Both the position numbers and the translations under genes were made by a program. Shown here in pieces: positions 1-64,000 of a stretch of 64,000 nucleotides of DNA. Source of the stretch: an uncultured Candidatus Saccharibacteria bacterium (GTDB lineage: Bacteria > Patescibacteriota > Minisyncoccia > Phycocordibacterales > UBA9973); the NCBI GenBank assembly GCA_964532495.1, contig CAZHJZ010000001.1:44644-108643 (forward strand), given 5' to 3'. Positions within the stretch are counted from its first letter, which is position 1. Each line of letters starts with the position of its first letter. The notes under the pieces are model-generated. The model was given only the letters and a program-made list of their open reading frames with translations. It was not told the DNA's origin and searched no databases.

Positions 1-708
1 TTTCATCCACTACTGGACATGCGTTTCGTGGCAATCCGAAATGCTGCGTGGCAATCCAAACTTGGCGGCCCTGATATGTTCCTTTACGCACGCCAATACC
101 GATCTCAGAGTATCGGTCGTTAAGAATGTTTGCTCTATGGCCCGGACTGTTCATCCATGCGTCTACGATGGCTTTAGAGTTGGCAAATGTACCAAGTGCC
201 AAGTTCTCTCCTATCATAATGTATTCATAGCCTGCAGCATCAGCCTGTGTCGCAACAGTTACGCCTGTTGGCGATGTGTGTTCAAAGTAGCTTTTCGCAA
301 ATAAATCGTCAGTCTTGGCTGTTGCTGTAGTATCCAGAGTCTTATTTTCTCGCAACGCAGGCAAATTGCCGTTTGCAGATCGTGCTTGGTTTGTCCAATA
401 GATAATATCTGCTCGAGTGATCCCTGCCGCCTGAGTCGGATTTTCTGTCGGCGCAGGAGTCTTTACTTCAAGCGGCCCTGGTGCTGAGATTTCATTTTCC
501 GGAGTTGCTGTAATATCAAGGATCGGTTTTTTTGAAGTATCCTTATGCTCAATAGTAGAAATTACATTTTCAGCAAAAGTTCCAACTTTTTGTACTACTG
601 GTTTTAATGTATCTCTGAGGCTGTACACAGAGATAAACATACAAATGATCAATAATATATTGCCCAATGTTCGTATCATGGTCAAAGTATACCATTTCCT
701 TGATTGCA
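1..708 (-). CDS. CAP/SCP (PR-1/YkwD-like) domain protein with N-terminal signal anchor; 3' end runs off the window start (partial)
   Basis: Manual minus-strand translation, not in the ORF track because it has no in-window stop. It gives MQSRKWYTLTMIRTLGNILLIICMFISVY..., a TM anchor, then ...SYFEHTSPTGVT...GENLALGTF...AWMNSPGHRANILNDRYSEIGIGV...WIATQHFG, which is the classic CAP-domain signature. The start is ATG at 708 or 678. Confidence 0.7.
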
Positions 709-948
709 TACGACTGATTTGCTATTCCCTGTCCATATATTGACGTATGGTATATTTTTGTGTTCTGGTAAGACTGAAATCCTGCCCAGAGCAAAAGACC
801 CCAAAATACCTAGTATTACAAGGGTTATTAGCACTATTTTCTCCCCTGCCCCGCTGCCCTTGATTTTTTGTCCGATTTCATGTATATTCATCACATCTCG
901 ATTATACGAGGGTTGTATAAAGGAATTTTAAAAACTTACTAAAACGCT

Positions 949-1221
949 ATGGCACATCGAAAAGCGGGCGGAACCGCCCATAACCTCAAGGATTCAAATC
1001 CAAAGTACCTCGGAACCAAGCTCTATGCTGGTGAGAAAGCGCAAGCTGGATCAATCATCATTAGACAGCGCGGAACCAAGATCCTTGCAGGCAAAAACGT
1101 AGGTACTGGTCGTGACTATACTCTCTACGCTCTCAAGCCTGGAACAGTAAAGTTCACAGACAAACGAAAGACGCACTTTGACGGAACTACTTCAGTCAAA
1201 AAAGCTGTACACGTTATCTAA
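949..1221 (+). CDS. rpmA: 50S ribosomal protein L27
   Basis: [24 protein letters not shown]...IIRQRGTK matches the L27 family. 90 aa. Confidence 0.9.
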
Positions 1222-1224
1222 CTA

Positions 1225-1259
1225 AAAAACTCCCTCAGTTTTACTGGCGGAGTTTTTTA
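1225..1259 (+). terminator. rho-independent terminator after rpmA
   Basis: AACTCC-(CAGT ttt ACTG)-GGAGTT nested hairpin followed by TTTTTT, immediately 3' of the rpmA stop. Confidence 0.5.
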
Positions 1260-1334
1260 GTTTGCCGCATAATTGACTATTATTTTTAGCATGGTATGGT
1301 ACTAACAAATCGTTTAACCCTTTAAAACCTTGCT

Positions 1335-2204
1335 ATGAAAAAAGAAGATTACTTGATTTTTATCCGGAGAAAAATATTTTGGCGCAATCTATTGATTGGC
1401 TTATTACTCTATTTCTTGGCAATACCTGTGGGATCACGGTTGCTGCACTTGTACCCTATTAAACCCTTCGCAGGGCTGCTCGTGCTCCTATTTCATCCTT
1501 TTGCAGCCATCTTGGTAACAATGTTTGAGATATGGAAAGGAGTTGACCAGAAAGAAGCCGAGATAATTGTTGCTAAAACAGAAAAGCTTTCGAGCGAGAT
1601 ACAAACAATTGAAAACAATTTGCGTACCCTTAAGAGTACGCCAGTATCTTTTGCTTTTGTTCCTGGCCGCCCATACATATTTCAACTCACTCTGGCTGTT
1701 CCCGCAACATCAAAAGAAGTTCCGAGTGTAACAGTCAATCACCAGCTTGTTACCACTTCGCATACTCCAACCGGCGAACTTCTATGTTATGGCAAACAAG
1801 CTATAAAGATTGATGCGGAAAAACTGGAAATAGTATGCCACAGTGAAAAAAATAACGTCACTGTTCCAAATCCTTACCATATGCATATTACTACAGAGAA
1901 TATCCGCTGGCAGTGCGAAGGACATACACGCGAAAAGAGAATCTATATTGATGGTTCCTGCCTGCTAAGTGCAAAAGATCCTGATGTTCATTATGAGTTT
2001 CAATTGCTTGTAAATGGGACAACAAACGGCATATTCGGCGGCACCTATGACGCTGAGAAAGATAAGCTTATCATCAGCATAGGAACGGTAGACAAACAGG
2101 ACGTAGTAAAAAAAGAATGCTTTATACGCCCATCTTTTGATAAGAAATACAGCATTAAGTTGCCTGAGCCTGAAGTGCTTTCAGTTAACTTTACAAACAT
2201 ATAG
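1335..2204 (+). CDS. hypothetical membrane-anchored protein
   Basis: 289-aa ORF with two N-terminal hydrophobic helices and a Cys-containing extracytoplasmic domain. No recognisable family. Confidence 0.5.
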   Translation: MKKEDYLIFIRRKIFWRNLLIGLLLYFLAIPVGSRLLHLYPIKPFAGLLVLLFHPFAAILVTMFEIWKGVDQKEAEIIVAKTEKLSSEIQTIENNLRTLKSTPVSFAFVPGRPYIFQLTLAVPATSKEVPSVTVNHQLVTTSHTPTGELLCYGKQAIKIDAEKLEIVCHSEKNNVTVPNPYHMHITTENIRWQCEGHTREKRIYIDGSCLLSAKDPDVHYEFQLLVNGTTNGIFGGTYDAEKDKLIISIGTVDKQDVVKKECFIRPSFDKKYSIKLPEPEVLSVNFTNI

Positions 2205-2223
2205 TACGAAATAAATTTTTTGT

Positions 2224-2257
2224 AAAACCGTAAGAGGAATTTCTCTTGCGGTTTTTT
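2224..2257. terminator. bidirectional hairpin terminator between convergent genes
   Basis: AAAACCGtAAGAG-gaatttc-CTCTTgCGGTTTTTT has an A-tract 5' and a T-tract 3'. It lies between the 1335..2204 (+) stop and the 2259..2978 (-) stop. Confidence 0.55.
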
Positions 2258-2258
2258 A

Positions 2259-2978
2259 TTACAAGTTGGCAAGAATATAAATCCCAATAAGCAATATTAA
2301 AATTGCTACTACTTGCTTAAAACGTTTTTCTGGAATTTTTTCCAAAAGACTTCCGCCGATCAATGTACCAGCAAGGACGCCTACCGATCCGATCAAGATC
2401 AGCGGCCAAATAGCCAATAATTCTTTTAACTGAGTGGCAAGATAGACCGGCATGCGGACAATATCTACTAGAAGTGCGATACCTGTTGCGGTTGCGATAA
2501 ATGCCTTTCGGTCGAGCTTGAATCCGAACATCGCAGCCGATCTGATACCACCCTGGTTTCCAACCAATCCTCCGAAAAATCCTGAGATTCCACCCGCGAT
2601 CCACGCAAATACTCCTTTGAAGTGAAGCTTGTCTGACAATCCAGAAAGAATTGAAGCTCCGCTAAACACCAACAGGCAGCCAAAAATAATTGTTAGAATC
2701 TGATTGAAAAGTATATTGTGCAATAATGCTCCGACCAGTCCGCCCGCTGCGCTCATTAGGCCAAAACTAATCAATACTTTCCAATTGACTTCCCTGCGCC
2801 ACAAAACAAAACGAAGCAGCGTGCCAAAGAAATGAATAATGGAAACAGCCGCAACTGCAATTCCGGTTCCTGCGGTGAATGCAAGTACTGGAGTAATAAA
2901 ACTGCCAATACCAAATCCCGCAACACCGGCAACCAGTCCGGCAAGAATTGAAACTACAACAAAAATAAAATCAAACAT
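2259..2978 (-). CDS. TauE/SafE (DUF81) family anion exporter membrane protein
   Basis: 239 aa, polytopic, Gly-rich helices (GLVAGVAGFGIGSF..., GGLVGNQGG...), typical of sulfite-exporter TauE/SafE proteins. Confidence 0.75.
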   Translation of the reverse strand: MFDFIFVVVSILAGLVAGVAGFGIGSFITPVLAFTAGTGIAVAAVSIIHFFGTLLRFVLWRREVNWKVLISFGLMSAAGGLVGALLHNILFNQILTIIFGCLLVFSGASILSGLSDKLHFKGVFAWIAGGISGFFGGLVGNQGGIRSAAMFGFKLDRKAFIATATGIALLVDIVRMPVYLATQLKELLAIWPLILIGSVGVLAGTLIGGSLLEKIPEKRFKQVVAILILLIGIYILANL

Positions 2979-3084
2979 TTAAATATTTAGCTTACTTCTC
3001 TTTGAAAACATCCTCTGCAATATATGATCTGATGCAGCTTTGGCACGAATGAGATTGCATATTGTTAGTCTACTCTATTATGAC

Positions 3085-3468
3085 CTACCTGCAAGTCCCA
3101 AACCATGTATCCGTGCCAGTATAATAGGAAGCGAAATCAATACCATTAGCAGGAAAGCTCAGGTCAAAGTTCTCACGATCTTCTGTTGGCATGTATACGA
3201 AAAATTTATTTTTGTAATTGAATGTCCCTGCCGGATCATAGTTCTTAGTTACGCCAGGAATCTGTTCAACCAGCTGTTCAATAGAAGATGGATACTGTCC
3301 GTTTTTTTCTTTCAACAATTTAATTTTCCCAATAATTTCATTGCCGACGGTTTGCTGCTTATTTATCTTCATGCAACGAATCCCCGTAGGAGTACCAAAG
3401 AAGATGGCGATTATCAGAATAACAACCAGAACAAACAGTCCGAGTATTTTCAAGACCTGTATGATCAT
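3085..3468 (-). CDS. hypothetical small membrane-anchored protein
   Basis: 127-aa ORF with an N-terminal TM helix. Its start lies 6 nt downstream of the rplI stop on the same strand, consistent with an operon. Confidence 0.45.
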   Translation of the reverse strand: MIIQVLKILGLFVLVVILIIAIFFGTPTGIRCMKINKQQTVGNEIIGKIKLLKEKNGQYPSSIEQLVEQIPGVTKNYDPAGTFNYKNKFFVYMPTEDRENFDLSFPANGIDFASYYTGTDTWFGTCR

Positions 3469-3474
3469 AATTTC

Positions 3475-3927
3475 TTACTGTCCGATCACTTTTACCGTCA
3501 ATTCAAATTCCTTCCCGATTTTCTGCTTGTCGCCGATCTTTGCGGTAAATGTTCCTGTTGTATGAACATCGCTCGGAATTTTTATGTATTCCAATCCGAC
3601 AGAAATATTGTGAGTGGTCTGTAATGCCTCACGGATATCAGACTCGTGAATGCCTCCAAAGAGCGCACCCGCAGAGTTTACTTTACGATGAAGCTCGATC
3701 TCTTTGCCGGAAACTCCAGAAAAAGTCTTCAAAAGAAGATCAGTATGGACCTGTTGCTTGTCGATCTTTGCCTGAGCGTCAGTCTTTATCTTATTGATCT
3801 TTTGAGCGGTCGCGACTTCGGCTAATTTCTTGGGAAACAGGAAATTCTGGGCGTAGCCGTCATTGACGTTCTTTACCTCCCCTATCTTGCCGATGCCTTT
3901 GACGTTTTGTAGAAATAGTACTTGCAT
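3475..3927 (-). CDS. rplI: 50S ribosomal protein L9
   Basis: [36 protein letters not shown] matches the conserved L9 N-terminal domain. 150 aa. Confidence 0.85.
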
Positions 3928-3970
3928 ACTGTGGAATATAGCACATTTACCGAGAGAACAAAAAGGCTCT

Positions 3971-5191
3971 TTATTTGCCTGAGGTTACGTAGAGAACTGC
4001 TCGATCGAGCTGCGCATCATTCTCGCCAAGCTTGTCTCCCTTTGCCGGCTTGATAGCGATATCAGGAGTCAAACCTTTTTCCGAGATAGAAACATTGTTT
4101 GGTGTAAGCCATTTTGCAATGGTGATTTTGACATACGTGTCATCGGTAACAGGAACCAATTCCTGCACTGAACCCTTGCCGAATGTCTGAGCTCCGATAA
4201 GTTTTGCAATGTGGTGTTCTGAAAGCGCACCAGCGAAGATCTCCGACGCCGATGCCGAACCGCCATCAACAAGGATAGCCATTTTCAAATTCGAATCAAA
4301 ACTATTGTAGCCGCGGCTCTTCAAAATGTCTTGTGATTTTTTTGCACCATAGTCTTCTTTTACGATCACTGAACCAGTTGGCAAGAACCAGCTTGCCATA
4401 TCTACCGCAGAATCAAGATAGCCGCCTGGGTTGCCTCGCAAATCGACGATTAATTTTGTATCCCCGCTTGCTTTGAACTTCTGAATCTCATTTCTAAAGA
4501 GCGTTGTCGAGCTAGCATCAAAGCTATATAGGCTGATGACATGAACGCCGCCGGCAAGGATTTTGTGATCAATAGTTGGGATTGAAATAATATCACGGAC
4601 GATCGTCAGTTCTTTTGCAGCTTCATCGCCCTCATGGAGGATAGTGATGCGTACAGTACTGCCTTTTTCTGTTCCTCGCATCATTTCAATAGCTTTATCA
4701 AGCGGAAGGTCGGTTGTTAGCGTATCGTCAATCTTGAGGATCTTGTCTCCTGATTTGATGCCTGCACGTTCTGCTGGAGTATTCTTTATAGGCGCAATAA
4801 CAGTCAGAATCTTATCTTTAATGCCTACTTCCATGCCCACACCAGTGAATTCGCCTTTAATTTGCTCATTAAAGCTCTTTGCGTCCTTTGGTGGGAAGAA
4901 TACCGTATAAGGGTCGTTAAGAGACGCTACGAGGCCCTTGGTAGCCTCCCAGACTCGATCTTGGTCAGTTGCAACGCTAGGATCCAAGGCTTTTTGGTTG
5001 ATGATATTCCAGACTTTCCAGAATGGAGAAAAATCCGCTGTCGTAACGACTTGCGGTTCTTTGTTGGTAACGGCCATTACTCTGTCGATCCACGGACGGC
5101 GCGAGTAACCCGCGTAAGCTCCAATGAAAAAGACGACCGCAAGCACAAGCGTGGTGCTTGCATAAAATGTAAGTTTTTTATTGGATTCCAT
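3971..5191 (-). CDS. ctpA: carboxyl-terminal processing protease (S41 family) with PDZ domain
   Basis: N-terminal TM anchor, a PDZ-like segment, and S41 motifs [21 protein letters not shown] and [14 protein letters not shown]. Confidence 0.85.
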
Positions 5192-5298
5192 ATGTCAGCG
5201 TCCATTATCCCAGATATTAGCGATGGGGTCAATCAAATAGAGCTCTATTCTTTTGTGAACGCAGCAGATAATGGCAGGTAGGATACTGCGTCCGTCTA

Positions 5299-5556
5299 TT
5301 ACGAGTGATCTACGACTGATGCGTGTGTGGCGTCGGCCATGCTTTCAGTGTATGTTTTTGTTCGTTCTTCGCGAGCAAGGCGGTGGCGTTCGGCTATGCG
5401 GTATTCTTTATATCCAAGGTAGAGCAAAACTATTCCAGCAATGACACAAATGGTCATTTTCCACGAGGTTGGCAAGCCGACGAATGGCAAAAGGACTAAA
5501 GCAAGTCCGGTAACAGCGGTGGTGCGTGCGTATATCATGAGACAATTATAGCACAA
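5299..5556 (-). CDS. hypothetical small membrane protein
   Basis: 85-aa ORF with two predicted TM helices. No known family. Confidence 0.35.
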   Translation of the reverse strand: MCYNCLMIYARTTAVTGLALVLLPFVGLPTSWKMTICVIAGIVLLYLGYKEYRIAERHRLAREERTKTYTESMADATHASVVDHS

Positions 5557-5571
5557 TTATACTCCCCGCAA

Positions 5572-6327
5572 CTAGGCAGCTGGAGCCACAATAAGCACAA
5601 ACTCTCCTTTTTGCTTAACTGGGGTCTTGGTCAATATATCTATGAGTTCTGAAGCCGTTCCTTCTAACATTTCTTCATGCATTTTTGTCATTTCCCTGCC
5701 GATACAAATTTTGTGCGCAGCAGGCAAAACCTTGGCGAGTGAAGCAAGCGCTTTTAAAATACGATGGGAGGATTCATACGCAACATGAGCAAACGCTGGC
5801 GCTTCTGAAATTTCTCTAAAAAGAGTCTCTCTGCCTTTCTTGTGAGGTATAAATCCATGAAAAATAAAAGCTGCAGCAGAAATACCGCTTATTGAAAGCG
5901 CAGCGGTGATAGCCGACGCCCCAGGAACTGAGACGATCTTGGCGTCTGATCCAAACGTGTCACGAACTTGGCGAACGAGCAGCGTACCCGGATCTGAAAT
6001 TCCTGGTGTTCCCGCATCAGAAATAAGTGCTACATTTTTGCCTTCGCGCAGCGCATCTAGAATGAAGTCAGATTTTCCTGCAGTACTGTGCGCGTTATAG
6101 CTTGCGAATTTTTTCGCCTTAATGCCATGATGAGCAAATAATTTGCCTGAAGTGCGAGTATCCTCGCACAGAACAATATCAGCTTCTGCAAGCACGCGAA
6201 GTGCGCGGAGCGTAATATCTTCCATATTGCCGATAGGCGTGGCGACGATTGACAGTGTTCCCATATGGGACGCACTATAACAAAAAAACCAGAATCCGTC
6301 ATTATACGGTTCCGGTTTTAAATTCAT
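5572..6327 (-). CDS. rsmI: 16S rRNA (cytidine1402-2'-O)-methyltransferase RsmI
   Basis: GTLSIVATPIGNMEDITLRALRVLAEADIVLCEDTR matches the tetrapyrrole-methylase-fold RsmI signature. The true start may be the internal Met at 6264 (MGTLSIV...). Confidence 0.8.
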   Translation of the reverse strand: MNLKPEPYNDGFWFFCYSASHMGTLSIVATPIGNMEDITLRALRVLAEADIVLCEDTRTSGKLFAHHGIKAKKFASYNAHSTAGKSDFILDALREGKNVALISDAGTPGISDPGTLLVRQVRDTFGSDAKIVSVPGASAITAALSISGISAAAFIFHGFIPHKKGRETLFREISEAPAFAHVAYESSHRILKALASLAKVLPAAHKICIGREMTKMHEEMLEGTASELIDILTKTPVKQKGEFVLIVAPAA

Positions 6328-6341
6328 AAAAAATGCATACT

Positions 6342-7163
6342 CTATTCATATGCCTTAGTGCCATATACGTCGAAAATAAATTTATCAATATATCCTTTAA
6401 CGGAACCGAAGGTGGCTTGGATCCAATACGTATTATCATAGAATATCTGATTATAATCGTACGGTTTTTTCTGTTGCTCTTCGACTTTCAATTGATACAG
6501 TTTCTTATTTTCAGGCGATAGCTGCGCTTTGAGCACATCAGTCTGAAGTCTCCACGATTCATACTCATCATCCCTGGCAATTGTCGCATCAGCAATCCGA
6601 TGGATCACGTGCACAAGTTCATGGATGAATGCTGAACCGAGATAGATACTATCGGCGGTAAATAATTTTTCCTGATTAACGGTAATGAGGTATATTTTTC
6701 TACCACTGGAAGTTATAAGTGGGCCAGTAGTATACATAAATATATTTTCCCCCGCGGCAGGTCCTTTTACACGAGCGATAATATCCTTTTGCACGACACA
6801 GAACATGAGGTATGTTTTCTTGGAACTGCCCAGCAGTTGTGGAGTCCCCATGTTGCTATCAGTGCGTCCAGGTACTAATTTCCAATAACTTACATTTGCC
6901 ATCAACTCATGTATCTCTTTTTTTCGCGGACAGTCCGAAGCGAGGAGGAATTTTTCAAACATTCGCTCCGCTGTTTCAGTAACTACCTGCATCCTTTGCA
7001 ATAACTGCGCGCTATCTGCTTGAGACGGTATAAATACAGAATTGATAGGTATGGCCTGAGCCGTATCAATGACCGACCCTCTTGATTGTGGTGCAGGGTC
7101 ATTATGAGAACATGAAATTCCAATCAGCGCGATTAAGGCGCAAACAAGCACTATTTTTTTCAT
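6342..7163 (-). CDS. putative lipoprotein with HExxH motif (possible zinc metallopeptidase)
   Basis: Signal peptide plus lipobox-like MKKIVLVCALIALIGISCS, and an internal HELVHVIH motif. 273 aa. Confidence 0.5.
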   Translation of the reverse strand: MKKIVLVCALIALIGISCSHNDPAPQSRGSVIDTAQAIPINSVFIPSQADSAQLLQRMQVVTETAERMFEKFLLASDCPRKKEIHELMANVSYWKLVPGRTDSNMGTPQLLGSSKKTYLMFCVVQKDIIARVKGPAAGENIFMYTTGPLITSSGRKIYLITVNQEKLFTADSIYLGSAFIHELVHVIHRIADATIARDDEYESWRLQTDVLKAQLSPENKKLYQLKVEEQQKKPYDYNQIFYDNTYWIQATFGSVKGYIDKFIFDVYGTKAYE

Positions 7164-7238
7164 ATTTACGTTTTAATGTGTATGAATACACAATAAAACA
7201 AAACAATATTTATGTCAAACTTTGATTGTGTCAGTGTT

Positions 7239-8297
7239 CTAGAGCTGGATCACCTCTTCCCAGGGCAGCCCTGTCTTCCCAAAATGGCCATATGCTGCTG
7301 TCTGTTCAAATACGGGCTGATCCAATCGGAGACGCTCGATGATCGCTCGCGGTCGGAAATCAAAATGCTTTACTACTAGTTCTGAAATATCCTGCCCTTC
7401 TTCATTGAATGCCAAAATCTGAACCGGCTCTACTCGTCCAATAGCGTAGGAAACTGCAACGAGAGCTTTTTTTGCTAGGCCGTTTGCAACAATATTTTTT
7501 GCAGCAAAACGTGCCATGTATGCGGCTGAACGATCTACCTTTGTTGCGTCCTTTCCAGAAAAAGCGCCTCCGCCATGAGGAGCAAGCCCGCCATACGTAT
7601 CCACCATAATTTTTCGCCCCGTAAGACCTGCATCTGCGTCGAAACCTCCGCTCGTGAATGAGCCGGATGGATTGATGATAAGCTCAACGCCAACAATACT
7701 TCCGAGAACGGGAGTGATTATTCTATCTGTTACTTCGCGCACAATTTCTTCATGAGAAATACCCGAAGCGTGCTGGGTGCTTACAACGACAGTTTTTACT
7801 TTTCCATCTTGGATTGTCACTTGGGTTTTACCATCGGGCATGAGCCACGGAATTATTTTTTCAGTACGTGCTTGTTCAAGCCTGCGAGAAAGAGCATGCG
7901 CGAGAACAACTCCAGTAGGAAGATACTCCGGTGTTTCGTCTGTAGCAAATCCATACATGATTCCCTGATCCCCCGCTCCGCCCACATTTACTTCTTGGGC
8001 AATCTCTGGAGACTGGGTAACCACGCGAGTAGTAATCTCAAGCGGATTCGTGTAACCAATTTTTTTGTAGACATCTTCAGCAATCTTTTTATAATCTACT
8101 TGCGCTGTTGTAGTAACTTCCCCGCCAATGACCAGCAATCCGTGGCAGCCAAAAGCCTCAACCGCAACGCGGCTTTTTGGATCTTCGCGCAACAGTGCGT
8201 CAAGGATTGCATCGGAAATTTGATCGCATACTTTATCAGGATGGCCTGCAGTAACGCTTTCGACGGTATAGGTTTGTAGAAGTGAATCGTTGAACAT
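7239..8297 (-). CDS. metK: S-adenosylmethionine synthetase
   Basis: VESVTAGHPDKVCDQISDAILDA and GGGAFSGKDATKVDRSAAYMAR are the MetK signature motifs. 352 aa. Confidence 0.85.
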   Translation of the reverse strand: MFNDSLLQTYTVESVTAGHPDKVCDQISDAILDALLREDPKSRVAVEAFGCHGLLVIGGEVTTTAQVDYKKIAEDVYKKIGYTNPLEITTRVVTQSPEIAQEVNVGGAGDQGIMYGFATDETPEYLPTGVVLAHALSRRLEQARTEKIIPWLMPDGKTQVTIQDGKVKTVVVSTQHASGISHEEIVREVTDRIITPVLGSIVGVELIINPSGSFTSGGFDADAGLTGRKIMVDTYGGLAPHGGGAFSGKDATKVDRSAAYMARFAAKNIVANGLAKKALVAVSYAIGRVEPVQILAFNEEGQDISELVVKHFDFRPRAIIERLRLDQPVFEQTAAYGHFGKTGLPWEEVIQL

Positions 8298-8302
8298 GAT
8301 AG

Positions 8303-8455
8303 TGGCATTAAAAAAATAAAAACTCTTCCACTAAGAAGAGTTACTTTCGTTATCTTCCCAATGAAGGGCTGGATGGAGCACCTCGCGCGATATTGCTATC
8401 GGCCGGTTGCTGGTGGATCGGTGAGCCAGTGCTCTCCCCACACTCGTGATAATTG
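8303..8455 (-). promoter_or_regulatory. SAM-I (S-box) riboswitch with terminator expression platform in the metK leader
   Basis: Minus-strand RNA reads UUAUC-ACGAGUGUGGGGAGAGCACUGGCUCACCGAUCCACCAGCAACCGG...GGUGCUCCAUCCAGC...GAUAA, which matches the SAM-I core (GAGGGA, UGGCCC, GAUGA, GCAACC, GGUGCUAAUUCC, P1 UUAUC/GAUAA). It is followed by AACUCUUC-uuagug-GAAGAGUU and a U-tract 10 nt before the ATG. Confidence 0.75.
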
Positions 8456-8485
8456 ACCTTATTTAACTAAAAAGAATATACCAAG

Positions 8486-8520
8486 AAAAAAGCATCTTCG
8501 CAAGGAAGACGCTTTTGGTA
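8486..8520 (-). terminator. rho-independent terminator of the 8537..9196 gene
   Basis: Minus strand AGCGTCTTC-cttgc-GAAGATGCT followed by TTTTTT. Confidence 0.55.
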
Positions 8521-8536
8521 TGTTTAGCTCGGGTAT

Positions 8537-9196
8537 TTAGATAACCGACTCAAACGGTATCATTATTCTGAATATAAGTTTGGAAACACTTCCTGAAAAG
8601 ATAACGATATGGTAATCATCATTCTTATTTTCCTCTGAAATTTCGGGAGTATCCATCAAATATACTTCCTGATCTGTTTGGCGATAATGTGTATACGCAT
8701 CTTCACGTATAAGCGTCAGCACAAAATCCCAGCGACCGTCACGTTCTGGCGGCGTAAAATTCCACCCCGTAACGACGGAGGTGTGCGTACTGATTTTCCG
8801 CAGGTTCAGTTCTCCGAAATCATCCTGAGAAGCATTAGGAGCATAGCGAATATCCATATACTCAAATTCTTCCAGGCAGTACTTATCTTCATCAGGTATA
8901 GCGCTTACTATGTGATGCAGAAAAGCCGGGTTTATTTTTTGTATGAGGTGAGCATTGAAACCAGAATCTTCAAATAGAGGCTTGGGTACATCAATGCAAT
9001 ACTGAGGCCCGAGAACCATAATCTTACCCTGAGAATCTTTAATGCCTTTCGTGTGCTTTCGTCCTGTAAGTATCTTTGATACCCCGAAACCCAACGCCGG
9101 ATACTGCAATTTAAATTTTTCAACCACTGCAGCAAGCGCCGCATACACCGGATCTAGCTTTAAAAATTCAAGAGTATTTGAATTGGGGTTTGTCAT
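8537..9196 (-). CDS. hypothetical protein
   Basis: 219-aa ORF with no overlaps, its own terminator, and no recognisable family. Confidence 0.5.
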   Translation of the reverse strand: MTNPNSNTLEFLKLDPVYAALAAVVEKFKLQYPALGFGVSKILTGRKHTKGIKDSQGKIMVLGPQYCIDVPKPLFEDSGFNAHLIQKINPAFLHHIVSAIPDEDKYCLEEFEYMDIRYAPNASQDDFGELNLRKISTHTSVVTGWNFTPPERDGRWDFVLTLIREDAYTHYRQTDQEVYLMDTPEISEENKNDDYHIVIFSGSVSKLIFRIMIPFESVI

Positions 9197-9243
9197 GTAA
9201 GGTAATTTTCTTCAACGTACCTTTTTGGAGCGATACTGTCAAA

Positions 9244-9603
9244 CTATTTATTTTCTACAATTTCAGCATCTCGAACATGAGCCTGGGTATCCTGCATTTC
9301 ATGAAGTTTTTTTGAACGCTTAATAGCGCTCCTAATGGTGCTGTAAATGAGGTAGATAACCGAGCCCGCCGTTCCATAGACAATAACGAACAGCCAGAAG
9401 AAAAAGCGCGCAAGCCCAGATGGTTCTCCGAGCACATGCGTGTACGAAAGGATAAAAAGAAAGGCAATAAACAGAGCAAGAATAATAACGGGAACAATAA
9501 GTGCTCCTATCACCGCTTCTTTTACCTGGCCCTTAGCAAAACCTTTTGGATCGGCAATGCCTTCTTTTGCCATTTTATGCAGTTGGAATATTTTGAATAC
9601 CAT
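9244..9603 (-). CDS. hypothetical small membrane protein (2 TM)
   Basis: 119-aa ORF with two hydrophobic helices. Confidence 0.4.
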   Translation of the reverse strand: MVFKIFQLHKMAKEGIADPKGFAKGQVKEAVIGALIVPVIILALFIAFLFILSYTHVLGEPSGLARFFFWLFVIVYGTAGSVIYLIYSTIRSAIKRSKKLHEMQDTQAHVRDAEIVENK

Positions 9604-9626
9604 TCGCTGTAGCTACCGTTAACTAA

Positions 9627-10034
9627 TTAATATCCGATCGCCTTAGCAATAAAGAATACGATTGTTGCGACTGCACCGCTCAAGATTGTTCCCCATATGA
9701 TATCAACTGGCACAATCTGCCATGCGAAGTTTTTGAGAATTGCCCAGTTTGTCAGATCATATGTCATATATGCCATAAAACCGATAGCCGCGCCGTTACC
9801 CAAGGCAAGCATCCATGAGTTTGATTGGAGGGCTGGGAATATCGCAAAGTACAAAAGGCCTGCGGCGTAAAAAAGATAAAAGAGAATAACAGCAGGAAAA
9901 ACGACTGTGCTTCTCATAATTGGACCAAGATAGGCCGCATAAAACTTTTTTGAAATCACGCCCAGCCAGAATAAATCCAAGACGAGTAAAATTGGTGCTG
10001 TAATAATGTATGTTATAAAAATTTTCATACGCAT
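9627..10034 (-). CDS. small polytopic membrane protein (DUF2177-like)
   Basis: 135 aa with four hydrophobic segments. The size and topology resemble the DUF2177 family; this assignment is from memory. Confidence 0.45.
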   Translation of the reverse strand: MRMKIFITYIITAPILLVLDLFWLGVISKKFYAAYLGPIMRSTVVFPAVILFYLFYAAGLLYFAIFPALQSNSWMLALGNGAAIGFMAYMTYDLTNWAILKNFAWQIVPVDIIWGTILSGAVATIVFFIAKAIGY

Positions 10035-10043
10035 ATTATACCA

Positions 10044-10072
10044 TAAAAAAGAGCGCGCCTATGCTGGCGCGC
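10044..10072 (-). terminator. GC-rich hairpin terminator downstream of the 10100..11065 gene
   Basis: GAGCGCGCC-tatgct-GGCGCGCTC, with a T-tract following on the minus strand. Confidence 0.6.
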
Positions 10073-10099
10073 TCCGCGGTAACTCAATATCTGTATTCT

Positions 10100-11065
10100 T
10101 TATTCAGTAGCAACTTCTGCAGGTGCGCCGTACATTTTCAGCAACAATGCTTTTATTTCATCCCTCTCAGTTAGGTCAGAAAGCTTATCTACTTCTCTGT
10201 TATAGTATCCATGCGCCCATTGCTGAATTTCAAATGCCAGCATGGCGTAATCTGTTTCCAGGGCGGCATTGGTAAGCATATGTGCAATGGTAAGCACGGC
10301 ATCAAATTGATCGGGGTTTTCTCTAAGCTCGTCAAAATCATTTTTAATTGACTGGCGTATATCTTTTTTTGCCAATGTGTCTACAAGTAGAATGAATTTG
10401 TGCAATTCAGGGTAGTCTTCATTAAACGATTCTTCGTATACATGAATGAACAATGTCGAAACTTCTACATAATTTGCAAAAGATGTAGAGATCCCAAATT
10501 CGTCAAACAAAAATTCAAGCTTGTCATACATCATTTTTGCAAGCTCTGCATCTATGCCGCTATCGGCAGAAAGTACATTCGAATACTCGTTTTGGGCATT
10601 TGTAAGTATGCTGGCAGAATCGCCGGAATATAAAACCCTACGAAGTCCGACGAGGCATGATGCCCACTCCAACATAAATGATACTTGTAGATTATCATCC
10701 TCAGCGCTCAAGCCAGCAAGCTTCTCCTTCAAAAAATCAGCTGCTTGGTTCAATAATGCTTTTCTTTGTTCGCCGTCGGCTTCTTCAGCTTGGTATTGCA
10801 ATAGCCAAAACTCGGCAAATGCCTCTGAACTAGACTGCTCCGGGTTTTCAACTGTATTTTCTTCTTCCTCCGTATTTAGCTGATCTGGCTTGCGTAACCA
10901 GAAATAAACACAGAAAGCAATAGAGATTAGTGTTGTAATATAGCTTCCATATAGCAACTTGCTATTGTGGCGATGCAAGCCTGCGACAATTCCGCAGATA
11001 GATACAAGCAGTGCAATATTTGAAATAAGTGTTCCAGTAGTAACGGTAGTAATTCTTTTTTTCAT
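10100..11065 (-). CDS. hypothetical membrane-anchored protein, tandem paralog A
   Basis: 321 aa with N-terminal TM helices. Its C-terminal half aligns with the 11184..12119 product (…SIKNDFDELRENPD…LAFEIQQWAHGYY… versus …SISNDFQVLKEHVADPG…LTFEIETWANAYF…). Confidence 0.6.
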   Translation of the reverse strand: MKKRITTVTTGTLISNIALLVSICGIVAGLHRHNSKLLYGSYITTLISIAFCVYFWLRKPDQLNTEEEENTVENPEQSSSEAFAEFWLLQYQAEEADGEQRKALLNQAADFLKEKLAGLSAEDDNLQVSFMLEWASCLVGLRRVLYSGDSASILTNAQNEYSNVLSADSGIDAELAKMMYDKLEFLFDEFGISTSFANYVEVSTLFIHVYEESFNEDYPELHKFILLVDTLAKKDIRQSIKNDFDELRENPDQFDAVLTIAHMLTNAALETDYAMLAFEIQQWAHGYYNREVDKLSDLTERDEIKALLLKMYGAPAEVATE

Positions 11066-11112
11066 GTTTTAATTTTTCTTCAAAGTACTACATTAGTCCC
11101 CTAATGTCAAAG
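11066..11112 (-). promoter_or_regulatory. putative sigma70-type promoter and leader of paralog A
   Basis: Minus strand reads TTGACA-(N16-17)-TACTTT then GAAGAAAAATTAAAAC-ATG. The leader block is almost identical to that of paralog B. Confidence 0.4.
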
Positions 11113-11183
11113 CCGAGGTAAGCTAAAAAAATAACGCACCTTGGTGGTGCGCTATAGTATTTCAACTACTCAGTATATTTATT

Positions 11184-12119
11184 TTATGCAGGGATTTCAG
11201 TTTCTGTATAACCAAAAAGAAAAACAAACAAGCTATCTAATTCTTTTACATCATTCTTGTCTGCCATGGCTTGCACTTTTTCTGCGAAATATGCGTTAGC
11301 CCATGTCTCGATCTCAAAGGTCAGTAGCGGGAAACCAAACTCCATAGCGGCCATAGAAAGCGACCGGCAATCATGATATACGCCAGGATCAGCGACATGT
11401 TCCTTAAGTACCTGAAAATCATTACTTATTGATTCATTCACATTTAGTAGCGCTATGTCGTCTACCAAATCCATGAATGTATCAACCTCCGGGTACTGGT
11501 CGCCAATTTCTTCCGTAAAATACGAATCCAGGGCGTCTTTTGCCTTAGTGTAAGTTATAAAGGAAGTACTAATCTTGTATTTTTTAAATAAAATAGTTAA
11601 TTCTTCCCGCAATAGCCCCACAATTATAGCGTCAGGCTGCGTACTTTCAGGCTGAAGATCATAGGTATTGAAAGCTTCCGGCAATGGAGACGTTGGGCTT
11701 TCAAATGCCTGCACGCGGCGGAAAACAATGAAGTTAATTACCCAGTAGCGGATAAATCCGGGGTCAAATTTTTCACCTGCTGAGAGCAAGGCGAGTTTAC
11801 TTTTCAATAGTTCTGCAAGCAGCGTCAGCATCTTTTCCTTTTCTTTTACTGAAGCGTATTCGAATTTCCGCGCTAAGCCCAAAAAGTTTTTCCAATTCTC
11901 ATTCTCATTTTCGCTAATAACGGCAGGATCTATTTCAGGCGCATTGCTTTCCTTGTCGTATGCCCATGATCCGAACACAAGACTCACCACCATGGTAGCT
12001 ATGCCTGTTAAAAATACAGGTTTAATCATTTTAAATAATCCAAAAAACATCAGAGAAGCGCCAATGCAGAAAATAATAGCAGCGGCAATCATTAAGCGGA
12101 AGTAGGTTTCTTTATTCAT
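11184..12119 (-). CDS. hypothetical membrane-anchored protein, tandem paralog B
   Basis: 311 aa, paralogous to the 10100..11065 product. Confidence 0.6.
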   Translation of the reverse strand: MNKETYFRLMIAAAIIFCIGASLMFFGLFKMIKPVFLTGIATMVVSLVFGSWAYDKESNAPEIDPAVISENENENWKNFLGLARKFEYASVKEKEKMLTLLAELLKSKLALLSAGEKFDPGFIRYWVINFIVFRRVQAFESPTSPLPEAFNTYDLQPESTQPDAIIVGLLREELTILFKKYKISTSFITYTKAKDALDSYFTEEIGDQYPEVDTFMDLVDDIALLNVNESISNDFQVLKEHVADPGVYHDCRSLSMAAMEFGFPLLTFEIETWANAYFAEKVQAMADKNDVKELDSLFVFLFGYTETEIPA

Positions 12120-12165
12120 TTTGTTTTAATTTTTCTTCAAAATACTACAATATACCCAAAATGTC
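12120..12165 (-). promoter_or_regulatory. putative sigma70-type promoter and leader of paralog B
   Basis: Minus strand reads TTGACA-N17-TATTTT then GAAGAAAAATTAAAACAAA-ATG. The 27-nt leader is duplicated together with the gene. Confidence 0.4.
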
Positions 12166-12195
12166 AAAACAAAAACCACACCGAGTGGTGTGGTT
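12165..12195. terminator. bidirectional hairpin terminator
   Basis: AAAAACCACACC-gagt-GGTGTGGTTTTT sits downstream of the DoxX-like gene stop at 12216 on the minus strand. Confidence 0.6.
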
Positions 12196-12215
12196 TTTCA
12201 AAAGTTGAATGCAGG

Positions 12216-12605
12216 TTAGAACATCAAGCTATATGCCCATGGAAACGGAATTGCGTACAACATAAGAAGTGCGCCGATGAGAGCAAGGTTTTTTGCGAAC
12301 TGAACTCGTTCAGCCATTCGGTGAGCAGAGTCGGTTGCCTTCCAGAAGTCATGCATCTGAACAAGCGTACCGATGAGGAATATAATAAGCACGATGATAC
12401 CAGGCTGCACCAATACGCCGAGCAAGATCGCCAAGCCTCCGAACAAAAGCATGAGGCCAGTTACGATAACTGAAGTCTTTGGCATTGGAACGCCTTTTGA
12501 TCCAGCATATCCAGCGAGAGCATCAGGAGTCGTAAGGTGCCCAATAGAGCTATAAATAAAGTATCCGCCGAGGATAATGCGTCCGAGAAGAAAGATGGTT
12601 AACAT
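12216..12605 (-). CDS. DoxX family membrane protein
   Basis: 129 aa with four TM segments; RIILGGYFIYSSIGHL is a DoxX-like N-terminal motif. Confidence 0.65.
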   Translation of the reverse strand: MLTIFLLGRIILGGYFIYSSIGHLTTPDALAGYAGSKGVPMPKTSVIVTGLMLLFGGLAILLGVLVQPGIIVLIIFLIGTLVQMHDFWKATDSAHRMAERVQFAKNLALIGALLMLYAIPFPWAYSLMF

Positions 12606-12687
12606 AATGTGATAAATGATTTATAAACTAATAATAGAGATAGTATACCACGCAGGCTATTTGACAATAGAAAGAAAATGAATCGTA

Positions 12688-13314
12688 CTATTTCCACTCT
12701 GTGAGCTTCCCTGCCTGGCGTTCTACAGGATCGGCTTTGCGCAAAGTTTTTACAGCTTCTTTTGAAATAAGGTCGTAGTGTCTTGCCTTGTCCAGTGCTT
12801 GATCAATGCCCCACAAATCCCCCTCTTCAAACATCCAATTATCATCAAAGGCATTCAGATCAAGCGGTTCGGTATATCGGCGAAGAGTCTTCTCTCCGGT
12901 ATCCAAAAAGTATTCATGAAAATATGATGCGGCCAATTCGCGTATCGTTTTGTAGATCGGTTCTCGATACCGCAACACGCCGTGATTAGTTTTCGAGATC
13001 GCGCCCCAGCCTCCGTGCTGCTTGAATGGAGCAACCACATGATCAAAATCTTTTTTAGTGGACTGAAGATACATCACTAATGGCTTGCGGCCATGAAGTG
13101 ACAGAATATACGCAGCCAAGATCGCACCCTCGAAACAATGCGCATTGTTTTCACGCAGCACGCGAACGGGAGATTTAAGCGTATCTATTTTATTTTTCTC
13201 AAAATTAAACGGGATGGAATTTACAAAATCCTGCACTTTTGAAGGAGTGGAGAGTTTTTTTAGAAGGGCTTTTTCTCGGAAAGTAAGTGCGAGCATGTGT
13301 GTTGACTGTACCAT
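12688..13314 (-). CDS. hypothetical protein with papain-fold (C39-like) cysteine peptidase motifs
   Basis: NAHCFEGAILAAYILSLHG resembles the C39 catalytic Cys motif (C-G-x-A-x-L...L..YG), and DHVVA lies downstream as a possible His motif. Tentative. Confidence 0.45.
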   Translation of the reverse strand: MVQSTHMLALTFREKALLKKLSTPSKVQDFVNSIPFNFEKNKIDTLKSPVRVLRENNAHCFEGAILAAYILSLHGRKPLVMYLQSTKKDFDHVVAPFKQHGGWGAISKTNHGVLRYREPIYKTIRELAASYFHEYFLDTGEKTLRRYTEPLDLNAFDDNWMFEEGDLWGIDQALDKARHYDLISKEAVKTLRKADPVERQAGKLTEWK

Positions 13315-13333
13315 ACGGGCTATTCAAATCAAA

Positions 13334-13855
13334 TTATTTTGGCAGCGTCAGAACATAGCGCCATTTTTTATTTTTCCATTCTTCCCCTGCATAATTGATG
13401 CCGATTCTCGGAGTTGCAGTAATGATGCCTTTATTTTTTTTCTTATTCCACTCAATATAAAGTTCTGAACCTTTGCGGGAATGCATGCCGTAGAATGTTC
13501 GATCTACGTTGAGATATTTTGTTACTCGTCCTGGACCACTTATTACTACCCCCTCGCTTGTTACTCCGCCTCGTATCAGCAAGGCTGCTGGATATCCTTG
13601 TTCTCGAGTAACCAGGTTGAGCATATTGTGCATTCCGTAGCATAAATAAACATACCAATGTCCGGCCGGGCCGAACATTATTTTTGTGCGGGAGGTTTCT
13701 CCTTTTGAAGCATGCGAAGCTTTGTCTTCGAATCCGTCACAGACTTCCACCTCCGTAATCGTAAGGCAAACGGCCTCGCCTTGTATTACGCGGCAAATCT
13801 TGGATCCCAGAAGGTCTTTCGCAACGCTATGAGAATCAAGGGAGGAAATGTTCAT
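13334..13855 (-). CDS. mpg: DNA-3-methyladenine glycosylase (Mpg/AAG family)
   Basis: GPAGHWYVYLCYGMHNMLNLVT is the hallmark MPG-family motif. 173 aa. Confidence 0.85.
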   Translation of the reverse strand: MNISSLDSHSVAKDLLGSKICRVIQGEAVCLTITEVEVCDGFEDKASHASKGETSRTKIMFGPAGHWYVYLCYGMHNMLNLVTREQGYPAALLIRGGVTSEGVVISGPGRVTKYLNVDRTFYGMHSRKGSELYIEWNKKKNKGIITATPRIGINYAGEEWKNKKWRYVLTLPK

Positions 13856-13912
13856 AGGTATAAGTATAGCAAAAGAACTCAGACGTTCGCCTGAATTCTT
13901 TACAAGCCGATA

Positions 13913-15025
13913 TTAGATCTTGAACTCAATCACATCGCCGTCCTTCACGATATATTCCTTTCCTTCAGTACGAACTTTCCCTTTCGAGCGGGCTTCTCCG
14001 TATGACCCTGCTTCAAGCAGATCTTTCCAGAACACCACTTCAGCGCGGATAAATTTGTCTTTGAAATCTGTGTGGATAGCCATTCCAGCGACAGGCGCGG
14101 TACTTCCCTTCTGGATGGTCCATGCGCGTGTCTCGTCTTCTCCTGTGGTGAAATACATCTCAAGTCCAAGGAGTTTGTAGCCTTCAGTAATAAGGTCATT
14201 GATACCGTCATGCTCGCCTCCCATTTCTTTTCGGAACATGCTTTTTTCTTCGCCTTCGAAGTCTTTGAGCTCATCTTCGATCTTTGCATCAAGCACGACA
14301 TATCGCGCGCCGGTAGAAAGTATATAGTCAGTAAGCTCTTTAAACAGTTCTGGATTTGTTTCGTCCAAGTTTTTTACTCCTGCACGCTTGTTCAGTCCAT
14401 AAAGGATTGGCTTGATAGTAAGCAAATTGATCTGCTTCACCTTGATGAATTCATTTTCATTTAGTTCGACAGTATTTGCCATGCGTTCTCCTTCGAGAGC
14501 TTCGAGCACGCGAACAAGCGCATCATTCTCAAGAACGAATTCTTTATCGCCGCGCTTCACATCTTTTTGAATATTAGAAATACGCTTTGCTACTGTTTCC
14601 ATATCCGCAATGATGAGCTCCATATTGATGACCTTGATATCTCGCAATGGATCAATGTCTCCATAGACATGCATGATCTCTTTGCCCGTTTCAGCAGCAA
14701 GAGGAAAAATGCGCACCATTTCAAAAATGGCATCAGTCTCGCGAATATTGGCCAAGAATTTATTTCCCAGACCTTCGCCCTTAGATGCGCCAGCAACCAA
14801 TCCGGCGATATCGACGAACTCAATCGCTCCAGGAATAGTCTTTTGAGATTTTGAAAATTCTGAAAGTTTCCACAACCGTTCATCAGGCACGGCAACAATG
14901 CCCACCGACGGATCGATAGTGCAGAACGGATAGTTTTCAGCTGGAACGCCTTTCTTGGTGAGCGCGTTAAAAAGCGTGGATTTGCCCACGTTTGGAAGCC
15001 CGACGATGCCGATACTTAATGACAT
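13913..15025 (-). CDS. ychF: ribosome-binding ATPase YchF (Obg-like GTPase family)
   Basis: [24 protein letters not shown]1 motif and a C-terminal TGS-like domain. 370 aa. Confidence 0.9.
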
Positions 15026-15027
15026 GA

Positions 15028-15369
15028 TTAATTTGCTTCGTTCTTATCCAATGCTGCCTTCTTGCTTGCGAATTCCTCTAGAGATTTTACATCGGAATAT
15101 TTCAAATAATACTCAATTTCAAATGTATCAATTGCTTTTTGATCAAGATCTACTGCAACTAATCCCCCCTGTGTGTTGTACATTTCGCTAAATTTTGCAA
15201 AATCAAAAGCCTCTTTATCTGTTGCATTACTTTTAGCAACTGCTGCTGCTTCTTTGTTTTTTTGAAATTCTAATTCCTTGTCCTTGATAGCTTCATTCAA
15301 AAAACTATCTCCTGACTTAGGAGTACTAGTTTTTCCACTCATATTGTTATTGTTTAGTTCCATACTCAT
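15028..15369 (-). CDS. hypothetical protein (Asn-rich N-terminus)
   Basis: 113-aa ORF lying 2 nt downstream of the 15373..16980 gene on the same strand. Confidence 0.4.
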   Translation of the reverse strand: MSMELNNNNMSGKTSTPKSGDSFLNEAIKDKELEFQKNKEAAAVAKSNATDKEAFDFAKFSEMYNTQGGLVAVDLDQKAIDTFEIEYYLKYSDVKSLEEFASKKAALDKNEAN

Positions 15370-15372
15370 ATT

Positions 15373-16980
15373 TTAATCCTCGTTTAATTTTAATGCATGT
15401 TCGTTTAACGCCTGCTGTAATGTCTTGCCAGTATATCTTTGCAGTGAAGTTTGAACTTTCTCTTTTTGACCATCTGGAGTCTTATCCATTATACCTTGAA
15501 TATAGGATTCGTCAATAACTGTCTTTCCAAGGGTTTCTATCTCAGTTTGAGGGTTTTCCTTGAGAATTTTCTTTAGATTCTCCATTTGCTCCTCAATAAC
15601 CATGAATGCCCCATTTGTCTTTTCAGCCATTTTTACCGAATCGCCGTTTTCATCCATACCATACAAAACATAATCTTTGATTTTAGGATTATCCCGAACT
15701 TGCTGAAGGAGTGACACTCGATTTGTACGAATTCCTTCAAAACCCTCAACTACTGCCCCAAACGGAACATTCGGATCAACTCCCCCGATTGCGCGACCCA
15801 ATACTCGTATCAAAGAAGTTTGAAGCGGAACATCAACATCGAGGATTCTGATTACTTTTCCTGTCTCTTGAGCCATTTTTACCAACTCAAGAATGTTTTT
15901 TTCCTTATTCATTCTTTTATCAATAACCATTGAAGCCTCAGAGTTCAAAACTTCTTGAGTAATTTTCCGAGCAATGGTCGAACCTTCTTCGTGGGCTTGA
16001 TCATGTCCAACGGTTTGGCGACCAGCATCAGCCTCGATTGCTTTGATTGCCGTCTTGTAAGTATCAGGATTGATCGCTCCCGTCGCCTGACCATTTTCAT
16101 CTAAAGATTTTTTAAACAATTCATTGCTTTTGATCGCAGTTGATTTACCAGAAGCGGTGTTGCCTCGCAAGGCATAAATAGTCGGCTCTGAGTCTTGCAA
16201 TCTTTTGGAGAGAGCAAAAGCTTTTTCGCATTCTCCAGAAATAATTCCTTTTTGAAAATCCAAGCGCTCAGGCAGCCAGTTATCAGGGTTATCCAAGTAA
16301 GCATCTAAATTGCCACCCTGGGGAATTTGATTAGCGTAGGTGTATGCCTCATAGGTCATGATAGTTCCCGCGCTCAATTTGAGGACTTCCTTTCTTAGTT
16401 TATAACTTGGACCTTTGATAGTTTCATCTTTGCTCTTTATTTCTTGGAGAACAGATTTTGCATTTTCTTTGCTAACTGAAAGTTGCTGGAGTTTTCCGGA
16501 TTCATTTACCATAACCAACTGACCGTTTTCAGATTTGAGCAGCTGAAATTCTTGGGTTTGCAAATCACCCTCTTGGTGTTCCGAGAGGAAGGCCTGCACT
16601 TGTTCAGGATTGAGTGTGACTAATTTTTGAGAAAGCTCCTCTGTCTTTGCTTTTGCTTGAGATTTTTTCTGTTCATTTTCTAAATTTGGATCTTCTGTTC
16701 CTTTGAGTTCGGCAATAACTTTTTCTGAATCTTGCTTTACCTCTTCAATTTCCGTAAATGCTTCCGTAGTCGCGGATTTAACGGCATTCACGTCTGGTTG
16801 TGTTGCTCCTGAATACTTTACGATTCTCTCTTCTGCCTCTTGATTGTCTTTAAGCACTTTTGATTCCTCCGCAACAACGAGTGTTTCAAGTTTCTCAAGT
16901 GCAGTATCTACAGTAAGAACTTCGGAATTAGTTCCGGGTTGTCGCACCTGCGTTTCGAATGTATTTAGTTCTTCCTTCAT
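15373..16980 (-). CDS. P-loop kinase-like protein (zeta-toxin / AAA_33-like C-terminal domain) with about 250-aa coiled-coil N-terminal extension
   Basis: Walker A LRGNTASGKST, followed by AINPDTY and ILDVDVPLQTSLIRVLGRA, which recall zeta/PezT-type kinase motifs. The N-terminal half is E/K/Q-rich and predicted coiled coil. Confidence 0.45.
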   Translation of the reverse strand: MKEELNTFETQVRQPGTNSEVLTVDTALEKLETLVVAEESKVLKDNQEAEERIVKYSGATQPDVNAVKSATTEAFTEIEEVKQDSEKVIAELKGTEDPNLENEQKKSQAKAKTEELSQKLVTLNPEQVQAFLSEHQEGDLQTQEFQLLKSENGQLVMVNESGKLQQLSVSKENAKSVLQEIKSKDETIKGPSYKLRKEVLKLSAGTIMTYEAYTYANQIPQGGNLDAYLDNPDNWLPERLDFQKGIISGECEKAFALSKRLQDSEPTIYALRGNTASGKSTAIKSNELFKKSLDENGQATGAINPDTYKTAIKAIEADAGRQTVGHDQAHEEGSTIARKITQEVLNSEASMVIDKRMNKEKNILELVKMAQETGKVIRILDVDVPLQTSLIRVLGRAIGGVDPNVPFGAVVEGFEGIRTNRVSLLQQVRDNPKIKDYVLYGMDENGDSVKMAEKTNGAFMVIEEQMENLKKILKENPQTEIETLGKTVIDESYIQGIMDKTPDGQKEKVQTSLQRYTGKTLQQALNEHALKLNED

Positions 16981-16983
16981 TTT

Positions 16984-17157
16984 TTATGAACTGCTTTTTA
17001 AGTCTGCCAAGATTTGATCAATTCTCTTTTGGTCAATACCCTTATGGATCATTTTGATTTTTTCGTTACGAATCTGTTCAATCTTGCGAACTTCGTCGAG
17101 GAATTCTTGCTGAACTTCCTGTATCTTCTTCATAACTTCTTCTTCGTTCATAATCAT
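16984..17157 (-). CDS. 57-aa hypothetical protein immediately upstream of the zeta-like gene (antitoxin-like position)
   Basis: Manual translation gives MIMNEEEVMKKIQEVQQEFLDEVRKIEQIRNEKIKMIHKGIDQKRIDQILADLKSSS. It falls below the ORF-track length cut-off. Its stop TAA is separated by 3 nt (AAA) from the ATG of 15373..16980. Confidence 0.35.
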   Translation of the reverse strand: MIMNEEEVMKKIQEVQQEFLDEVRKIEQIRNEKIKMIHKGIDQKRIDQILADLKSSS

Positions 17158-17205
17158 AAATATAGCATCATGTGATTAAAGTATAGACCACTATGCAAGA
17201 TGATC

Positions 17206-17514
17206 TTATTTCTGATTCTGCATAAGCATCATTAATGGTGCCAACTGGTCGCGGTATTTTGTAAGTTCATGCTTGTACTTCATCATGACTCCAGCAGAAG
17301 CCATCATGGTATCCATGCCGCTCTTTTGCTTTTCTTCAACTTCTTTTTGGATTTTTTCCATAAGAGCCTTGAGTTCTGGGTTGGATTCGATAGCTTTCAT
17401 CGCTTCCATGAGCTCTGGATTTGCCTCTATTTTCTCTGCCATTGCTTCGGCCTGATCTTTGGGTACGCCTTTCATGCGAAGGGCGCTTTTCATTAAGAAT
17501 GATTTGATTGACAT
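17206..17514 (-). CDS. hypothetical Met/Glu/Lys-rich helical protein
   Basis: 102-aa ORF, Met-rich (MKSALRM..., MMASAGVMMKYK..., LAPLMMLMQNQK). Confidence 0.4.
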   Translation of the reverse strand: MSIKSFLMKSALRMKGVPKDQAEAMAEKIEANPELMEAMKAIESNPELKALMEKIQKEVEEKQKSGMDTMMASAGVMMKYKHELTKYRDQLAPLMMLMQNQK

Positions 17515-17588
17515 ACGACAACTATAGCATGCAAAAAGGTGTTTTACAAAGTCTTAAATTCTGGTATAATGTTAGAAAATTTAAACGC

Positions 17589-18341
17589 ATGAAGCATCCA
17601 TTACTCTTGATTTTGGCCTTGGCACTTTACGTGTATCCCTGCTTTTCGCAGGAAAAAGAATTATTAAAAACAGAAAAAACTACTGAAGACGCCACGGAGC
17701 AAGAAACTGCTCCCGACGGCGAAATACGTACCGACCTCGCAATACGAACCAATACTACGACTGATATCAATCAGCCGAACATCGTTTGGAAAGTATATGG
17801 AGATTACATGATCCCTATCAAGCGCAACCGCTTATTCGTAAACGGACTGCTTGGGTATCATTGGCCGCTTACGTTTGATGCAGGCATTGCGTATCCCGCT
17901 GGCAAAAAAGATTGCTGGGTTGCACCGCGATTAGGCTTCCTTGTTGGAACACATTTTGGCATGAGCTTTGGATTAGTTTCAAAGATCGAAGTTAAGAAAT
18001 TCAAAATGTTTACACAAGTTGCTTTTGTTTCAGGTTTTACCAAACAGCGCGACCAAGCATTCTTGCTTATGGAACTCACCTATCGGCCAATCAAGCTGAT
18101 TGAAATCGGCATTGAGCCAGAAATCAGAGTACACTTCGAAAAAAATACCGCAGAGATGAGGTATGAAAAAGAAGTTGAAATTGATTTTGAACTCAGCGCC
18201 TTTATACGGTTCCATATTAACCAAGGATTTTTTGGTGTCGGATATGAATTCGAACCCATCGACATCCCGGGCGAAAAAATTGAAGATATTTCATTTTTGA
18301 AGTTAACACTTGGAGGTGAAATATTCCGCAAAGATAGATAA
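17589..18341 (+). CDS. hypothetical secreted protein
   Basis: The ORF track starts at 17508. The likely start is the Met at 17589, which gives a signal peptide MKHPLLLILALALYVYPCFSQ. The mature part is beta-rich. Confidence 0.5.
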   Translation: MKHPLLLILALALYVYPCFSQEKELLKTEKTTEDATEQETAPDGEIRTDLAIRTNTTTDINQPNIVWKVYGDYMIPIKRNRLFVNGLLGYHWPLTFDAGIAYPAGKKDCWVAPRLGFLVGTHFGMSFGLVSKIEVKKFKMFTQVAFVSGFTKQRDQAFLLMELTYRPIKLIEIGIEPEIRVHFEKNTAEMRYEKEVEIDFELSAFIRFHINQGFFGVGYEFEPIDIPGEKIEDISFLKLTLGGEIFRKDR

Positions 18342-18367
18342 AATTGAAACGTATGTTTTCTTATTAC

Positions 18368-18405
18368 AGACCCAAGCAAGCAATTGCTGTGGGGTCTTTT
18401 TTTTA
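18368..18405 (+). terminator. rho-independent terminator after 17589..18341
   Basis: AGACCC-a-AGCAA-gcaa-TTGCT-gtg-GGGTCT followed by TTTTTTTT. Confidence 0.6.
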
Positions 18406-18432
18406 TTAGCAAAACTTAGGTATACTGAGACT

Positions 18433-19017
18433 ATGACACGAGCCGAGAAATTACAGAAAATCCATGAGCGCTGGACTATCGACTGCACCTGCGAGCTCAA
18501 GAAAACCGCAACCCGGGCTGTCTTTGGCGACGGAAACTCCTCTGCCGAGGTCGTCTTTATAGGCGAAGCTCCTGGCAAGAACGAAGACTTAGGCGGCAAG
18601 CCGTTTATCGGAGCAGCAGGAAAATTCCTGGCGGAGATGCTTGAATCCATCAAGATGAATCGCGAGGATATTTACATAACCAACATCGTAAAGTACCGCC
18701 CACCGAACAACCGCGACCCTGAGTCGGAGGAAAAAGCTGCTTGCCGCGATTGGCTGTATGAAGAATTGAATTTCATCAAGCCACAACTGATTGTCTTTCT
18801 CGGCCGACATTCGATGAATGACTTTTTTCCGGAATTAAAAATCAGCGGAGCGCACGGGAAACTGATCCACAAAAAGTTTGAGCGCATTAATACAGAATAT
18901 TTCTTACCTCTCTATCACCCGGCATCAGCTTTATATAATGGCGGGATGCGGGAGACGTTGTTGAAAGATTTTAAGAAGATTATAGTGGCACTGAAGAAGA
19001 TCAAAGAATCAAAATAA
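18433..19017 (+). CDS. udg: uracil-DNA glycosylase, family 4
   Basis: VFIGEAPGKNEDLGGKPFIGAAGKFL is the family-4 UDG motif. The start was chosen at MTRAEKLQ; the ORF track starts earlier, at 18310. Confidence 0.8.
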   Translation: MTRAEKLQKIHERWTIDCTCELKKTATRAVFGDGNSSAEVVFIGEAPGKNEDLGGKPFIGAAGKFLAEMLESIKMNREDIYITNIVKYRPPNNRDPESEEKAACRDWLYEELNFIKPQLIVFLGRHSMNDFFPELKISGAHGKLIHKKFERINTEYFLPLYHPASALYNGGMRETLLKDFKKIIVALKKIKESK

Positions 19018-19070
19018 AAAGCACACGGTTTTGGCCGCATGCTTCTGGTTTTTATAACACAGTAAATATG

Positions 19071-19901
19071 TTATTTGCTTTTCATAATCTCCTCTACTAC
19101 CAGTAAAGCAAATTTCTTTTCGCTTATACGTGTAATAGTTTTGATTGTTGTTTTAATCGCTACTTTCTCGCTTATTGTCTCAAGCGATACGCCGAGGTCC
19201 TGCAATACCTTAATAGCGGCATCGGCACTCTTCTTTGCATCGCGCAGTTTACCCCAGCGAACTCTCTTGTTTGCCAAAGTAATCTGAGCTTTTGTTTGCT
19301 TTATTTCCTTTACACCTTTGGCTTTCGCTTTTTTTGCTACGGGCTTAGATGTTTTGGATGTTTTAGCAGCAAGAGCTTCTGCGGCTCTTTTTGCTGCTTT
19401 TGCTCCAGGCTTAGGACCTGGCCTGTTTTTTACTTTAACATCAGTAGGTGCACTTGTTGATGCGGCTGGTTTTGCAGTAGATGAATGCGAAGTTGGACCA
19501 TCTTGCTGCTGTTTCATAACCGGGCATTTTTTCTTCCCTGTTATAAAATCAACAAAATCCTGTTCCGTAAGCTTTTTAAAATACTCCTCATTAAAAATAA
19601 GGAATAAACCGTCTGCCACACCTTTTTCGCTGTCTATGTATTGGTACGGGATATCAGAAAACTTTGCATCTAAAAATTTCTTTATTTTAGCTTTGTTTTT
19701 TGAATCATGTATTAAATACATTTCAAACGGCCTGTTGGCGTTAAACTCTGAATCGTAGTAATAGTCTCTGATTCCTGGTTTAAAACCTGCCTTCATTCCC
19801 GCTTTAGCGAATTCACCATGTAACTCAATTAAACGTTTTTCCCGTGGGTGGCGTGTATCCGCTACTGTTAGTTTTCCTTTCTTTACTTTTCCTGTTGCCA
19901 T
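19071..19901 (-). CDS. hypothetical protein with histone H1-like Ala/Lys/Pro-rich basic region
   Basis: 276 aa. The central segment KPAASTSAPTDVKVKNRPGPKPGAKAAKRAAEALAAKTSKTSKPVAKKAKAKGVK is low-complexity and basic. Confidence 0.5.
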   Translation of the reverse strand: MATGKVKKGKLTVADTRHPREKRLIELHGEFAKAGMKAGFKPGIRDYYYDSEFNANRPFEMYLIHDSKNKAKIKKFLDAKFSDIPYQYIDSEKGVADGLFLIFNEEYFKKLTEQDFVDFITGKKKCPVMKQQQDGPTSHSSTAKPAASTSAPTDVKVKNRPGPKPGAKAAKRAAEALAAKTSKTSKPVAKKAKAKGVKEIKQTKAQITLANKRVRWGKLRDAKKSADAAIKVLQDLGVSLETISEKVAIKTTIKTITRISEKKFALLVVEEIMKSK

Positions 19902-20040
19902 TGTTCTACTTTTTACTTTGTTTTTGTTTACAATTTCTTTTTGGATGTTGCTGTGTTTGGTTTTTTCAAGGTGGTATCATGCGCTTTTGGGTTTTTAGTT
20001 TGTACGCATATTAACCTATTTTTATAAAATGTCAATAGAT

Positions 20041-20084
20041 GCCTTTGCTGCAAAATAAAATGCGCCAACCAATCGGTCGGCGCA
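20041..20084 (-). terminator. terminator of the 20106..20996 gene
   Basis: TGCGCC-aaccaatcggtc-GGCGCA hairpin, followed on the minus strand by TTTTATTTT. Confidence 0.5.
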
Positions 20085-20105
20085 TATAATAAAAACATTA
20101 TTCAG

Positions 20106-20996
20106 CTATGCAGCTGGTTCTATAACAACTATATCTGTTTCCTCATCTGTTTCCTCGGTTTCTTCATTTAGGTTGGTGGTATTTTTTACCACACTCCCAT
20201 TGTGTCCCCTAGGTACTTCCATTTTGTTTTCTGCGATTAACTTCAGAATGTCAGGGCTGAAAGTTGTGAAAACTTCGTGGTTAAAAATAAAAAATATTGC
20301 CTTATCTACTATTTTAAAGTGAAGCTCTGAAAAATATCTGGAAATTAATCTTCCAGCAAGTTTTGCAGTATCTTCGTTCTCAAAATAGTACACATCGCAA
20401 GGGTCTGGCTGTAAATTTGTAGGAAACCAATAGTTACAAAGATTTTCTACTATATCAGCTTCATTAAAGCCTGCTCTTAATTTAGCTTTATTTTTCAGCA
20501 TGCGACGCATTTCCCATAGTGTTTGTTCTGGTGTTTCTGTGACAACAACTACTCCTGAACTTGCTGGTTGATACTTTTTAGCGGGTTGTTGAGAAATAAT
20601 ATCTTTAAATACAATTTCTTTACGCACCTTTTTATGTGGATCAATATCGAAAGCGTTCATTGGAATTTTATCCAATAACAGAACCAACATATTAATCCAA
20701 TTAGTAAAACCAGTTCGGGGTCCAGCTTTTTTGAAAGCGTCGGGTAGCTCCAATTTTTCTATTAATGTTTTTTGAAGAAAACTCACTGCGGAATAATGTT
20801 TAAATTCAAAAAAGATAACAGTTGGATTAGAAGTAGCATGTATTTTAAATGTATAGGGCACCAGTTCGTTAACCTCTGGTATTGCAAACCAAGCTTCTTT
20901 TTTACTTAACGTATTGAGAAGGTAGATAATTTTTTGCACTTTGAGCGGAAGCTCCATGGTGCTTACAAGATTGGTTGTTAAGGTTATATCATCCAT
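20106..20996 (-). CDS. hypothetical protein
   Basis: ORF-track coordinates are 20106..21155. I prefer the internal start MDDITL at 20996, which avoids a 23-nt overlap with the upstream gene. No known family. Confidence 0.5.
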   Translation of the reverse strand: MDDITLTTNLVSTMELPLKVQKIIYLLNTLSKKEAWFAIPEVNELVPYTFKIHATSNPTVIFFEFKHYSAVSFLQKTLIEKLELPDAFKKAGPRTGFTNWINMLVLLLDKIPMNAFDIDPHKKVRKEIVFKDIISQQPAKKYQPASSGVVVVTETPEQTLWEMRRMLKNKAKLRAGFNEADIVENLCNYWFPTNLQPDPCDVYYFENEDTAKLAGRLISRYFSELHFKIVDKAIFFIFNHEVFTTFSPDILKLIAENKMEVPRGHNGSVVKNTTNLNEETEETDEETDIVVIEPAA

Positions 20997-21132
20997 GGGT
21001 GGTTTTTTCGATATATTACATTTCAAATAGCAGACTGTCAAATGCAATGATGGGATAAATAACGATGATTCTATAGCTAATAAAAAGCGCGCTGGTATAA
21101 AAAATACCAACGCGTTACTACAATTAAATACT

Positions 21133-22512
21133 CTATGACACCACTTCTCTGTCATACATTTTTTTCAGGTTCTTAAAAACATCATTTGCGGTTTCTCCTA
21201 CTTCAAAAATAATTCCGCCTCTCTCGCGTGATTTTTTTAGAACCGACTCCATCCTTTTGTTGTCATAATTTTGTTCATTCCACATAAAGCGAAGAACAGC
21301 TGAGGAAACGGTACTGGATTTAGGGAGGTGTGGCCGCAAAACCAGCATATTGTTAAGTATTTCGTCACTATTAAGTGAGAAATCCTCCTCAAAACTACCG
21401 TCCTGAAATAGCACTTTTGCTATTCCTCTATTTTTACCACTCAGCGCTTCGATAATTACGCTCGATGGTAGTTTTTTACTAATCCATTCAGCAATCTTGC
21501 GATATACCGGAACATTAAGTTCAGCCCATGCCTTAAGGTAATCACCAAACTTCCACAGTTTACGGCGGTTATTAAGCACAGCTGTTAAGCGTACTAATTC
21601 CTCAAGTGAATCAACATGTATCGTTATGTACTTTATTCGTAAACCACGTTTCATGCAGGCACTATAGGTGTGTTGTCCATCTACAATCCACATTTTCCAT
21701 TCGCCATCAACACAATCAGTATAAGCCACCTTAATTACATCTACTACGCCAAATTGATCCATAGATTTCGCAATCCACTCAATATGTTTTGGATCACGGT
21801 CGCGATTGAATGGAAGAAAATGGAACAGGCCATAATCCTTTGTTTCAACAACAAATGTGTCATCTTCATCTGCTTTCTTTAGAGATTCCCTCAGTAAAAT
21901 AATATTTTCCAGGTTTATTTTAAGAATATCTGAAGAAATAGTAGCATAGACCATTTTCCCTCTCTTTTTTGCACGTATTTTATTACCTTCAAAAAATTGA
22001 AGTGCCAATCTGGCGGTGTAGTGATTTTCGGCTTTTATACACACTTCTTCTTCGTAAATGCTTCGTACAATCTGTACGGGGTGATTGACAATGTGTGCAT
22101 CTAGTTTCTCGTGCTCAAAGTATTTATTTACCTGGCTGAACCATTTCTGGCAAATTTCTAAATCCTTTAAGATGTTTTTATGGTGCGGTATCGCCTCAAG
22201 TTGCATTGCATGTTTTGCAACAACAAGAAACTCACCTACCATTGAAACAGTTAACCCTTTTTTTTCAAGTAAGTAGAGAGCCTTACTCATATCCAAAGTA
22301 TCTGGAATAAAAACTTCGGCTATTTCTAAGTGGCCTCCGTACTTCCTTACAGTACTCTGTTTTTTTAACTCATTAGCATCAATAATGCTAGTCAACGAGT
22401 CTCTGATCTGGGTTAAAAATGTTTCCCTTTTTTGCGTTTCAGAGTTGGCATCATTTTCTGGCACTCCTACTTGAGTGTTCTGGTCGAGGTTGGGGTCTGA
22501 GTTGGGTTCCAT
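21133..22512 (-). CDS. ParB/Srx-fold (DUF262-like) domain protein
   Basis: 459 aa. The segment ...FLPFNRDRDPKHIEWIAKSMDQFGVV...IVDGQHTYSACMKRGL follows the ParB-like nuclease-domain pattern (DGxHR/DGQQR-type motif followed by A....G). Confidence 0.5.
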   Translation of the reverse strand: MEPNSDPNLDQNTQVGVPENDANSETQKRETFLTQIRDSLTSIIDANELKKQSTVRKYGGHLEIAEVFIPDTLDMSKALYLLEKKGLTVSMVGEFLVVAKHAMQLEAIPHHKNILKDLEICQKWFSQVNKYFEHEKLDAHIVNHPVQIVRSIYEEEVCIKAENHYTARLALQFFEGNKIRAKKRGKMVYATISSDILKINLENIILLRESLKKADEDDTFVVETKDYGLFHFLPFNRDRDPKHIEWIAKSMDQFGVVDVIKVAYTDCVDGEWKMWIVDGQHTYSACMKRGLRIKYITIHVDSLEELVRLTAVLNNRRKLWKFGDYLKAWAELNVPVYRKIAEWISKKLPSSVIIEALSGKNRGIAKVLFQDGSFEEDFSLNSDEILNNMLVLRPHLPKSSTVSSAVLRFMWNEQNYDNKRMESVLKKSRERGGIIFEVGETANDVFKNLKKMYDREVVS

Positions 22513-22562
22513 ATGTCAATGTTTTTTGTTTTGACTTATACTAACCTTTATGGCCTAAATGT

Positions 22563-22587
22563 CAAACGGCGCCGAAGGCGCCGTTTG
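22563..22587 (-). terminator. perfect hairpin downstream of uvrB
   Basis: AAACGGCGCC-gaa-GGCGCCGTTT lies 20 nt downstream of the uvrB stop on the minus strand. The U-tract is weak. Confidence 0.45.
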
Positions 22588-22607
22588 ATGTATTTGTATA
22601 TTATGAT

Positions 22608-24689
22608 TTAGTCTATCAATATCTCCCCCTTCTTCAACTTTCGTTTCGGTGGAGCTGGCATTTTTGCCTGGAGCGCCTTTATCTCATCTCGCAAAATAGC
22701 GGCAGTTTCAAAATCGAGCTCGCGCACTGCTTCAGCCATTTCTTCTTCCTTAAGTTTGATCAGTTTCTTTGGATCTTTTTTGAACACTTCGTTGTCGATG
22801 GCCAAATTAAACGCAACTGACTTCTCATGCTCACTTTCCATTTCCTGAGAAATATCTTTGATAGCTTTGATAATCGTTTTCGGAGTAATGCCATGCTTGG
22901 TATTGTATGCAATCTGCACTTCGCGGCGGCGATTTGTTTCGCCGATAGCGCGCTCCATTGAACCAGTCATGAGGTCGGCATACAAAATTACCTTTCCTTT
23001 AACATTACGCGCCGCGCGTCCAATCGTTTGAATAAGTGAGGTTTCTGAACGGAGAAAACCTTCTTTGTCAGCATCCAAAATTCCAATAAGTTCAACTTCC
23101 GGCAAGTCCAATCCTTCGCGGAGCAAGTTAACACCGACAAGACAATCGAATTCTCCTCGGCGGAAACTGGTAAGAATTTTAATACGATCAATTGTTTTAA
23201 TATCACTGTGAACATACTCAGACTTCATGCCTCGCTCTTTGAGATATGCAGCCAAATCCTCAGCCATTTTTTTGGTAAGAGTTGTTGCAAGTACGCGTCC
23301 GCCTCCTTTGATAGTTTTTTCAGCTTCAGCAATGAAGTCCTGGATCTGTCCGGTATACGCTCCTTTTTCGAGAATCGGACGAATAACTATTTCTGGATCG
23401 ATCAAACCGGTCGGACGAATAATCTGCTGAACAATCTGTTCGCTTTCTGTTCGTTCCAATTGGCTTGGAGTCGCAGACACATAGACAACTTGTCCAATGC
23501 GTTCTTCAAACTCTGGATATTTGAGCGGCCTGTTATCCTTTGCAGAAGGCAAACGGAAACCGAATTCCACCAGCGTATTTTTTCGTGATGCATCGCCGGC
23601 GAACATGCCGTGCAATTGCGGAAGTGTCACATGAGACTCATCTATAAACGTCAAAAACTCCGGCGTGCCGTCTTTTGCATGAGGAAAATACGAGAGCAAA
23701 GTTTCCGGTGGTTCGCCAGCTTGCTTGCCAGAAAGATGTCGGGAGTAGTTTTCAATTCCAGAACAGTATCCCATTTCGCGGATCATAGCTATATCGTATG
23801 TTGTTCGGCGCTTGATGCGCTCAGCTTCCAGTAGCTTCCCTTCCTTTTCAAATTTTTTAAGCTGATCTGCGAGTTCCATCTTGATCAATTTGAGCGCTGT
23901 CTCTTTTGTTTTCTCATCGGTAATAAAGTGCTTGGCTGGAAAGATAAAAACAGTCTGCTCTTCAGCCAAAACTTTTGATGAAACCGGATCGATTTTCAAA
24001 ATGCCGGAAATAGTGTCGCCAGAGATCTGGATCTGATATACGAACGTTTCTGATGTCGGCATGATATCTACCTTTGAACCGATTGAACGGAATGTACCTG
24101 AAGTAAGATCGGCGTTAGTTCTCTCAAATTGAACAGTAATCAAACGCTGCATGATTTCCATGCGAGAGATTTTATCGCCGACAGAAAGTTTCAAATTTTT
24201 TGCTTCATATTCTTTTGGAGACCCCAAACCGTAAATACAAGAAACTGAGGCGACAATAATAACATCTTTGCGAGTGAGCAACGCCTGAGTTGAAGCATGA
24301 CGAAGTCGGTCAATTTCTTCGTTGATCTGAGCATCTTTTTCGATAAAGGTATCGGTTGTCGGCAGGTAGGCTTCCGGCTGGTAGTAGTCGTAGTACGAAA
24401 CGAAATAGTGAACGGCATGACTCGGGAAGAATTCCCGGAACTCCTGAGCAAGCTGGGCAGCCAAGGTCTTGTTGTGAGCGATGATAAGTGTCGGTTTGCC
24501 CCATTCCTGGATGACATTGGCCATCGTAAAGGTCTTTCCCGTACCGGTAGCACCAAGAAGAGTCTGCTTGCGCAATCCCTTCTCCAAGCCCTTCATAAGG
24601 CCTTTAATAGCCTCTGGCTGGTCGCCGGCAGGCTTATATTCGCTTTCAAGCTTGAATGTACCTGATTTACCTTGGGAACCTTTAGACAT
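22608..24689 (-). CDS. uvrB: excinuclease ABC subunit B
   Basis: GATGTGKTFTMANVI Walker A, helicase motifs, and a C-terminal UVR domain (ETAAILRDEIKALQ). 693 aa. Confidence 0.9.
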   Translation of the reverse strand: MSKGSQGKSGTFKLESEYKPAGDQPEAIKGLMKGLEKGLRKQTLLGATGTGKTFTMANVIQEWGKPTLIIAHNKTLAAQLAQEFREFFPSHAVHYFVSYYDYYQPEAYLPTTDTFIEKDAQINEEIDRLRHASTQALLTRKDVIIVASVSCIYGLGSPKEYEAKNLKLSVGDKISRMEIMQRLITVQFERTNADLTSGTFRSIGSKVDIMPTSETFVYQIQISGDTISGILKIDPVSSKVLAEEQTVFIFPAKHFITDEKTKETALKLIKMELADQLKKFEKEGKLLEAERIKRRTTYDIAMIREMGYCSGIENYSRHLSGKQAGEPPETLLSYFPHAKDGTPEFLTFIDESHVTLPQLHGMFAGDASRKNTLVEFGFRLPSAKDNRPLKYPEFEERIGQVVYVSATPSQLERTESEQIVQQIIRPTGLIDPEIVIRPILEKGAYTGQIQDFIAEAEKTIKGGGRVLATTLTKKMAEDLAAYLKERGMKSEYVHSDIKTIDRIKILTSFRRGEFDCLVGVNLLREGLDLPEVELIGILDADKEGFLRSETSLIQTIGRAARNVKGKVILYADLMTGSMERAIGETNRRREVQIAYNTKHGITPKTIIKAIKDISQEMESEHEKSVAFNLAIDNEVFKKDPKKLIKLKEEEMAEAVRELDFETAAILRDEIKALQAKMPAPPKRKLKKGEILID

Positions 24690-24754
24690 CTCTATAGTGT
24701 AGCATACCTGTCAAATGTGGTGAATTTCAAACACCCTAAAGCTTTATAGTTTAA

Positions 24755-24783
24755 TTGACAAATTCATAGTTTTATGCTATTAT
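24755..24783 (+). promoter_or_regulatory. sigma70-type promoter for the 24883..25359 gene
   Basis: TTGACA-N17-TATTAT, with TGc immediately upstream of the -10 (TGn-extended). Confidence 0.5.
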
Positions 24784-24882
24784 GCAGCTAACTGTTTTTT
24801 GACAAGTATATTGTGTCGTTAGTAGATTTTCTTTGCCTCTTTTGGAGATAAAGATAATCTACTAACCTTAAACAAAACCGAT

Positions 24883-25359
24883 ATGGCAACTACAATTGAA
24901 GAAAAACTAAAAGACAGATTTGGTAAAGATGATATTAAGATATCTATCGAAACCCAACCATTTCCACTAACCATGAAAAGAAAGGAATTCTTGCCAGGCA
25001 AGAAGGATGTTCAAATCTACGTTTGTGGGAATGACCTTGTACTTGAAAGCATCTCAGCATTCAGTAAAAATTCTGAATCAAATCTGCTAGAAATACTTTC
25101 GAACAGTTACTTTCACGGTGAACTATCAGCAACCCCAACTCATGTAATTTGTGTTTTGGGCGCCAGAAATACTACTGAGCGAAACGCTGATGGAACATTC
25201 AATGCTCAGATTTATGAGTTAACCAAAGAGCAGAGAGATAAAATTACCGAGGACAGCGATCTTCAAAAGGAAATATGGAACGAAGAAGACAACAACTTGG
25301 TTGAGGGTATCAAACAAGACCCTCATTCACCAGGAGACTATATTCAGTACGGTGATTAA
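24883..25359 (+). CDS. hypothetical protein
   Basis: 158-aa ORF divergent from uvrB, with its own promoter and terminator. Confidence 0.45.
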   Translation: MATTIEEKLKDRFGKDDIKISIETQPFPLTMKRKEFLPGKKDVQIYVCGNDLVLESISAFSKNSESNLLEILSNSYFHGELSATPTHVICVLGARNTTERNADGTFNAQIYELTKEQRDKITEDSDLQKEIWNEEDNNLVEGIKQDPHSPGDYIQYGD

Positions 25360-25372
25360 GAAAACAATTCAA

Positions 25373-25410
25373 AGTTTATTTAGACCCCCGTCTTCGAGAA
25401 ATCGAAGCGG
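25373..25410 (+). terminator. rho-independent terminator after 24883..25359
   Basis: CCCGtCTTCGA-gaaa-TCGAAGcGGG followed by TGTTTTTTATT. Confidence 0.55.
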
Positions 25411-25466
25411 GTGTTTTTTATTATTAAAAAGCCGCCTGAATTTTTTCAGTACGGCTCTTTTTTAAT

Positions 25467-25721
25467 TTAGAAATTATTACAATCTTCGCCAAGCGAACCA
25501 AGTCGATCGACTTTGTTGGGATGATATGGCGGCTTTACCTCCAAACTCACTTCCCAATACACTTCTGAATTGCGACGGATTGGGTGCTGCTCTCCACAAA
25601 TGCATTCTACCCTTATCACCGTATCTCCATGCGACCTGGTGTGCAGTTTAATAACTTCATGCCCTTTTTCTTTTGTCTTATTGATTGCTGCAATCAAAAG
25701 ATCTTTGTCTGCTTTTCTCAT
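25467..25721 (-). CDS. hypothetical small protein with Cys/His cluster
   Basis: 84 aa containing ECICGEQHPIRR. A convergent terminator, AGCCG-N-CGGCT followed by a T-tract, sits at 25412..25450 on the minus strand. Confidence 0.4.
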   Translation of the reverse strand: MRKADKDLLIAAINKTKEKGHEVIKLHTRSHGDTVIRVECICGEQHPIRRNSEVYWEVSLEVKPPYHPNKVDRLGSLGEDCNNF

Positions 25722-25944
25722 AAAAAATTGTTTTGTTAGTTAAAAAAATATAATCGATATTTCAAAGAACGAAAAAATCCTCCACCGAAAAGTGAAGGAC
25801 TTTTTACTGATTCCGCCGATTAGATTTTATCTAGATACAGAAAGCAGCCCTCCACCGATTGTGAAGGTAAAGAAGAAGCTGCTGTTTTTTGTGTATCTTG
25901 AATACATATACTATGTATAGCAAGTATATAAATTGTGTCAATAA

Positions 25945-26973
25945 TTATTTCTTTCCCAGATTCTCCTGCCACTTCCACGCAGACTCCATCATCTCTTTCA
26001 ATCCCAACTCCGGCTTCCACCCCAAAACTTTCTTTGCTTTTTTAGTATCTGAATACACCGCCTCGATATCTCCGGGTCGTTTTGGTCCAATTGTGTAATT
26101 TAATTTCTGCCCAGTCGCTTTTTCAAATGCCGTGATCATTTCTAGCACCGTGCTTCCCTTTCCGGTTCCGAGATTAATGACGTCGTACTTTGGGGTAGTT
26201 TTCTTTTCAAGGTGCTTGAGCGCGAGCACATGTGCTCGCGCGATATCTGAAACATGGACGTAATCCCTGACGGCGCTTCCATCACGAGTTTTGTAGTTGC
26301 CGCCAAATACTGTCATTGACGGACGTTTGCCAATAGCTGTTTCGGTGATGATAGGAACAAGATTGTCTGGCTTACCGCTTGGCAATTCGCCGATCAGGCC
26401 GCTTTCATGCGCGCCTACAGGATTGAAATATCGTAAAGCTACTATTTTCATTGTGTCATTTCCTTTTGCTATATCTTCGAGGACCATTTCCCCTATCTGT
26501 TTTGTCCGTGCGTATGGAGACTCAGCTACACCAAACGGTGTTGATTCTGAAACTGGCATTTTTTTCACCATTCCGTATACCGAGCAAGAAGAGGAAAAAA
26601 CCAGTGTCGGAATATGACACTTTTTCATACATGCCAGAATAACCATCAGCGAACCGAGATTATTTGCAAAATATTTGAGCGGCTCATTTACAGACTCACC
26701 CACCGACTTCAATGCGGCAAAATGAATAATGCCGTCAAAGTATTTTTCTTTTCTAAAAACAGCTTCTACTTTCTTCTCATCACAGAGATCAACATCGTAA
26801 TTCTTTACTGAAACGCCAGTAATTTTTTTGATTCTTGAAAATGTCTCCTTAGTACTATGGGAAAAATCATCTATCGAAACAACCTCATATCCAGCACCCA
26901 AAAGCTCAATAATAGTGTGAGAACCAATATAGCCCGCGCCACCAGTTACAAGAATTTTCCCTTTAGATTTCAT
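25945..26973 (-). CDS. galE: UDP-glucose 4-epimerase
   Basis: KILVTGGAGYIGSHTIIELLGAGYEVVSIDDFS Rossmann motif, and catalytic YARTK (YxxxK). 342 aa. Confidence 0.85.
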   Translation of the reverse strand: MKSKGKILVTGGAGYIGSHTIIELLGAGYEVVSIDDFSHSTKETFSRIKKITGVSVKNYDVDLCDEKKVEAVFRKEKYFDGIIHFAALKSVGESVNEPLKYFANNLGSLMVILACMKKCHIPTLVFSSSCSVYGMVKKMPVSESTPFGVAESPYARTKQIGEMVLEDIAKGNDTMKIVALRYFNPVGAHESGLIGELPSGKPDNLVPIITETAIGKRPSMTVFGGNYKTRDGSAVRDYVHVSDIARAHVLALKHLEKKTTPKYDVINLGTGKGSTVLEMITAFEKATGQKLNYTIGPKRPGDIEAVYSDTKKAKKVLGWKPELGLKEMMESAWKWQENLGKK

Positions 26974-27310
26974 AGAGATCTTCTTTATATTTTGTTAATA
27001 TCTTAATCACTTCGGGGTCAGTGACTCGAATAAACCGAGTAGTTTCTATTCCGTCTTTACTTACCTTTTGCAAGAACATCGAAAGGGGGCGTGTCCAAAA
27101 CAATTTGCCTGCTTTATACACAAGTGCATGATCATACAGCGGCCGATATATGACTACTTCATCTTTTTCAAAATCTTTGGGATCTGAACTATGCACGCTG
27201 CCGCCTGATTCGGTAGAAAAAGCCGTGCCTAGAACTTCATATGCAAACTCGTTAACTGCCGCATTCGGATCGCGCTTATAATGATAGTAGAATCCTTTTT
27301 CTGGCCGCAT
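26963..27310 (-). CDS. DUF1653 family protein
   Basis: GFYYHYKRDPNAAVNEFAYEVLGTAFSTESGGSVHSSDPKDF...VIYRPLY follows the DUF1653 pattern (YRHYKG...Y.V...A.H.E...VVY). Confidence 0.5.
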   Translation of the reverse strand: MRPEKGFYYHYKRDPNAAVNEFAYEVLGTAFSTESGGSVHSSDPKDFEKDEVVIYRPLYDHALVYKAGKLFWTRPLSMFLQKVSKDGIETTRFIRVTDPEVIKILTKYKEDLYEI

Positions 27311-27315
27311 ATATA

Positions 27316-28542
27316 CTACCCGTTATACTTTTCTAAAAACGACTTTTTAAATTCAAAAAATGTTCCATTTCCGATCGCTTCGCGCATTCGGTCTACGAGA
27401 TTGCAGAGGAAATACAGATTGTGAGTTGAAGCCAATGTTCCTGCCAGCATTTCTTTGCCGTGGAACAAATGTGCCACATATGCCCGAGTGTAGTTTTTGC
27501 AGGTATAGCACTCGCAGACTTCTTCGATTGGTGTAAAATCATCGCGGAACTTCGTATTCAAAATGCTGACTTTGCCCGTTGAAGTATAAATAGTTCCATT
27601 TCTTCCCTGACGAGTTGGCGCAACACAGTCAAAGAGGTCGATGCCATTTTCAACGCCCATAAACAAATCTTCTGGCTCACCGATGCCGAGGAGGTGTCGC
27701 GGTTTTTCCTCGGGAAGAACTTCATTCACCCATTTCACCGCAGTTCCCATATCTTCTTTTGCAAATGAGCCACCAATACCGAAACCATCGAAGCCTTCTC
27801 CGTCTACTGTCATTTCAGAAATAATTTTCGCCGATTCTTTCCGCAATCGTTCTTCGCGTCCGCCCTGAACAATTCCAAACAGCGCTTGGTAATTTGGCTG
27901 TGCAGCATTGAGTTTTAAATGTTCTTCCAAACAGCGCTTTGCCCATCTATGCGTGCGCCCGAGGGCTTCTTCTTGGTATCGCAGATCTTCTGCCGGCGAA
28001 GTGCATTCATCGAACGCAAAAATCATATCGGCACCGAGTGCATGTTGGATCTGGATTGATTTTTCCGGAGTGATGTAATGTATACTCCCATCGAGGTGGG
28101 ATTTGAACGAAACACCGTCATTGCCGATTTTCGCCAAGCTTGGCGCAGATGCATCGTCAAAACGTTCGGGGATCATAAGCGACGGATCGGTGATCTTCAC
28201 CACTTTCGAAATTTCTTTTCCGTATGCAGCGCCAAGTGAGAACACTTGGAATCCTCCTGAGTCAGTCATTGTGGGACCTGACCAGTTCATGAATTGGGCA
28301 AGACCGCCGGCTTTAGCAACAATTTCTTCTCCAGGCTGGAGATACAGATGATACGTGTTCGCCAAAACTACCTGAGCTCGAGCACCAGCGACTCCTTCTG
28401 GCGTCAATGATTTCACTGTTGCCTTAGTGCCTACCGTCACGAATGCAGGAGTAAGAATTTCTCCGTGAGGCGTCTTTAAAATACCGGTTCGCCCAAGCGA
28501 ACCTTCAATTTTATTGGTGATTGTAAACGTAAATGGTTTCAA
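27316..28542 (-). CDS. tgt: queuine tRNA-ribosyltransferase
   Basis: TPHGEILTPAFVTVGTKATVK, DCVAPTRQGRNG, and the zinc site CECYTCKNYTRAYVAHLF. 408 aa. Confidence 0.9.
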   Translation of the reverse strand: MKPFTFTITNKIEGSLGRTGILKTPHGEILTPAFVTVGTKATVKSLTPEGVAGARAQVVLANTYHLYLQPGEEIVAKAGGLAQFMNWSGPTMTDSGGFQVFSLGAAYGKEISKVVKITDPSLMIPERFDDASAPSLAKIGNDGVSFKSHLDGSIHYITPEKSIQIQHALGADMIFAFDECTSPAEDLRYQEEALGRTHRWAKRCLEEHLKLNAAQPNYQALFGIVQGGREERLRKESAKIISEMTVDGEGFDGFGIGGSFAKEDMGTAVKWVNEVLPEEKPRHLLGIGEPEDLFMGVENGIDLFDCVAPTRQGRNGTIYTSTGKVSILNTKFRDDFTPIEEVCECYTCKNYTRAYVAHLFHGKEMLAGTLASTHNLYFLCNLVDRMREAIGNGTFFEFKKSFLEKYNG

Positions 28543-28553
28543 AATATAAAAAA

Positions 28554-29342
28554 TTATTTAGCCACTTCAAGCCATGTCAGTTCGTTGATATTGACGGGCG
28601 ATGTTAAGAGAAACGTCTGCACTGGATCACGAGGATCGGTAATGCTTTTTGCCACCACGGCAACTATAGCTGAATGAATTCCAGGCAACAGAACATTCAT
28701 GTTAGGTTCAAGGCTTATGTCTCGTGGGATCTTCAATTCAAAATTCCCTCCCCCGCGACCCAGAAGCTCTACATCAATATTTTTTTCTTCGAGGCGGCCA
28801 TTTGTTTTTTGCCCGGACGTAGAAAAGAGCGTCACGGTTGAAGTAGTGGCGGTTACTGATGTTATCGTTCCTACTGGAACCGTCTGGAATGCATATACGA
28901 GAGCGCCATTCGCAACGCCAAGATTGCTGCCGGCATCAATAACAACAGTGTCATACAACGATCGTCCTGGCTTAACTAGAATCGAGGCGAGCACGTATGC
29001 GCTCGCTGGCTTTCGTCCATATAACTCTTTCAATGCATCATTTTCTAGCTGTAAAACCTTTCGTTCGGCTAATTGCGTTTCTTGCTCTAAAATCTTATTT
29101 TTCAAAGCAGTATTTTCTGCCTCAAGGGCGCGTTTGGATTTGAAATTAGCAAAAAAGTTTTTTGTATTTCCTCCGATATTATTTTCAAGATTCCAGAGTG
29201 GAGCAAAAACCTGGCGAAGCCCTCGGCCGAATGCCGGAAAGATCATCGGAGCTATGACAAGAAAAAGAACAAGCACTGCGATACTCGCAATGATCTTGGT
29301 CTTAGTATTTTTTCTTCTATTTTTATCTCGGAGAGATTGCAT
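28554..29342 (-). CDS. mreC: rod shape-determining protein MreC
   Basis: N-terminal TM helix, a coiled-coil segment (ENTALKNKILEQETQLAERKVLQLENDALKEL), then a beta-rich domain. It overlaps the mreB stop by 20 nt. Confidence 0.7.
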   Translation of the reverse strand: MQSLRDKNRRKNTKTKIIASIAVLVLFLVIAPMIFPAFGRGLRQVFAPLWNLENNIGGNTKNFFANFKSKRALEAENTALKNKILEQETQLAERKVLQLENDALKELYGRKPASAYVLASILVKPGRSLYDTVVIDAGSNLGVANGALVYAFQTVPVGTITSVTATTSTVTLFSTSGQKTNGRLEEKNIDVELLGRGGGNFELKIPRDISLEPNMNVLLPGIHSAIVAVVAKSITDPRDPVQTFLLTSPVNINELTWLEVAK

Positions 29343-30369
29343 CTTGGCTTTCGATTAGTACCTCTTTATAAAAATCGAGATCGTCGAGAACCACGCCGCA
29401 TCCGCGAGCGACCGCGGTCAAAGGATCTTCAGCAATATAGACAGGAATTTTCAACACATTCTGAAGGAGCACATCAAGGCCGTTCAAGAGCGCGCCGCCT
29501 CCAGACAAAATAATACCGCGGTGCATAACATCTCCCAAAATTTCCGGTGGCGTAGTTTCAAGCACTTCTTTTACTCCGTCGATAAGCTGATTGATAGACG
29601 CGCCGATAGCTTCACGAATATCGGAATCAGTAATGATGACTTCGCGCGGCAATCCAGAAACCATATCGCGTCCGCGAACCTGTGCCTCAAGATAGTTGCC
29701 TGGAAGTACTGATGCTACGGCCATTTTCACGCTTTCAGCCGTCTTTTCACCAATGAGAATTTTAAATTCGTCTTTCAAATATGTAATGATATCGCTGTTC
29801 AATTTGTCACCTGCAACCTTAAGATTCTTTGAACGGACAATTCCAGATAGAGAAATAACTGCGATGTCAGTCGTACCTCCGCCAATATCGATAATCATTG
29901 AGCCAACTGCTTCTTTGATGGGCATTCGAATACCAACAGCAGCAGCCATTGGTTCTTCGATCAAGTAAACTTCACGAGCACCTGCTGACTTTGCGGCATC
30001 ATACACTGCGCGAGATTCTACGTTAGTTACACCCGATGGAATACCCACAACAACGCGAGGTCGGAACATTTTTTTGGAAATCTTTTCTGTTTTGCCGATA
30101 AGGTATGCAAGCATTTCTTCGGTAACTTCAAAGTCTGAAATGACTCCATCGATCAGTGGGCGGATTGCTTTGATATGTCCCGGAGTTCGGCCAAGCATTT
30201 GCTTTGCCTCAGTACCAACAGCAACAATCTGTCCAGTCTTTTGGTTAACTGCAACAACGGACGGCTCATTAATAACGATGCCGTGCCCCTTGAGGTACAC
30301 CAAAGTATTGGCCGTTCCGAGGTCAATGCCGATATCATTTGAAAATAGTTGGTACAGCTTGTTAAACAT
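29323..30369 (-). CDS. mreB: rod shape-determining protein MreB (actin homolog)
   Basis: IGIDLGTANTLVYLKGHGIVINEPSVVAV...GMPTGITNVESRAV-like motifs. 348 aa. Confidence 0.9.
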   Translation of the reverse strand: MFNKLYQLFSNDIGIDLGTANTLVYLKGHGIVINEPSVVAVNQKTGQIVAVGTEAKQMLGRTPGHIKAIRPLIDGVISDFEVTEEMLAYLIGKTEKISKKMFRPRVVVGIPSGVTNVESRAVYDAAKSAGAREVYLIEEPMAAAVGIRMPIKEAVGSMIIDIGGGTTDIAVISLSGIVRSKNLKVAGDKLNSDIITYLKDEFKILIGEKTAESVKMAVASVLPGNYLEAQVRGRDMVSGLPREVIITDSDIREAIGASINQLIDGVKEVLETTPPEILGDVMHRGIILSGGGALLNGLDVLLQNVLKIPVYIAEDPLTAVARGCGVVLDDLDFYKEVLIESQDAISPR

Positions 30370-30372
30370 GAT

Positions 30373-31632
30373 TTATTTCAGAAAACTAACAATGGTTTCA
30401 AACGGAATAATTTCGCCTTTTTCAGCGGTTCGTTTCTTGAGCTCAAATCCGCCCTCTTTGAGACTTCGCTCGGAAACTACAATTCGATATGGCATGCCGA
30501 GCAAATCAGAGTCATTGAATTTTTCACCATTTGACACCCCAGCTCGATCGTCAAAGAGAACTTCAACACCAGTCTCGTTGAGTTCCATATACAATTTTTC
30601 TGCGCGCATTTTTACGACGTCAGAATCACCAAGAACGAGCAGGTGTACTTTGAATGGAGCAACAGATTCGGGCCAGACAATTCCTTTGTCATCAGAGAGG
30701 GCTTCAACAATCACGCCCATGAGGCGCGTAAGGCCAATACCGTAACAACCCATGATAGGCTGCTTTTCAGATCCGTCCGCAGTTTTGTACGTGAAATTAA
30801 AATCTTTTGAGTATTTCTGTCCGAGATCGAAAATGTTTCCAACCTCAGAAGCTTTTGCCGCAGACATTGTTCCCTTTCCGCATTTCTCACATGTGTCGCC
30901 TTCTTTCTGTTTTGAAACTTCGACGTTTGCGCAGTGAGTGCATTCGTTACAGTACAAAATATCGTCCTCACCTGCATCAGTAAGCACCATGAATTCATAT
31001 GAAAGTTTTGTAGTGAAGCTGCCGCCTGATGCTTCTGTTGCCTTCGCAACAAGACCCATGCGTGTGTAGAGCTTGAGGTATGCTTCTTTTGCGATCTGAT
31101 AGAAACGGTCAAAGTCTTCCTGAGAATCATGAAAGCTGTACATGTCTTTCATCAAGAATTCTCGTCCGCGCATGATACCGGATTTTGCACGAAGTTCGTC
31201 ACGATATTTTTGTCCGATCTGGTAGACAGCAACTGGAAGATCCTTGTATGAGTCTACATATTCCTGAACGATTGGCGTAACAATTTCTTCTTCGCTCTGT
31301 CCAAGCGCATATTCTTTTTCGGTGCGACTCTGGATCTTAAAAAGCACGTCTACGTTATCCCAGGCTCCTGTCTGCTTCCAAGGTTCGCTTGGATGCAAAG
31401 TAGCCATAGTAATTTCCTGTCCACCGATGGCGTTCATTTCTTCGCGGATAATTGCTTCGATTTTGCGGAGAACTCTCCAACCGAGCGGCAAATATGAATA
31501 CACCCCTGCCATCTCCTTGTGGACAAAGCCGGCACGTATTAAAAGCTTGGCATTCTTGGACATTTCGTCCTTTGGGTCCTCTCTTTTTGTCTTGGTGAAA
31601 AGTTGTGATTGTCTCATATATTGTATACGCAT
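30373..31632 (-). CDS. proS: prolyl-tRNA synthetase (short form without editing domain)
   Basis: MRQSQLFTKTKREDPKDEMSKNAKLLIRAGFVHKEMAGVYSYLPLGWRVLRKIE matches the ProRS N-terminus, and class II motifs are present. 419 aa. Confidence 0.8.
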   Translation of the reverse strand: MRIQYMRQSQLFTKTKREDPKDEMSKNAKLLIRAGFVHKEMAGVYSYLPLGWRVLRKIEAIIREEMNAIGGQEITMATLHPSEPWKQTGAWDNVDVLFKIQSRTEKEYALGQSEEEIVTPIVQEYVDSYKDLPVAVYQIGQKYRDELRAKSGIMRGREFLMKDMYSFHDSQEDFDRFYQIAKEAYLKLYTRMGLVAKATEASGGSFTTKLSYEFMVLTDAGEDDILYCNECTHCANVEVSKQKEGDTCEKCGKGTMSAAKASEVGNIFDLGQKYSKDFNFTYKTADGSEKQPIMGCYGIGLTRLMGVIVEALSDDKGIVWPESVAPFKVHLLVLGDSDVVKMRAEKLYMELNETGVEVLFDDRAGVSNGEKFNDSDLLGMPYRIVVSERSLKEGGFELKKRTAEKGEIIPFETIVSFLK

Positions 31633-31789
31633 ACTACCCTAAAAGAGGGGTTTTTACAAACCCTCTCCATTTGCAACAAAAGGTAACAAAATCACTATTG
31701 AATATTTAATACCTGTTGCCTGCGCCGACGAAAATTCCCTCGACGGAGCTCGGGAGATTTTGTCGGGCTCCGGCGTCCCGTATTTTATG

Positions 31790-32563
31790 TTATGAGGTCT
31801 TTTTTAATTCCAAGCACATAAACATCGGAAACTCCTTTCTCGCCTTATCCTCTGCTTTTTGTCTTGGTCCTGCCTGAGAAGCTTTGTGGGAAATCCATTC
31901 TTCTAGACGAGTCACGGCGAAACCATTCTTACTGAACAATTTGAAGTAAAACTGGAGCGGACGGTGGAATGAAATTGTTTTCTCGGTATCCTTTTTGCCT
32001 GGGTGCATTTCAATTGAAATAGTCTTCTCTGACATATATGAATCCATACGGCGATACTGCACGCCTTTCTTTTCATCAAATCCCCAATCGCTTGCTTGCG
32101 GGATTCGGAATGCAGGATGGTTCAAAACCAAAATAATTTTTCCGTTTTCTTTCAACACTCGTGAAAGTTCTTTCATTACCTCTGGAAGGTTTTCAATATT
32201 TTGAAATGCCAAAACACAGACCACAATATCAACTGATGTATTCTTCAAAAATCCGAGCTTGTGAGCTGGGCTCACATGATACTCAATGCCTCGTGCACCG
32301 CTTTTTTTGACTGCAAATGCAATCAGTTCTTTGGAAATATCTGCGCCGATCGTCTCTGCGCCAGCTTCGCGTATCATGCGAGTGAAATATCCTTGTCCAC
32401 AGGCAAGATCAAGTACTGTCGCCTTTTTTACTTCGCCGAGAAGTCGAAGCAAGTTTGGGCGGATTACTTTTGCCTGGTATGAATCATCAGAATCAAGCAG
32501 CTTGTCGTACCATTCCGCTGCTTCTCCCCATGATGTATTTTTTACTGAATTCTTTTTTTCCAT
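31790..32563 (-). CDS. class I SAM-dependent methyltransferase
   Basis: VLDLACGQGYFTRMI is the SAM-binding motif I. 257 aa. Confidence 0.7.
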   Translation of the reverse strand: MEKKNSVKNTSWGEAAEWYDKLLDSDDSYQAKVIRPNLLRLLGEVKKATVLDLACGQGYFTRMIREAGAETIGADISKELIAFAVKKSGARGIEYHVSPAHKLGFLKNTSVDIVVCVLAFQNIENLPEVMKELSRVLKENGKIILVLNHPAFRIPQASDWGFDEKKGVQYRRMDSYMSEKTISIEMHPGKKDTEKTISFHRPLQFYFKLFSKNGFAVTRLEEWISHKASQAGPRQKAEDKARKEFPMFMCLELKKTS

Positions 32564-32575
32564 AGTAGTACGTAA

Positions 32576-33784
32576 TTATTCAAGCGGAACAACTGAGCGG
32601 TAACGCCAACCTTCAAAGAAGAGACTGATGAGTTTCTTCGGAGATAGTATTCCGGCGAAATAAACAAAGTCGATTACATGACGAAGCATGTATCCAAACA
32701 TTCCATAAATCTTAATGCCATGCCAGACAAAGACCCCCCATCCTTCACCCACGGGAATTGAAAATGCCACCGGCTTCGGCACGTATTCTTTTAGATTTTT
32801 CTTTTGCAAGACAGCGCCGATTGCGCGCGCAACATACACTCCGTCATAAATAGCTGTCTGAGCCAAGCCGCTGTATTGGGTTCCGGCAGCATCCCCCGCC
32901 ACGAACACATAATCAAATCCGACGGCGCGCATGTATTCATCCACGAGTACTCGCTTCTTTGGTGAAAACGTCAGTCCTTCTATCTTTTCAAAAAGCGCGT
33001 TCAACTTTGTTCCTGCAGTCCAGATAAGCGTCTTTGCTTTCATACTCATATCTTTCAAATATACTTGCTCTACTTCTTCTGAAACAAGCTGACGGTTAAG
33101 AAATACATTTACACCGAGTTTGCGGAGCCGCGCCAAAATTTTTGCAGATACTTTTGGATCGACAGCTGGCACGAGACGATTATTAGATTCAATAAGATCG
33201 ATAGTTACGAGTGACGGATCAACAGTGTAATGATCGGCAAGTTTCTTCATATAGGCAGTCAGATCGCCTGCAACTTCTACTCCTGATGGACCGCCGCCGA
33301 CAATGACAATATGAAAATGGGAAACTAACTCCGAATTGTCTGGGTGCGCATGGTTTTCGAACAAGAGGTGCAAATGCTTTTTAAGGTTAACTGCTTCCTT
33401 CACGGACTTGAATCCGAGCGCGAGGTCGGTCAAACCTGGAAGATTGAAATATGTTGTTTCGCTTCCAAGCGCGAGGACAATATAATCAAATTGATAGACA
33501 CTGCCCGACAAGCCAGTAACAGATTTGCCTTTTAGGTCTATGGCTGTTGCGCTATCAAGCACAATTCCTACTGATTTCGGAAGCATATCTGAAAGGGGCA
33601 CGCAGACTTCAATTGGAGAAGCTCCAGTGACAACTCGATACAGGGCAGGATAATATTCAAAATAAGACTTATTCGACATAAGCGTTACTTGTACATCTTT
33701 AAGCCCTAAATGTGACAACTGTCGGGCTGCCTCTATGCCAGCGAAACCGCCGCCGACAATAAGGACCTTTTTGGTTGGATTCAT
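32576..33784 (-). CDS. ndh: type II NADH dehydrogenase (NDH-2) / FAD-dependent pyridine nucleotide-disulfide oxidoreductase
   Basis: KVLIVGGGFAGIEAARQL and a second Rossmann segment IVIVGGGPSGVEVAGDL. 402 aa. Confidence 0.75.
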   Translation of the reverse strand: MNPTKKVLIVGGGFAGIEAARQLSHLGLKDVQVTLMSNKSYFEYYPALYRVVTGASPIEVCVPLSDMLPKSVGIVLDSATAIDLKGKSVTGLSGSVYQFDYIVLALGSETTYFNLPGLTDLALGFKSVKEAVNLKKHLHLLFENHAHPDNSELVSHFHIVIVGGGPSGVEVAGDLTAYMKKLADHYTVDPSLVTIDLIESNNRLVPAVDPKVSAKILARLRKLGVNVFLNRQLVSEEVEQVYLKDMSMKAKTLIWTAGTKLNALFEKIEGLTFSPKKRVLVDEYMRAVGFDYVFVAGDAAGTQYSGLAQTAIYDGVYVARAIGAVLQKKNLKEYVPKPVAFSIPVGEGWGVFVWHGIKIYGMFGYMLRHVIDFVYFAGILSPKKLISLFFEGWRYRSVVPLE

Positions 33785-33952
33785 GCAAATAAGTATACTA
33801 TATCTCCCTTTATAAGCCTATAAATCAAGCATATTTTGACATTTGTAAGATTTGGTGTCTTGCTGCGTCTCTACCTATGAAGCCAGCACATTTCGCTGTT
33901 TCAGACCGAAACCAACAAAAAACAATTTTTAACTAAACCCCCAATTTTTACT

Positions 33953-34126
33953 ATGGAATTCCTGCACATCCTTTTCGCCCACTTAGAAACATTCCGTAAT
34001 GTCGTAATGGCTATTCCGGAAAGAAAATTACTTCCATTCGCATTCTTTGCCCCAATTGTATTCTTCGGAATCGCTCTGGCATGGACATGCATAAAACAAC
34101 GTAACTCGAACAATGAACCCGCGTAA
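33953..34126 (+). CDS. possible 57-aa single-TM protein (unlisted small ORF)
   Basis: Manual translation gives MEFLHILFAHLETFRNVVMAIPERKLLPFAFFAPIVFFGIALAWTCIKQRNSNNEPA. It is followed by the hairpin AAACCtGAATC-caa-GATTCgGGTTT plus TTTTT at about 34148..34180. Confidence 0.3.
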   Translation: MEFLHILFAHLETFRNVVMAIPERKLLPFAFFAPIVFFGIALAWTCIKQRNSNNEPA

Positions 34127-34242
34127 CCAACAGCAAAAAAGAAATTTTGAAAACCTGAATCCAAGATTCGGGTTTTTCCTCTTTATATTTTTGCCAGCAT
34201 ACGATACACTGTAAGAAGTGAAGTTCCCTTCCGTCTATATAT

Positions 34243-34764
34243 ATGAGCGCACCTGATTTACAAAAAACATTCATGCACGCATACGACACGTACAATGATG
34301 CCATTTTTAGGTATTGCTTGTTTGAGACATCTAACCGCGAGGTAGCGCTTGACCTGACCCAGGAAACATTTATAAAGGTCTGGCAGTATCTCGAGGATGG
34401 CAAAGAAATCGAACACACCAAAGCATTCCTCTACCGTGTCGCAGGCAACCTCGTTATCGACTACCGCCGCAAGAAAAAAAGCACGTCGCTCGATGACATG
34501 ATGGAAGAAGGTTTCGATGTCGAGCATGATGAGCGCGAACGATTGATGGACGGCTTTGACTCCAAGAAACTCATGGGTCTCCTCGAACAAGTCGGAGATA
34601 CCTATCGAGACATTATCATCATGAGATTCATCGACGACCTGACGATCAAAGAAATAGCCACTGTTACCGGGGAAAGCGAAAACAACATATCTGTGCGCAT
34701 CCACCGCGGCACTGAGAAACTCCGGCAACTCTATCTCGAAGCAGAACAAGGTTCAGGAAAATAG
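34243..34764 (+). CDS. ECF-type RNA polymerase sigma factor
   Basis: Sigma-70 region 2 (LTQETFIKVWQYL...YRVAGNLVIDYRR) and region 4 (DIIIMRFIDDLTIKEIATVTGESENNISVRIHRG). 173 aa. Confidence 0.8.
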   Translation: MSAPDLQKTFMHAYDTYNDAIFRYCLFETSNREVALDLTQETFIKVWQYLEDGKEIEHTKAFLYRVAGNLVIDYRRKKKSTSLDDMMEEGFDVEHDERERLMDGFDSKKLMGLLEQVGDTYRDIIIMRFIDDLTIKEIATVTGESENNISVRIHRGTEKLRQLYLEAEQGSGK

Positions 34765-34780
34765 AAACACAAAACATATT

Positions 34781-35734
34781 ATGGAAGACATATTTACACA
34801 ACTGAAAAAAGCCCAACGAATTCAGATGACTGCTCAAGAGCGGGATCGTATTCGACAGACACTGATACAAGTATCGGCCGGTTCTTCAGCTGCAAATAGT
34901 GTCCGCTCACCGCAAACTTCTCCATATATGACCCCTTCACCATTTACCCTCTTTGGCACACTTACTAAGGCTGCGGCTTTCCTTATCGTCGGCTTCATCG
35001 CAGGAGGAGCCTCACTTTCTTTTGCCTCCCTTAATTCACTGCCTGGAGATCGACTTTACTCCATCAAAACAGGAGTAACCGAAAAGATAACTACTGCATT
35101 CGCGTTTAGCACTGAGTCGAAGACTCGTTCGAAAGCGGATCATGTTGCTACCCGTGTCAGTGAAATTGCTGCAATAAAGCAAAGTGGTGCTATTAATGAC
35201 GCTCGGGTTGCAAGCGCAGCTCAGGCATCATTTACTGAAACGTTTCAAGACTACACAACGGCACTTACTGAGCTCAAACACGAAGGCCGCGTTGCTCGTT
35301 CCCAAGAAATTGCTCTAGCTACGCTCACGCAATTAAACACTGTTGCCCCAGCTCCAGTTGCTATTCCCGCAATGTCGATGACAAAAATTGCCGTTACTGC
35401 CACACCCATGAATGCTACGATCGCTGAACAAGCAGCAGACACAAGAGCAAACACCGCACTTGATACGGCACTCTTGCAAGCGGTCGGAGAGATACAGATA
35501 CTTGCTGAACCAGAGCAGCCTTCTATTCCTACTGATACTTTAATTCAGCTATCTCCAGACACTCTTACCCAGCCAGCTGAAACTACAACAAAACAAGAAA
35601 CAACTATTCCTTCCGTAAAACCAGCACCCGCAACTGAAACAAATGCTTCAGTAATTTCTGTGCCGGCAACAGAAACTGCTGCCCCTACAAAGCAGCCAGA
35701 ACAAACAAACGAACCTCTTACGAAAATTAGATAG
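34781..35734 (+). CDS. DUF5667-like membrane-anchored protein (putative anti-sigma partner)
   Basis: A TM helix followed by LPGDRLYSIKTGVTEKI, which matches the PGDxLYxIK motif of DUF5667. The C-terminus is T/P/A-rich and low-complexity. It sits immediately downstream of the ECF sigma gene. Confidence 0.55.
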   Translation: MEDIFTQLKKAQRIQMTAQERDRIRQTLIQVSAGSSAANSVRSPQTSPYMTPSPFTLFGTLTKAAAFLIVGFIAGGASLSFASLNSLPGDRLYSIKTGVTEKITTAFAFSTESKTRSKADHVATRVSEIAAIKQSGAINDARVASAAQASFTETFQDYTTALTELKHEGRVARSQEIALATLTQLNTVAPAPVAIPAMSMTKIAVTATPMNATIAEQAADTRANTALDTALLQAVGEIQILAEPEQPSIPTDTLIQLSPDTLTQPAETTTKQETTIPSVKPAPATETNASVISVPATETAAPTKQPEQTNEPLTKIR

Positions 35735-35744
35735 ATCCTTTATT

Positions 35745-37208
35745 TCAGGAGGAAGATTCCGCTCGTTCATTTTCAAGAAGAGCGGTTTTTCTATTTCCCG
35801 TTCTCAGGAATAATATAGAAAGCAGGATCGTAAATACCATAGCACCTAGGCCTATATATATTAGATATGCATTCCCCGAAGCCTGCTTTTTTGTTTCTTT
35901 TGCGTGCCCATCTGAGTTAGGAATACTACTGGTGACAGAAACTGTCTCTGTTACTGGTATTGATGTACGGGATGTCGGAGTGAGTGTTTTTATGGATGTA
36001 TTTTTTTTCTCAGCAATGATTGTTTTTGCTTTTTCCATAGATATACCAGAAGGATCGATAAGCAGCGTTTCAGTACTTGAATCTGAAAACTTAGATATCG
36101 ACGGAGGTATGATTATTTTTGCTTTTGGAAGAACAATCAGATGGGCTGGGAATACATAGGCTAATTCTTTTTGATCTAGCCTCCACCCCAGCAAGTCTAC
36201 TTCTTGATTGCCAGTATTTGAAATCTCAATAGAACCATCAGATGATACTGCAGTGATAAGCATGGAACTAGCCAATACTTTGATAATTTTGCGTGCAGTT
36301 GCTTCGGGCTTGGTTTGTCCTGGGTACCTATAATATTCAAGATAGAGTACATACTCGCCCGGATATGCATACGTGTACGAAAATTCATTTTTATCCTGAC
36401 GTATGATCGAGCCTCCGTCACCAAAGCTCCATAGAAAGTTGCCAGTAAATAATTCCTCCCCACTGTTTCCTGTTGCTTTAGAAGAAAAAAGCGCCGGAAC
36501 CCCAACAGTAAATTTGGAAGGCGTAATAATTTTTACTTCATATGGTACTGATTTAACCTTCACTACTCCTGATTTTGAAGCTGTTATCGGTGAACTCGGA
36601 GGGCCCGAAGCTTCGACACTAGAGTCCTGAGTATCAGCGGAACCCGAGTCATCGACTGGTTCAGCTGTATCGGATTCTGTGGATGTAAACTGATTTTGAT
36701 AACCTGGCGTCGGAATTGTCGGAACAAACAAATCATTATCATTTCTTGAAAGCGTGTTTCCATCTCCGCTAGCGCCCATTGAACTTGAATAAATCATAGT
36801 ATCAATAACTGTGCCGCTGCTGTTCACCATAGTCAAAGTTCCTGATGAATTGTTGAGCGACATGACAGTATCAATAACCGTACCCGTGTAGTTTGGATGA
36901 TCAGATAGGTATACTGATGCATTGCCGGTAAGAATGGCATACCCGCCGGGCTCTATTGAGAGTGTTCCCTGTCCGCCATTTCCAGGAGGGGTATTGAGCG
37001 TATGGCTTGAACTATCTGTAAATTTCCATCCAACGAGAGAGACCGATGTTGCCCCAGTATTATAAAGTTCTACCCATTCATGATCGGTGTCTGAGAGATC
37101 TTTTACGTCATAGAGGACTTCGTTGATGATGATAGAAGGTGCGGCGCGGGCGAAGCCCGCGCCGCACAAGCACACACATACAAAAATACCCAAGATTATT
37201 TTTTTCAT
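35745..37208 (-). CDS. lamin-tail-domain (LTD) protein, secreted with C-terminal TM anchor
   Basis: Signal peptide, two LTD motifs (IIINEVLYD...HEWVELYNTG and ITAVSSDGSIEISNTGNQEVDLLGWRL), an Asp/Ser-rich linker, and a C-terminal hydrophobic anchor with a basic tail. Confidence 0.65.
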   Translation of the reverse strand: MKKIILGIFVCVCLCGAGFARAAPSIIINEVLYDVKDLSDTDHEWVELYNTGATSVSLVGWKFTDSSSHTLNTPPGNGGQGTLSIEPGGYAILTGNASVYLSDHPNYTGTVIDTVMSLNNSSGTLTMVNSSGTVIDTMIYSSSMGASGDGNTLSRNDNDLFVPTIPTPGYQNQFTSTESDTAEPVDDSGSADTQDSSVEASGPPSSPITASKSGVVKVKSVPYEVKIITPSKFTVGVPALFSSKATGNSGEELFTGNFLWSFGDGGSIIRQDKNEFSYTYAYPGEYVLYLEYYRYPGQTKPEATARKIIKVLASSMLITAVSSDGSIEISNTGNQEVDLLGWRLDQKELAYVFPAHLIVLPKAKIIIPPSISKFSDSSTETLLIDPSGISMEKAKTIIAEKKNTSIKTLTPTSRTSIPVTETVSVTSSIPNSDGHAKETKKQASGNAYLIYIGLGAMVFTILLSILFLRTGNRKTALLENERAESSS

Positions 37209-37237
37209 AACCTCGAGTATAAATGCTGCGCCTGAAA

Positions 37238-40200
37238 TTATTCTAAAATCTGTTTCAATAAATCTTCAGGAACTTCTTTTGTTTTTTTACCTGCAGGTAT
37301 CTTGGTACCATGCTGAACATCTTCTTTTGTTGCTTCCAATATCTTTTCTTTTTCCAGCCGCTCCGCTTCTTCTTTTTGTTCTATTTCTTGTTCAGCCTTG
37401 ATTCGCGCCTCTTCTTCCCGTTTCTTCGCATTCAGAAGTTCTTGCGCTTCCACTTCCTTACGGCGCAGTTCTTCTTTCAATTCTTCTTCTTGCCGCTTTG
37501 CTTTCAAACGCTCTTCTTCCTGCTTTGCCTGAAGTTCTGCGAGTTCGCGCTTTCTGGCTTCGTCGATTTCCATAAGCCGTTTCTTCTCAGCTTCAACTTC
37601 AGCTAAAGCTTTGATACGGGCTTCTTCTTGTTCAGCCAATCTCTTTTTCTCTGCTTCTACTTCGCGCTCCATTTTTTCTTTCAGTTCCTGAAGCTTTCGC
37701 TCTTCTTCTTTTTGCTTCGCAATAAGAGCTTGCTTCATTTCTTCATCTTTCCGCTGTTTCTCTTCAAGCTCGCGCTTTTCTTGTTCTTGTTTTTGCTTTT
37801 CTTTTTCCAGCCGCTCCGCTTCTTCTTTTTCTTTTTCCGCCTGCAATCGAGCTTCAGATTCAAGTTTCTCTAGAGCGGCCTTTTTTGCGGCATCGGCGTC
37901 GGTGAGCGCATCCTGAGGAGGCAGTATAGTAGAGCCTGTATTCTGAGCTTGCGGCTGCGGTGGAATATTTATCGTGATATGCACATCTGGAGATGGTTGT
38001 GGTGTTTCCGGAGGCTTCGCTTCGCCCATGGCCAAAGAAATGGCATCTTTGAGCATATTTTGGCGTTCTGGCTGAGCTTCTTTAGTAGGAGTTATGAATT
38101 GCGAATTTGTTTTATTCTTAAGGCTATCGAGCGAAAGTCCTGCTTTCTGAGGTTCCGGAGCAGCATTATTTTCTTGAGCCTGTTCTTGTGAAGCAACAGG
38201 ACGTTGGGGCTGAGAACTTCTCATGACACCACCTAAAGCGTCTTTCAACAGACTCTGTAATGCTCCAGTATCAGGCATCTTGCGCTCTTTACGTGCAATA
38301 GGCGCTCGTACTGCCCTCGGTTGCGGCAAAGACACATCAGTTGACGAAGAACCTGTTGTGCGAGATGGTGCGCCAGCAGGCTGCGGTCGAGGAGCTTGCG
38401 GCGGCACATCTCGAATATCCGCTCTAATCATTCCTTGCGGAGGCATAGTCGGATCGGGTCTGCTATTTGAAACGCGCGGAGGCATTGTAGGCGCAGGACG
38501 AGGAGCTTGAGGTGCCATCGGTCGCGGTGATGGAGATGGTGAAGAAACAGCGGCTGGTGTAGACACTGGCTCAGTTGTAGCTCGAGGAGTTGCGGCAGGC
38601 TGAGTAGCTGGTGCTGGGCGAGGAGTGAATGATGAAGGCGTAGGCGTTCCAGGTCGCGGAGTATATGCAGGACGTGGCGTGTATGCGGGTCGATCATTTC
38701 GAGGCGGAGCTGCTGAGCGAGTTTCTTCCTTAAATTCAATACCCAGACTTGCGAGTGCGTTGTATGAAATATTATCCTTTCGTTCTTTTGGCGGACGGAA
38801 TCCAGCTCCCGCTTCTATTTCACCGTTTTTAATCTTGAAGAGACATTCTTTACAGTAAATTGGACGGCCTTCTTCGGGCTCAAAAGGAACATAAATGGAT
38901 TTGCCGCAGTTTGAACATGTCGCTTTGAATTTTCCTTCTGTTTCTTCTCCATCAGGTCGCGTCTGTCCAGGCACGGTAGAACTCCATTTCTGAATTTCAG
39001 CTTCAACTTCGCTTCGTCGGCGGGTAAAGTTATTTCGCGAAGTCTCAATAACACTATTACGAATATCATCAGATGTCTGCACATTTACTGGCGGAAGCGT
39101 TTTAGCGGAAAACGGACGCGAAGTAACACCGTCCACCATGAGCTTGTTATAGATATGATAGTTTGGCAGGTTGACGAAATCTTCAACAGTAAATTCTGGT
39201 TCAAATTCTTTTTCGAGAGCATCGGCATCATCGGCGCCGACACGGAAAATAATCATCGTACCAACGTTACCGAACACGGCGTCTTTCACTGTTTTTGAAT
39301 CAGCAGTTTCGAGCTGTGCGATGTATTGGTGAGCGATGATCAAGCACAAACGGTATTTACGCGCTTCAGAAAGAATTGAAGCAAACGAGTCAGTAACAAA
39401 GTTTTGGAATTCGTCCACATACAAGTAAAAGTCTTCACGCTGGTTTTCAGGAATACGAACACGCTCCATGGCAGAAAGCTGGAGCTTGGTGATCAACATA
39501 CCTCCAAGGAGCGCAGAGTTGTCTTCACCGATACGTCCCTTTGACACGTTCACCAAGAAGATCTTCTTGTTGTTCATGATATCAAAGATGTTGATCGTTG
39601 ATCGTGTTTGTCCAACCACGTTACGCACAATGTTTGACGACAAAAATTGTCCGACTTTGTTTTGAATCGGAGCGATAGCTTCGTTACGGAATTGGTCACG
39701 CCATGCTTCGTATTCGTGCACCCAAAAGGCTTTCACCACTGGGTCTTTCAAATTGTTGATGATGTACTGGCGGTAGTCTTTGTCCACCAACATACGAGGA
39801 ATACCCAACAGCGTTGTGTCGGGCGTATCGAGCAACGCCAAGATGGTGTTGTTCAAGATGTATTCCATTCGAGATGACCAGGCATTGGCCCAGATTTTGG
39901 TGAAGATTCCCATCAAACCGGATGCAACCAAGTGCTTGTATCTTGGATCGTCGAGCTGCAAAACGTTAAATCCGATGTTGTGATCAGTGTCAGCCGGGTT
40001 AAAGTAAATAACATCCCCTGCTCGTTCTGGCGGGATTGTCTCCAATATTTTCTCAACCAGTTCTCCGTGCGGGTCGACAACACAGACACCTTCACCTTGG
40101 TGAATGTTCTGGATGATCATGTTTTCAAGCATTACGGATTTACCGGTACCGGATTTACCGAGCACATACATGTGCTGGCGTCGGTCTTTTCGCTTGATGC

Positions 40201-40273
40201 CGAAAATTTGATCGGTACCTCGGAAGTTCGTCTTCGCGAAGTACGTTATATCTTTGTTGAATGGAAAATCCAT
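37238..40273 (-). CDS. VirD4/TraG/TraD-like (T4CP-like) P-loop ATPase fused to a zinc ribbon, a Pro-rich linker and a long E/K coiled-coil tail
   Basis: Walker A YVLGKSGTGKSV, Walker B FYLYVDEFQNF, and IIAHQYIAQL. A C4 ribbon CSNCGKSIYVPFEPEEGRPIYCKEC follows at about residue 470, then RPAYTPRPAYTPRPGTP... and an ERLEKEK-type coiled coil of about 330 aa. 1011 aa. Confidence 0.65.
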   Translation of the reverse strand: MDFPFNKDITYFAKTNFRGTDQIFGIKRKDRRQHMYVLGKSGTGKSVMLENMIIQNIHQGEGVCVVDPHGELVEKILETIPPERAGDVIYFNPADTDHNIGFNVLQLDDPRYKHLVASGLMGIFTKIWANAWSSRMEYILNNTILALLDTPDTTLLGIPRMLVDKDYRQYIINNLKDPVVKAFWVHEYEAWRDQFRNEAIAPIQNKVGQFLSSNIVRNVVGQTRSTINIFDIMNNKKIFLVNVSKGRIGEDNSALLGGMLITKLQLSAMERVRIPENQREDFYLYVDEFQNFVTDSFASILSEARKYRLCLIIAHQYIAQLETADSKTVKDAVFGNVGTMIIFRVGADDADALEKEFEPEFTVEDFVNLPNYHIYNKLMVDGVTSRPFSAKTLPPVNVQTSDDIRNSVIETSRNNFTRRRSEVEAEIQKWSSTVPGQTRPDGEETEGKFKATCSNCGKSIYVPFEPEEGRPIYCKECLFKIKNGEIEAGAGFRPPKERKDNISYNALASLGIEFKEETRSAAPPRNDRPAYTPRPAYTPRPGTPTPSSFTPRPAPATQPAATPRATTEPVSTPAAVSSPSPSPRPMAPQAPRPAPTMPPRVSNSRPDPTMPPQGMIRADIRDVPPQAPRPQPAGAPSRTTGSSSTDVSLPQPRAVRAPIARKERKMPDTGALQSLLKDALGGVMRSSQPQRPVASQEQAQENNAAPEPQKAGLSLDSLKNKTNSQFITPTKEAQPERQNMLKDAISLAMGEAKPPETPQPSPDVHITINIPPQPQAQNTGSTILPPQDALTDADAAKKAALEKLESEARLQAEKEKEEAERLEKEKQKQEQEKRELEEKQRKDEEMKQALIAKQKEEERKLQELKEKMEREVEAEKKRLAEQEEARIKALAEVEAEKKRLMEIDEARKRELAELQAKQEEERLKAKRQEEELKEELRRKEVEAQELLNAKKREEEARIKAEQEIEQKEEAERLEKEKILEATKEDVQHGTKIPAGKKTKEVPEDLLKQILE

Positions 40274-40415
40274 CTGGTTGGTATTTTAAGCAACAGCCCA
40301 ATAGCGGGCTAAGCTCCCACTAGTATATCAAGTAATAAAAAAATAAACAAAAAATGCTTTGTTTACAAGGTTTGACTAAATAGAACGGTCACGGTACATT
40401 GAAGAAAAACTACGC

Positions 40416-40757
40416 ATGGGACACCACGATAAGCCACTTCATTGGAAAATTCATATACCATACCTTTTATCAAACAGCCCTACGCCTCCGTACGATTCCT
40501 CCAAATTCCCCTTTAGCTACTTTGAGCGGCCAATTAACGCAACATATAAAAGCCTCGTACAAAAAATTGCCACTGTTTTTAGTGAATCTGTTATCCATGG
40601 AATGAAAAGCGGCTCATTTGCGCACTGCATCATTGATGACAAACACATCACGCTTGAAGCTCAAAGCACTGAGTTCATGCCTGTACAAATCGAAAACAAA
40701 GAAAACCTTATCAAAGAAATAGTAGCTCAGGCTAAAACCGCAATAAACATAAAGTAA
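40416..40757 (+). CDS. hypothetical small protein on the opposite strand, between the ATPase gene and the Cys-rich operon
   Basis: 113-aa ORF with a strong intrinsic terminator right after its stop and a TTGACT-N17-TACATT promoter at about 40366..40394. Confidence 0.4.
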   Translation: MGHHDKPLHWKIHIPYLLSNSPTPPYDSSKFPFSYFERPINATYKSLVQKIATVFSESVIHGMKSGSFAHCIIDDKHITLEAQSTEFMPVQIENKENLIKEIVAQAKTAINIK

Positions 40758-40759
40758 CC

Positions 40760-40791
40760 ATCCTCCGGAACCCACCCGGTGGATTTTTTTA
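40760..40791 (+). terminator. rho-independent terminator after 40416..40757 (also abuts the stop of the last Cys-rich gene)
   Basis: ATCCtCCGG-aacccac-CCGGTGGAT followed by TTTTTTT. Confidence 0.6.
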
Positions 40792-42444
40792 TACGAATGC
40801 TTGGTTGTAACAGGTGTCGCAATATAAAATTTCTGGACGGTCAGGAGAGTAAGATGTTTGAATGGGAGTTGAGCAATTGGAGCAGGTACGACTAAACAAC
40901 ATGTTTGGGCCGCGCGCCGCGAAGCGGCGCGCGTGCCTGCAATCAGGACAAAGATGCGGCAACGGGATTTCCAACCGCTTATAAAACGAAAACTCATTCG
41001 GAATGATGCGATAATTCTTGGTGCAAGATTCGCAAGCAAAAATTTCCTTTGCTAAATCACTGTCGGTTTCTCCGATAGCATCAGGCATTTCCGACCACTG
41101 CTTCGTTTCTTTTCCATAAGTACCGCGCGGCGTATCTTCCCACTTAAAACCTTGGGCAAGCGCTTCTTCTTTAGAAAGAGGAAACTGTTCCTGAGTCGCT
41201 GATTCGTTGTATCCAAAACACGAAATCTGAGCTGGGAAAAACTGGCCGTATTCCCCCGTCTCTTTCATTTGCGCAACGATCTCACCCCTCAATTGCTCAT
41301 ATGTTTCTTTATCATACTGCTTATTCAAAATACAATAATCTTTTTTACGTAAACCTGCACAACCAAAAATGTAGTTTGAATTGAAACAATTCATTGCGTA
41401 CTCGGCAAACGTGGAACTCCAAACCTGGGCGCAGCAAACATAGTTGGCAACGTCGATGCCAGCGTTAATTGAATTGTAGATCATGCTGGCATTTCGTCCG
41501 GCAGTAGAAACGTCCATGCAATCCTTGGCATTTCGCCACACATGTTCGGCATAGGAGCAATCCTCTGCATCATAACAGTGAAAACATTCCTTGCAGTTCT
41601 TTGCATGCTTCATGTAGTTGCCTGAAGAATTCATCGTATTTACAATCTCTGCATACTTTCTCGGCTGAGTCAGTAAAAATTCATTGAAAGCAGCACGAAA
41701 GGCCTCCAATCCAGAGGCGGTATCAAGGCGCATCTCCTGCACCTTTGCAAAATAATCTTCCTTCGAATACGCCTGATTAAAAATATAATATTGCTGCTGG
41801 CGTAAATTCACGCACCCCAAACAATCCGAGCAGCCCTTGCAGTCGATCAGAAAGGCGCTTTCGCGGCAATCATGGCAGCCTTTTGAATATTTCAATTTAT
41901 ATGAGTTGTAGCAATCGTCGCATTCGTAACAAAGCTCGCATTTGGAAGCGAACGATGTATCAATAACATCGCGGCATTCCTGGATCCAAAATGAATGAAT
42001 GGAATCTTCATTGTTCGAGCTTTCAATAATGAAGTAGCAATTTTTGTTGTCGGCGGAAATATTAATGTATTCGCTACCAGGACTGCGAACGTAAATCAAA
42101 GCAACCTTTGGTATCACTGTATACAATTCTTCAAACTGCTCCATAAATGGTCGTGAAGGGTCGTATTCCCGCGCATACTCTATGCCATCCCAATCATCAG
42201 CAAACCAACATTCGTAACACCAAACCGTATACGGCTTATTCGGTGAATACATGGAAACAACATCCTTTTTGCATTTGTCGCACGCGCGCTTGTAAAAAAC
42301 ACGCTCGTTGCGAAAACTGAGGCGCAACTGGGCACGGCAGATTGGACAGAGATTGGGAGGAATAACACCTATTTTTTCATAAAATGAAGTGTCATTCTCT
42401 GTCACTGTAAAGCTAGCGGTACATTTGTCGCAGGTTTTTTGCAT
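40789..42444 (-). CDS. cysteine-rich zinc-ribbon protein, array paralog 1 (last gene of the operon)
   Basis: 551 aa. N-terminal ribbon C-x2-C...FYEKIGVIPPNLCPICR, repeated C-x2-C clusters, the YYIFNQAYSKEDY motif, the C-terminal ribbon CESCTKNYRIIPNEFSFYKRLEIPLPHLCPDCRHARR, and the end ...YCDTCYNQAFV. Confidence 0.7.
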   Translation of the reverse strand: MQKTCDKCTASFTVTENDTSFYEKIGVIPPNLCPICRAQLRLSFRNERVFYKRACDKCKKDVVSMYSPNKPYTVWCYECWFADDWDGIEYAREYDPSRPFMEQFEELYTVIPKVALIYVRSPGSEYINISADNKNCYFIIESSNNEDSIHSFWIQECRDVIDTSFASKCELCYECDDCYNSYKLKYSKGCHDCRESAFLIDCKGCSDCLGCVNLRQQQYYIFNQAYSKEDYFAKVQEMRLDTASGLEAFRAAFNEFLLTQPRKYAEIVNTMNSSGNYMKHAKNCKECFHCYDAEDCSYAEHVWRNAKDCMDVSTAGRNASMIYNSINAGIDVANYVCCAQVWSSTFAEYAMNCFNSNYIFGCAGLRKKDYCILNKQYDKETYEQLRGEIVAQMKETGEYGQFFPAQISCFGYNESATQEQFPLSKEEALAQGFKWEDTPRGTYGKETKQWSEMPDAIGETDSDLAKEIFACESCTKNYRIIPNEFSFYKRLEIPLPHLCPDCRHARRFAARGPNMLFSRTCSNCSTPIQTSYSPDRPEILYCDTCYNQAFV

Positions 42445-42453
42445 GTATGAGTA

Positions 42454-44151
42454 TTATACTACTTCTTTTTGATAACAGTCTTCGCAATAAATCGGTCGCG
42501 GCTCCTTGTCGGTAAAGAACGTCTCAAAGGTATTTGCACACCGACTATCATGTCCGTGGGAATCTTGCCCACAATCACACTGACGAGAAACGAGATCATA
42601 CCCACCCCTCATATTTTGGCGCCTCATATGACGACAGAAGAAACATTCAGTTGGAATTGGGACTGCTAATCTTCGATAGAGCAAGAGCTCGTCAGGCAGA
42701 ATGCGGTAATTTCGCCCGCAGCTTTCGCAGGCCAAAATTTCTTTTAGAATTTCATCTGTAACATCATGTATAGAATTTGGAACTTGGTCTTGAGAAATAG
42801 TTTCCTTCCCTTTCGTCTGCTGAATTTCGTCTTGCCATCTATAACCTTGAGCCAATGCGTCTTCTCGATTGAACTGTAATTCCCAATTAGCTCGTGTTTC
42901 ATTTATGCCGAATGGCGAAAGAGAGGACGGGAAAAATTCTCCATACTCTCCACGAATTTTCATATCTTCAATTATTTTCTTTGAGAGTTCCTGATATTCC
43001 TCTTTTGAGTATCGCTTGTTCAAAATAACATACTCTCCTTTTTTTACACTTGTACAGCCAAGAATGTTATTGCATCCATGGCAGTCAAACGAATATGAAG
43101 CGAAGGTATTTTTCCAGCATTCAATTGTAGAGAGGCTTCTCGATGACTGATCTGGCGTAATGCACTCATATGCAAGCTCAGTTTCGCCGCCGACTTCGCA
43201 GTCATAACACATTTTGTATGTCACGCCATTATGTACATATTTTGAATCTTCTGAAAATGAGGCAAACGATGAAGACTTGGTATTTTTGCCGCGAATAATA
43301 TCTGAGCCAGTACACGCGACGCTGCTTTGCAGCTCAGCGAATTTCCGAGGATAGGGCGCAACCCATTCAGTAAATTCCTTTCGTGCTCGTTCATAGCCCG
43401 ATCGTGTATGGAGCTGATATGACTCTAAAATGTGCTGATATTCTTCTTTTGAATATTGCTGATTTTTGAAATAATATTTTTTGTTTCGCAGGCCGCTAGA
43501 CATAAAACAATCTTGCGAGCCGCGACAGTCATAGCAAAGAACACAATTGATGCATGATGTGCACCAATATACGCTTCTGCAGTTAGAAACTCCATTAGCG
43601 GCGACACCATCATACAGATATTGCGATTCCTCGGTAATAATCAATGTATCTGACATGTCTTTTCCCGCTGCGAGCGAAACTGAGTTAAATACATTTTCAA
43701 CTCTCCAAGCAATGAAAACCATAGCGCAGTTTTTTGCAAAAGCCACATCGTTCGTATAGAGACAGTTAATGCTTGCAATATCGTTGTCGTTTACGATTCC
43801 AAGTACTGGAGTCTTATGATTAAGCTCCACTACCTGTTCAATAAAAGAGCGCGTCGGATCATACTCAACGCCATAACTATACGGATCCCAATTATCGCTA
43901 TGAAAACATTTTGGACAAAGCACGGTAAAACCGCTATTCGGCGCATAGATGGAAATAAAATTCTTTTCGCAAAGCGAACACTGGCGCGAATAGAGGTTGA
44001 AATCATTTCTCCACGACAAACGCCGAATACGGCGGCACCGCGGACAAAGCGTCGGAGCTGGAACGTCAATCTTCTCATAAAAGCCTAAATCGTCAGCTTC
44101 GATTACGAAGGCAGTTGAGCAGTTTTTGCATTGTTTGGTTTCTGGGTTCAT
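42454..44151 (-). CDS. cysteine-rich zinc-ribbon protein, array paralog 2
   Basis: 565 aa with the same architecture. The C-terminus is ...YCEDCYQKEVV. There is a 9-nt gap to paralog 1. Confidence 0.7.
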   Translation of the reverse strand: MNPETKQCKNCSTAFVIEADDLGFYEKIDVPAPTLCPRCRRIRRLSWRNDFNLYSRQCSLCEKNFISIYAPNSGFTVLCPKCFHSDNWDPYSYGVEYDPTRSFIEQVVELNHKTPVLGIVNDNDIASINCLYTNDVAFAKNCAMVFIAWRVENVFNSVSLAAGKDMSDTLIITEESQYLYDGVAANGVSNCRSVYWCTSCINCVLCYDCRGSQDCFMSSGLRNKKYYFKNQQYSKEEYQHILESYQLHTRSGYERARKEFTEWVAPYPRKFAELQSSVACTGSDIIRGKNTKSSSFASFSEDSKYVHNGVTYKMCYDCEVGGETELAYECITPDQSSRSLSTIECWKNTFASYSFDCHGCNNILGCTSVKKGEYVILNKRYSKEEYQELSKKIIEDMKIRGEYGEFFPSSLSPFGINETRANWELQFNREDALAQGYRWQDEIQQTKGKETISQDQVPNSIHDVTDEILKEILACESCGRNYRILPDELLLYRRLAVPIPTECFFCRHMRRQNMRGGYDLVSRQCDCGQDSHGHDSRCANTFETFFTDKEPRPIYCEDCYQKEVV

Positions 44152-45906
44152 CTAGTTAGTTTCCTTTTGATAACAACTTTCACAATATACCATTTCTGGC
44201 CGTTCGGGAGCATACGAACTCTTGAACTGATTCGGGCAATCCCCAACATGGTCATGCAATCCTGCAAGATCGGGTCGCGCAGTGTCGGCTGAAGCGCGAC
44301 CCTTTTGACACATGCATTCACGCAGCCAAAGTTGCGGCGGATTAACAAACTTGAACCGATCAGTAAATCGACACATATGGCACTTTCTCGGGAGCGGCAA
44401 CTTCATGTTCTTATAAAATTGAAGCTCAAGTGGAATAATACGATATGCTTTACTACAATCAAGGCATTCAATAACTTCTTTCAATATTGAATCACCTACA
44501 TCTTTACTGTCATCTGGAAGGTCAGAAGCGGTGATTGTAGCCTTATACTCCGCTTGAACTGGCTCTCTCCATACAAAACCCAGCTCTTCTGCCTGGCTGG
44601 GCAGAAGAGGGTAAAAATCCTGAGCCATGCTTTCATTATAAGCATACGGTGAAAGTTCTGCAGGAAAAAATTCTCCGTATGTGTATGCTCTGCCAAGCTT
44701 ATCCATGTATGGCATTTCATTCATATGAGTAATTATCTTCTCGCGCAAAATTTCATATTCTTCCTTTGTATATTGCTTATTGAAAATACAGTATTGTTTT
44801 TTATAAAGGCCGACACAACCAAAACAATTAGTTACTCCATAAGAGAAAGCGCAGTACTCGACATCTCGCACGTCTCCCCAGCAGTTATAAGAAAACTTAA
44901 TATTGTAAGCGCCCAAACCGCATGTGACGCATTCATACATATTGTCGGCACGATCACCCCAAATTGTGTAATCGTATGCATTACTAGCTTTGTACTGCAT
45001 ATCCTGACAATAACGCAAATTCTCGCTTTGGCGGACTGAATACGAATCAGTAACATTCTTTGAGTCAAAGACGCGTTCGCCAGTAGAAGCTACAGTACGA
45101 AGCGTGTGATTATATTTTACTGGAAACTTCAGCCAGAAATCATGCGCTGTTTTTAACACGTCAGTTAGTACTGCATGAGAAGAAAGATTGTATTGTGCAA
45201 CCTTGCGATCATACTCTTCTTTGCTGTATGGCTCATTAAAAAAGTAGTTCGACTTCTTGGTTAAATTCACGCAGCCGAAGCAATTAGTGCAGCCGCGCAA
45301 GCCTTTTGAAAACCAGACATCAACACAGCTATCGCAATCGAGCGAATAGAAAGTGCGATAGCTTTTATCAGTCATGACAATTTCATAGCATAATTCATCT
45401 TCTGTTCCTTCATAGCTATCGAGCGTATCCTTCACATGATTCATCTTGCGCGCGTACGCGCAATTTTCCATATAATCACAGTTAAAACAAAGGTAGCAGT
45501 TTTTTGCTTCGCTTATTTCATTGCAGTACTCAGAATTCACCATGTTATATACAGAACGTGCAGCAAGGGGCGCTCGAGCAAGCAAGTCCTTGAATTGCTT
45601 AAAAAATGGTTTTGAGAAATCATAATCGACACCTGTGGCAAGCTTATCCCATTCATCGCCGTACCAAAATGCATTTTCATATGTGACAACAGAAGCTAGA
45701 GGAGAAAAGCCGGAAAAAATATCAGTTTGAGTATGCGAATCTTTGCGCCTAAAAAGTACTTTCTCGTTACGATATTGGAAGCGCCTAATCATTCGGCACT
45801 CAGGGCATAATGTTGGAGCAGGAACTTTCATTTTTTCATAAAAAGAAAAATCATCAGGCTCGATGTTGAAATCAGTTTTGCAGTTTTGGCAGTTTCTAGT
45901 TTCCAT
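44152..45906 (-). CDS. cysteine-rich zinc-ribbon protein, array paralog 3
   Basis: The ORF track extends to 45999, but the conserved start METRNCQNCKTDF lies at 45906, 5 nt after the paralog-4 stop. The stop of this gene abuts the paralog-2 ATG (TAGATG). Confidence 0.7.
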   Translation of the reverse strand: METRNCQNCKTDFNIEPDDFSFYEKMKVPAPTLCPECRMIRRFQYRNEKVLFRRKDSHTQTDIFSGFSPLASVVTYENAFWYGDEWDKLATGVDYDFSKPFFKQFKDLLARAPLAARSVYNMVNSEYCNEISEAKNCYLCFNCDYMENCAYARKMNHVKDTLDSYEGTEDELCYEIVMTDKSYRTFYSLDCDSCVDVWFSKGLRGCTNCFGCVNLTKKSNYFFNEPYSKEEYDRKVAQYNLSSHAVLTDVLKTAHDFWLKFPVKYNHTLRTVASTGERVFDSKNVTDSYSVRQSENLRYCQDMQYKASNAYDYTIWGDRADNMYECVTCGLGAYNIKFSYNCWGDVRDVEYCAFSYGVTNCFGCVGLYKKQYCIFNKQYTKEEYEILREKIITHMNEMPYMDKLGRAYTYGEFFPAELSPYAYNESMAQDFYPLLPSQAEELGFVWREPVQAEYKATITASDLPDDSKDVGDSILKEVIECLDCSKAYRIIPLELQFYKNMKLPLPRKCHMCRFTDRFKFVNPPQLWLRECMCQKGRASADTARPDLAGLHDHVGDCPNQFKSSYAPERPEMVYCESCYQKETN

Positions 45907-45911
45907 AATTA

Positions 45912-47669
45912 CTATAGTACTTCTTTCTGATAACATCCTTCGCAATAAATCTTCTCCACTCGCTCCGGTGCATAAGTTGTCTGAAACTCGTTCGCGCATG
46001 TGCCCGAGTGATCATGTGACTGAATGTCGCACATACAGGTACGCTGGTAGAGCTTCATCGGATTTCGCTGCTTGAGACGGTTATAGTGGCGACAGTTTGG
46101 ACAATAGACAGGCAATGGCACATTCATTTTATGATATAGATCAAATTCCTCAGACATGATTCGGAAAGCAGTTGTGCATTGTGAAATTTCACTTCCCTTG
46201 TTGCGGCATTCTATGATTTCTTTGGTAATTGAAGCGTCAGCTGTTTTGGAACCATCTGGAATCATTTCATTGGCAATCGAAATAGTGTAATTGCGTTCAT
46301 CCCGATCAAACCAAGTAAACCCTTGAGCCAGCGCGTCCTCTTTTGAAAGCGGAAAATATTCCTGTGCCACAGTTTCGTTATACGCAAACGGTGAAAGATT
46401 GTAAGGGAAAAATTCACCATACGTAAATGTTCTTCCTTTCGCATCGATATATGGCATTTCGTTCATATGAGCAATAATTTTCGGGATCAACGCCTCGTAT
46501 TCCTCTTTTGTATACTGCTTATTCAAAATACAATATTGCTTGCTTCGCAATCCGTGACAGCCAAAGAGATGGGATGAACCATGACAGTTGATCGAATACC
46601 GAACATCAAAACAATGATAGACTACGCCGGTAAAATACAGGTCTTGGGATTGAAGAGCAGAATCAAATGTATCGTACAATCGCTCGCCTTTTATACCTAC
46701 TCCTGGCCCTGAGTCATATGAATCCTTGATATCATATCCGCCCCATACCAAGTATTTGCCGTCTTCGCAGCCGATCGGCGTGCCGACGATATCAAACGAA
46801 TATTTTAGATTCTTCGAGTTCTCGATATTTTCGCCAGTACAATTGACCGACTTATACATATTTGCAAAACGATGAATCTGACTTTCATGGAACTTCTGTG
46901 CCTTTGCTTTGTATTCTTCTATAGTGGAATGAGAAGTGAGATCTATGGTACTTAAAAATTCCAGATACTGTTCGCGAGTATATTGTTCATTGAAAACACA
47001 ATAGCTTTTGCCGCGTAGGTTTGTACAGCCAAAGCAATTCTGACAGTTTACGCATGATTCCAGAAAATATGAATCAGCGCACTGTTTGCAGTTTTTGGAA
47101 TATTGAACTTTAAAATTATTATGCGAGTTTACAAGCTCGTAACAAAGTTCATTATGATTGGCAATGTACATTTCCGCAGATTGTTTGTTTTCCGTCACGC
47201 GGTTGCCGTACATAGTGTCTTCGTTACTATGAGAAGCAGAAAGCATGAAGCCGTTTTTATCCCCTTCGGCCACATTGCAGTACTCGCAGTTAACCATGTT
47301 AGTCACTGAAAGATTAATAAGCGGAATACGCTCATACAATTCTTTGAATTGCTGAAAAAAGGGTTTTGAGAAATCATAGTCCTTTCCATATTCAATCGGA
47401 TCCCATGAGTCGCCCCACCACGTGCGATCATCATAAACAGTATACGCAGTTCCCGGGCGATGAATAGAAACGATCTGTTCGCCCAATTTCCCTGGGGCAT
47501 TATTTTCGCGACTATAGAGCGTCCGCTCATTACGGAACATCATGCGTCGCTGAAATCGGCACATAGGGCAAAATGTCGGCGGCGGAACATTAATCTTGCC
47601 GTAAAAAGCAAAATCTTCCTCTACTATGAGAAATGATTTCTTGCAGTTTTGGCAGTTCCGGGTTTCCAT
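45912..47669 (-). CDS. cysteine-rich zinc-ribbon protein, array paralog 4
   Basis: The ORF track extends to 47795, but the conserved start METRNCQNCKKSF lies at 47669, 7 nt after the paralog-5 stop. Confidence 0.7.
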   Translation of the reverse strand: METRNCQNCKKSFLIVEEDFAFYGKINVPPPTFCPMCRFQRRMMFRNERTLYSRENNAPGKLGEQIVSIHRPGTAYTVYDDRTWWGDSWDPIEYGKDYDFSKPFFQQFKELYERIPLINLSVTNMVNCEYCNVAEGDKNGFMLSASHSNEDTMYGNRVTENKQSAEMYIANHNELCYELVNSHNNFKVQYSKNCKQCADSYFLESCVNCQNCFGCTNLRGKSYCVFNEQYTREQYLEFLSTIDLTSHSTIEEYKAKAQKFHESQIHRFANMYKSVNCTGENIENSKNLKYSFDIVGTPIGCEDGKYLVWGGYDIKDSYDSGPGVGIKGERLYDTFDSALQSQDLYFTGVVYHCFDVRYSINCHGSSHLFGCHGLRSKQYCILNKQYTKEEYEALIPKIIAHMNEMPYIDAKGRTFTYGEFFPYNLSPFAYNETVAQEYFPLSKEDALAQGFTWFDRDERNYTISIANEMIPDGSKTADASITKEIIECRNKGSEISQCTTAFRIMSEEFDLYHKMNVPLPVYCPNCRHYNRLKQRNPMKLYQRTCMCDIQSHDHSGTCANEFQTTYAPERVEKIYCEGCYQKEVL

Positions 47670-47676
47670 AGGGTTA

Positions 47677-49392
47677 CTATAGCACTTCTTTTTGATAACA
47701 ATCTTCGCAATACACTTTCTCGATACGAAGAGGAGAATACGTAGTTTCAAAGCGATTTTCGCACTCGCCTTCATGGTTATGCCCCGAGATAGCACAGTTA
47801 CACTTCCTATTGTACAGCTCTGGTAGATTTACCATACTAAATCTTCGTAAGTGACGGCAGTTGAAACAATTCCTTGGCAGCGCGATTCCAAACCGTCGAA
47901 GCATGCCTAATTCTTCAGGAACAATACGATACACTTTGCCGCACGAAGCGCAGGAAAGTATTTCTTTTACAATATCATCTGCAACGTCAGAGATTGAATC
48001 AGGCAAATCAACGGATTTAATCGTCGCCGTAAAATTACCAGGAATAACTTCTCTGTATTTCCAGCCTTGCTGCTTGGTTGCCTCCTCGCTTAACGGCTTA
48101 TAATCCTGGGCGATGGTTTCATTATAGGTATAGGGCGAAAGCTCGATTGGGAAAAATTCGCCATAGCCATATGATCTTCCAGCACTGTCTATGTATTTCA
48201 TCTCATTCATCTGTGCGCGAATCTTTGGAACAAGCTCTTCGTATTCTTCCTTAGAATATTGCTTATTGAAAATACAGTACTGCTTTTTGCGCAGGCCAAC
48301 ACAGCCGAATAAATTGCTTGAGTTATGGCAATTGATGCAATATTCCATATTGTACGAATTCCAAACGGCGATACAAAAGAGCAACACGGCTGCCGTGTCT
48401 CCGCAGTCTACTGATTCATATAACCGTTCGGCGTTAACTCCGATGCCATACCCGTCATACAGATCGTACGAATTTACTAATGTATTTATTATATATCTCG
48501 AATCTTTTACTCCATCAAAGACGCTGAATCCATATTTAACATTGAAGCAGCTTCGGAGATTGTTTCCCGTAGACTCTTCAGAATTTATAAGATTGGCGTA
48601 TCGATGAATAGCGGCATTTTTTATTTCTGAGAATCTTTTCATCGCTTTCACAATATTGGAGTATGCAGCGAGATTGTATTCTTTTATTTTCTCTGAATAC
48701 TCAGCTTTTGTATATTGAACATTCTCAAATACATATTGCTTATTTCGTAAGTTTGAAGATAAGAAGCAATTATCGCAATTTTTACAGTCAAAAAGAAAGG
48801 CACAATCCGTACAAGCAGTGACTTGATCTGAAAAAAATACTCTATTGGACTTGAGGAGAGATACTGATTCATAGCAGTATTCTGAATCAGTAATCGCATA
48901 GCAATCCATGAGATTTTTTACTTTATTGGCGAGAACAGAATACAGAATATCTTCGGCATCCCAGGATGCAGAAACGAGATAGCAATTCTTGGCCTCCCCA
49001 ACATGATTGCCATATTCTGTATTAATAGACTTACCAATAAAGACGGCTGCCATAGGGGTGGCATTTAACAGTTCCCTATATTGTATGAAAAACGGTCGAG
49101 AAAAATCATACTCTCGCGCAGAAATACTTGTATCGCATTCATCTCCCCACCAAAAATCTCTCTCCACAATATTCATCCCTTCCTCGGGAGAAAAACAAGA
49201 AATGATAGATTTGCCGCTGGCATTTGAAGTAACCCTATGCAAAGTTCGCTCATTTCTGTACGCGAACCTTCTGATCATGCGGCACTGAATGCAGAAAGTC
49301 GGAAAAGGTACCTGAACCTTAGCGTAAAAATCCTGATCGGTTTGATCAATACTGAATTCAGTTTTACAGTTTTGGCAGGTTCGGGTTTCCAT
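47677..49392 (-). CDS. cysteine-rich zinc-ribbon protein, array paralog 5
   Basis: Conserved start METRTCQNCKTEF at 49392, 2 nt after the paralog-6 stop. The ORF track extends to 49419 via a TTG start. Confidence 0.7.
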   Translation of the reverse strand: METRTCQNCKTEFSIDQTDQDFYAKVQVPFPTFCIQCRMIRRFAYRNERTLHRVTSNASGKSIISCFSPEEGMNIVERDFWWGDECDTSISAREYDFSRPFFIQYRELLNATPMAAVFIGKSINTEYGNHVGEAKNCYLVSASWDAEDILYSVLANKVKNLMDCYAITDSEYCYESVSLLKSNRVFFSDQVTACTDCAFLFDCKNCDNCFLSSNLRNKQYVFENVQYTKAEYSEKIKEYNLAAYSNIVKAMKRFSEIKNAAIHRYANLINSEESTGNNLRSCFNVKYGFSVFDGVKDSRYIINTLVNSYDLYDGYGIGVNAERLYESVDCGDTAAVLLFCIAVWNSYNMEYCINCHNSSNLFGCVGLRKKQYCIFNKQYSKEEYEELVPKIRAQMNEMKYIDSAGRSYGYGEFFPIELSPYTYNETIAQDYKPLSEEATKQQGWKYREVIPGNFTATIKSVDLPDSISDVADDIVKEILSCASCGKVYRIVPEELGMLRRFGIALPRNCFNCRHLRRFSMVNLPELYNRKCNCAISGHNHEGECENRFETTYSPLRIEKVYCEDCYQKEVL

Positions 49393-49394
49393 GA

Positions 49395-51137
49395 TTACAG
49401 TACCTCTTTTTGGTAACAACTCTCACAATACACTATTTCCGATCGATCAGGCGAATAGCTGCTTTCGAATATATTTGGGCAATGTGCCGCGTGCCCGTGA
49501 GACTCTTGCGCACACATGCATGCACGTGGCCAGACCTTGAGCGGATTGCGCTTTGCCAAGCGTTCATAGTGACGGCAATTAATACAGAGTCTTGGGAGCG
49601 GAATTCCCATTCGCTTGTACATTTGAAGCTCAGATGGAATAACGCGAAACGCATTTGTGCACTGATGATTGCACGTTCCCGCATGCAAGCATGAAATTAT
49701 TTCATTCGTAATAGTGTCTTCAATATCGTGTATCGAATCAGGAACCGTTAAAACATCCTTGGTAGGCATATATGATTTATCTTCAAGTTTTCTCCACACA
49801 AATCCCCTCTTTTCAATCTCCTCTTTTGTCATTGGAAAATATTCCTGGGCAATTGATTGATTGTATGGGAAAAATGACATTTCTTCTGGAAAAAACTCTC
49901 CATACGTATACGTACGGCCGCCTTTGTCGACATATGGCATTTCTGTCATATGCGCGATAATTTTCGGCAATAATTCAAAATATTCTTCTTTAGTGTACTG
50001 CTTGTTCAAGATGCAGTATTTTTTATTCTTGATACCCACACAGCCAAAACAATCCGAACAGTTTTTTATAAAATAATTATACTGACAAGAAAAGCTTTCC
50101 CAGATGTTTGCCGAGAAGCAAACATTTTGAACATTGCTGCCAGAGTCCATCAAGTCATAGCTGTTTTCAATATTCACTCCGATGGCATACGCATCATGGA
50201 CGCTCTTCATATTCGTTACGCCGTAGACACAATATTTCAGATCTTCCGCCGGTCCTTCGATATCGAAGCATTCCAGGCAGTTTTTGGCGCCATTCAAATA
50301 ATCACCAGTTGAAGCAACGGTATGGCGCGAATTGGAATATCGGCGCGGATATTTCGCCAGTAGTTCTTGATATTTTTTCTCAAATGCTTCACGGCCTGAA
50401 GCAGTATCGAGATGCAAACGTGTCACTTCTTTTGCATATTCTTCCTGAGTGTATTGAACATTCAAAATCTGGTTCTTGGCGTTTCGAAGGCCGGCGCAGC
50501 CAATGCAATCCTGGCAATTATGGCAGTCATAGCAAAATTTTGATTTGATACATGACTGACAGAGCTGCAACCCATCGCAGTCGTAGCACTGTTCACAATC
50601 CACCATGTTTTGGCATTTTTCATTCTTTCGAGAACCAAGCATGTCAAAACAGTCCCTGTTTTCAATCGAGTGGTAGAGATATGCCGTATCCTCGTTCATG
50701 TCGCTGGCGAAATTCAGATAGCAGTTTTTAGACTGGTACGTAAAATTGCAGTAGTCACTGTTTACATCCTGGAGATTGATGAGCGCCGGTGCCGGAACTG
50801 AATACAAAAGCTCCTTAAATTGCGAGAAGAACGGTTTTGAAAAATCATATTCTTTATGATGATCCATCGCATCCCATTCATCACTCCACCAATATTTCTG
50901 ATCATAGACTGGAAGTTTTAGTTCGGGCGGATACATCATAATGATCATCTCCTCGTGGCCAGGAGCATCGCATTTACGTTTATACAGACTTCGTTCGTTT
51001 CTCCAAGCCAAGCGGCGCTGCAATCGGCAATCCGGACAAAATGTCGGTGAAGGAACATTCAATTTTGTATAAAAATCAAAATCCTCAGATTTGATCTGAA
51101 ATGATTGTGCGCAGTTTTGGCAGTTCTTTGTTTCCAT
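49395..51137 (-). CDS. cysteine-rich zinc-ribbon protein, array paralog 6
   Basis: Conserved start METKNCQNCAQSF at 51137, 2 nt after the paralog-7 stop. The ORF track extends to 51173. Confidence 0.7.
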   Translation of the reverse strand: METKNCQNCAQSFQIKSEDFDFYTKLNVPSPTFCPDCRLQRRLAWRNERSLYKRKCDAPGHEEMIIMMYPPELKLPVYDQKYWWSDEWDAMDHHKEYDFSKPFFSQFKELLYSVPAPALINLQDVNSDYCNFTYQSKNCYLNFASDMNEDTAYLYHSIENRDCFDMLGSRKNEKCQNMVDCEQCYDCDGLQLCQSCIKSKFCYDCHNCQDCIGCAGLRNAKNQILNVQYTQEEYAKEVTRLHLDTASGREAFEKKYQELLAKYPRRYSNSRHTVASTGDYLNGAKNCLECFDIEGPAEDLKYCVYGVTNMKSVHDAYAIGVNIENSYDLMDSGSNVQNVCFSANIWESFSCQYNYFIKNCSDCFGCVGIKNKKYCILNKQYTKEEYFELLPKIIAHMTEMPYVDKGGRTYTYGEFFPEEMSFFPYNQSIAQEYFPMTKEEIEKRGFVWRKLEDKSYMPTKDVLTVPDSIHDIEDTITNEIISCLHAGTCNHQCTNAFRVIPSELQMYKRMGIPLPRLCINCRHYERLAKRNPLKVWPRACMCAQESHGHAAHCPNIFESSYSPDRSEIVYCESCYQKEVL

Positions 51138-51139
51138 AC

Positions 51140-52789
51140 TTATGCAATTTCTTTGAGGTAGCATTCTTCGCACGCTATACGCTTATATCCCCATGCTTTT
51201 GGATAGTAGGTATTAATATCTTTCGAGCAAAAATTACAGGTTGCGGGCACAATCTTGCTTGGGGCCAGTTTCTGCATGCGCTCCTTTGTTCGCACATCGA
51301 AATGCACTCGCGGAATAGCAATATGCATCCGTCTCAAAAATGCTAATTCCTCAGCAGAAATATTGTAGCGCCATCCAGTTACTGGACAAATAAGAGGTTG
51401 TTTGGAAAAACTTTCATCTACATCGTCGATTGAATCAGGAATATCAGCAGTAGGCATTCCCTCAGAAATATTTTCTGCACCTTCATCCCAATATCCACCG
51501 TGCTCTAAAACATATTCCTTTGTAACTTCCGGAAAATAAATTGACGCAGTTGTGAGGTTATACGGAACAAGACCCAAAGAATACGACGGAAAGACGCCAT
51601 ACTCCCCTCGTGCTTTCATATCTTCAATGATTTTTGCTTTTAGCGACTCGTATTCTTCTTTTGAATACTGCTTGTTCAAAATACAATATTTTTTCTTGCG
51701 CAAGCCGACACAACCAAAACAGTATTCGCATTCGAGACAAATATCGCAATATTCCGAGTATCGAGTGCCATCACACCAAATTGAATATTTCAAATCATAT
51801 GCATTGGTACAACAACTATTATTTCCCGATAGCTGAACATCCCAACATCCAGTCTGGTCTATACAATCTTTGTCGTTGCGACCGCGCATGCAGTTTGTGC
51901 AATTTTCAGAATCCTCAATGCTAAAAATATTTACACAGTCATTACAATTGGCCATATAGTTGCCGATTGAATTTTGAGTTTTGAGGCTGAAGTTTTCTCG
52001 GTGAACTACGTTTTCTCTAAGTATCTCAAGGTACCGAGCTTTGCACTTTTCAAGGCCAGCATGTGAACCTAAATCATACTCCTTTAATTTTTCAAAATAA
52101 GCCTCTTTGGTATATTGTTCATTCTCAATGCAGTATGACTTGCCGCGTAGATTCCAGGACATGAAGCAGTTTGTTGAATTACGGCAATCAAAAAGAAAGG
52201 CACTGTCGATGCAGTCCTTGCAGTTGATAGAGAATAATAACTTGCTGCAGTTGAAACAATAGGTGCAGTTATAGCATTGATCGAGATTGAAGACGTGAGA
52301 AATATCTATGGAGTCTTTGCTATCAAATGCACGATAACCATACATGAGATTTTCTCCGCGAACCATCGAGCGACTCAGGTAAGAATTTTTACATTCCCAG
52401 AGATCATCTCCCCAATCTGAATCAACATTCTGCGCTCCAGTCTGATGTGGCCGTGGAACTTTTTCCTGAAGTTCTTTGAGTTGATCGAAAAACGGTCGGT
52501 TAGGATCGTAGTCTTGTCCAAAATCCATTGGATCCCAGGCATCGCTCCACCATTCTTTGGAAGTATAAATCGGATACCGAGCATGTTCAGGTAATATAGT
52601 AATTAATTTTTCTCCAGAAAGATTGGACTTGCGTACTCTAAATTTTCCGAAAGGCCAAAAAGCGAAATGTTGCTTCCATCGGCAATTACGGCAAATGTTC
52701 GGCACTTCCAGGCCGATTTTCTCATACATTCCCATTTCCCTCTCTGTAGTCTGAAACGAAGTGTTGCAGGAAGCGCAGGTCTTACTCAT
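51140..52789 (-). CDS. cysteine-rich protein, divergent array paralog 7 (first gene of the operon)
   Basis: 549 aa. It shares the N-terminal ribbon (CASCNTSF...MYEKIGLEVPNICRNCR), the central Cys clusters and the KKYCILNKQYSKEEYE motif. It lacks the C-terminal ribbon and ends ...ACEECYLKEIA. Confidence 0.7.
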   Translation of the reverse strand: MSKTCASCNTSFQTTEREMGMYEKIGLEVPNICRNCRWKQHFAFWPFGKFRVRKSNLSGEKLITILPEHARYPIYTSKEWWSDAWDPMDFGQDYDPNRPFFDQLKELQEKVPRPHQTGAQNVDSDWGDDLWECKNSYLSRSMVRGENLMYGYRAFDSKDSIDISHVFNLDQCYNCTYCFNCSKLLFSINCKDCIDSAFLFDCRNSTNCFMSWNLRGKSYCIENEQYTKEAYFEKLKEYDLGSHAGLEKCKARYLEILRENVVHRENFSLKTQNSIGNYMANCNDCVNIFSIEDSENCTNCMRGRNDKDCIDQTGCWDVQLSGNNSCCTNAYDLKYSIWCDGTRYSEYCDICLECEYCFGCVGLRKKKYCILNKQYSKEEYESLKAKIIEDMKARGEYGVFPSYSLGLVPYNLTTASIYFPEVTKEYVLEHGGYWDEGAENISEGMPTADIPDSIDDVDESFSKQPLICPVTGWRYNISAEELAFLRRMHIAIPRVHFDVRTKERMQKLAPSKIVPATCNFCSKDINTYYPKAWGYKRIACEECYLKEIA

Positions 52790-52823
52790 AAGGAAAGTAT
52801 AGCTTTTTAAGCTTACATATCAA
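52787..52823 (-). promoter_or_regulatory. putative promoter of the Cys-rich operon (near-leaderless)
   Basis: Minus strand reads TTGATA-N16-TATACT, with only 6 nt between the -10 and the ATG of 51140..52789. The transcript is predicted to be leaderless. Confidence 0.4.
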
Positions 52824-52845
52824 GCAAAAGTATGGAAAATTCTAT

Positions 52846-52874
52846 TTGACTAAAAGTAACAAATATGCTATAAT
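52846..52874 (+). promoter_or_regulatory. consensus sigma70 promoter for 52953..53369, divergent from the operon promoter
   Basis: TTGACT-N17-TATAAT with TGc upstream of the -10 (TGn-extended). Confidence 0.6.
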
Positions 52875-52893
52875 ATATAAGTACATTTACAGT

Positions 52894-52941
52894 TTTAAGA
52901 GTTATTATAGCCGGGTACAGTCGCTTGTAATAACTCTTAAA
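52894..52941. repeat. perfect 14-bp inverted repeat (TTTAAGAGTTATTA / TAATAACTCTTAAA) separated by 20 nt
   Basis: Read directly from the sequence. It lies in the 5' leader of 52953..53369, 12 nt before its ATG, and about 100 nt upstream of the operon start on the other strand. Confidence 0.8.
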
Positions 52942-52952
52942 TCCATACCTCC

Positions 52953-53369
52953 ATGAAATCTACCAGCACCGTAATCATTCTCTCGTTTTTTCTTTTATTA
53001 ATTTGTTGCAAAAAAACACCCTCAAATTTAGCCAAAGAGACCACTACGGTTTCCCAAACCAAAGTTACTGAGCAACAAACTGCATCCCGTTTTACTGAAA
53101 CTGAAAAAACAACTGATTTTGATTCAACAACTATTTCTTGTGTAATTACACTTTTTAAACAAAAAGGCACCTTACATAATGGAATATATGAATACAAAAT
53201 CAATAAAGACTGTAGTGCGTACACCGACCGCAGCAGCACAAATACTTTCATTGTTAACTTATTTGGCCATAATTTCCTTGTGAAAAAAGGAAAAATCTAT
53301 GCGCCAATTAAGGTCAACAACCGCGAACTAATATACATCAAACAAGTAATTCGGGAATTACTTCCTTAG
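52953..53369 (+). CDS. hypothetical secreted/lipoprotein-like protein
   Basis: 138 aa starting MKSTSTVIILSFFLLLICCKK (signal peptide with Cys). The ORF is flanked by a consensus promoter and a hairpin terminator. Confidence 0.5.
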   Translation: MKSTSTVIILSFFLLLICCKKTPSNLAKETTTVSQTKVTEQQTASRFTETEKTTDFDSTTISCVITLFKQKGTLHNGIYEYKINKDCSAYTDRSSTNTFIVNLFGHNFLVKKGKIYAPIKVNNRELIYIKQVIRELLP

Positions 53370-53381
53370 CAAAAAAACATT

Positions 53382-53415
53382 AGTGATCCTTCTGCCAAAA
53401 GCGGAGGGATTTTTT
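53382..53415. terminator. hairpin terminator between convergent genes
   Basis: ATCCTTCTGC-caaaa-GCGGAGGGAT (two G-U wobble pairs) followed by TTTTTTAT. Confidence 0.5.
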
Positions 53416-53423
53416 ATATTCAA

Positions 53424-54893
53424 CTAGATCAAAGGCTCAGCGGCCTTTTCTTGTTGCGGCGCTGCTGCCTGGGCATCGGAAGATCCGCGGCCAGTGTGGC
53501 TGATAGCTGCTTTTTCTTGGGCACTTCGAATGATAGTGGATTCTTCTTCGGCGATAAGCTTTTTGGCCATATCGGCTGGAATTGAGAATTTGCGTCGTGA
53601 CGCTTCGATAACTTCTTTGCGGTATGAAGGATGCGTTGGCGGCAGCACTTTCAGTGTTTCAGCAGAGAATGGGTCGTATGATTCGCCGTCGATGGTCATT
53701 TTGATATAGAACTCCCCCACACCGAGGTTGATCAAATCTTTGGTATCGAAAATTGGCGCAAATTCAGCTTTGAGCTTGATTGCATCATCACCTCCCAAAC
53801 GGAATGAAATAATTGATCCGACGTTACCGAGCACGGCCTGTTGGACTTTCGGCAAAAGCTGACCGACGTATTGGTGAGCAACTGTCAGGTTGAGTCCGTA
53901 CTTACGAGCTTCTGAAAGAATGTTTTCGAATGTATCAGTAACGACGTTCTGGAACTCATCCACGTACAAGTAGAAATCATAACGCTTTGAATGATCAAGT
54001 TTTGCACGAGCCATTCCTGCTTGCTTGATCTTGGTCAAGAACATAGCTCCGAAGAATGACGAGTTTTCTTCACCGATCTTACCTTTTGAAAGGTTAATCA
54101 TAAGAATTTTTTTCTCGTTCATCACTTTTTCAATGTCGATGCGGTTTTCTTTTTGTCCGAAAATGTTGCGCAACATTGGATCTGACAAGAACTGTCCGAG
54201 CTTGTTAACGAGCGGGATGATAGCGTCGGTATCGAACTTTTCAGACCAGTCCGCGAATTCGATCGCCCAGAAGCGCTTTACCATGTCGTCTTCGATATAT
54301 TCAACCACTTTTTGACGGTAGTTACGGTCGGTCAGCATTGAAATCATTCCACGCATCGTTGCGTATGGGTAGTCCAAAAGCGCGAGTGTGGTAAATCGAA
54401 AGACGTGCTCAAGACGCGGAGTCCAGTTGGAACCGAATTGCTTTTCCAACACTTCAATCAAGCCTTGGGTCAATTGGTGCTTGAAAGTTGGGTCAACGTT
54501 TGCGAGCGGGTTAAACGAAGCTGGATATTCAATGTCGCCCGGATCAATAATACAGACATCTTCAACGCGTTCCTTTGGGATAAAGTCCAAAATGTCATCA
54601 ATAAATTCTCCGTGCGGGTCAATGACGCACACACCATGACCCTGAGCGATGTCCTGGCGCACCATAAGTTCCTGAAGTTTGGATTTACCGACTCCGGACT
54701 TTCCGATGATGTAGAGGTGACGGCGGCGGTCAACGCGCTTGATACCAAAAACATAGCGCTTTTCTTCCAAAGCGGCTACATAGTTGGTTCGTCCAATAAA
54801 CGACACGTCTTCGGTCGTAACCTTGCCAAACTCAGGAAGTTCAGGAGGCGGCGGAGCGTATTTGATTAATTGGATTTTATTAAGCCGTGCCAT
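53424..54893 (-). CDS. VirD4/TraG/TraD-like (T4CP-like) P-loop ATPase, short paralog of 37238..40273
   Basis: Walker A YIIGKSGVGKSK, Walker B FYLYVDEFQNV, and LTVAHQYVGQL. It is collinear with the N-terminal 420 aa of the 1011-aa protein. 489 aa, with no fused tail. Confidence 0.7.
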   Translation of the reverse strand: MARLNKIQLIKYAPPPPELPEFGKVTTEDVSFIGRTNYVAALEEKRYVFGIKRVDRRRHLYIIGKSGVGKSKLQELMVRQDIAQGHGVCVIDPHGEFIDDILDFIPKERVEDVCIIDPGDIEYPASFNPLANVDPTFKHQLTQGLIEVLEKQFGSNWTPRLEHVFRFTTLALLDYPYATMRGMISMLTDRNYRQKVVEYIEDDMVKRFWAIEFADWSEKFDTDAIIPLVNKLGQFLSDPMLRNIFGQKENRIDIEKVMNEKKILMINLSKGKIGEENSSFFGAMFLTKIKQAGMARAKLDHSKRYDFYLYVDEFQNVVTDTFENILSEARKYGLNLTVAHQYVGQLLPKVQQAVLGNVGSIISFRLGGDDAIKLKAEFAPIFDTKDLINLGVGEFYIKMTIDGESYDPFSAETLKVLPPTHPSYRKEVIEASRRKFSIPADMAKKLIAEEESTIIRSAQEKAAISHTGRGSSDAQAAAPQQEKAAEPLI

Positions 54894-54914
54894 TTCTATG
54901 TGAAATTATAGCAT
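54894..54914 (-). promoter_or_regulatory. TGn-extended -10 promoter of the 53424..54893 ATPase (very short leader)
   Basis: Minus strand reads TGCTATAAT, 12 nt upstream of the ATG, so the leader is predicted to be 5 nt or shorter. Confidence 0.45.
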
Positions 54915-54962
54915 ACCTTTTACTACAAATGACTAATCTCTCTATACTTTCAGTGCCTAAAA

Positions 54963-54990
54963 TTGACTAATCATGACTTTATTGTAATAT
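54963..54990 (+). promoter_or_regulatory. sigma70-type promoter for 55023..55541
   Basis: TTGACT-N16-TAATAT. Confidence 0.5.
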
Positions 54991-55022
54991 GAGGGAAATT
55001 TGTCCATTGTAAAAATTAGAAT

Positions 55023-55541
55023 ATGAAAGATTCAAAGCGAGATATTGTGTATGTACTAAATACCGATTCAAATGATGCAGCCGCCACTTCCCTTTCCCTT
55101 ACCTGGGGTGAAGGCGAACAATATTTTTTGAAAGCACTTGATACAGTAGTAGAAAAAGTTTTAGAATTTTACAGCAAAGAACAAAAACGCCCGGCCGTAA
55201 TCATTTATAGAGACCGGACAGCGTACGATATTGCGAGCGAATACCAAGCTCGTTTCAAGGGCATGCTTCAAGAAAAGCTTACCGCAAAAGGAATCCCTGG
55301 CTGCAATGTAATTTCAGCATCAGTCTGCGGTTCTGCCGCCAATGTTGTAACTATTGTACAGTTCGAATATCTTGATTATTCGGAAAAAGAATTTTTAGAA
55401 AACATTCAAGCGTTCGATAGTGCTTCCACTACACCACCAAAAGAAATTGAACATAATTACATTATCTATAGAATAGAAGGAACCACCTCCGTAAGTATTC
55501 CCGAAGACCAGAAAACAAAAACACAAGAGCCGCCTGAATAG
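55023..55541 (+). CDS. hypothetical protein
   Basis: 172-aa ORF with no family assignment. Confidence 0.5.
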   Translation: MKDSKRDIVYVLNTDSNDAAATSLSLTWGEGEQYFLKALDTVVEKVLEFYSKEQKRPAVIIYRDRTAYDIASEYQARFKGMLQEKLTAKGIPGCNVISASVCGSAANVVTIVQFEYLDYSEKEFLENIQAFDSASTTPPKEIEHNYIIYRIEGTTSVSIPEDQKTKTQEPPE

Positions 55542-55576
55542 GTTGGCTTTTTTTATTTTAATTGAGAAATCTGTTG

Positions 55577-55649
55577 TGCTTGGGACCAGGGTCGAACTGG
55601 TGACCTATCCCTCTTCAGGGGAGCGCTCTACCAACTGAGCTACCCAAGC
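55577..55649 (-). tRNA. tRNA-Phe (anticodon GAA)
   Basis: Minus strand reads GCTTGGGTAGCTCAGTTGGTAGAGCGCTCCCCTGAAGAGGGATAGGTCACCAGTTCGACCCTGGTCCCAAGCA. It folds as a cloverleaf with a 7-bp acceptor stem, anticodon loop CTGAAGA, and T-loop TTCGACC. No CCA is encoded. Confidence 0.85.
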
Positions 55650-55655
55650 ATTTTC

Positions 55656-55946
55656 TTATTTATTTTGGCTCTGATCAAAGAAACCTTTGAGGTCGCTGTT
55701 CTGCCACGCTGAACTGAACGACTTGAACTGAGCCATATATGGCTGGAGGAAATAAAAAGCTCCTGCCGCCACACCGATCAACACCAGCCAATATACTACC
55801 TTGAAAGCTGAAGTCCATCGCTGGAGCCTGCGCATGCTGCGAAGCATCATATTGTTCTCCTTGGTTAATTCAAGAAGCTCAGTGACCTTTTGCTGCATTT
55901 CAGGTTCCATAAATGGCATCGTAGCATAAATGCCGTTATATTTCAA
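55656..55946 (-). CDS. hypothetical small membrane protein
   Basis: 96-aa ORF with one TM helix (VVYWLVLIGVAAGAFYFL). Confidence 0.4.
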   Translation of the reverse strand: MKYNGIYATMPFMEPEMQQKVTELLELTKENNMMLRSMRRLQRWTSAFKVVYWLVLIGVAAGAFYFLQPYMAQFKSFSSAWQNSDLKGFFDQSQNK

Positions 55947-56097
55947 TGCTGTCTACTCGGCAGGAATCTTCCTCTACGAAACACTACAGAGAGGCCAGTT
56001 AAACTGTACAAAGCCTAGCGTACAAGAGTTAAATTGATAAAGATATCTAACTCATACCACTCTTAGGCACAAGGATACACACATTACGATTAAACTG

Positions 56098-56169
56098 TGT
56101 CCCCACCAGGAATCGAACCTGGATCAGCTCGTTAGGAGTGAGCCGTTCTATCCATTAAACTACAGGGAC
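56098..56169 (-). tRNA. tRNA-Arg (anticodon CCT)
   Basis: Minus strand reads GTCCCTGTAGTTTAATGGATAGAACGGCTCACTCCTAACGAGCTGATCCAGGTTCGATTCCTGGTGGGGACA. The anticodon loop is CTCCTAA. The sequence closely resembles canonical bacterial tRNA-Arg(CCU). Confidence 0.85.
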
Positions 56170-56226
56170 AAAGCAAAAAGCACCAGTACGGTGCCTTTGC
56201 ATTCTAAACTATTTTGGCTTTTTTCT

Positions 56227-56466
56227 CTAGGCCGCGATTCCGAGAAGTTCGGCAATCTTTGGCTTGTTGAAGCCGATGATAACATCGTCTTCGATGCGGA
56301 TCACTGGAACGCCCATTTGGCCTGTCATGTCGATCATTTCAGCACGTGCTTCTTGGTTTGATGCAACATCGATGTCTTCAAATGCTACACCCTTTTCAGT
56401 GAAAAATTCCTTTGCCATATGGCAGAAATGGCAGGTTGGCGTTGAATAGATAGTTACTTTCTTCAT
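56227..56466 (-). CDS. glutaredoxin-like protein (thioredoxin fold, CxxC)
   Basis: MKKVTIYSTPTCHFCHMAKEFF with the CHFC active site. 79 aa. Confidence 0.75.
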   Translation of the reverse strand: MKKVTIYSTPTCHFCHMAKEFFTEKGVAFEDIDVASNQEARAEMIDMTGQMGVPVIRIEDDVIIGFNKPKIAELLGIAA

Positions 56467-56539
56467 AAGAATCGTCTCGCTTAATTACTAACTCTTATAG
56501 TATACCATTGCTGTCAATTTTATAAAAAGAAGCCGGTTT

Positions 56540-56932
56540 TTACTGCTTTTTGAACATTGAGGTAAAGGTCTGCCACCATGATTTCTTTTGGGCTACAGGC
56601 GTGGCAGGCGCTACAGACGCTGTGCGGCTGTTGTCTGTAATAACCACCAGACCCTCTCCAGGCTTGGCTGCACGGTATTTGTTTCGAATGGCCTCTTCTA
56701 CGCCAGCATCGGTATTTAACCTATCTATTTCGGCCTGAGTCTTTAATTCACTTTCTCGCAGCGTCAAAACCTCATATTGTGCGGTATTTGCGTTTGTTCT
56801 TGCTTCTTCCCTTTTCTGAAATACTGAAAATACAGAGAATCCGAGAAAGATCACAATAACACCAAGAACAAGCACGCCGAGCGGGCTGAACAAAAAATGC
56901 TTGAATTTTTTCCTCTTTTCAAAAGTAGCCAT
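56540..56932 (-). CDS. septum formation initiator (FtsB/DivIC-like) protein
   Basis: N-terminal TM helix, a coiled coil, and a C-terminal PGEGLVVI motif. 130 aa. Confidence 0.55.
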   Translation of the reverse strand: MATFEKRKKFKHFLFSPLGVLVLGVIVIFLGFSVFSVFQKREEARTNANTAQYEVLTLRESELKTQAEIDRLNTDAGVEEAIRNKYRAAKPGEGLVVITDNSRTASVAPATPVAQKKSWWQTFTSMFKKQ

Positions 56933-57276
56933 ATTGTGTATAGTGCTGTAGTCCTCACCGAGGCTATCAGCTTAACTATCATACGTTGTTACGTATGCTT
57001 TCGCAATTATGTTATTCAATCCAAAACACAAAAAGAAGATTCAGATCGTTTGGAGCATCGTCGTCGTACTCGTGATCGCTAGTATGATCCTTTTGTACCT
57101 TCCAAGTATCTTTAGATAACAGCACAAATAAAAAGCCGTCCGTAAGGGCGGTTTTTTATTTAATATATTCGGAGCAATTAACGTTCAGTGGAATTTTATT
57201 TCTAAGTGGCTGCACGACCCTGGTCGCAGAATTTTAGAAGTACCACGCCGGTCGCGACAGCCTGCCTATCGGCAGG

Positions 57277-59088
57277 TTATTCTTCCCCGTTTCGCATCAT
57301 TTTGAGAAACACTTCATGTGGTATAGACAATTTAGCTGTCTCCCGCATCTTCTTCTTACCTCGCTTCTGCTTTTCCAAGAGTTTTTTCTTTCGTGAGATG
57401 TCTCCTCCTCCGACAACTTTTGAACCGTGCATCAGCACGTCTTTACGGAATGCTTTAATAGTCTGGGATGACATAATACGGCCAAGTGCGACCGCCTGTA
57501 CTTTCATTTCAAATTGCTGACGAGGGAAAATGGCGTGGAGTTTTTCTACGGCTTGCTGAGCTTCAGTTTCAGCGCGCTTGCGAGAGATGACGCGTACAAA
57601 CGCAGGAACTACTTCGTTCGCAATAATGATATCCATTCGAGTAACATCAGCATCACGAAGCTCTCCGATTTCGTATGAGATAGAAGCATACCCCGAAGTG
57701 GCGCTTTTTAGCTCGTCAAAGAAATTGCGCATCATTTCTCGAAGCGGCATTTTGAGATTGAGAGCTGAACGGTTATCACCGAAGTTTTCGGTGTCGCCGA
57801 TCTCAGCTTCATGGTCGTAAAGCAAGGGCATCAGACCGGTAAGGTAATTTGCCGGCGTAATAATCTTGATCGAAACCCATGGCTCGCGAACTTTGGCAAT
57901 CACGCCATCATCGGGAAACATGTGGGGAGAATAGATAACATCTTTCTTGCCGTTTCGATATTCAACATAGTATGTGATAGACGGAGTGGTAATGACGAGT
58001 TCAAGATTGAATTCTCGCTTCAAGCGCTCAGTAATGATTTCCAAATGCAGCATACCCAGGAATCCGCAGCGAAAACCGCGGCCGAGAGATCCGGACGATT
58101 CTTCTTCATATGAAAATGCAGAGTCAGAAAGTTTCAATCGGCTGAGCGCGAGCTTGAGTCCCGGAAAATCATCCTGGCTTTCTGGATACACAGAAGCCCA
58201 CACAACTGGGCGTGGCTGCATGTACCCTGGAAGTTCAGGAAGCGGTCGCTTTGATGAAATGATCGTATCACCGACTGAGGCAATACCCGGCTTTTTAATA
58301 CCAGTAACAATATAGCCAATCTCGCCTACCATGAGTTTGTCTTTTGGAGATTCTGCCGGAGCAAAAATACCGACTTCGAGCGCTTGGAATTCTTCATTCG
58401 AAACAGCAAACTTCAGATAGTCGCCTCGTTTAACAGCGCCGTCAAAAAGACGCGTGTACACGATAACTCCGCGGTGATCATCATATTTGAAGTCAAAGAC
58501 AAGTGAACGAAGTGCGTCAGTATGCTCAGCTTCTGCTGGCGGCGGAATGCGAGTGATCACTGCTTTTAAGAGTTCGTCTACACCCTGCCCCGTCTTTCCA
58601 GAAACTTCCAATACTTCGTCAGGATCAATATTCAACAGAGCGGCGATTTCAAGCTTAGTTTCGTCGATGCGCGCAAGCGGTGAATCCACTTTCGAAAGGA
58701 CTGGGATAATCACAAGGCCCGTCTCGCGAGCCATACCGAGCGTGGTAAGCGTTTGCGCCTGAACTCCTTGAGTAGAGTCAACCAGGAGAATAGAGCCTTC
58801 CACAGCCTTGAGAGCGCGCGAAACTTCATATGAAAAGTCGATGTGTCCTGGCGTATCAATGAGGTTGAGAACATAATTTTCTCCGCCGCTTGCGTACTGC
58901 ATGCGCACGGGCTGCATCTTGATCGTGATGCCGCGCTCGCGTTCAAGTTCCATGTTATCCAAAACCTGGTTCATCATTTTTCGTTTTTCGATTGTTCCCG
59001 TGATCTCAAGCATGCGGTCAGCCAGTGTGGACTTGCCGTGGTCGATATGGGCGATGATTGAGAAATTGCGGATGTGAGTTACCTCCAT
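57277..59088 (-). CDS. lepA: elongation factor 4 (LepA)
   Basis: IRNFSIIAHIDHGKSTLADRML, DTPGHIDFSYEV, and a LepA-specific C-terminal domain. 603 aa. Confidence 0.9.
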   Translation of the reverse strand: MEVTHIRNFSIIAHIDHGKSTLADRMLEITGTIEKRKMMNQVLDNMELERERGITIKMQPVRMQYASGGENYVLNLIDTPGHIDFSYEVSRALKAVEGSILLVDSTQGVQAQTLTTLGMARETGLVIIPVLSKVDSPLARIDETKLEIAALLNIDPDEVLEVSGKTGQGVDELLKAVITRIPPPAEAEHTDALRSLVFDFKYDDHRGVIVYTRLFDGAVKRGDYLKFAVSNEEFQALEVGIFAPAESPKDKLMVGEIGYIVTGIKKPGIASVGDTIISSKRPLPELPGYMQPRPVVWASVYPESQDDFPGLKLALSRLKLSDSAFSYEEESSGSLGRGFRCGFLGMLHLEIITERLKREFNLELVITTPSITYYVEYRNGKKDVIYSPHMFPDDGVIAKVREPWVSIKIITPANYLTGLMPLLYDHEAEIGDTENFGDNRSALNLKMPLREMMRNFFDELKSATSGYASISYEIGELRDADVTRMDIIIANEVVPAFVRVISRKRAETEAQQAVEKLHAIFPRQQFEMKVQAVALGRIMSSQTIKAFRKDVLMHGSKVVGGGDISRKKKLLEKQKRGKKKMRETAKLSIPHEVFLKMMRNGEE

Positions 59089-59191
59089 GTGGTCTACTAT
59101 AGCAAAAAACGTTGAAAAAGCTAGGTATTTGGTAAAAAAATAAACCGGGGACGCAAAGGTCCTCGGTTTTTCAAGTTTATAAATTAAATTA

Positions 59192-59797
59192 TTATTCTAC
59201 AGCTGCAAAGCCTGTAGGCTGATGGTGGCTATGGCGGTCCAACGGCGAATAATGAAAATCAATTTCATAGTGATCGCCATGTTCCAGTTCATACTCCATA
59301 TAAATGCAATAAATCCTGCCGTTATCCAAAACCCAACCAAGTATAATGCGCACTTCCTTTTCACCTTCGGGAATCTGCAGCAGTTTTCTTCCTTCTTCAG
59401 TTGTGGCTAAAAACTGTATGTTCGCCCTAATTTCTGCAGCAGTGGAAGTACGAACAACCGGCAACCTTTTTATAAGCATGCGGTCATACAAAGTCACGGC
59501 CTTACGTTCTGGTTTTGGATCTTCCTTAATCTGAAAGTACATGTAGTTCTTTTCAGTATTAAAAAAATTTTCACCAAGCGTATCCATGAGCGCCTGAAAT
59601 CTGGCATCAATGTTTCTGTGTTCTGGTTTAATTTCGGGAAACAAATGAGACAAGTCGGTTTTACCATTTTGTGCAGGGCGACTCAGCATTGCGAGCGATC
59701 CCGGTATATAGGTTGTTCCTTCGTTATTTGTTTCATTTTCGAATTGTTGCAATATATCAGTTTTCATACAAAATAAGGGTTTAGTTATGTAATGCAA
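59192..59797 (-). CDS. hypothetical protein
   Basis: 201-aa ORF. The start is possibly the internal MKTDIL. No family assigned. Confidence 0.45.
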   Translation of the reverse strand: MHYITKPLFCMKTDILQQFENETNNEGTTYIPGSLAMLSRPAQNGKTDLSHLFPEIKPEHRNIDARFQALMDTLGENFFNTEKNYMYFQIKEDPKPERKAVTLYDRMLIKRLPVVRTSTAAEIRANIQFLATTEEGRKLLQIPEGEKEVRIILGWVLDNGRIYCIYMEYELEHGDHYEIDFHYSPLDRHSHHQPTGFAAVE

Positions 59798-59862
59798 AAC
59801 CCGCGAAACTTTCCCGGACTTAGCATTACATAACTTTTTTTAAAGAAAAATACTCACGCACA

Positions 59863-59892
59863 TTAGCATGAGTATCTAGACTTGTCAAACAA
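59863..59892 (-). terminator. rho-independent terminator of the ABC exporter gene
   Basis: Minus strand reads ATACTCA-tgctaatgtgcg-TGAGTAT followed by TTTTTCTTT. Confidence 0.55.
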
Positions 59893-59895
59893 AGC

Positions 59896-61653
59896 TTATT
59901 CAATAAATCCCCCACTCTGATGCTCCCATAAATCCGCATAAATTCCCTTTTTTCTAAGCAATTGCTTATGAGTTCCTTCTTCAGCCACTGCCCCGCTATC
60001 AAGCACGATAATGCGATCCATCTTTTGAATGGTGCTTAGTCGGTGCGCAATAACAATTGTCGTTTTCCCTTTCATGAGTTCGTCGAACGCTTGCTGGATA
60101 TATGATTCGCTTACGCTATCAAGCGAACTTGTAGCTTCGTCGAGAACAAGGATCGGCGCATTCTTGAGCATTGCTCGGGCAATTGCGACTCGCTGGCGTT
60201 CGCCTCCTGAGAGTTTGACGCCGCGCTCGCCCACCATAGTGTCATATCCTTTTGGTAGCGAAGAAATAAATTCATGAGCGTGAGCTTTTTGCGCCGCTGA
60301 AATAATTTCTTCATCAGTCGCGTTTGGCTTTCCATAGGCGATATTTTCTTTGATCGAACGGTGGAACAATATTGATTCTTGAGGCACATAGGAAATAACG
60401 CCGCGCAGATCATCCTGAGTCACGTTTCGAATGTCCTGTCCGTCTACCGTAATGCTGCCTCCTGATACGTCTGCGAACCGGAGGAGCAGTTTTGTAATGG
60501 TTGATTTGCCCGCGCCTGAATGTCCGACAAGGCCGATGCGTTCGCCCGGTTTTACGTCAAGATTGAAATTCGTAAAGACATCAGCGTTACCCTCGTAGTT
60601 AAACGATACTGCGTTGAAAGAAAGCTTGCCGTCATTCATCTGTAACTCTTCTGGCTTCTGGGGATCTAAGATATCCGGCACTGTATCAAAAATATCAACG
60701 ATCTCCTGCATTTCAGTGAGAGCCTTCATTAAGCGAGTGAGCGACTTGCCCAAGTTCCAGAGCTGGTCAAAGACGCTATCCATATAGAGCTGAACAAGCA
60801 CGATCAACCCAACTGTAACTTTTCCTTTTGACCACAGATACACAGACAAGAAAGTAACAGAACTGTACAAGAACACGGTCATAAAGCCTTGAAAAAGATT
60901 TTGCCAGTTTGCGAATCCCCATGCGCGGTCACGTTTCGCCTTTTCGTGCTCGGTTACCTCGGCAAACATTTTCATCTCGCGATGTTTAGCTGAAAATAGT
61001 TTGACATTCATTATGTTTACGAACGCATCAGCATAGCTTCCTGTTACCGTTGAATCTGCTTCCGCTTCAAGGATATCAAACTTAATTTTTCTGCGGATAA
61101 ACGCGATCGTAATGCAAACATAGAGGAAGATCCAGCAAAATAGAAAAAGTGCGATCGGCGGCGCCTGCCAGAATAAAATGACAAAAATACCGACAAGCTC
61201 GACTGAAGCAAACCAGATGTTGTAGACGAACAGATCATGAGCATTTTCAAATGAGCGGCTAAAACGCTTTGCCTTGGCAACCAATCCTCCGGTGAAATTA
61301 TTGCTGAAGAAATGATATGAGTGGTCGAGGAGCGTAGCAAATGAAAAACGATGGAGCTCGCGTATGGTATTGCTCTGGAAATACGTCATGGCAAAATCAG
61401 CCGTTCGATAAAAGAAGTTGTAGATAAAACGAACGCCAATCGCAATAAAGACGAGGGTAAAAATAGACTTGAGCGTCACCTGCCCGCTCGGAAAAGCCGA
61501 GATGGAATCAATGATCTGCTTGTAGATAAGCGGATTGAGGATATTTGATAAAATAATGCCCATTGCATATCCTCCAAAGACAAGCAGAAAAGACCACTTG
61601 AACTTTTTTATCTGCGGCCAAAGGTATTTCCAGATTTTGCTGAAAGAAAACAT
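59896..61653 (-). CDS. ABC transporter, fused permease/ATP-binding (MsbA-like exporter)
   Basis: Six-TM N-terminal domain. Walker A GHSGAGKSTI, signature LSGGERQRVAIARAM, and Walker B ILVLDEATSSLD. 585 aa. Confidence 0.85.
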   Translation of the reverse strand: MFSFSKIWKYLWPQIKKFKWSFLLVFGGYAMGIILSNILNPLIYKQIIDSISAFPSGQVTLKSIFTLVFIAIGVRFIYNFFYRTADFAMTYFQSNTIRELHRFSFATLLDHSYHFFSNNFTGGLVAKAKRFSRSFENAHDLFVYNIWFASVELVGIFVILFWQAPPIALFLFCWIFLYVCITIAFIRRKIKFDILEAEADSTVTGSYADAFVNIMNVKLFSAKHREMKMFAEVTEHEKAKRDRAWGFANWQNLFQGFMTVFLYSSVTFLSVYLWSKGKVTVGLIVLVQLYMDSVFDQLWNLGKSLTRLMKALTEMQEIVDIFDTVPDILDPQKPEELQMNDGKLSFNAVSFNYEGNADVFTNFNLDVKPGERIGLVGHSGAGKSTITKLLLRFADVSGGSITVDGQDIRNVTQDDLRGVISYVPQESILFHRSIKENIAYGKPNATDEEIISAAQKAHAHEFISSLPKGYDTMVGERGVKLSGGERQRVAIARAMLKNAPILVLDEATSSLDSVSESYIQQAFDELMKGKTTIVIAHRLSTIQKMDRIIVLDSGAVAEEGTHKQLLRKKGIYADLWEHQSGGFIE

Positions 61654-61688
61654 GATGGAAGTCTAGCAAGAAACCTTGCAAATTCAAA

Positions 61689-63371
61689 TTATTCGAAACT
61701 TTCCTGACCAGGGATGATGACGTCGGATTTCCAGAATCGAGAGTGGATTGCTTTTGAGAACGTAGCCAATTCCTCGCTGCCCATAAGATATAGTACTGAT
61801 ACCGCACAAGCGAATCCCACCACTCCTGCCACTACTACTTGTATAAATACGCCGATAAATGTATTTGTTACCATCGGATCGCCTAGAACAAACAAAGTGG
61901 CATACGAAGCAATGCCGAGGACGATAGCGCCGATAAGCGATGTCCACACTGTCTTCCAGAGCGTGCGAAGAATGTGCGCACCGAAATCAATGCGGAAGAA
62001 AAACCAGAATAAGAATAAGCTTACAAACTGTCCGACGCTGTATGCAATGCCGAGCCCAATAACTGAGATATTCATGACGCCGACGAGACGGAGTGCTGTT
62101 CGGGTAACCGTTGCCGTGTCAGTGTTGCTACCGGTATGAGTAAGGAAATACGCGAGCGCGCAGGTCACGACACCGCCAACGAGCGTAAGCACGAATGGTT
62201 TCGCCGTTTTTCCTGATGCATAGTAGGCGCGTACAAAGACAAGCGACAAGCTCTGGGCAACGATACCGAGCGCAAGGACTGCGAAGAGTGCCGCCGTAAC
62301 ACGAGTATCGTTCCACGTGAGCGCTTGAGTTCCATACACGATGCGTACGATATGCGCGCGCATTACAATGAAGAACGCTGTAATCGGCAATGACCAGAAG
62401 ATAATCTGCTGCGACGCAGAGCGTATCAGTCCCAAAAATTCTTCCGTCTTCCCTGCTGTAAATTTTTCAACAAGACTTGGAAACGCTGCGATCGCATATG
62501 ACACGCTAATCATTTGAATAGGAACTGTCTGGAGATTGAGTGCGAAGGTAAGGATGGAAATGCTGCCCGAAGAAAGACCAGACGCGATCGCAGTAAGCAC
62601 CAGCGTGATAATCGTACTCATGGCAAGCGTGAGCGTGCGAGGAAGCGCGATCTCGATAATAGTCCAAAGCTCTCTCCAGTTTATTTCTGTCGTAAGGCGC
62701 GGCAAGAATTTTAACTGCGCTACTGTCGGCAGCTGAATTCCTAAGTGCAAGATCGCTCCAATAACAACACCGTATGCCAATCCGTACAAGCCAAAGATCG
62801 GATACAGTACGAATACTCCGAAGACAATACCCAAATTGTACATGACAGGAGCGAGTGCATACACAAAGAATTTTTTATGCATTTGGACTACGCTACCAAG
62901 CAGATTCTGCAAGCCGAGTATGATTGGAGACAGGAGCATTATGCGGCTCATCGTTACGAGCATGGATATTCCCTCAGGAGGAAATCCCGGAGCGACGATA
63001 TGCGCAATCCAAGGCATGGCAAGAGCCAATACCAAACACACCGCGCACATAGCAAAAAGAAATGCGGTAAACACGCGATTCATAAACGCCTGCGCTATTT
63101 CATGTCCGCCTTTTTGATCTTTTTCAGCCAAGAATGGAATGATAGCAGTAACCGCAACAAGAGAAGCTAGTACCGTATACACAACATCTGGAACGCGAAA
63201 TGCCGCGTAATAAACATCGAGAGAAAGCGACGGACCTAAATGGGACACCAGTGCGCGATCACGAACCAAGCCAAGCAACTGCGATGTCAGTGAAAAAATA
63301 CCAAGCAAAAGAGCAGCTTCGTGAATATTGCTGTATTGCTTGCGTATTAAATCAAAGAGCCGTCGAACCAT
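61689..63371 (-). CDS. murJ: lipid II flippase MurJ/MviN
   Basis: MurJ-like N-terminus (LLLGIFSLTSQLLGLVRDRALVSHLG...) with about 14 TM segments. 560 aa. Confidence 0.85.
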   Translation of the reverse strand: MVRRLFDLIRKQYSNIHEAALLLGIFSLTSQLLGLVRDRALVSHLGPSLSLDVYYAAFRVPDVVYTVLASLVAVTAIIPFLAEKDQKGGHEIAQAFMNRVFTAFLFAMCAVCLVLALAMPWIAHIVAPGFPPEGISMLVTMSRIMLLSPIILGLQNLLGSVVQMHKKFFVYALAPVMYNLGIVFGVFVLYPIFGLYGLAYGVVIGAILHLGIQLPTVAQLKFLPRLTTEINWRELWTIIEIALPRTLTLAMSTIITLVLTAIASGLSSGSISILTFALNLQTVPIQMISVSYAIAAFPSLVEKFTAGKTEEFLGLIRSASQQIIFWSLPITAFFIVMRAHIVRIVYGTQALTWNDTRVTAALFAVLALGIVAQSLSLVFVRAYYASGKTAKPFVLTLVGGVVTCALAYFLTHTGSNTDTATVTRTALRLVGVMNISVIGLGIAYSVGQFVSLFLFWFFFRIDFGAHILRTLWKTVWTSLIGAIVLGIASYATLFVLGDPMVTNTFIGVFIQVVVAGVVGFACAVSVLYLMGSEELATFSKAIHSRFWKSDVIIPGQESFE

Positions 63372-63374
63372 GGC

Positions 63375-64000
63375 TTATTTTGTTTTAGGCTTCTGAGTTG
63401 TTATTTCGCCCGCTTTTTTGGGAGCATCTTTCGAAGCAGGAGTTTCTTCTGGGATTGGAGAAATATCTGTCTGCATTCCATCAAGTGGAGCCCTGCCTGC
63501 ATTTAAGTTAGCGACAATTTTAGCAATTGTTTCATTTTCTGGAAGCGCTTTTTGAATTGAATTGAAAATATTTTTCGCGCTTTCCACGTTGCCAACTTTA
63601 AAGTACGCCAAGCCGAGGACATAATAGGTATTCAATACTGTTCTATCAAGGGTAACTGAGCGCTCGAGCGCGGAAACTGCTCCAGCGTAATCTCCTGCAT
63701 CATACTTGAAAACGCCTAGTTTAAAGAAAACCACAGCATTGCGAGAATCTGAACTTGCGAGTTGTTCAAGCTGCGCGATAGCGGTTGCGCTATCCCCCGC
63801 TGCTGCCTCGATCTCTGCAAGGAGAAAGATTCCATCAAGGAAATTAGGCTTCTTAACAAGTGCGGCTTGAATTATTTCTTTTGCTCCGCTGTTATTCTTG
63901 TTAGCAATTTCGAGCTTTGCTTTTAATAGCTCGATATCAGGATTGAACGGAGCAAGATCGGATGCTTTTTTCAAAGCAACCTTGGCATTATCATATGCGC
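63375..64000 (-). CDS. TPR-repeat protein, 5' part beyond the window end (partial)
   Basis: TPR-like repeats (AIAQLEQLASSD..., AVSALERSVTLD...). The reading frame stays open to position 64000. Confidence 0.55.
   Translation of the reverse strand, partial: AYDNAKVALKKASDLAPFNPDIELLKAKLEIANKNNSGAKEIIQAALVKKPNFLDGIFLLAEIEAAAGDSATAIAQLEQLASSDSRNAVVFFKLGVFKYDAGDYAGAVSALERSVTLDRTVLNTYYVLGLAYFKVGNVESAKNIFNSIQKALPENETIAKIVANLNAGRAPLDGMQTDISPIPEETPASKDAPKKAGEITTQKPKTK

Follow-up and report, generated by a model that had tools for sequence, protein, structure and literature searches.

The gene neighbourhood described here is native to Patescibacteria and conserved among them. Two soluble VirD4/TrwB-like ATPases, paralogs that belong to the FtsK-HerA superfamily, form its backbone. 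The associated genes encode an LTD surface protein and an array of cysteine-rich proteins carrying zinc fingers around a β-solenoid. We found no published description of a link between such ATPases and either an LTD surface protein or zinc-finger solenoid arrays.

Architecture of the locus

The window, i.e. the whole 64 kb stretch of DNA that was analysed, is native Patescibacteria chromosome, in which codon usage is uniform and the flanks carry housekeeping genes. The gene set proposed in a first-pass annotation is present in full and comprises the following features.

34243-34764, + strand: ECF sigma factor
34781-35734, + strand: DUF5667 single-pass membrane protein
35745..37208, - strand: LTD surface protein, 487 aa; PF00932 at 89 bits (cut-off 34.3)
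37238..40273, - strand: D-type ATPase, 1011 aa; TrwB_AAD_bind, TraG-D_C, DUF87
38984-40273, - strand: VirD4/TrwB-like ATPase domain of the D-type protein
38840-38929, - strand: zinc finger of the D-type protein, zf_Tbcl_2 / CxxC-x17-CxxC, aa 449-478, 46.6 bits
37238-38839, - strand: tail of the D-type protein, P/Q-rich then E/K-rich, long, low-complexity and disordered, ~530 aa
40416..40757, + strand: small opposite-strand ORF, 113 aa, matching no protein family
40789..42444, - strand: Cys1, 551 aa, the best-conserved subtype
42454..44151, - strand: Cys2, 565 aa
44152..45906, - strand: Cys3, 584 aa, true start ATG at 45906
45912..47669, - strand: Cys4, 585 aa from METRNC
47677..49392, - strand: Cys5, 571 aa from METRTC
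49395..51137, - strand: Cys6, 580 aa from METKNC, 2 nt from Cys7
51140..52789, - strand: Cys7, 549 aa, first gene of the operon
52953..53369, + strand: small opposite-strand ORF, 138 aa, hydrophobic N-terminus
53424..54893, - strand: H-type ATPase, 489 aa, soluble VirD4/TrwB-like P-loop ATPase

The H-type ATPase shares 46% identity with the N-terminal 420 aa of the D-type, and the two are paralogs. Both adopt the VirB4/VirD4(TrwB)/DptH ATPase fold with intact Walker A and B motifs (GKSGVGKS and YLYVDEF in the H-type), and neither has an N-terminal transmembrane segment or membrane anchor. The Pfam models TrwB_AAD_bind, T4SS-DNA_transf, TraG-D_C and DUF87 all score above their cut-offs; the NCBIfam TraD/VirD4 equivalog cut-offs are all missed by a wide margin. 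Across many genomes the H-type retains 80-96% identity. For D-type orthologs the figure is 67-81% within the ATPase domain, and the zinc finger is kept in most of them. In Peregrinibacteria and Gracilibacteria a different ATPase subtype of ~747 aa follows the cysteine-rich arrays. The zf_Tbcl_2 finger is absent from the H-type and Peregrinibacteria-type enzymes.

The cysteine-rich operon (40789-52789, - strand) holds seven tandem paralogs with 32-40% mutual identity and 5.0-7.1% Cys. For genes 3-6 the longest open reading frames overshoot the true METxxC starts; with the latter, the intergenic gaps are 0-9 nt. Promoter-like -10/-35 sites for Cys7 are located at 52931-52904 and 52823-52796. The family architecture, of ~570 aa, places three zinc fingers, each with four invariant Cys residues, around a duplicated Cys-laddered β-solenoid. 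In Cys1 the fingers occupy aa 1-45, 468-511 and 517-548, a W/D-rich motif aa 75-112, and the solenoid segments, which both terminate in a C-x8-C-x8-C ladder, aa 128-225 and 260-372. A conserved basic stretch follows each zf_Tbcl-type finger (CPxCRxxRRxxxRN at the N-terminus, CxxCRHxxR near the C-terminus). Since the proteins start with a zinc finger and have neither a signal peptide nor a transmembrane segment, they are made in the cytoplasm.

Neither Pfam nor NCBIfam has a dedicated curated model for this family. Among 63 members, 28 show weak N-terminal matches to zf_Tbcl (PF13451) and ten show weak C-terminal matches to zf_Tbcl_2 (PF23477, TIGR04272), all below the Pfam cut-offs. Orthologs of the Cys7 type elsewhere are 45-68% identical, and the family as a whole was seen almost only in Patescibacteria. 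The paralogs are ancient, with strongly conserved motifs, and not recently diversified.

The first-pass annotation described the LTD protein as membrane-anchored, and a C-terminal transmembrane segment (aa 445-463) bears this out. A signal peptide (hydrophobic N-terminus) is followed by the LTD, a PKD-like middle, a second LTD stretch and the anchor. The gap between the stop of the D-type ATPase and the LTD start is exactly 29 nt, as reported; the LTD gene, however, is downstream of the ATPase in the direction of transcription and not upstream as had been stated. The two genes are probably co-transcribed.

Other neighbours are less firmly attached. The sigma factor/DUF5667 pair, mentioned in the first-pass annotation as lying just upstream, is present but was found next to the module elsewhere only in L081 and L082, two copies of one genome, and it is convergent with the LTD gene and therefore not co-transcribed with it. 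The small opposite-strand ORFs had been credited with their own promoters and terminators. This is the situation for 52953..53369, with a strong promoter-like site at 52846-52874 (11/12 plus TG) and a terminator-like hairpin at 53385-53411, but at 40416..40757 the promoter-like site is weak (9/12) and a terminator-like site is absent. The only homolog found for the latter ORF lies on a contig from the same organism. Neither ORF has homologs at equivalent positions in relatives, and neither is conserved with the module.

Conservation of the neighbourhood

We surveyed 79 loci seeded with the cysteine-rich family and clustered the neighbours all-against-all over 87 loci, which include the window, L001 and L081-L088, the eight loci that were seeded with an ATPase. 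The ATPase cluster has members in 32 of these loci, as compared with 16 for the cluster ranked second, and is by far the commonest conserved neighbour of the arrays. At 128 visible array ends an ATPase is the first neighbour in 19 cases and the second in four (18%). Chance would give ~0.2% per array end by our own estimate, based on ~2 ATPase genes per genome (PMC12102498) and an assumed ~1000 genes per genome; against this rough figure the adjacency is enriched ~70-fold. ATPases and array share a strand in nearly every case, and the gaps that were measured are short, at 1 to ~200 nt.

The bracketing of the array by the ATPase pair, noted in the first-pass annotation, recurs as the order H-type, n cysteine-rich genes, D-type in L016, L023, L076, L081 and L088; variants are D-2Cys-H in L074 and D-5Cys-H-5Cys in L065. 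The array next to or between the ATPases numbers from zero to ten or more genes. When genomes were sampled through the H-type protein, seven of nine had cysteine-rich genes within 10 kb of the H-type gene, and at one additional locus the H-type gene is directly followed by what is left of such a gene, an N-terminal fragment of 57 aa. The gene after the D-type (n = 16) encodes an LTD protein in seven cases, a cysteine-rich protein in six and something else in three. The pairing with LTD, with gaps of 9-31 nt, is seen in the window, L023, L076, L085, L086, L088 and L106. VirD4-like ATPases also flank the arrays in the distant classes Peregrinibacteria and Gracilibacteria.

The idea of a self-contained accessory module thus holds in part: the adjacency of D-type and LTD and the H-Cys-D order recur, but at about 80% of visible array ends the adjoining genes are unrelated. 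Most arrays stand alone, and around many single cysteine-rich genes an ATPase is absent from the surrounding 10 kb. The block does not co-vary as one unit, since L086 and L106 carry H-D-LTD without cysteine-rich genes, and its codon usage marks it as native and not as an island. Local synteny among the sampled close relatives is strong (UvrABC ... H ... D-LTD ... methyltransferase), and several of the linkage observations are therefore non-independent.

Relationship to known systems

The window ATPases resemble type IV coupling proteins (VirD4/TrwB/TraD/DotL) in TrwB_AAD_bind, T4SS-DNA_transf, TraG-D_C and the intact Walker motifs, and differ in having no N-terminal transmembrane domain and no T4SS or relaxase nearby, in the zinc finger and ~530-aa tail added to the D-type, and in their LTD and solenoid-array neighbours. 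They are also like the orphan t4cp homologs of Patescibacteria, which occur away from virB4 at about two copies per genome; such homologs were found in 2,918 of 3,035 genomes, VirB4 in fewer (2,417), and only 148 of 5,713 homologs were near virB4. The authors left exaptation possible (PMC12102498). With the FtsK/SpoIIIE-type ATPases of type VII secretion (EccC/EssC) the locus shares a motor gene beside tandem paralogs, whose conserved C-termini could, by analogy, signal recognition. The window ATPases, however, have no membrane domain and no chain of several ATPase domains, there are no WXG/LXG-type substrates or other T7SS genes, and the putative clients are ~570 aa and zinc-bound. HerA and DptH (DndH) repair or defence ATPases come with NurA, Sir2, DUF4297 or Dnd partners, which are missing here, whereas the window ATPases give only weak PADLOC matches, are near-universal and, for the H-type, 80-96% conserved.

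The cysteine-rich protein is like the Tenebrio antifreeze protein, curli CsgA and left-handed β-helix enzymes in generic fold only; it differs in being cytoplasmic, in its three flanking zinc fingers and in the lack of any sequence relationship. Foldseek gave no significant match (TM ~0.1). Known zf_Tbcl and zf_Tbcl_2 proteins are small and stand-alone, and a zf_Tbcl_2-type domain binds zinc in small proteins of M. mazei (PMC12704099). The terminal fingers of the cysteine-rich family match these only weakly, below the Pfam cut-offs, whereas the D-type finger is bona fide.

Candidate functions

The roles suggested in the first-pass annotation, uptake or export of DNA or protein or contact between cells, are conjectural. 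Our preferred reading, held tentatively and at somewhat less than even confidence, is that the ATPases are coupling-protein-like motors with the zinc-finger solenoid proteins as clients. The ATPases would recognize their clients, perhaps by way of the terminal zf_Tbcl_2 finger, which is also present on the D-type, and would pass the solenoid proteins, or any nucleic acid that these carry, on to an envelope machine; the D-type motor may have the LTD protein as its partner outside the cytoplasm. In support we note the coupling-protein Pfam domains, the linkage at array ends and on the H-type side, its breadth across classes, the LTD or cysteine-rich gene that follows the D-type in 13 of 16 cases, the shared if weakly matched finger, the 0-9 nt gaps within the array and the existence of orphan homologs far from virB4 (PMC12102498). 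Complicating factors are that adjacency is the sole link, and a partial one, that the ATPases have no N-terminal membrane domain and that no VirB4 or other T4SS genes were found in the 64 kb. A folded protein that holds several zinc ions makes an awkward substrate for secretion. The H-type conservation is more housekeeping-like than expected of a secretion accessory, ancient paralogs with conserved motifs fit poorly with fast-diversifying effectors, and the D-type finger is absent from the other two ATPase subtypes.

The partial linkage raises the question of whether there is any functional link: H-D-LTD and the cysteine-rich family could be independent, the latter forming expanded lineage-specific arrays in a tolerant intergenic hotspot carried by synteny. 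The loci without cysteine-rich genes, the other neighbours of most arrays and the non-independence of close relatives fit this. We nevertheless consider it rather doubtful, given that the adjacency recurs in Peregrinibacteria and Gracilibacteria with the ~747-aa subtype and no other shared synteny, survives shuffled order (L074, L065), and shows same-strand genes with gaps down to 1-11 nt and the enrichment over rough chance. ATPases of the TrwB and HerA/FtsK types are motors that depend on DNA, and some extracellular nucleases, Vibrio Xds among them, contain LTD domains. The ATPases might accordingly be DNA or RNA translocases for uptake, scavenging or chromosome handling in a cell that cannot make its own nucleotides, with the LTD protein capturing extracellular DNA and the solenoid proteins acting as cytoplasmic nucleic-acid-binding partners and not cargo. 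The fold, the basic stretches behind the fingers, an H-type conservation as expected for a core function and the excess of T4CP homologs over VirB4 (PMC12102498) are consistent with such a role. It is unlikely all the same: there are no comEC, comEA or pilus genes in the block or the annotated window ORFs, seven or more paralogs seem too many for a generic nucleic-acid cofactor, and a t4cp homolog is described as not essential in S. epibionticum in work cited by PMC12102498.

Two further roles can be largely set aside. An anti-phage or conflict system, with a HerA/DptH-like ATPase and the paralogs as variable effectors or sensors, would account for the weak PADLOC mad8 and HerA matches and the varying copy number, but is highly improbable: PADLOC calls no system and returns nothing for the cysteine-rich proteins, neither an effector domain, nuclease or other, nor conserved residues of catalytic type apart from the Cys/His metal ligands were found, the paralogs are ancient and not recently diversified, the composition is native, and ATPases this conserved and near-universal (PMC12102498) contrast with the patchiness of defence genes. 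VirD4-like ATPases are typical of conjugative and integrative elements, and the T4CP-type Pfam and NCBIfam matches, the phrog_5156 match of both ATPases and relatives at 30-43% identity on 14 IMG/VR contigs might suggest such an element or its remnant. This is close to refuted by a block with no relaxase, VirB4, integrase or repeats, by the housekeeping flanks and native codon usage, by the syntenic position across many genomes and by the essential absence of the cysteine-rich family from viral contigs.

The recurrence of the neighbourhood in many related genomes provides the first candidate partners for these secretion-type motors in ultra-small Patescibacteria.

A conserved neighbourhood and its setting

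Two orphan VirD4-like ATPases, a lamin-tail-domain (LTD) protein that accompanies the longer of them and arrays of zinc-finger solenoid proteins are joined in a conserved native neighbourhood. In the window the block lies at 34.2-55.6 kb.

Features of the block, in the order of minus-strand transcription
53424-54893, minus strand: H-type ATPase, 489 aa
52953-53369, plus strand: 138-aa ORF
40789-52789, minus strand: seven tandem Cys-rich genes
40416-40757, plus strand: 113-aa ORF
37238-40273, minus strand: D-type ATPase, 1011 aa
35745-37208, minus strand: LTD protein, starting 29 nt past the D-type stop
34243-34764, plus strand: ECF sigma factor
34781-35734, plus strand: DUF5667 protein

The LTD gene and the sigma/DUF5667 pair are convergent. 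Promoter-like -10 boxes lie immediately 5' of the start codons of H, Cys7 (the first Cys-rich gene to be transcribed) and D; these boxes and the opposite-strand ORFs in between point to three units of transcription: H, Cys7-Cys1 and D-LTD. These boxes (TATAAT, TATACT and TAAAAT, 6-14 nt from the starts, in regions 54894-54933, 52790-52829 and 40274-40313 for H, Cys7 and D) are close to start regions in which no clear Shine-Dalgarno sequence was found, which suggests that the three leaders are very short or absent.

The flanks are ordinary chromosome, with LepA, an ABC exporter, MurJ, DivIC, two tRNAs, a class II aminoacyl-tRNA synthetase, MreB/MreC, TGT, UvrB, SAM synthetase and YchF. Composition was compared with these flanks, as the first-pass annotation had proposed: in GC content, GC3 and synonymous codon usage the block matches its surroundings, so that a recently acquired island is ruled out. 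Protein matches place the organism in the Paceibacteria/Parcubacteria group of the Patescibacteria. The tRNA genes, tRNA-Phe(GAA) (55576-55649, minus strand) and tRNA-Arg(CCT) (56097-56169, minus strand), separate the block from the DivIC/LepA genes, and a 172-aa ORF for which no homologues were found (55023-55541, plus strand) lies between the H-ATPase and tRNA-Phe. A 535-aa protein is encoded at 15373-16980 on the minus strand; its N-terminal half is unannotated, and a zeta-toxin/AAA_33 kinase-like domain lies in the C-terminal half.

The LTD protein matches PF00932 in two stretches (89 bits, cut-off 34.3); its hydrophobic N-terminus (residues 1-19) and a transmembrane segment (residues 445-463) provide an export signal and an anchor. 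An LTD plus PKD architecture is also present in the related locus L076. The ECF sigma factor carries both Sigma70_r2 and Sigma70_r4 (TIGR02937, 84.5 bits, cut-off 42.9) and its partner matches PF18915 (32.8 bits, cut-off 27).

Two soluble ATPases of the VirB4/VirD4 branch

The H-type and D-type ATPases are paralogues, 46% identical over about 417 residues. Both score above the Pfam cut-offs for TrwB_AAD_bind, TraG-D_C and DUF87, the last a central domain of the HerA type, and H additionally for T4SS-DNA_transf. They have the RecA-like nucleotide-binding domain with an inserted all-alpha domain of TrwB type that is expected of a coupling protein. The Walker A motifs (GKSGTGKS and GKSGVGKS) are intact, Walker B reads YLYVDEFQN in both, and the two motifs are invariant in the alignments (A4 and A5). 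At the NCBIfam equivalog/subfamily level neither protein is assigned, the best scores being 44.6-58.8 bits against cut-offs of 250-650 (TraD, SXT_TraD, CD1115). A hydropathy scan found no transmembrane segment, and so no N-terminal anchor, in either window ATPase; some distant relatives (in loci L002 and L030) have a single N-terminal one. Annotation of all ORFs of at least 500 aa in the 64-kb window revealed no VirB4 and no relaxase, and the HerA partners NurA, Sir2 and DUF4297 are absent from the domains of neighbouring genes.

An AlphaFold2 (AF2) model of H (pLDDT 79.6) was compared with known structures. The matches, with scores in brackets, are to the VirB4 C-terminal domain (21.7), the DptH C-domain (21.5), TrwB (20.8, with 350 residues aligned), DotL (18.7), Cag-beta (18.1), HerA (17.3) and EccC and FtsK (about 13-14). 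H and D thus belong, as soluble proteins, to the VirB4/VirD4 branch of the FtsK-HerA superfamily. A PDB sequence search with the H-ATPase gave no match.

The D-type ATPase is distinguished by a zf_Tbcl_2 zinc finger of the form CxxC-x17-CxxC at residues 449-478 (PF23477, 46.6 bits, cut-off 27; TIGR04272, 48.5 bits, cut-off 36), and by a tail of about 530 residues that is P/Q-rich and then E/K-rich. The Cys proteins have candidate fingers of this type, below the Pfam cut-off, and a zf_Tbcl_2-type domain binds zinc in archaeal small proteins (PMC12704099). Two ATPase orthogroups recur across the related loci: an H-type of about 490 aa, 70-83% identical, and a D-type of 580-1011 aa, 67-81% identical in the ATPase domain and mostly with the finger. 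The ATPase of Peregrinibacteria and Gracilibacteria is of another type, about 747 aa long, whose N-terminal domain is unannotated. H-type proteins are 80-96% identical over their full length in more than 120 clusters (90% identity) and, where annotated, are labelled 'DUF87 domain-containing' or 'type IV secretion system DNA-binding domain-containing'.

PHROGs searches with the two window ATPases led to phrog_5156, a family whose function is not known (E values of 5e-64 and 4e-53). A single-sequence ATPase scan of IMG/VR found nothing, and a profile scan picked up 14 viral or mobile-element contigs (L090-L103) of mixed GC content (34% to 59%) that encode soluble ATPases with 30-43% identity to the H-type. 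In ORF lists of five of these contigs, and in Pfam searches on four proteins of L092, neither T4SS nor Cys genes were obvious.

The Cys-rich family

The seven window paralogues are 32-40% identical to one another, with a cysteine content of 5.0-7.1%, and have neither a signal peptide nor a transmembrane segment. With the true METxxC starts the intergenic gaps of the operon are 0-9 nt. Longest-ORF starts of Cys3-Cys6 (GTG, TTG or an upstream ATG; window 44152-51173) produce false overlaps of 80-120 nt, which the conserved MET(R/K)xCQNC starts replace with gaps of 0-9 nt. The C-terminal codons of the Cys genes (..CYQKEV.) are purine-rich (AAAGAGGT, AAAGAAGT, AAGGAA) and lie 10-17 nt 5' of the next ATG at the junctions 49393-49415, 47670-47695, 45907-45930, 44152-44170 and 42445-42470; the ribosome-binding site of the following paralogue may thus be embedded in the codons for the conserved protein tail. 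In the related locus L105 a Cys7-type gene is in two pieces (14912-15094 and 15173-16555, plus strand), the result of a frameshift or a sequencing error.

The family is large. At 90% identity its profile collects over 5,600 clusters and, against 1.84 billion 50%-identity representatives, 5,317 matches at E values up to 1e-3 and 2,311 up to 1e-30, uniformly 500-630 aa in length. All matches with a source name are 'hypothetical' and from Patescibacteria bins, and the genome loci span many classes, a few oddly labelled bins apart. Viral contigs essentially lack the family (one partial IMG/VR match), and PHROGs gave only a weak match to a family of no known function. There is no curated Pfam or NCBIfam model for it. 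Sub-threshold similarity to zf_Tbcl at the N-terminus was seen in 28 of 63 members (best E value 4.7e-6) and to zf_Tbcl_2 at the C-terminus in ten of the 63 (best E value 6e-4); the window paralogues likewise fall below the Pfam cut-offs (zf_Tbcl, 16-20 bits against 24; zf_Tbcl_2, 15.4 against 27). Each finger of the family has four invariant cysteines.

A confident AF2 model of Cys1 (pLDDT 88.8, pTM 0.90) consists, from the N-terminus, of a zinc finger, a conserved W/D-rich segment, two beta-solenoid segments, a helical linker and two further zinc fingers. Since both solenoid segments are closed by a helix with an NKQY.KEEY-like motif, the model indicates that the solenoid arose by internal duplication. 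The first and second fingers are homologous (tblastn E value of 2e-14 between paralogues). Twenty-one alignment columns are at least 80% cysteine, and comprise three four-Cys sites and two C-x8-C-x8-C solenoid ladders. Foldseek searches of the PDB with the model gave nothing significant (E values of 0.015 or worse, TM about 0.1), and a PDB sequence search with the profile returned only chance nanobody matches.

Orthologues in distant genomes are 52-76% (C1-type), 45-68% (C7-type), 74% (C2-type) and 65% (C6-type) identical, and the order of paralogues within arrays is not fixed. Judged by these alignments the paralogues are ancient. The possibility that they are fast-diversifying effectors was ruled out by the 45-76% identity of subtype orthologues.

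Conservation of the arrangement and possible roles

We approached the arrangement from both sides. Seeding with the Cys family provided 79 genome loci, in which same-strand arrays of 1 to 10 or more paralogues are the rule. A VirD4-like ATPase is present in 25 of 80 loci (the 79 and L001), nearly always on the strand of the array. Clustering of 1,245 ORFs from 87 loci (the 79, the window, L001 and the ATPase-seeded L081-L088) identified the ATPase as the top neighbour of Cys genes (32 loci), followed by a TrmB-type regulator (16 loci, in Peregrinibacteria), DnaK (8) and DnaJ (6). Where at least 2.5 kb of flank is visible, the ATPase is the first neighbour at 19 of 128 array ends and the second at 4; we estimate the chance expectation at about 0.2% per end, assuming that a genome has roughly 1000 genes, two of them for such ATPases. 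On the ATPase side, nine genomes were sampled through H-type proteins on long contigs, and in seven of them Cys genes lie within 10 kb of the H-type; one extra look-up was a second copy of a genome already among the seven. The seven include L083, where in addition a 57-aa N-terminal Cys remnant (11524-11697, plus strand) directly follows the H-type.

The order H, n Cys genes, D (then LTD) is found in the window, L016, L023, L076, L081 and L088, and is rearranged in L074 and L065. The gene after the D-type is LTD in seven cases (gaps of 9-31 nt), a Cys gene in six (gaps of 1-84 nt) and another gene in three. The first-pass annotation had proposed the whole block as one accessory translocation or surface module, and part of that proposal stands: the adjacency of H, Cys, D and LTD recurs. 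L086 and L106, in turn, carry H-CutA1-D-LTD without a Cys gene, and the sigma pair and small ORFs are not kept. The sigma/DUF5667 pair recurs only in L081 and L082, two copies of one genome, and the opposite-strand ORFs were rejected as components, as they showed no homology to the small ORFs that relatives have in equivalent places.

Other neighbours were recorded. A 252-aa TrmB-family HTH regulator (PF01978, E value of 6e-11) lies in or beside Peregrinibacteria and Peribacteria Cys arrays, mostly on the opposite strand, in 16 loci (L009 at 11895-12653, minus strand, L017, L025, L043, L045, L055, L061 and others), and may be a dedicated array regulator. In a subset of Paceibacteria loci dnaK, dnaJ and grpE recur beside H/D ATPases or Cys arrays (DnaK in L020, L066, L073 and L071; DnaJ in L034, L044, L058, L074 and L075; GrpE-DnaK in L105), an adjacency that could be lineage synteny or a hint of protein handling. 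L105 also encodes a 2,051-aa SpvB/TcdB/RHS-YD-shell/Ntox44 polymorphic toxin (2077-8232, plus strand) about 1.8 kb upstream of the H-type. In L088 the H-type is closely preceded by an integrated element (114-7700) carrying a serine recombinase, ArdC/MPTase-PolyVal, a Phage_rep_O-like protein and AAA_13; a serine recombinase also lies upstream of the H-type in L087 (2602-4161).

Our leading interpretation, which we infer and hold tentatively, is that the ATPases would serve as coupling-type motors for the Cys proteins. Several observations weigh against a tightly knit system: the genes are associated in part of the loci only, a membrane anchor is missing from the ATPases, the window has no T4SS genes and the H-type is conserved at a housekeeping level. 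There is an appreciable minority chance that the genes share mere synteny with no functional tie, and a nucleic-acid-handling role, although on balance unlikely, is likewise a serious rival. A defence system is a weak candidate, and a most improbable one, since PADLOC finds no system; the ATPases give weak mad8 and HerA matches and all other proteins none. The native codon usage of the block makes a mobile element scarcely credible.

The ATPases themselves are already known orphans, and the Cys family is unannotated. A 2025 survey identified VirD4-type homologues in 2,918 of 3,035 Patescibacteria genomes (about 96%; 5,713 genes, or about two per genome), almost never beside a T4SS and only 148 near virB4; it acknowledged their role as a question and left exaptation open (PMC12102498). 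In the searchable literature we found no description linking the ATPases, LTD protein and Cys arrays. The window and about 30 related loci now offer concrete candidate partners for the orphan ATPases: the LTD surface protein for the D-type, and the Cys family, with 2,311 to 5,317 clusters (50% identity) almost only in Patescibacteria. The role of the ATPases thereby becomes testable through interaction, localization and metal or nucleic-acid binding. The locus also flags a large unannotated family of unusual architecture, three zinc fingers and a Cys-laddered solenoid, whose seven genes here span 12 kb, or about 1% of a genome assumed to be roughly 1 Mb. A more specific and rather improbable proposal is a lineage-specific, T4SS-independent export or surface-assembly pathway of Patescibacteria, in which the soluble VirD4-like ATPases would send the large family of zinc-finger solenoid proteins to the envelope and the LTD protein would anchor or receive them, forming a structure for host contact or for nutrient or DNA capture. 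Were this true, the ATPases and the Cys proteins would together make up the heart of a new kind of secretion or assembly machinery, one with a central place in episymbiotic life.

Follow-up and report, generated by a model that had tools for sequence, protein, structure and literature searches.

A chromosomal module of Patescibacteria associates two predicted soluble ATPases of the type IV coupling-protein family with an array of cysteine-rich paralogues

Patescibacteria represent a large share of bacterial diversity, and their interaction with host cells is little understood. In the sole genetically tractable strain, the type IV secretion system (T4SS) is essential for epibiotic growth, and its coupling protein and substrate are still to be assigned. 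A survey of 3,035 Patescibacteria genomes recovered 5,713 VirD4-type homologues in 2,918 of them; only 148 of these homologues were located near virB4, and relaxases were nearly absent (PMC12102498). The survey reports type IV coupling protein (T4CP) homologues in 96% of the genomes vs 80% for VirB4, as well as the finding that in Ca. Southlakia the T4CP homologue is not essential for epibiotic growth and the T4SS genes are; the function of the homologues was left open, and exaptation was suggested by the authors (PMC12102498). The two ATPases described here, designated ATPs and ATPL, are almost certainly the same proteins as these homologues, which occur at about two per genome and rarely near virB4. 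They flank a set of cysteine-rich (Cys-rich) genes within the 64-kb stretch of DNA that was analysed (hereafter, the window), and the features of this locus are presented in Table 1.

An earlier note on this DNA had placed two paralogous T4CP-like ATPases at 37238..40273 (ATPL) and 53424..54893 (ATPs). Both ORFs were recovered at these coordinates, on the minus strand, and the Walker A, Walker B and AHQY[IV][AG]QL motifs attributed to the pair were each located exactly, the last one within the pattern EARKY..L..AHQY[IV][AG]QL common to both proteins. The proposed collinearity over about 420 aa was reproduced by BLASTP, with 191 of 417 residues identical (46%, E 2e-131) between ATPL 8-417 and ATPs 29-437. 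N-terminal transmembrane (TM) helices are absent from both proteins, as described: since no hydrophobic 19-residue window exceeds a KD value of 1.03, no TM helix is predicted, and ATPs and ATPL are predicted to be soluble and devoid of a membrane anchor. The suggested placement in the coupling-protein/FtsK-HerA clade also agrees with our data, as both ATPases match curated Pfam T4CP models: ATPL scored 58.6 bits with TrwB_AAD_bind (cut-off 20.5) and 32 with TraG-D_C (22), and ATPs scored 30.6 with TrwB_AAD_bind (20.5), 25.7 with T4SS-DNA_transf (20.1) and 22.2 with TraG-D_C (22); neither matched the Pfam FtsK_SpoIIIE motor domain. A single-protein sequence search of the PDB returned no matches, and TrwB was reached only by profile search, being the top sequence-profile match among solved structures; by fold, too, it ranks with the best matches. 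Walker A and the stretch from Walker B to the Q motif are both covered by the HMM alignment to TrwB. Real homology is further indicated by alignment with a T4CP encoded in an actinobacterial T4SS locus, at 29% identity (E 2e-52). Judged by sequence, ATPs and ATPL are ancient paralogues of the VirD4/TrwB coupling-protein family with intact catalytic motifs.

Table 1. Features of the locus and its surroundings (positions in the window).
Feature	Position	Strand	Remarks
ECF-type sigma factor	34243-34764	+	Convergent with the module
DUF5667 protein	34781-35734	+	Convergent with the module
LTD / PKD surface protein	35745..37208	-	Signal peptide and C-terminal TM anchor; 29 bp downstream of ATPL
ATPL low-complexity tail	37238..38776	-	
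ATPL conserved C-terminal motif	37241-37273	-	VPEDLLKQILE
ATPL Glu/Lys-rich region	37274-37903	-	aa 791-1000; read as coiled coil
ATPL Pro-rich region	37904-38776	-	aa 500-790
ATPL zinc ribbon	38843..38917	-	CxxC-x17-CxxC, aa 453-477
ATPL ATPase domain	38999..40273	-	aa 1-425
ATPL Walker B	39401-39433	-	DFYLYVDEFQN, aa 281-291
ATPL Walker A	40136-40159	-	GKSGTGKS, aa 39-46
Small ORF	40416..40757	+	Array-ATPL gap
Cys7	40789..42444	-	551 aa; exact CxxC-x17-CxxC at aa 55 and aa 521
Cys6	42454..44151	-	565 aa; exact CxxC-x17-CxxC at aa 58
Cys5	44152..45906	-	About 584 aa from METRNCQNC
Cys4	45912..47669	-	585 aa from corrected start
Cys3	47677..49392	-	571 aa from corrected start
Cys2	49395..51137	-	580 aa; corrected ATG at 51137
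Cys1	51140..52789	-	549 aa; most divergent paralogue
Small ORF	52953..53369	+	ATPs-array gap; 11/12 promoter match and terminator-like hairpin
ATPs	53424..54893	-	Short soluble (predicted) T4CP-family ATPase, 489 aa
ATPs conserved C-terminal motif	53427-53438	-	EPLI
ATPs EARKY..AHQY..QL	53856-53912	-	
ATPs Walker B	53946-53978	-	DFYLYVDEFQN, aa 306-316
ATPs Walker A	54681-54704	-	GKSGVGKS, aa 64-71
ATPs conserved N-terminal motif	54834-54860	-	YAPPPPELP

The two proteins define distinct orthologous groups that are 41-48% identical to each other, with within-group identities across genomes of 77-96% for ATPs and 72-95% for ATPL, invariant catalytic residues in both groups, and ATPase dN/dS values of 0.02-0.05. 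The pair is near-universal, being present in essentially every Paceibacteria-type genome sampled, with a conservation comparable to that of core housekeeping genes. Beyond the ATPase domain, ATPL harbors a zinc ribbon of exact CxxC-x17-CxxC spacing (PF23477, 46.6 bits, cut-off 27; TIGR04272, 48.5 bits, cut-off 36), which is kept in 107 of 120 orthologues; zinc binding by this domain has been shown in small proteins of Methanosarcina (PMC12704099). The low-complexity tail varies in length and sequence among orthologues; in the 45 orthologues whose C-termini were inspected, the majority finish with a similar motif, EVPEDxLKKxLE being typical. The ATPL ribbon was aligned by hhalign to the C-terminus of the Cys-rich proteins (probability 89%, E 2e-6), and the ATPL-ribbon HMM gave a weak signal in hmmsearch, with 11 of 127 Cys-rich proteins below E 1e-3 and the best shuffled control at 0.21. 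By profile-profile comparison, which gave the clearer result, a CxxC-x17-CxxC-type ribbon is common to ATPL and the Cys-rich proteins.

Between the ATPases, on the same strand, lies the array of seven paralogous genes that the earlier note had reported, whose products contain 5.0-7.1% Cys and share 31-44% pairwise identity. Longest-ORF coordinates overshoot the true starts of four of these genes. With corrected starts, the array is packed at intervals of 0-9 bp. The nine genes (two ATPases and seven Cys-rich) are probably not one transcript here, because both ATPase-array gaps hold plus-strand ORFs, one of which is accompanied by a strong promoter and by a hairpin resembling a terminator. No homologues of these small ORFs were found in the fetched loci, and the promoter/terminator scan overall was not above shuffled expectation. 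In the AF2 model of Cys2 (pLDDT 84.9), terminal zinc ribbons are disposed around a beta-solenoid; no solved structural relative was found for Cys2 or the Cys-rich family, and in three of the seven paralogues the N-terminus bears only a resemblance to zf_Tbcl (PF13451), at 16.4-19.9 bits vs a gathering threshold of 24. The proteins carry no export signal, are under strong purifying selection (dN/dS about 0.03-0.04), and are acidic (pI 5.2-5.7), only the terminal ribbons being mildly basic; nucleic-acid binding, judged by charge, was not supported for proteins that are acidic overall. Clustering at 90% identity divides the family into more than 7,500 clusters, and it has no Pfam model; it was absent from plasmids and phage genome records, with one marginal match in viral contigs. 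Sequence and model point to a Patescibacteria-restricted family of zinc-ribbon/beta-solenoid proteins, predicted to be cytoplasmic.

The window belongs to a Patescibacteria chromosome, Paceibacteria/Nomurabacteria-like as judged from the names of related loci. GC content across it is flat and base composition unremarkable, and the surrounding genes are of housekeeping type (LepA, MurJ, MreB/C, TGT, UvrB and an aminoacyl-tRNA synthetase). A mobile-element origin was rejected on this context, the flat GC content and the absence of the Cys-rich family from plasmids, phages and, apart from the marginal match, viral contigs. No VirB4 or relaxase was detected among all window ORFs of at least 450 aa, and no other T4SS genes were found in the window. 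The lamin-tail-domain (LTD) protein next to ATPL (Pfam LTD 89 bits; hydrophobicity peak 2.47 at aa 449) is encoded downstream of ATPL in most loci, with 25-45% identity. The adjacent ECF sigma and DUF5667 block (34243..35734) is syntenic in at least nine other genomes (L003, L005, L006, L020, L022, L032, L044, L061 and L065), and it is uncertain whether these two genes are members of the module.

The functional unit for which the earlier note had argued, from two copies flanking the array on the same strand, is supported by recurrent synteny: ATPL lies within 10 kb of ATPs, on the same strand, in 51 of 80 ATPs-anchored loci, and most ATPs-anchored loci without a close ATPL are incomplete or filled by arrays of at least five Cys-rich genes. 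In linked loci, the ATPs-ATPL interval contains from 0 to at least five Cys-rich genes, often at operon-like spacing, and the pair is followed by the LTD surface protein. Starting from the Cys-rich genes, an ATPase is present in 15 of 29 metagenome loci with a length of 12 kb or more, with less than about 8% expected by chance in a rough estimate. Spacing of 100 bp or less was observed at 23/60 ATPs-to-Cys, 10/37 Cys-to-ATPL and 7/18 Cys-to-ATPs junctions; a Cys1-type gene is located directly downstream of ATPs in 16 loci (22-131 bp), and the Cys5-type, which sits before ATPL, is the commonest neighbour of both ATPases elsewhere. The alternative order ATPL-Cys(n)-ATPs was also found, and a third ATPase paralogue, of the DUF8128 type, adjoins three Cys-rich genes as well; upstream neighbours show no conservation. 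In about one fifth of the well-covered loci, no Cys-rich gene is found near the ATPase pair and the LTD gene, solitary Cys-rich genes occur far from any ATPase at L106, L114 and L136, unrelated genes (CutA-like, cytidylyltransferase-like) occupy the interval in other genomes, and in L001 the array content differs though ATPs is 96% identical. Since the arrangement recurs in dozens of ultra-small genomes of Patescibacteria, it constitutes a real cellular module, which is chromosomal, vertically inherited and proper to Paceibacteria-type Patescibacteria. No account of it emerged from our literature search on the Cys-rich array, LTD links and treble-clef proteins in Patescibacteria, and the synteny of the ATPase pair with the Cys-rich array appears to be previously undescribed.

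Close relatives of these ATPases carry an N-terminal TM and DUF8128 module, which is recognisable in an Embleya T4CP (E 2e-13). In other loci DUF8128 is a separate gene, located directly upstream of ATPs (L079, L080, L092 and L145) or of ATPL (L093 and L126); the window contains no DUF8128 gene. Because relaxase, adjacent VirB4 and fused membrane anchor are all lacking, the module can be considered uncoupled from conjugation. We tentatively favor, somewhat short of even confidence, a reading in which an exapted soluble T4CP-type pair would engage the Cys-rich proteins as clients or adaptors and deliver them to an envelope machine. ATPs and ATPL would assemble into hexameric rings, each protein in its own or both in a mixed one, and these rings would serve as a motor for coupling or as a receptor. 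Docking would rely on short conserved motifs at the termini, borne by flexible tails: xPLI and YxPPPPxLP for ATPs, and EVPEDxLKxxLE where the ATPL tail ends. The TM-DUF8128 membrane module would be provided in trans or be unnecessary. The motor would then hand over the Cys-rich paralogues, whether cargo or substrate adaptors, most plausibly to the monoderm-type T4SS encoded on Patescibacteria chromosomes, near which no coupling protein for that system is found. The more specific proposal that these paralogues are the missing cargo/adaptor repertoire of that T4SS, recruited by a split soluble coupling ATPase through the shared ribbon and the terminal peptides, seems unlikely to us.

Several observations run against a coupling role. 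T4CP homologues are more widespread than VirB4, and the Southlakia homologue is reported to be dispensable for epibiotic growth (PMC12102498); the Cys-rich proteins are tightly folded zinc proteins, acidic and under strong purifying selection, unlike typical fast-evolving effectors; the ATPase pair and the LTD gene lack Cys-rich genes in some loci, just as some Cys-rich genes are solitary; and the ATPases are set apart from the array by opposite-strand ORFs here, with unrelated interval genes elsewhere and no DUF8128 gene in the window.

Possible but rather doubtful is a T4SS-independent housekeeping role, in which an exapted cytoplasmic ring ATPase would use the Cys-rich proteins as cofactors that stay in the cytoplasm. 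It would suit ATPases that are near-universal, very strongly conserved and free of a TM anchor, but their closest characterised relatives are envelope-coupled T4CPs, and relatives keep the TM-DUF8128 anchor, fused or split. One variant would involve nucleic-acid translocation, e.g., for processing DNA imported once the LTD surface protein has captured it, or for chromosome handling; zinc ribbons with basic flanks in ATPL and the Cys-rich proteins, as well as the membrane-anchored LTD protein conserved beside ATPL, are consistent with a housekeeping role, but the overall acidity of the Cys-rich proteins is atypical for nucleic-acid binders and the conserved block includes no nuclease, helicase or ComEC-type partner. 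The other variant would be the remodelling or assembly of the Cys-rich beta-solenoid proteins. A housekeeping role also agrees with the purifying selection on these proteins and their lack of an export signal, and with a distribution of T4CP homologues exceeding that of VirB4, for which the survey's authors themselves raised exaptation (PMC12102498).

It is distinctly unlikely that the real unit is limited to ATPs, ATPL and LTD, with the interval being a permissive spot for tandem expansion of an unrelated Cys-rich family. A Cys-rich count ranging from 0 to at least seven and unrelated genes in the interval, including the plus-strand ORFs of the window, would be expected from mere linkage, but the association spans three ATPase paralogues and two gene orders, frequently with operon-like spacing. 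Likewise, solitary Cys-rich genes and the divergent array of L001 would fit it, but each subtype holds to its place, with Cys1-type genes following ATPs and Cys5-type genes preceding ATPL, and a zinc-ribbon module is common to the Cys-rich proteins and ATPL. An anti-phage or anti-plasmid system of the HerA, DptH or MADS type, with the array as sensors or effectors, was considered for the DptH and mad8 matches and rejected on conservation and distribution as highly improbable, given that the ATPases are near-universal, vertically inherited, 77-96% identical and at dN/dS 0.02-0.05, the opposite of patchy, fast-turnover defence islands, that the conserved block has no nuclease, Sir2, methylase or dnd genes, that plasmids and phage genome records lack the Cys-rich family, with only the marginal match in viral contigs, and that base composition is unremarkable.

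If the cargo/adaptor reading is true, the locus would encode both the machinery that selects substrates and the first candidates for such substrates, for a machine essential for epibiosis; if the function is T4SS-independent, the module would clearly exemplify the domestication of a conjugation motor as core machinery of the cell. The synteny, shared ribbon, proposed docking peptides and split DUF8128 genes make the notion of T4CP homologues that are possibly exapted experimentally addressable.

Like TrwB, VirD4 and TraD, ATPs and ATPL are built on a P-loop core that includes Walker A, a Walker B of the DE type and an RK...Q motif, and they have a helical insertion at the all-alpha domain position in the nucleotide-binding domain. 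They differ from TraD/VirD4 equivalogs in their NCBIfam scores (35-59 bits vs cut-offs of 250-650), and from T4CPs in having no N-terminal TM anchor and no associated VirB4/MPF genes or relaxase in the window, in being chromosomal and vertically inherited as two fixed paralogues, and in the zinc ribbon and 500-residue low-complexity tail added to ATPL. Compared with the DptH/DndH C-domain and HerA rings, dnd/dpt and NurA partners are missing, PADLOC (DndH E 4e-4, partial HerA matches, mad8 E 1.7e-14) and NCBIfam matches are weak and partial, and the conservation pattern of the pair is unlike that of defence genes. The Legionella DotL type IV coupling complex and the F-plasmid TraD, whose C-terminal tail binds TraM, offer an architectural analogy only, as no sequence relationship of the Cys-rich proteins to IcmS, IcmW, DotN or TraM was found. 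The accessible text of the Patescibacteria survey gives HMM counts only, without distinguishing the two orthologous groups or the anchor loss, and does not describe the Cys-rich array, shared ribbon, LTD neighbour or split DUF8128 genes (PMC12102498). With respect to TIGR04272/PF23477 proteins, the ATPL ribbon passes both curated cut-offs; here, this domain forms part of a fusion with a T4CP-type ATPase, and degenerate copies of it are found at the ends of the 550-600-residue beta-solenoid Cys-rich proteins.

The window encodes two fixed, intact and soluble ATPases related to type IV coupling proteins (T4CPs), a short one (ATPs) and a long one with a zinc ribbon and a low-complexity tail (ATPL), and their linkage with a family of Cys-rich proteins (seven paralogues here, Cys1 to Cys7, numbered from the ATPs side) and with a lamin-tail-domain (LTD) surface protein is conserved. 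An earlier note, made from the sequence alone, had described the ATPases as paralogues collinear over about 420 residues, and the alignment bears this out, with 46% identity across 417 residues (E 2e-131); the Walker A, Walker B and AHQY-type motifs occur in both exactly as quoted there, and the reported absence of N-terminal transmembrane (TM) helices was confirmed, as neither protein contains a TM-compatible hydrophobic segment. The proposed coupling-protein-type family was also recovered by profile searches, in which both ATPases passed the Pfam gathering scores of TrwB_AAD_bind, TraG-D_C and DUF87, and ATPs that of T4SS-DNA_transf, with the FtsK_SpoIIIE model under threshold for the pair. 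TrwB was the best solved relative of a profile built from both orthologous groups (E 8.6e-6), and the structure comparison gave 23.6 for the DptH C-domain, 23.1 for TrwB (355 residues aligned), 22.6 for VirB4, 21.4 for DotL, 20.0 for Cag-beta, 19.8 for HerA and 15.5 for FtsK.

Each ATPase matched at least 8000 clusters at E 1e-5 or better; the best 120 matches listed were at least 80% identical to the ATPs query and at least 74% to the ATPL query, and the organism names among the listed matches were all Patescibacteria, Paceibacterota, Nomurabacteria or Pacebacteria. ATPs and ATPL constitute separate orthologous groups (72-96% identity inside a group versus 41-48% between them), with catalytic residues invariant throughout both and dN/dS values of just 0.02-0.05 against the nearest genomes, where dS was saturated. 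Terminal peptides are conserved as well: a C-terminal xPLI is present in 119 of 120 ATPs orthologues and YxPPPPxLP lies close to the N-terminus in 105 of them. A CxxC-x17-CxxC ribbon directly follows the ATPase in 107 of 120 ATPL orthologues (ATPL ribbon scores: PF23477, 46.6 bits; TIGR04272, 48.5 bits) and is succeeded by a low-complexity tail of 155-370 residues and variable sequence, a similar C-terminal motif, typically EVPEDxLKKxLE, being found in most of the 45 ATPL C-termini inspected. The ATPL of the window exceeds every listed orthologue in length (655-870 aa) through an added Glu/Lys-rich stretch of about 210 residues, read as a coiled coil, and has no 100% match in the protein database, where ATPs and Cys2 do have exact matches. 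As regards record titles, a Paceibacteria-type module was found under 'Burkholderiales bacterium' (L077, JAMPXW010000002.1), and many loci of the CAY and CAZ series are titled 'uncultured Candidatus Saccharibacteria bacterium', with proteins that match Nomurabacteria and Paceibacterota records; such oddly titled records probably stem from mis-binning or from MAGs given generic names.

The module is embedded in a background of low GC (about 0.40-0.48) and ordinary housekeeping genes (LepA, MurJ, an ABC exporter, DivIC, two tRNAs, MreB/MreC, TGT, a class II aminoacyl-tRNA synthetase, UvrB, MetK and YchF), and is transcribed from the minus strand in the order ATPs, seven Cys-rich genes spaced by 0-9 bp, ATPL and the LTD/PKD gene. 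A Cys-rich operon between two ATPases had been proposed, and the seven genes do share the strand of both ATPases; however, each ATPase/array gap holds a small ORF on the opposite strand, so the block is probably three transcription units in this genome, not one. The ORF next to ATPs resembles a lipoprotein gene, with a promoter and a terminator-like hairpin predicted around it, the other candidate ORF has a promoter-like site, and homologues of either were not found among the 80 genome loci searched.

Features of the module and of its surroundings in the window
Feature	Position	Strand	Length	Remarks
ATPs	53424..54893	-	489 aa	
Terminator-like hairpin	53385-53411			of ORF 52953..53369
ORF in ATPs/Cys-array gap	52953..53369	+	138 aa	lipoprotein-like signal peptide (LLLICC)
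Sigma-70 promoter match	52846-52874			of ORF 52953..53369; 11/12, extended -10
Seven Cys-rich genes	40789..52789	-		
Candidate ORF between last Cys-rich gene and ATPL	40416..40757	+	113 aa	
Promoter-like site	40372-40400			of ORF 40416..40757
ATPL	37238..40273	-	1011 aa	Glu/Lys-rich stretch within 37238..37903
LTD/PKD protein	35745..37208	-		start 29 bp past ATPL
ECF-type sigma factor and DUF5667 protein	34243..35734	+		convergent with LTD gene
Two adjoining ORFs	20106..22512	-	349 and 459 aa	no Pfam or NCBIfam match; unrelated to module
Zeta-toxin/AAA_33 kinase domain protein	15373..16980	-	535 aa	unrelated to module

Across 80 species-representative genome loci anchored on ATPs, taken with flanks no longer than 10 kb, ATPL was in reach on the same strand in 51 (44 downstream, 7 upstream), the remaining 29 being nearly all truncated contigs or loci whose flank is filled by 5-7 Cys-rich genes. 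In the 44 downstream loci, the interval between the ATPases holds no Cys-rich gene in 15, one in 12, two in 11, three in 5 and five in 1. Upstream neighbours showed no conservation across the 80 loci. The LTD gene comes next after ATPL in most loci, and the convergent ECF-sigma/DUF5667 pair then follows in at least nine; since its synteny with the module extends to nine or more other genomes, the pair may have a role in controlling the module or the surface protein. The LTD-PKD protein has diverged much more quickly than the proteins encoded beside it, with 45% identity to its orthologue in L003, a locus where ATPL is 95% identical, a pattern consistent with exposure to the host or the environment.

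Of the 79 metagenome loci anchored on the Cys-rich family instead, 29 spanned 12 kb or more, and ATPs and/or ATPL were found in 15 of these; a rough estimate for a genome of about 0.8 Mb puts the chance expectation below about 8% of such loci. Here the alternative order ATPL-Cys(n)-ATPs is common, and some Cys-rich genes are solitary. Junctions of 100 bp or less accounted for 23/60 ATPs-to-Cys, 10/37 Cys-to-ATPL and 7/18 Cys-to-ATPs, with Cys1-type genes typically after ATPs and Cys5-type genes before ATPL. Three Cys-rich genes also lie 2.4 kb from a third ATPase paralogue, which is of the DUF8128 type and shares 39% identity with ATPL. The ATPs/ATPL interval also receives unrelated CutA-like and cytidylyltransferase-like genes: a 101-aa protein, CutA-like by eye, replaces or accompanies the Cys-rich genes in L025, L030, L033, L040, L042, L043, L045, L046, L052 and L071, followed in all of these except L071 by a cytidylyltransferase-like protein of about 140 aa.

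After start-codon correction to a conserved M(E)T(K/R)xCQNC N-terminus, the Cys-rich proteins comprise 549-585 aa with 5.0-7.1% Cys and 31-44% pairwise identity, and none has a TM-compatible hydrophobic segment. More than 7,500 clusters match the family at E 1e-5 or better; the names given among the listed matches are all Patescibacteria-group, none of these matches carries a Pfam annotation, and the family has no NCBIfam or PADLOC match and is absent from plasmid and phage genome records, with one marginal match in viral contigs. An AF2 model (pLDDT 84.9, pTM 0.85) displays, from N to C, zinc ribbons, a two-part beta-solenoid, each half closing with C.GC.GLR.K.Y.I.N.QY.KEEY plus a helix, a conserved GEFFP..SPF.YNE segment, and at the C-terminus further zinc ribbons in which the N-terminal pattern recurs. 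The ribbon module is common to ATPL and the Cys-rich C-terminus (profile-to-profile probability 89%, E 2e-6), its exact CxxC-x17-CxxC spacing being retained in Cys6 and Cys7; in small proteins of Methanosarcina, this domain binds zinc (PMC12704099). Purifying selection on the Cys-rich orthologues (dN/dS about 0.03-0.04) together with an acidic pI (5.2-5.7) suggests proteins that look like constrained cytoplasmic zinc proteins and not arms-race effectors. Array content differs between the window and L001 (1641-11591) despite ATPs being 96% identical: Cys1-3 are orthologous (84-94%), the genes past them share just 46-60% with the window paralogues, and a 92% match to Cys6 follows, which indicates gene turnover or recombination inside the arrays.

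Anchored relatives of the ATPases are numerous. In an exhaustive profile search (9,172 representatives at E 1e-30 or better), many close relatives carried, N-terminal to the ATPase, a conserved domain that spans roughly 300-430 residues, corresponding to DUF8128 in precomputed Pfam annotation, with one or two N-terminal TM helices detected in some. In several lineages a separate TM and DUF8128 gene (451-473 aa) immediately precedes the gene of an ATPase that is otherwise soluble, namely ATPL in L093 and L126, and ATPs in L079, L080, L092 and L145, the latter four with a small TM protein (171-179 aa) between the two; therefore, fused, split and anchor-less forms of the family exist. The block upstream of ATPs in these four loci (L079 6928-9956; L145 977-4367) is lineage-specific, comprises a sigma-region-4-like HTH protein of about 340 aa as well as the DUF8128 and small TM proteins, and resembles the anchored T4CP architecture split into separate genes. 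The window itself contains no DUF8128 gene.

Patescibacteria with about two orphan VirD4 homologues have already been published, and that survey (PMC12102498) counts 5,713 VirD4-type homologues in 2,918 of 3,035 genomes, only 148 of them near virB4, together with VirB4 in 2,417 of the 3,035 genomes and relaxases in only 103; the homologue count amounts to about two per genome, in keeping with the ATPs/ATPL pair. In the literature searched we found neither a resolution of these homologues into two orthologous soluble forms nor a description of the Cys-rich family or of its synteny with the three ATPase paralogues; the ribbon that ATPL has in common with the Cys-rich proteins, the proposed docking peptides, the LTD gene as a neighbour and the split DUF8128 genes were likewise not found there. 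Tentatively, we favour a module in which the ATPases would assemble into rings and dock via their conserved terminal peptides, the Cys-rich proteins would be their clients or adaptors, and the output would go to a chromosomal T4SS. Its main rival, a T4SS-independent cytoplasmic machine, appears somewhat unlikely; in its favour, the ATPases are more widely distributed than VirB4, and a VirD4-type homologue of Ca. Southlakia was non-essential for epibiotic growth according to the same survey, which keeps exaptation as a possibility. That the genes are linked without function is improbable, and a defence system is least credible of all, a very remote prospect.

Regarding known conjugative systems, tblastn against plasmids returned 347 records, all below 60% identity, including an Embleya protein (29% identity, E 2e-52) whose annotated role is that of coupling protein in a locus resembling a T4SS. 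The locus further encodes a PrgI-family protein, an ATP-binding protein that is a candidate VirB4, a replication-relaxation protein and NlpC/P60, and a DUF8128-type N-domain is detectable in the Embleya T4CP as well (E 2e-13). Compared with canonical T4CPs, ATPs and ATPL fail on the membrane anchor, on T4SS/relaxase linkage and on the NCBIfam TraD/VirD4 equivalogs (35-59 bits against cut-offs of 250-650), and their assignment as T4CP-like, based on the Pfam scores, the TrwB profile match and the homology to the Embleya protein, is sound at the family level.

Follow-up and report, generated by a model that had tools for sequence, protein, structure and literature searches.

The closest described relatives of the protein reported here are the coupling proteins TraD, DotL and TrwB, which combine a nucleotide-binding domain with an all-alpha domain and which, in TraD and DotL, carry a variable C-terminal domain with an acidic, partner-binding end: the C-terminal domain of F-plasmid TraD binds TraM, and the acidic tail of Legionella DotL binds IcmSW (PMC7434980). 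Patescibacteria carry approximately two VirD4-like ATPase genes per genome, mostly distant from secretion systems, and a 2025 survey found just 148 of 5713 such genes from 2918 Patescibacteria genomes near virB4 (PMC12102498). Two further elements of the protein have precedents elsewhere. Small proteins of Methanosarcina mazei contain a CxxC-x17-CxxC domain, and zinc binding has been shown for members that were purified (PMC12704099). ER/K single alpha-helix (SAH) domains, such as those of myosin VI, myosin X and INCENP, form long isolated helices that act as stiff spacers between functional elements (PMC5812594, PMC4183817), and E/K-rich segments called as coils by predictors, for example in INCENP, were later shown to be single helices (PMC4571873).

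Within the window, by which we mean the whole 64-kb stretch of DNA analysed here, we found a gene in which such elements are combined. A TrwB-like fold, a CxxC-x17-CxxC finger and an SAH-type spacer are each known; here they are joined in one ATPase family. The gene is a single intact open reading frame, in agreement with the original prediction of one protein, and its product is the longer of two paired, anchor-less TrwB/VirD4-like P-loop ATPases (HerA/FtsK superfamily). The two belong to the chromosomal core of Paceibacteria-type Patescibacteria and show no linkage to a type IV secretion system (T4SS). The C-terminal 560 residues of the long ATPase are most likely a tether rather than a folded domain, and on the strength of alignments and structure models the tether comprises a zinc finger, four short motifs (three predicted to be helical) and an amphipathic acidic end peptide. 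The features of the locus are listed in Table 1.

Table 1. Features of the long ATPase gene and its neighbours (window positions; aa, residues of the long ATPase).
Feature	Position	Strand	Basis
Whole gene: TrwB/VirD4-like ATPase with zinc finger and long tail, 1011 aa	37238..40273	-	ORF list, Pfam
P-loop motor core, aa 1-445: nucleotide-binding domain and all-alpha domain	38939..40273	-	PF10412, PF12696, AlphaFold2, Foldseek
CxxC-x17-CxxC treble-clef zinc finger, aa 449-482	38828..38929	-	PF23477, TIGR04272, AlphaFold2
Island I1, aa 503-515, motif L..LGIEF	38729..38767	-	alignment
Hypervariable Pro/Arg-rich spacer, aa 518-667, includes RPAYTP twice	38273..38722	-	AlphaFold2, relatives
Island I2, aa 668-684, motif L..LLKDAL, predicted helix	38222..38272	-	conservation, AlphaFold2
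Island I3, aa 712-721, motif SL..LK	38111..38140	-	conservation
Island I4, aa 729-748, motif K.A.......LKDAI, predicted helix	38030..38089	-	conservation, AlphaFold2
Variable P/Q-rich linker, aa 749-794	37892..38029	-	AlphaFold2, close relatives
E/K/R-rich single long helix (predicted), aa 795-979	37337..37891	-	AlphaFold2, charge-pair statistics
C-terminal peptide KEVPEDLLKQILE-COOH, aa 999-1011, short amphipathic acidic helix (predicted)	37241..37279	-	homologues, AlphaFold2
Downstream gene, 29 nt from the ATPase: signal peptide, lamin-tail and PKD domains, C-terminal membrane anchor	35745..37208	-	Pfam LTD
Eight Cys-rich proteins, ~550-627 aa, between the two ATPase genes	40789..52789	-	ORF list
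Short paralogue, 489 aa: same core, no zinc finger, no tail	53424..54893	-	alignment

The motor core has the two domains of the coupling proteins. Pfam matched TrwB_AAD_bind, TraG-D_C and DUF87 to it, with PF10412 at 58.6 bits (cutoff 20.5), and the Walker A and Walker B motifs were located as GKSGTGKS at residue 39 and VDEFQN at residue 286. AlphaFold2 modelled the core confidently, with the all-alpha domain helical over approximately residues 110–235, and the top Foldseek match of the model was TrwB (1gl6/1e9s; E ~3e-12, TM ~0.6), further matches being DotL, HerA and Cag-beta, with 6sz9 among the structures. A sequence search of solved structures gave a P-loop match to TrwB only. Unlike the coupling proteins, the long ATPase is without an N-terminal transmembrane domain: no transmembrane segment was found in it (maximum 19-residue Kyte-Doolittle hydropathy 1.03), and the start of Walker A at residue 39 leaves no room for an N-terminal membrane domain. 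It also lies far below the cutoffs of the TraD/VirD4 NCBIfam models, scoring 33–45 bits against cutoffs of 250–650 (SXT_TraD, 44.6 against 366; CD1115 family, 33.3 against 250). It further differs from coupling proteins in its fused zinc finger, in a much longer tail with a predicted single-helix spacer, and in being a chromosomal core gene that has a tail-less paralogue and no T4SS or relaxase genes nearby; no T4SS, VirB4 or relaxase genes were present among the Pfam-annotated genes of the window, in line with the 2025 survey (PMC12102498). PADLOC lent no support to a defence system, returning only weak HerA/mad8 P-loop similarity.

A zinc ribbon fused behind the ATPase core had been proposed, and both PF23477 (zf_Tbcl_2; residues 449–478, 46.6 bits, cutoff 27) and TIGR04272 (48.5 bits, cutoff 36) matched there above their cutoffs, with pLDDT values of 84–93 in the AlphaFold2 model. 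The spacing given for its cysteines, C-x2-C-x15-C-x2-C, required correction to CxxC-x17-CxxC, since a regular expression matched residues 453–477 with cysteines at 453, 456, 474 and 477. The finger is predicted to bind zinc; it matches above cutoff the same TIGR04272/PF23477 domain model as the Methanosarcina small proteins, from which it differs in being joined to a 445-residue motor and a 530-residue tail. The domain order of the long ATPase was common to more than 8000 homologues in a homologue search, PF10412 and PF23477 occurred together in 120 of the 120 best homologues, and, judged by sequence similarity, thousands of Patescibacteria proteins have the same architecture.

Beyond the zinc finger the tail extends for 534 residues, in which five conserved short motifs are found, with two hypervariable spacers between motifs. 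Alignment of homologues placed the invariant and near-invariant tail residues in five islands. Four residues of I1 (L507, G511, I512 and E513) were invariant in 99 sequences; in I3, S714 was 94% conserved and L715 and L718 were invariant; and in I4, K731 and A733 were 93% and 96% conserved, respectively, and L741 was invariant. AlphaFold2 gave pLDDT values below 50 for the linkers and helices at the islands, including residues 670–684 in I2 and residues 735–748 in I4 (pLDDT 67–76). The tail closes with a nearly invariant peptide, KEVPEDVLRKVLE-COOH, which was found at the very C-terminus in nearly all of the 120 best homologues and was terminal in approximately 80 of 86 sequences in a scan that covered 85 loci together with the window. 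Its residues P1002, E1003 and L1006 are each at least 90% conserved, and a helix was modelled at 1003–1010 with moderate confidence (pLDDT ~55–60). Among the 85 loci and the window, the end peptide occurred on no protein outside the ATPase family, and thus no partner sharing the signal emerged. Distantly related ATPases end in other conserved peptides, so that a variable tail closed by a terminal peptide is a general layout. We note that the conserved motifs within the tail and the terminal peptide are its most informative features and were missed in the original prediction, which described a linker of about 200 residues rich in P/S/T/Q: the segment is Pro-rich, but the stretch from the ribbon to the E/K block is approximately 270–310 residues long and contains conserved islands.

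Comparison with orthologues, as had been suggested, revealed tail lengths of 192–534 residues (median 301), the protein in the window having the longest. Only two linkers were strongly length-variable across relatives, namely the Pro-rich segment (30–177 residues) and the E/K block (27–256 residues), which agrees with the proposal that the tail could act as a stalk or spacer. When compared with relatives that have 95–98% identical cores, the spacers overall were 40–56% identical, versus 70–75% for the end peptide, and the Pro/Arg-rich spacer (P 26%, R 12%, net charge +14, pLDDT below 50) was 51–56% identical with 61–83 gap columns. The P/Q-rich linker, also with pLDDT below 50, was 10–17% identical to close relatives. 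The sequence RPAYTPRPAYTPRP at residues 528–541 (38651–38692) holds the RPAYTP copies whose codons had been described as tandemly duplicated near 38660–38700; the duplication stands for the peptide, whereas the DNA copies are identical at only 13 of 18 positions. Each of the five mismatches falls on a third codon position and is silent, so the duplication is not a fresh slippage event.

A repeated block encoding EEAERLEKEK had also been predicted, and both copies were present (residues 817–826 and 968–977), as an exact direct repeat of 35 nt rather than 30 nt at 37796–37830 and 37343–37377 (37 of 38 nt when extended). The longest repeat in 1000 codon shuffles of the E/K block never exceeded 24 nt. 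The 35-nt repeat is genuine and of recent, lineage-specific origin. Tandem Repeats Finder, run over 37000–40400, returned trivial arrays and neither of the two repeats, the two RPAYTP units having drifted too far apart at the DNA level and the 35-nt copies being dispersed rather than tandem. A recent 453-nt duplication as the origin of the 35-nt repeat was examined and discarded, as self-comparison at an offset of 151 residues found no more than 35% identity across 37 residues.

The variability of the tail might suggest that the Pro-rich stretch and the E/K block serve no function, being low-complexity expansions that arose by slippage and duplication and are tolerated between functional motifs. 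Both are extremely variable in length and sequence despite the near-identical cores, the E/K block is limited to one subclade while most family members are without it, and the recent 35-nt copy event is confined to the lineage of the window. However, the charge pattern is kept beyond composition in 20 of 21 diverged blocks (z = 2.9–7.3 against composition-matched shuffles), which argues for selection on helix stability. The frame moreover stays open over 534 codons and closes in a conserved peptide, and a linker of at least 27 residues always lies between I4 and the end peptide. We therefore regard a functionless expansion as unlikely.

The E/K block had been described as a coiled-coil tail of about 330 residues forming a continuous heptad region, possibly for oligomerisation. 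We found that it spans only residues 795–991 (~185–197 residues), of which AlphaFold2 modelled 795–979 as one unbroken helix of 185 residues (pLDDT 75–87; ~28 nm if fully helical), again consistent with a stalk or spacer. The block consists of 31% E, 18% K and 10% R (59% together), with 12% Ala and 10% Leu, and the strongly hydrophobic residues LIVMFYW make up 17%, or approximately one seam residue per 8 positions. Scored with our own proxy for the published single-helix scheme (PMC5812594), not with Waggawagga itself, the block contained 99 opposite-charge i+3/i+4 pairs versus 66.5 ± 6.1 in shuffles (z = 5.3) and 72 charge networks versus 39 ± 8.5, and hydrophobic i,i+3/4,i+7/8 networks were not enriched (3 versus 3.4 in shuffles). 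The same salt-bridge excess was present in 20 of the 21 relatives with an E/K block. No hydrophobic periodicity of 3.5 residues rose above background (power 0.04–0.06 versus a shuffle mean of 0.14), and no single a/d register ran across the block, the best local occupancy averaging 0.37.

We also noted a significant periodicity of 3.56 residues among the hydrophobics of the block in the window's protein alone, a value reached by 0 of 300 shuffles, with 72% of them inside a 140-degree sector (± 70 degrees) of the helical wheel at that period. These features speak for a genuine coiled coil, in which the block would pair up or gather six tails into a bundle and so serve as stalk or oligomerisation device; in a hexameric motor six tails would lie near one another, and AlphaFold2 gives a long helix for the single and the coiled state alike. 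The 3.56-residue periodicity was not significant in the blocks of relatives, however, and the background-level power at 3.5 residues, the scarcity of seam residues, the hydrophobic networks at chance level and the conserved salt-bridge excess all point away from a coiled coil, which we judge to be quite unlikely. The periodicity and sector clustering do make a weak self-association seam in the long helix possible.

The block instead carries the signature of an ER/K single alpha-helix acting as a stiff spacer, its monomeric state and helicity being predictions from the model and the charge statistics. In common with the SAH domains of myosin VI/X and INCENP it is rich in E, K and R, has an excess of i,i+3/i+4 pairs and charge networks without a hydrophobic seam, and is predicted to form a long isolated helix between functional elements. 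It differs in being located in a bacterial ATPase tail, in a charged fraction (59%) below that of textbook examples and in its length, ~185 residues being long for a single helix and predicted from a model only. In the clade of the window the second spacer has become an ER/K-type helix, predicted to be held by i,i+3/i+4 salt bridges and not by a hydrophobic seam.

The tail is most likely an adjustable tether and not a coiled coil, and we consider it moderately probable that the long ATPase as a whole is an anchor-less motor whose tether-tail presents docking motifs on variable spacers. The motor would be hexameric like its relatives, as judged from homology alone, and each subunit would extend its end peptide and internal motifs to one or more partners, in analogy to the docking of the TraD and DotL C-terminal extensions on TraM and on the IcmSW/DotN adaptors; the ATPase tail is likewise variable and acidic-ended. 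Spacers would set reach and stiffness and could change length rapidly through insertions and deletions, their sequence being free to drift while composition and charge pattern are kept. A fast-evolving linker constrained only in composition and followed by a conserved, partner-recruiting end peptide is familiar from the FtsZ C-terminal linker and peptide and from the SSB acidic tip. The ATPase tail resembles these hubs in its variable linker and short conserved end peptide, although it belongs to a different family and adds internal motifs, a zinc finger and a helical spacer. Candidate partners are the short paralogue, the downstream lamin-tail membrane protein and the Cys-rich zinc-finger proteins.

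Alternatively, the end peptide and internal helices could fold back on the motor or zinc finger of the same protein as an autoinhibitory or regulatory strap. The islands reach pLDDT values of 64–76 in the monomer model, above the surrounding linker, and a helical protein that regulates a coupling-protein ATPase is known from the Cag-beta/CagZ complex (8dol), which was among the fold matches. Confidence in the end helix is only moderate, though, and a stiff 28-nm helix directly before the peptide would hinder fold-back, making such a strap very unlikely. Extremely improbable is an artefact in which a frameshift or assembly error joined an ATPase to unrelated low-complexity sequence: although the exact protein, with its full start or with the M35 start, was absent from a collection of 15 billion proteins that contains its neighbours, and run SRR12404947, assembled independently with k=31, gave contigs that break off at both gene ends, the domain order is the same in thousands of Patescibacteria homologues from many independent assemblies (hence no assembly fusion), the last 13 residues are in frame with the conserved C-terminus of the family, tails are collinear in the close relatives L006, L009 and L007, and the k=31 contigs show 0 mismatches to the window, one of them ending exactly 30 nt (k-1) inside the 35-nt repeat, where a real repeat is expected to break the de Bruijn graph.

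The neighbourhood of the gene consists of housekeeping genes, and synteny is kept in relatives for the lamin-tail protein, a sigma factor and a DUF5667 protein. The lamin-tail gene (Pfam LTD match at 3.4e-25) was found downstream of the ATPase in 66 of 73 species genomes and is a probable operon partner. In most genomes its product, too, ends on the cytoplasmic side in a conserved peptide of its own, the loss of which coincides with the clade that has the E/K single helix. A literature search found nothing that joins the lamin tail domain with Patescibacteria. The short paralogue is 46% identical to the long ATPase over residues 8–417, was seen no farther than 6 kb on the upstream side in 37 of the 58 loci and was correctly predicted to be without the tail. 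The Cys-rich proteins between the two genes share 32–36% similarity with one another; other genomes have 0–4 copies upstream, and a fold search with one of them gave no match below E = 1. A promoter and terminator scan of 35500–41000 gave counts at shuffle expectation and thus nothing usable. Rfam identified two tRNAs and nothing else in the window, with no RNA element in or near the ATPase gene.

To specialists in disordered proteins the tail by itself would be unsurprising, and its value lies in the family context: the zinc finger, the short motifs and the invariant end peptide are always found on one paralogue, on a tether of variable length, and hence offer testable handles for partner discovery, as peptides for pull-downs or as targets for interaction prediction. 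There is also a lesson for annotation, in that the tail is a clear bacterial example of a long E/K segment which the eye takes for a coiled coil but which carries the statistics of a single alpha-helix spacer. More speculatively, and with a probability that we put low, both ATPases, the lamin-tail protein and the Cys-rich array could form one undescribed Patescibacteria-wide chromosomal machine, for example for DNA or protein transport at the envelope. If so, the tail of the long ATPase would be a length-adjustable ruler that docks the motor to membrane and cargo partners, and the E/K single helix would represent a clade-specific change of reach.

The gene for the long ATPase, a TrwB/VirD4-like protein, runs as a single unbroken frame of 1011 codons at 37238..40273 (-) in the ORF listing, in agreement with the original prediction of one 1011-aa ATPase. 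Its domains, tail islands and peptide repeats are collected in the table below. The finger that follows the core also matched the NCBIfam model TIGR04272 ('CxxC-x17-CxxC domain') at 48.5 bits (cutoff 36); a C4 ribbon at this place had been correctly recognised, but its cysteines (C453, C456, C474 and C477) give a spacing of x17 and not x15. Fingers of this type are known to bind zinc, and zinc binding is predicted here. AlphaFold2 modelled the core confidently from a 99-sequence alignment (finger pLDDT 84–93), and in a structure search the core best matched TrwB (E ~3e-12, TM to target ~0.6), followed by DotL, HerA, Cag-beta and VirB4. No transmembrane segment was found in the long or the short ATPase (maximum 19-residue hydropathy ~1.0), and the long ATPase is modelled as a TrwB-fold motor that lacks a membrane anchor. 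The short paralog at 53424..54893 (-) is 46% identical to the long ATPase over aa 8–417 and stops ~50 residues past the core, with neither finger nor tail, as had been claimed for the tail.

Features of the long ATPase and its tail (I1 to I4, conserved islands; aa, residues of the 1011-aa protein)
Feature	Location or range	Details	Basis
TrwB_AAD_bind	aa 29-346		Pfam
TraG-D_C + DUF87	within N-terminal 445 residues		Pfam
zf_Tbcl_2 (PF23477) treble-clef finger	aa 449-478		Pfam
I1	aa 503-515	motif L..LGIEF; L507, G511, I512, E513 invariant	99-sequence alignment
Interval I1 to I2	30-177 aa; query 156 aa	Pro/Arg-rich, P 26%, net charge +14	99-sequence alignment
RPAYTPRPAYTPRP (RPAYTP x2)	aa 528-541; window 38651-38692		sequence match
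I2	aa 668-684	motif L..LLKDAL; moderately conserved	99-sequence alignment
I3	aa 712-721	motif SL..LK; L715, L718 invariant	99-sequence alignment
I4	aa 729-748	motif K.A.......LKDAI; L741 invariant	99-sequence alignment
Interval I4 to end peptide	27-256 aa; query 256 aa (maximum)	P/Q linker + E/K block	99-sequence alignment
EEAERLEKEK, two copies	aa 817-826 and 968-977		sequence match
End peptide	aa 999-1011	K-E-[VI]-P-E-[DE]-[VIL]-L-[RK]-[KQ]-[VI]-L-E-COOH; P1002, E1003, L1006 >=90% conserved	99-sequence alignment

An artificial fusion of core and tail by frameshift or assembly error, which had been raised as an alternative, was not borne out. A protein search returned at least 8000 homologs, and in all of the best 120 of these (665–981 aa) PF10412 is followed by PF23477; those with a name are Patescibacteria proteins annotated as 'CxxC-x17-CxxC domain-containing protein' or 'type IV secretion system DNA-binding domain-containing protein'. 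The final 13 residues encoded by the ORF match the conserved family C-terminus in frame, and thus the whole 534-codon tail is correctly read. An independent assembly of run SRR12404947 yielded two contigs that agree with the window at 32072..37372 and 40184..45850 with 0 mismatches. The first ends exactly 30 nt inside a 35-nt repeat, its terminal 30-mer having copies at 37343 and 37796; provided that the assembly was run with k=31, which we take to be the value of the Logan pipeline, a break at 37372 is the behaviour expected of a real repeat in a de Bruijn graph. The second contig, which covers Cys-rich genes, ends at 40184, 90 nt inside the long ATPase gene; as its last 30-mer occurs just once in the window, this break differs from the repeat-explained one. 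Neither the exact 1011-aa product nor its M35-start version was found in a collection of 15 billion proteins that holds the short ATPase and the lamin-tail (LTD) protein from the same 200-kb NCBI contig, possibly owing to a different gene call or a source filter. The traversal count of the 453-nt unit between the repeats aside, the tail fusion is genuine.

Mapping conservation onto the query from an alignment of 99 family members revealed five conserved islands after the finger, at almost fixed distances from one another except in the intervals I1 to I2 and I4 to the end peptide. Tail length does vary across this set, from 192 to 534 aa (median 301), the query having the longest. The Glu/Lys/Arg-rich (E/K) block spans aa 795–991 (~185–197 residues, where ~330 had been estimated), and the stretch between finger and block, described as a P/S/T/Q-rich linker of ~200 residues, measures ~270–310. 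In three species-level relatives (999, 1027 and 892 aa in total) the core matches the query at 98%, 97% and 95% identity, respectively, the Pro-rich spacer at 51–56% (61–83 gap columns), the E/K block at 40% (61–64 gap columns) and the end region at 70–75%. AlphaFold2 gave pLDDT <50 at aa 517–668, 684–733, 751–794 and 979–1000, with short helices at I2 (670–684), I3 (715–718), I4 (735–748) and the end peptide (1003–1010). The tail is thus modelled as mostly disordered; its short helices are conserved, as is the end peptide. The proposed reading as a stalk or spacer is right as to 'spacer': two tail segments evolve fast, and in this clade one of them is a charged, stiff helix.

That helix was predicted by AlphaFold2 as one uninterrupted segment at aa 795–979 (pLDDT 75–87), ~28 nm long at 1.5 Å per residue. 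E, K and R make up 59% of the block and LIVMFYW 17%. The original prediction of an oligomerising coiled coil is probably wrong, as hydrophobic power at period 3.5 was at background, no single heptad register fits, and a salt-bridge excess is found instead. In favour of self-association, hydrophobic periodicity in the query peaks at 3.56 residues (reached by 0/300 shuffles), with 72% of its 32 hydrophobic residues inside a 140-degree sector; the peak was not significant in the relatives tested, and this weak, non-conserved amphipathic stripe of the query alone leaves some room for such association. Criteria published for telling single alpha-helices and coiled coils apart (PMC5812594) were applied through our own proxy implementation with composition-matched shuffles. 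Opposite-charge pairs at i,i+3/i+4 numbered 99 against 66.5 ± 6.1 in shuffles (z = 5.3, 0/2000) and alternating charge networks 72 against 39 ± 8.5 (z = 3.9), while hydrophobic seam networks stood at 3 against 3.4. The salt-bridge excess was shared by 20 of the 21 homologs whose E/K block reaches 100 aa or more (z = 2.9–7.3), and none of the 21 had a hydrophobic-network excess. Homologous blocks are only ~40% identical and 107–238 aa long; what is conserved is a charge pattern that would stabilise an isolated helix and not a hydrophobic seam, and we therefore read the block as a predicted ER/K-type single alpha-helix.

The two EEAERLEKEK copies, reported as a 30-nt repeat, are real, but the exact direct repeat beneath them is 35 nt (37343–37377 and 37796–37830). 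Composition does not explain it, since the longest repeat among 1000 codon-shuffled versions of the block was 24 nt. It was not found in three close relatives even with 6 substitutions allowed, so the copy event is recent and confined to this lineage. The doubled RPAYTP peptide also stands, but not as a fresh duplication of codons: the copies are identical at just 13/18 nucleotides, all five differences are synonymous third-position changes, and Tandem Repeats Finder, the repeat-finder check on the gene, did not call them.

A library-wide search with a limit of E <= 0.001 returned 24301 relatives. Of the listed representatives, the sequences of 149 were read (P0244–P0392): 13 end in a peptide of the EVPEDVLRKVLE type, as in the long ATPase family (class A), 23 in ...PG[QE]x[VI][KR][FL] (class B) and 8 in ...F[ED]EP[IL][IL] (class C). 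As distant relatives end in other conserved peptides, a variable tail with a terminal peptide is a general design in this ATPase superfamily. Many distant relatives carry an N-terminal extension of 300–460 aa ahead of the core. Of the two examples looked up, that of class C carries DUF8128 as an N-terminal fusion and that of class B has a separate DUF8128 gene upstream (loci L088/L089), which supports a link of both classes to DUF8128 from one example each.

Gene order in the window and relatives is Pyr_redox_2, ECF-type sigma factor, DUF5667 membrane protein, LTD, long ATPase, Cys-rich (zero to eight genes of ~550 aa per locus) and short ATPase. Counts come from 80 species-representative genomes named Paceibacteria, Nomurabacteria, 'Saccharibacteria' or Patescibacteria: the LTD gene directly follows the long ATPase in 66/73 loci with enough flank, and the short paralog (within 6 kb) and Cys-rich genes each lie upstream in 37/58. 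The sigma-70 factor and DUF5667 genes (34243–35734, +), divergent beside the LTD gene, recur in relatives. In most of ~70 loci the LTD protein has a cytoplasmic tail of ~20–25 aa after its C-terminal membrane helix, ending (homologs in loci L002–L085) in a conserved [SR]-A-x-D-[MI]-x-I-[IV]-E-COOH. The four genomes that carry the long E/K helix (the window, L006, L007 and L009) lack this peptide, and they are one clade and hence one event; the window protein (35745–37208, -) ends in ...ALLENERAESSS. Eight tandem Cys-rich paralogs of ~550–627 aa occupy 40789–52789 (-), against 0–4 copies within 6 kb upstream in other genomes. Three of these ORFs (45912–51173, -), listed from the first GTG/TTG, overlap their upstream neighbours by 25–120 nt, and their true starts are probably further downstream. 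The Cys-rich family has >5500 homologs, nearly all hypothetical and a few named zinc-ribbon proteins. It gave no above-threshold Pfam match, and sub-threshold matches to PF23477, the ATPase zinc-finger model, were seen at the C-termini of 3/4 paralogs tested; a confident AlphaFold2 model (pTM 0.84) had no fold match in the PDB below E = 1. Elsewhere, a 535-aa protein (15373–16980, -) with a zeta-toxin / AAA_33 kinase-like domain at aa 261–398 lies among several ORFs without a Pfam match, Rfam matched nothing in the window but two tRNA genes (55577–55649 and 56098–56169, -), and other genes are housekeeping (MreB, MreC, TGT, UvrB, MetK, LepA and MurJ). Among the Pfam-annotated genes of the 64-kb window none was found for a T4SS or a relaxase, in agreement with a 2025 survey in which just 148 of 5713 VirD4-like genes from 2918 Patescibacteria genomes lay near virB4, and whose authors suggested that such genes may be co-opted to another role (PMC12102498).

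The long ATPase resembles coupling proteins in motor type and fold. It fails three features of a bona fide T4CP, namely an N-terminal membrane domain, T4SS linkage and curated model cutoffs, and was therefore filed as a T4CP-like orphan ATPase and not as a coupling protein. The motor would hexamerise as its relatives do, and the tail is probably a tether presenting docking motifs, with spacers that would fix its reach and stiffness. The same linker-plus-peptide logic is found in FtsZ and SSB. Precedent for the tail also comes from the variable C-terminal domains by which coupling proteins bind partners: TraD binds TraM through its end, and DotL accepts IcmSW adaptors at its acidic tail (PMC7434980). 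Databases already contain the family, though it is uncharacterised, and the new points are descriptive: the tail motif grammar and the single-helix spacer.
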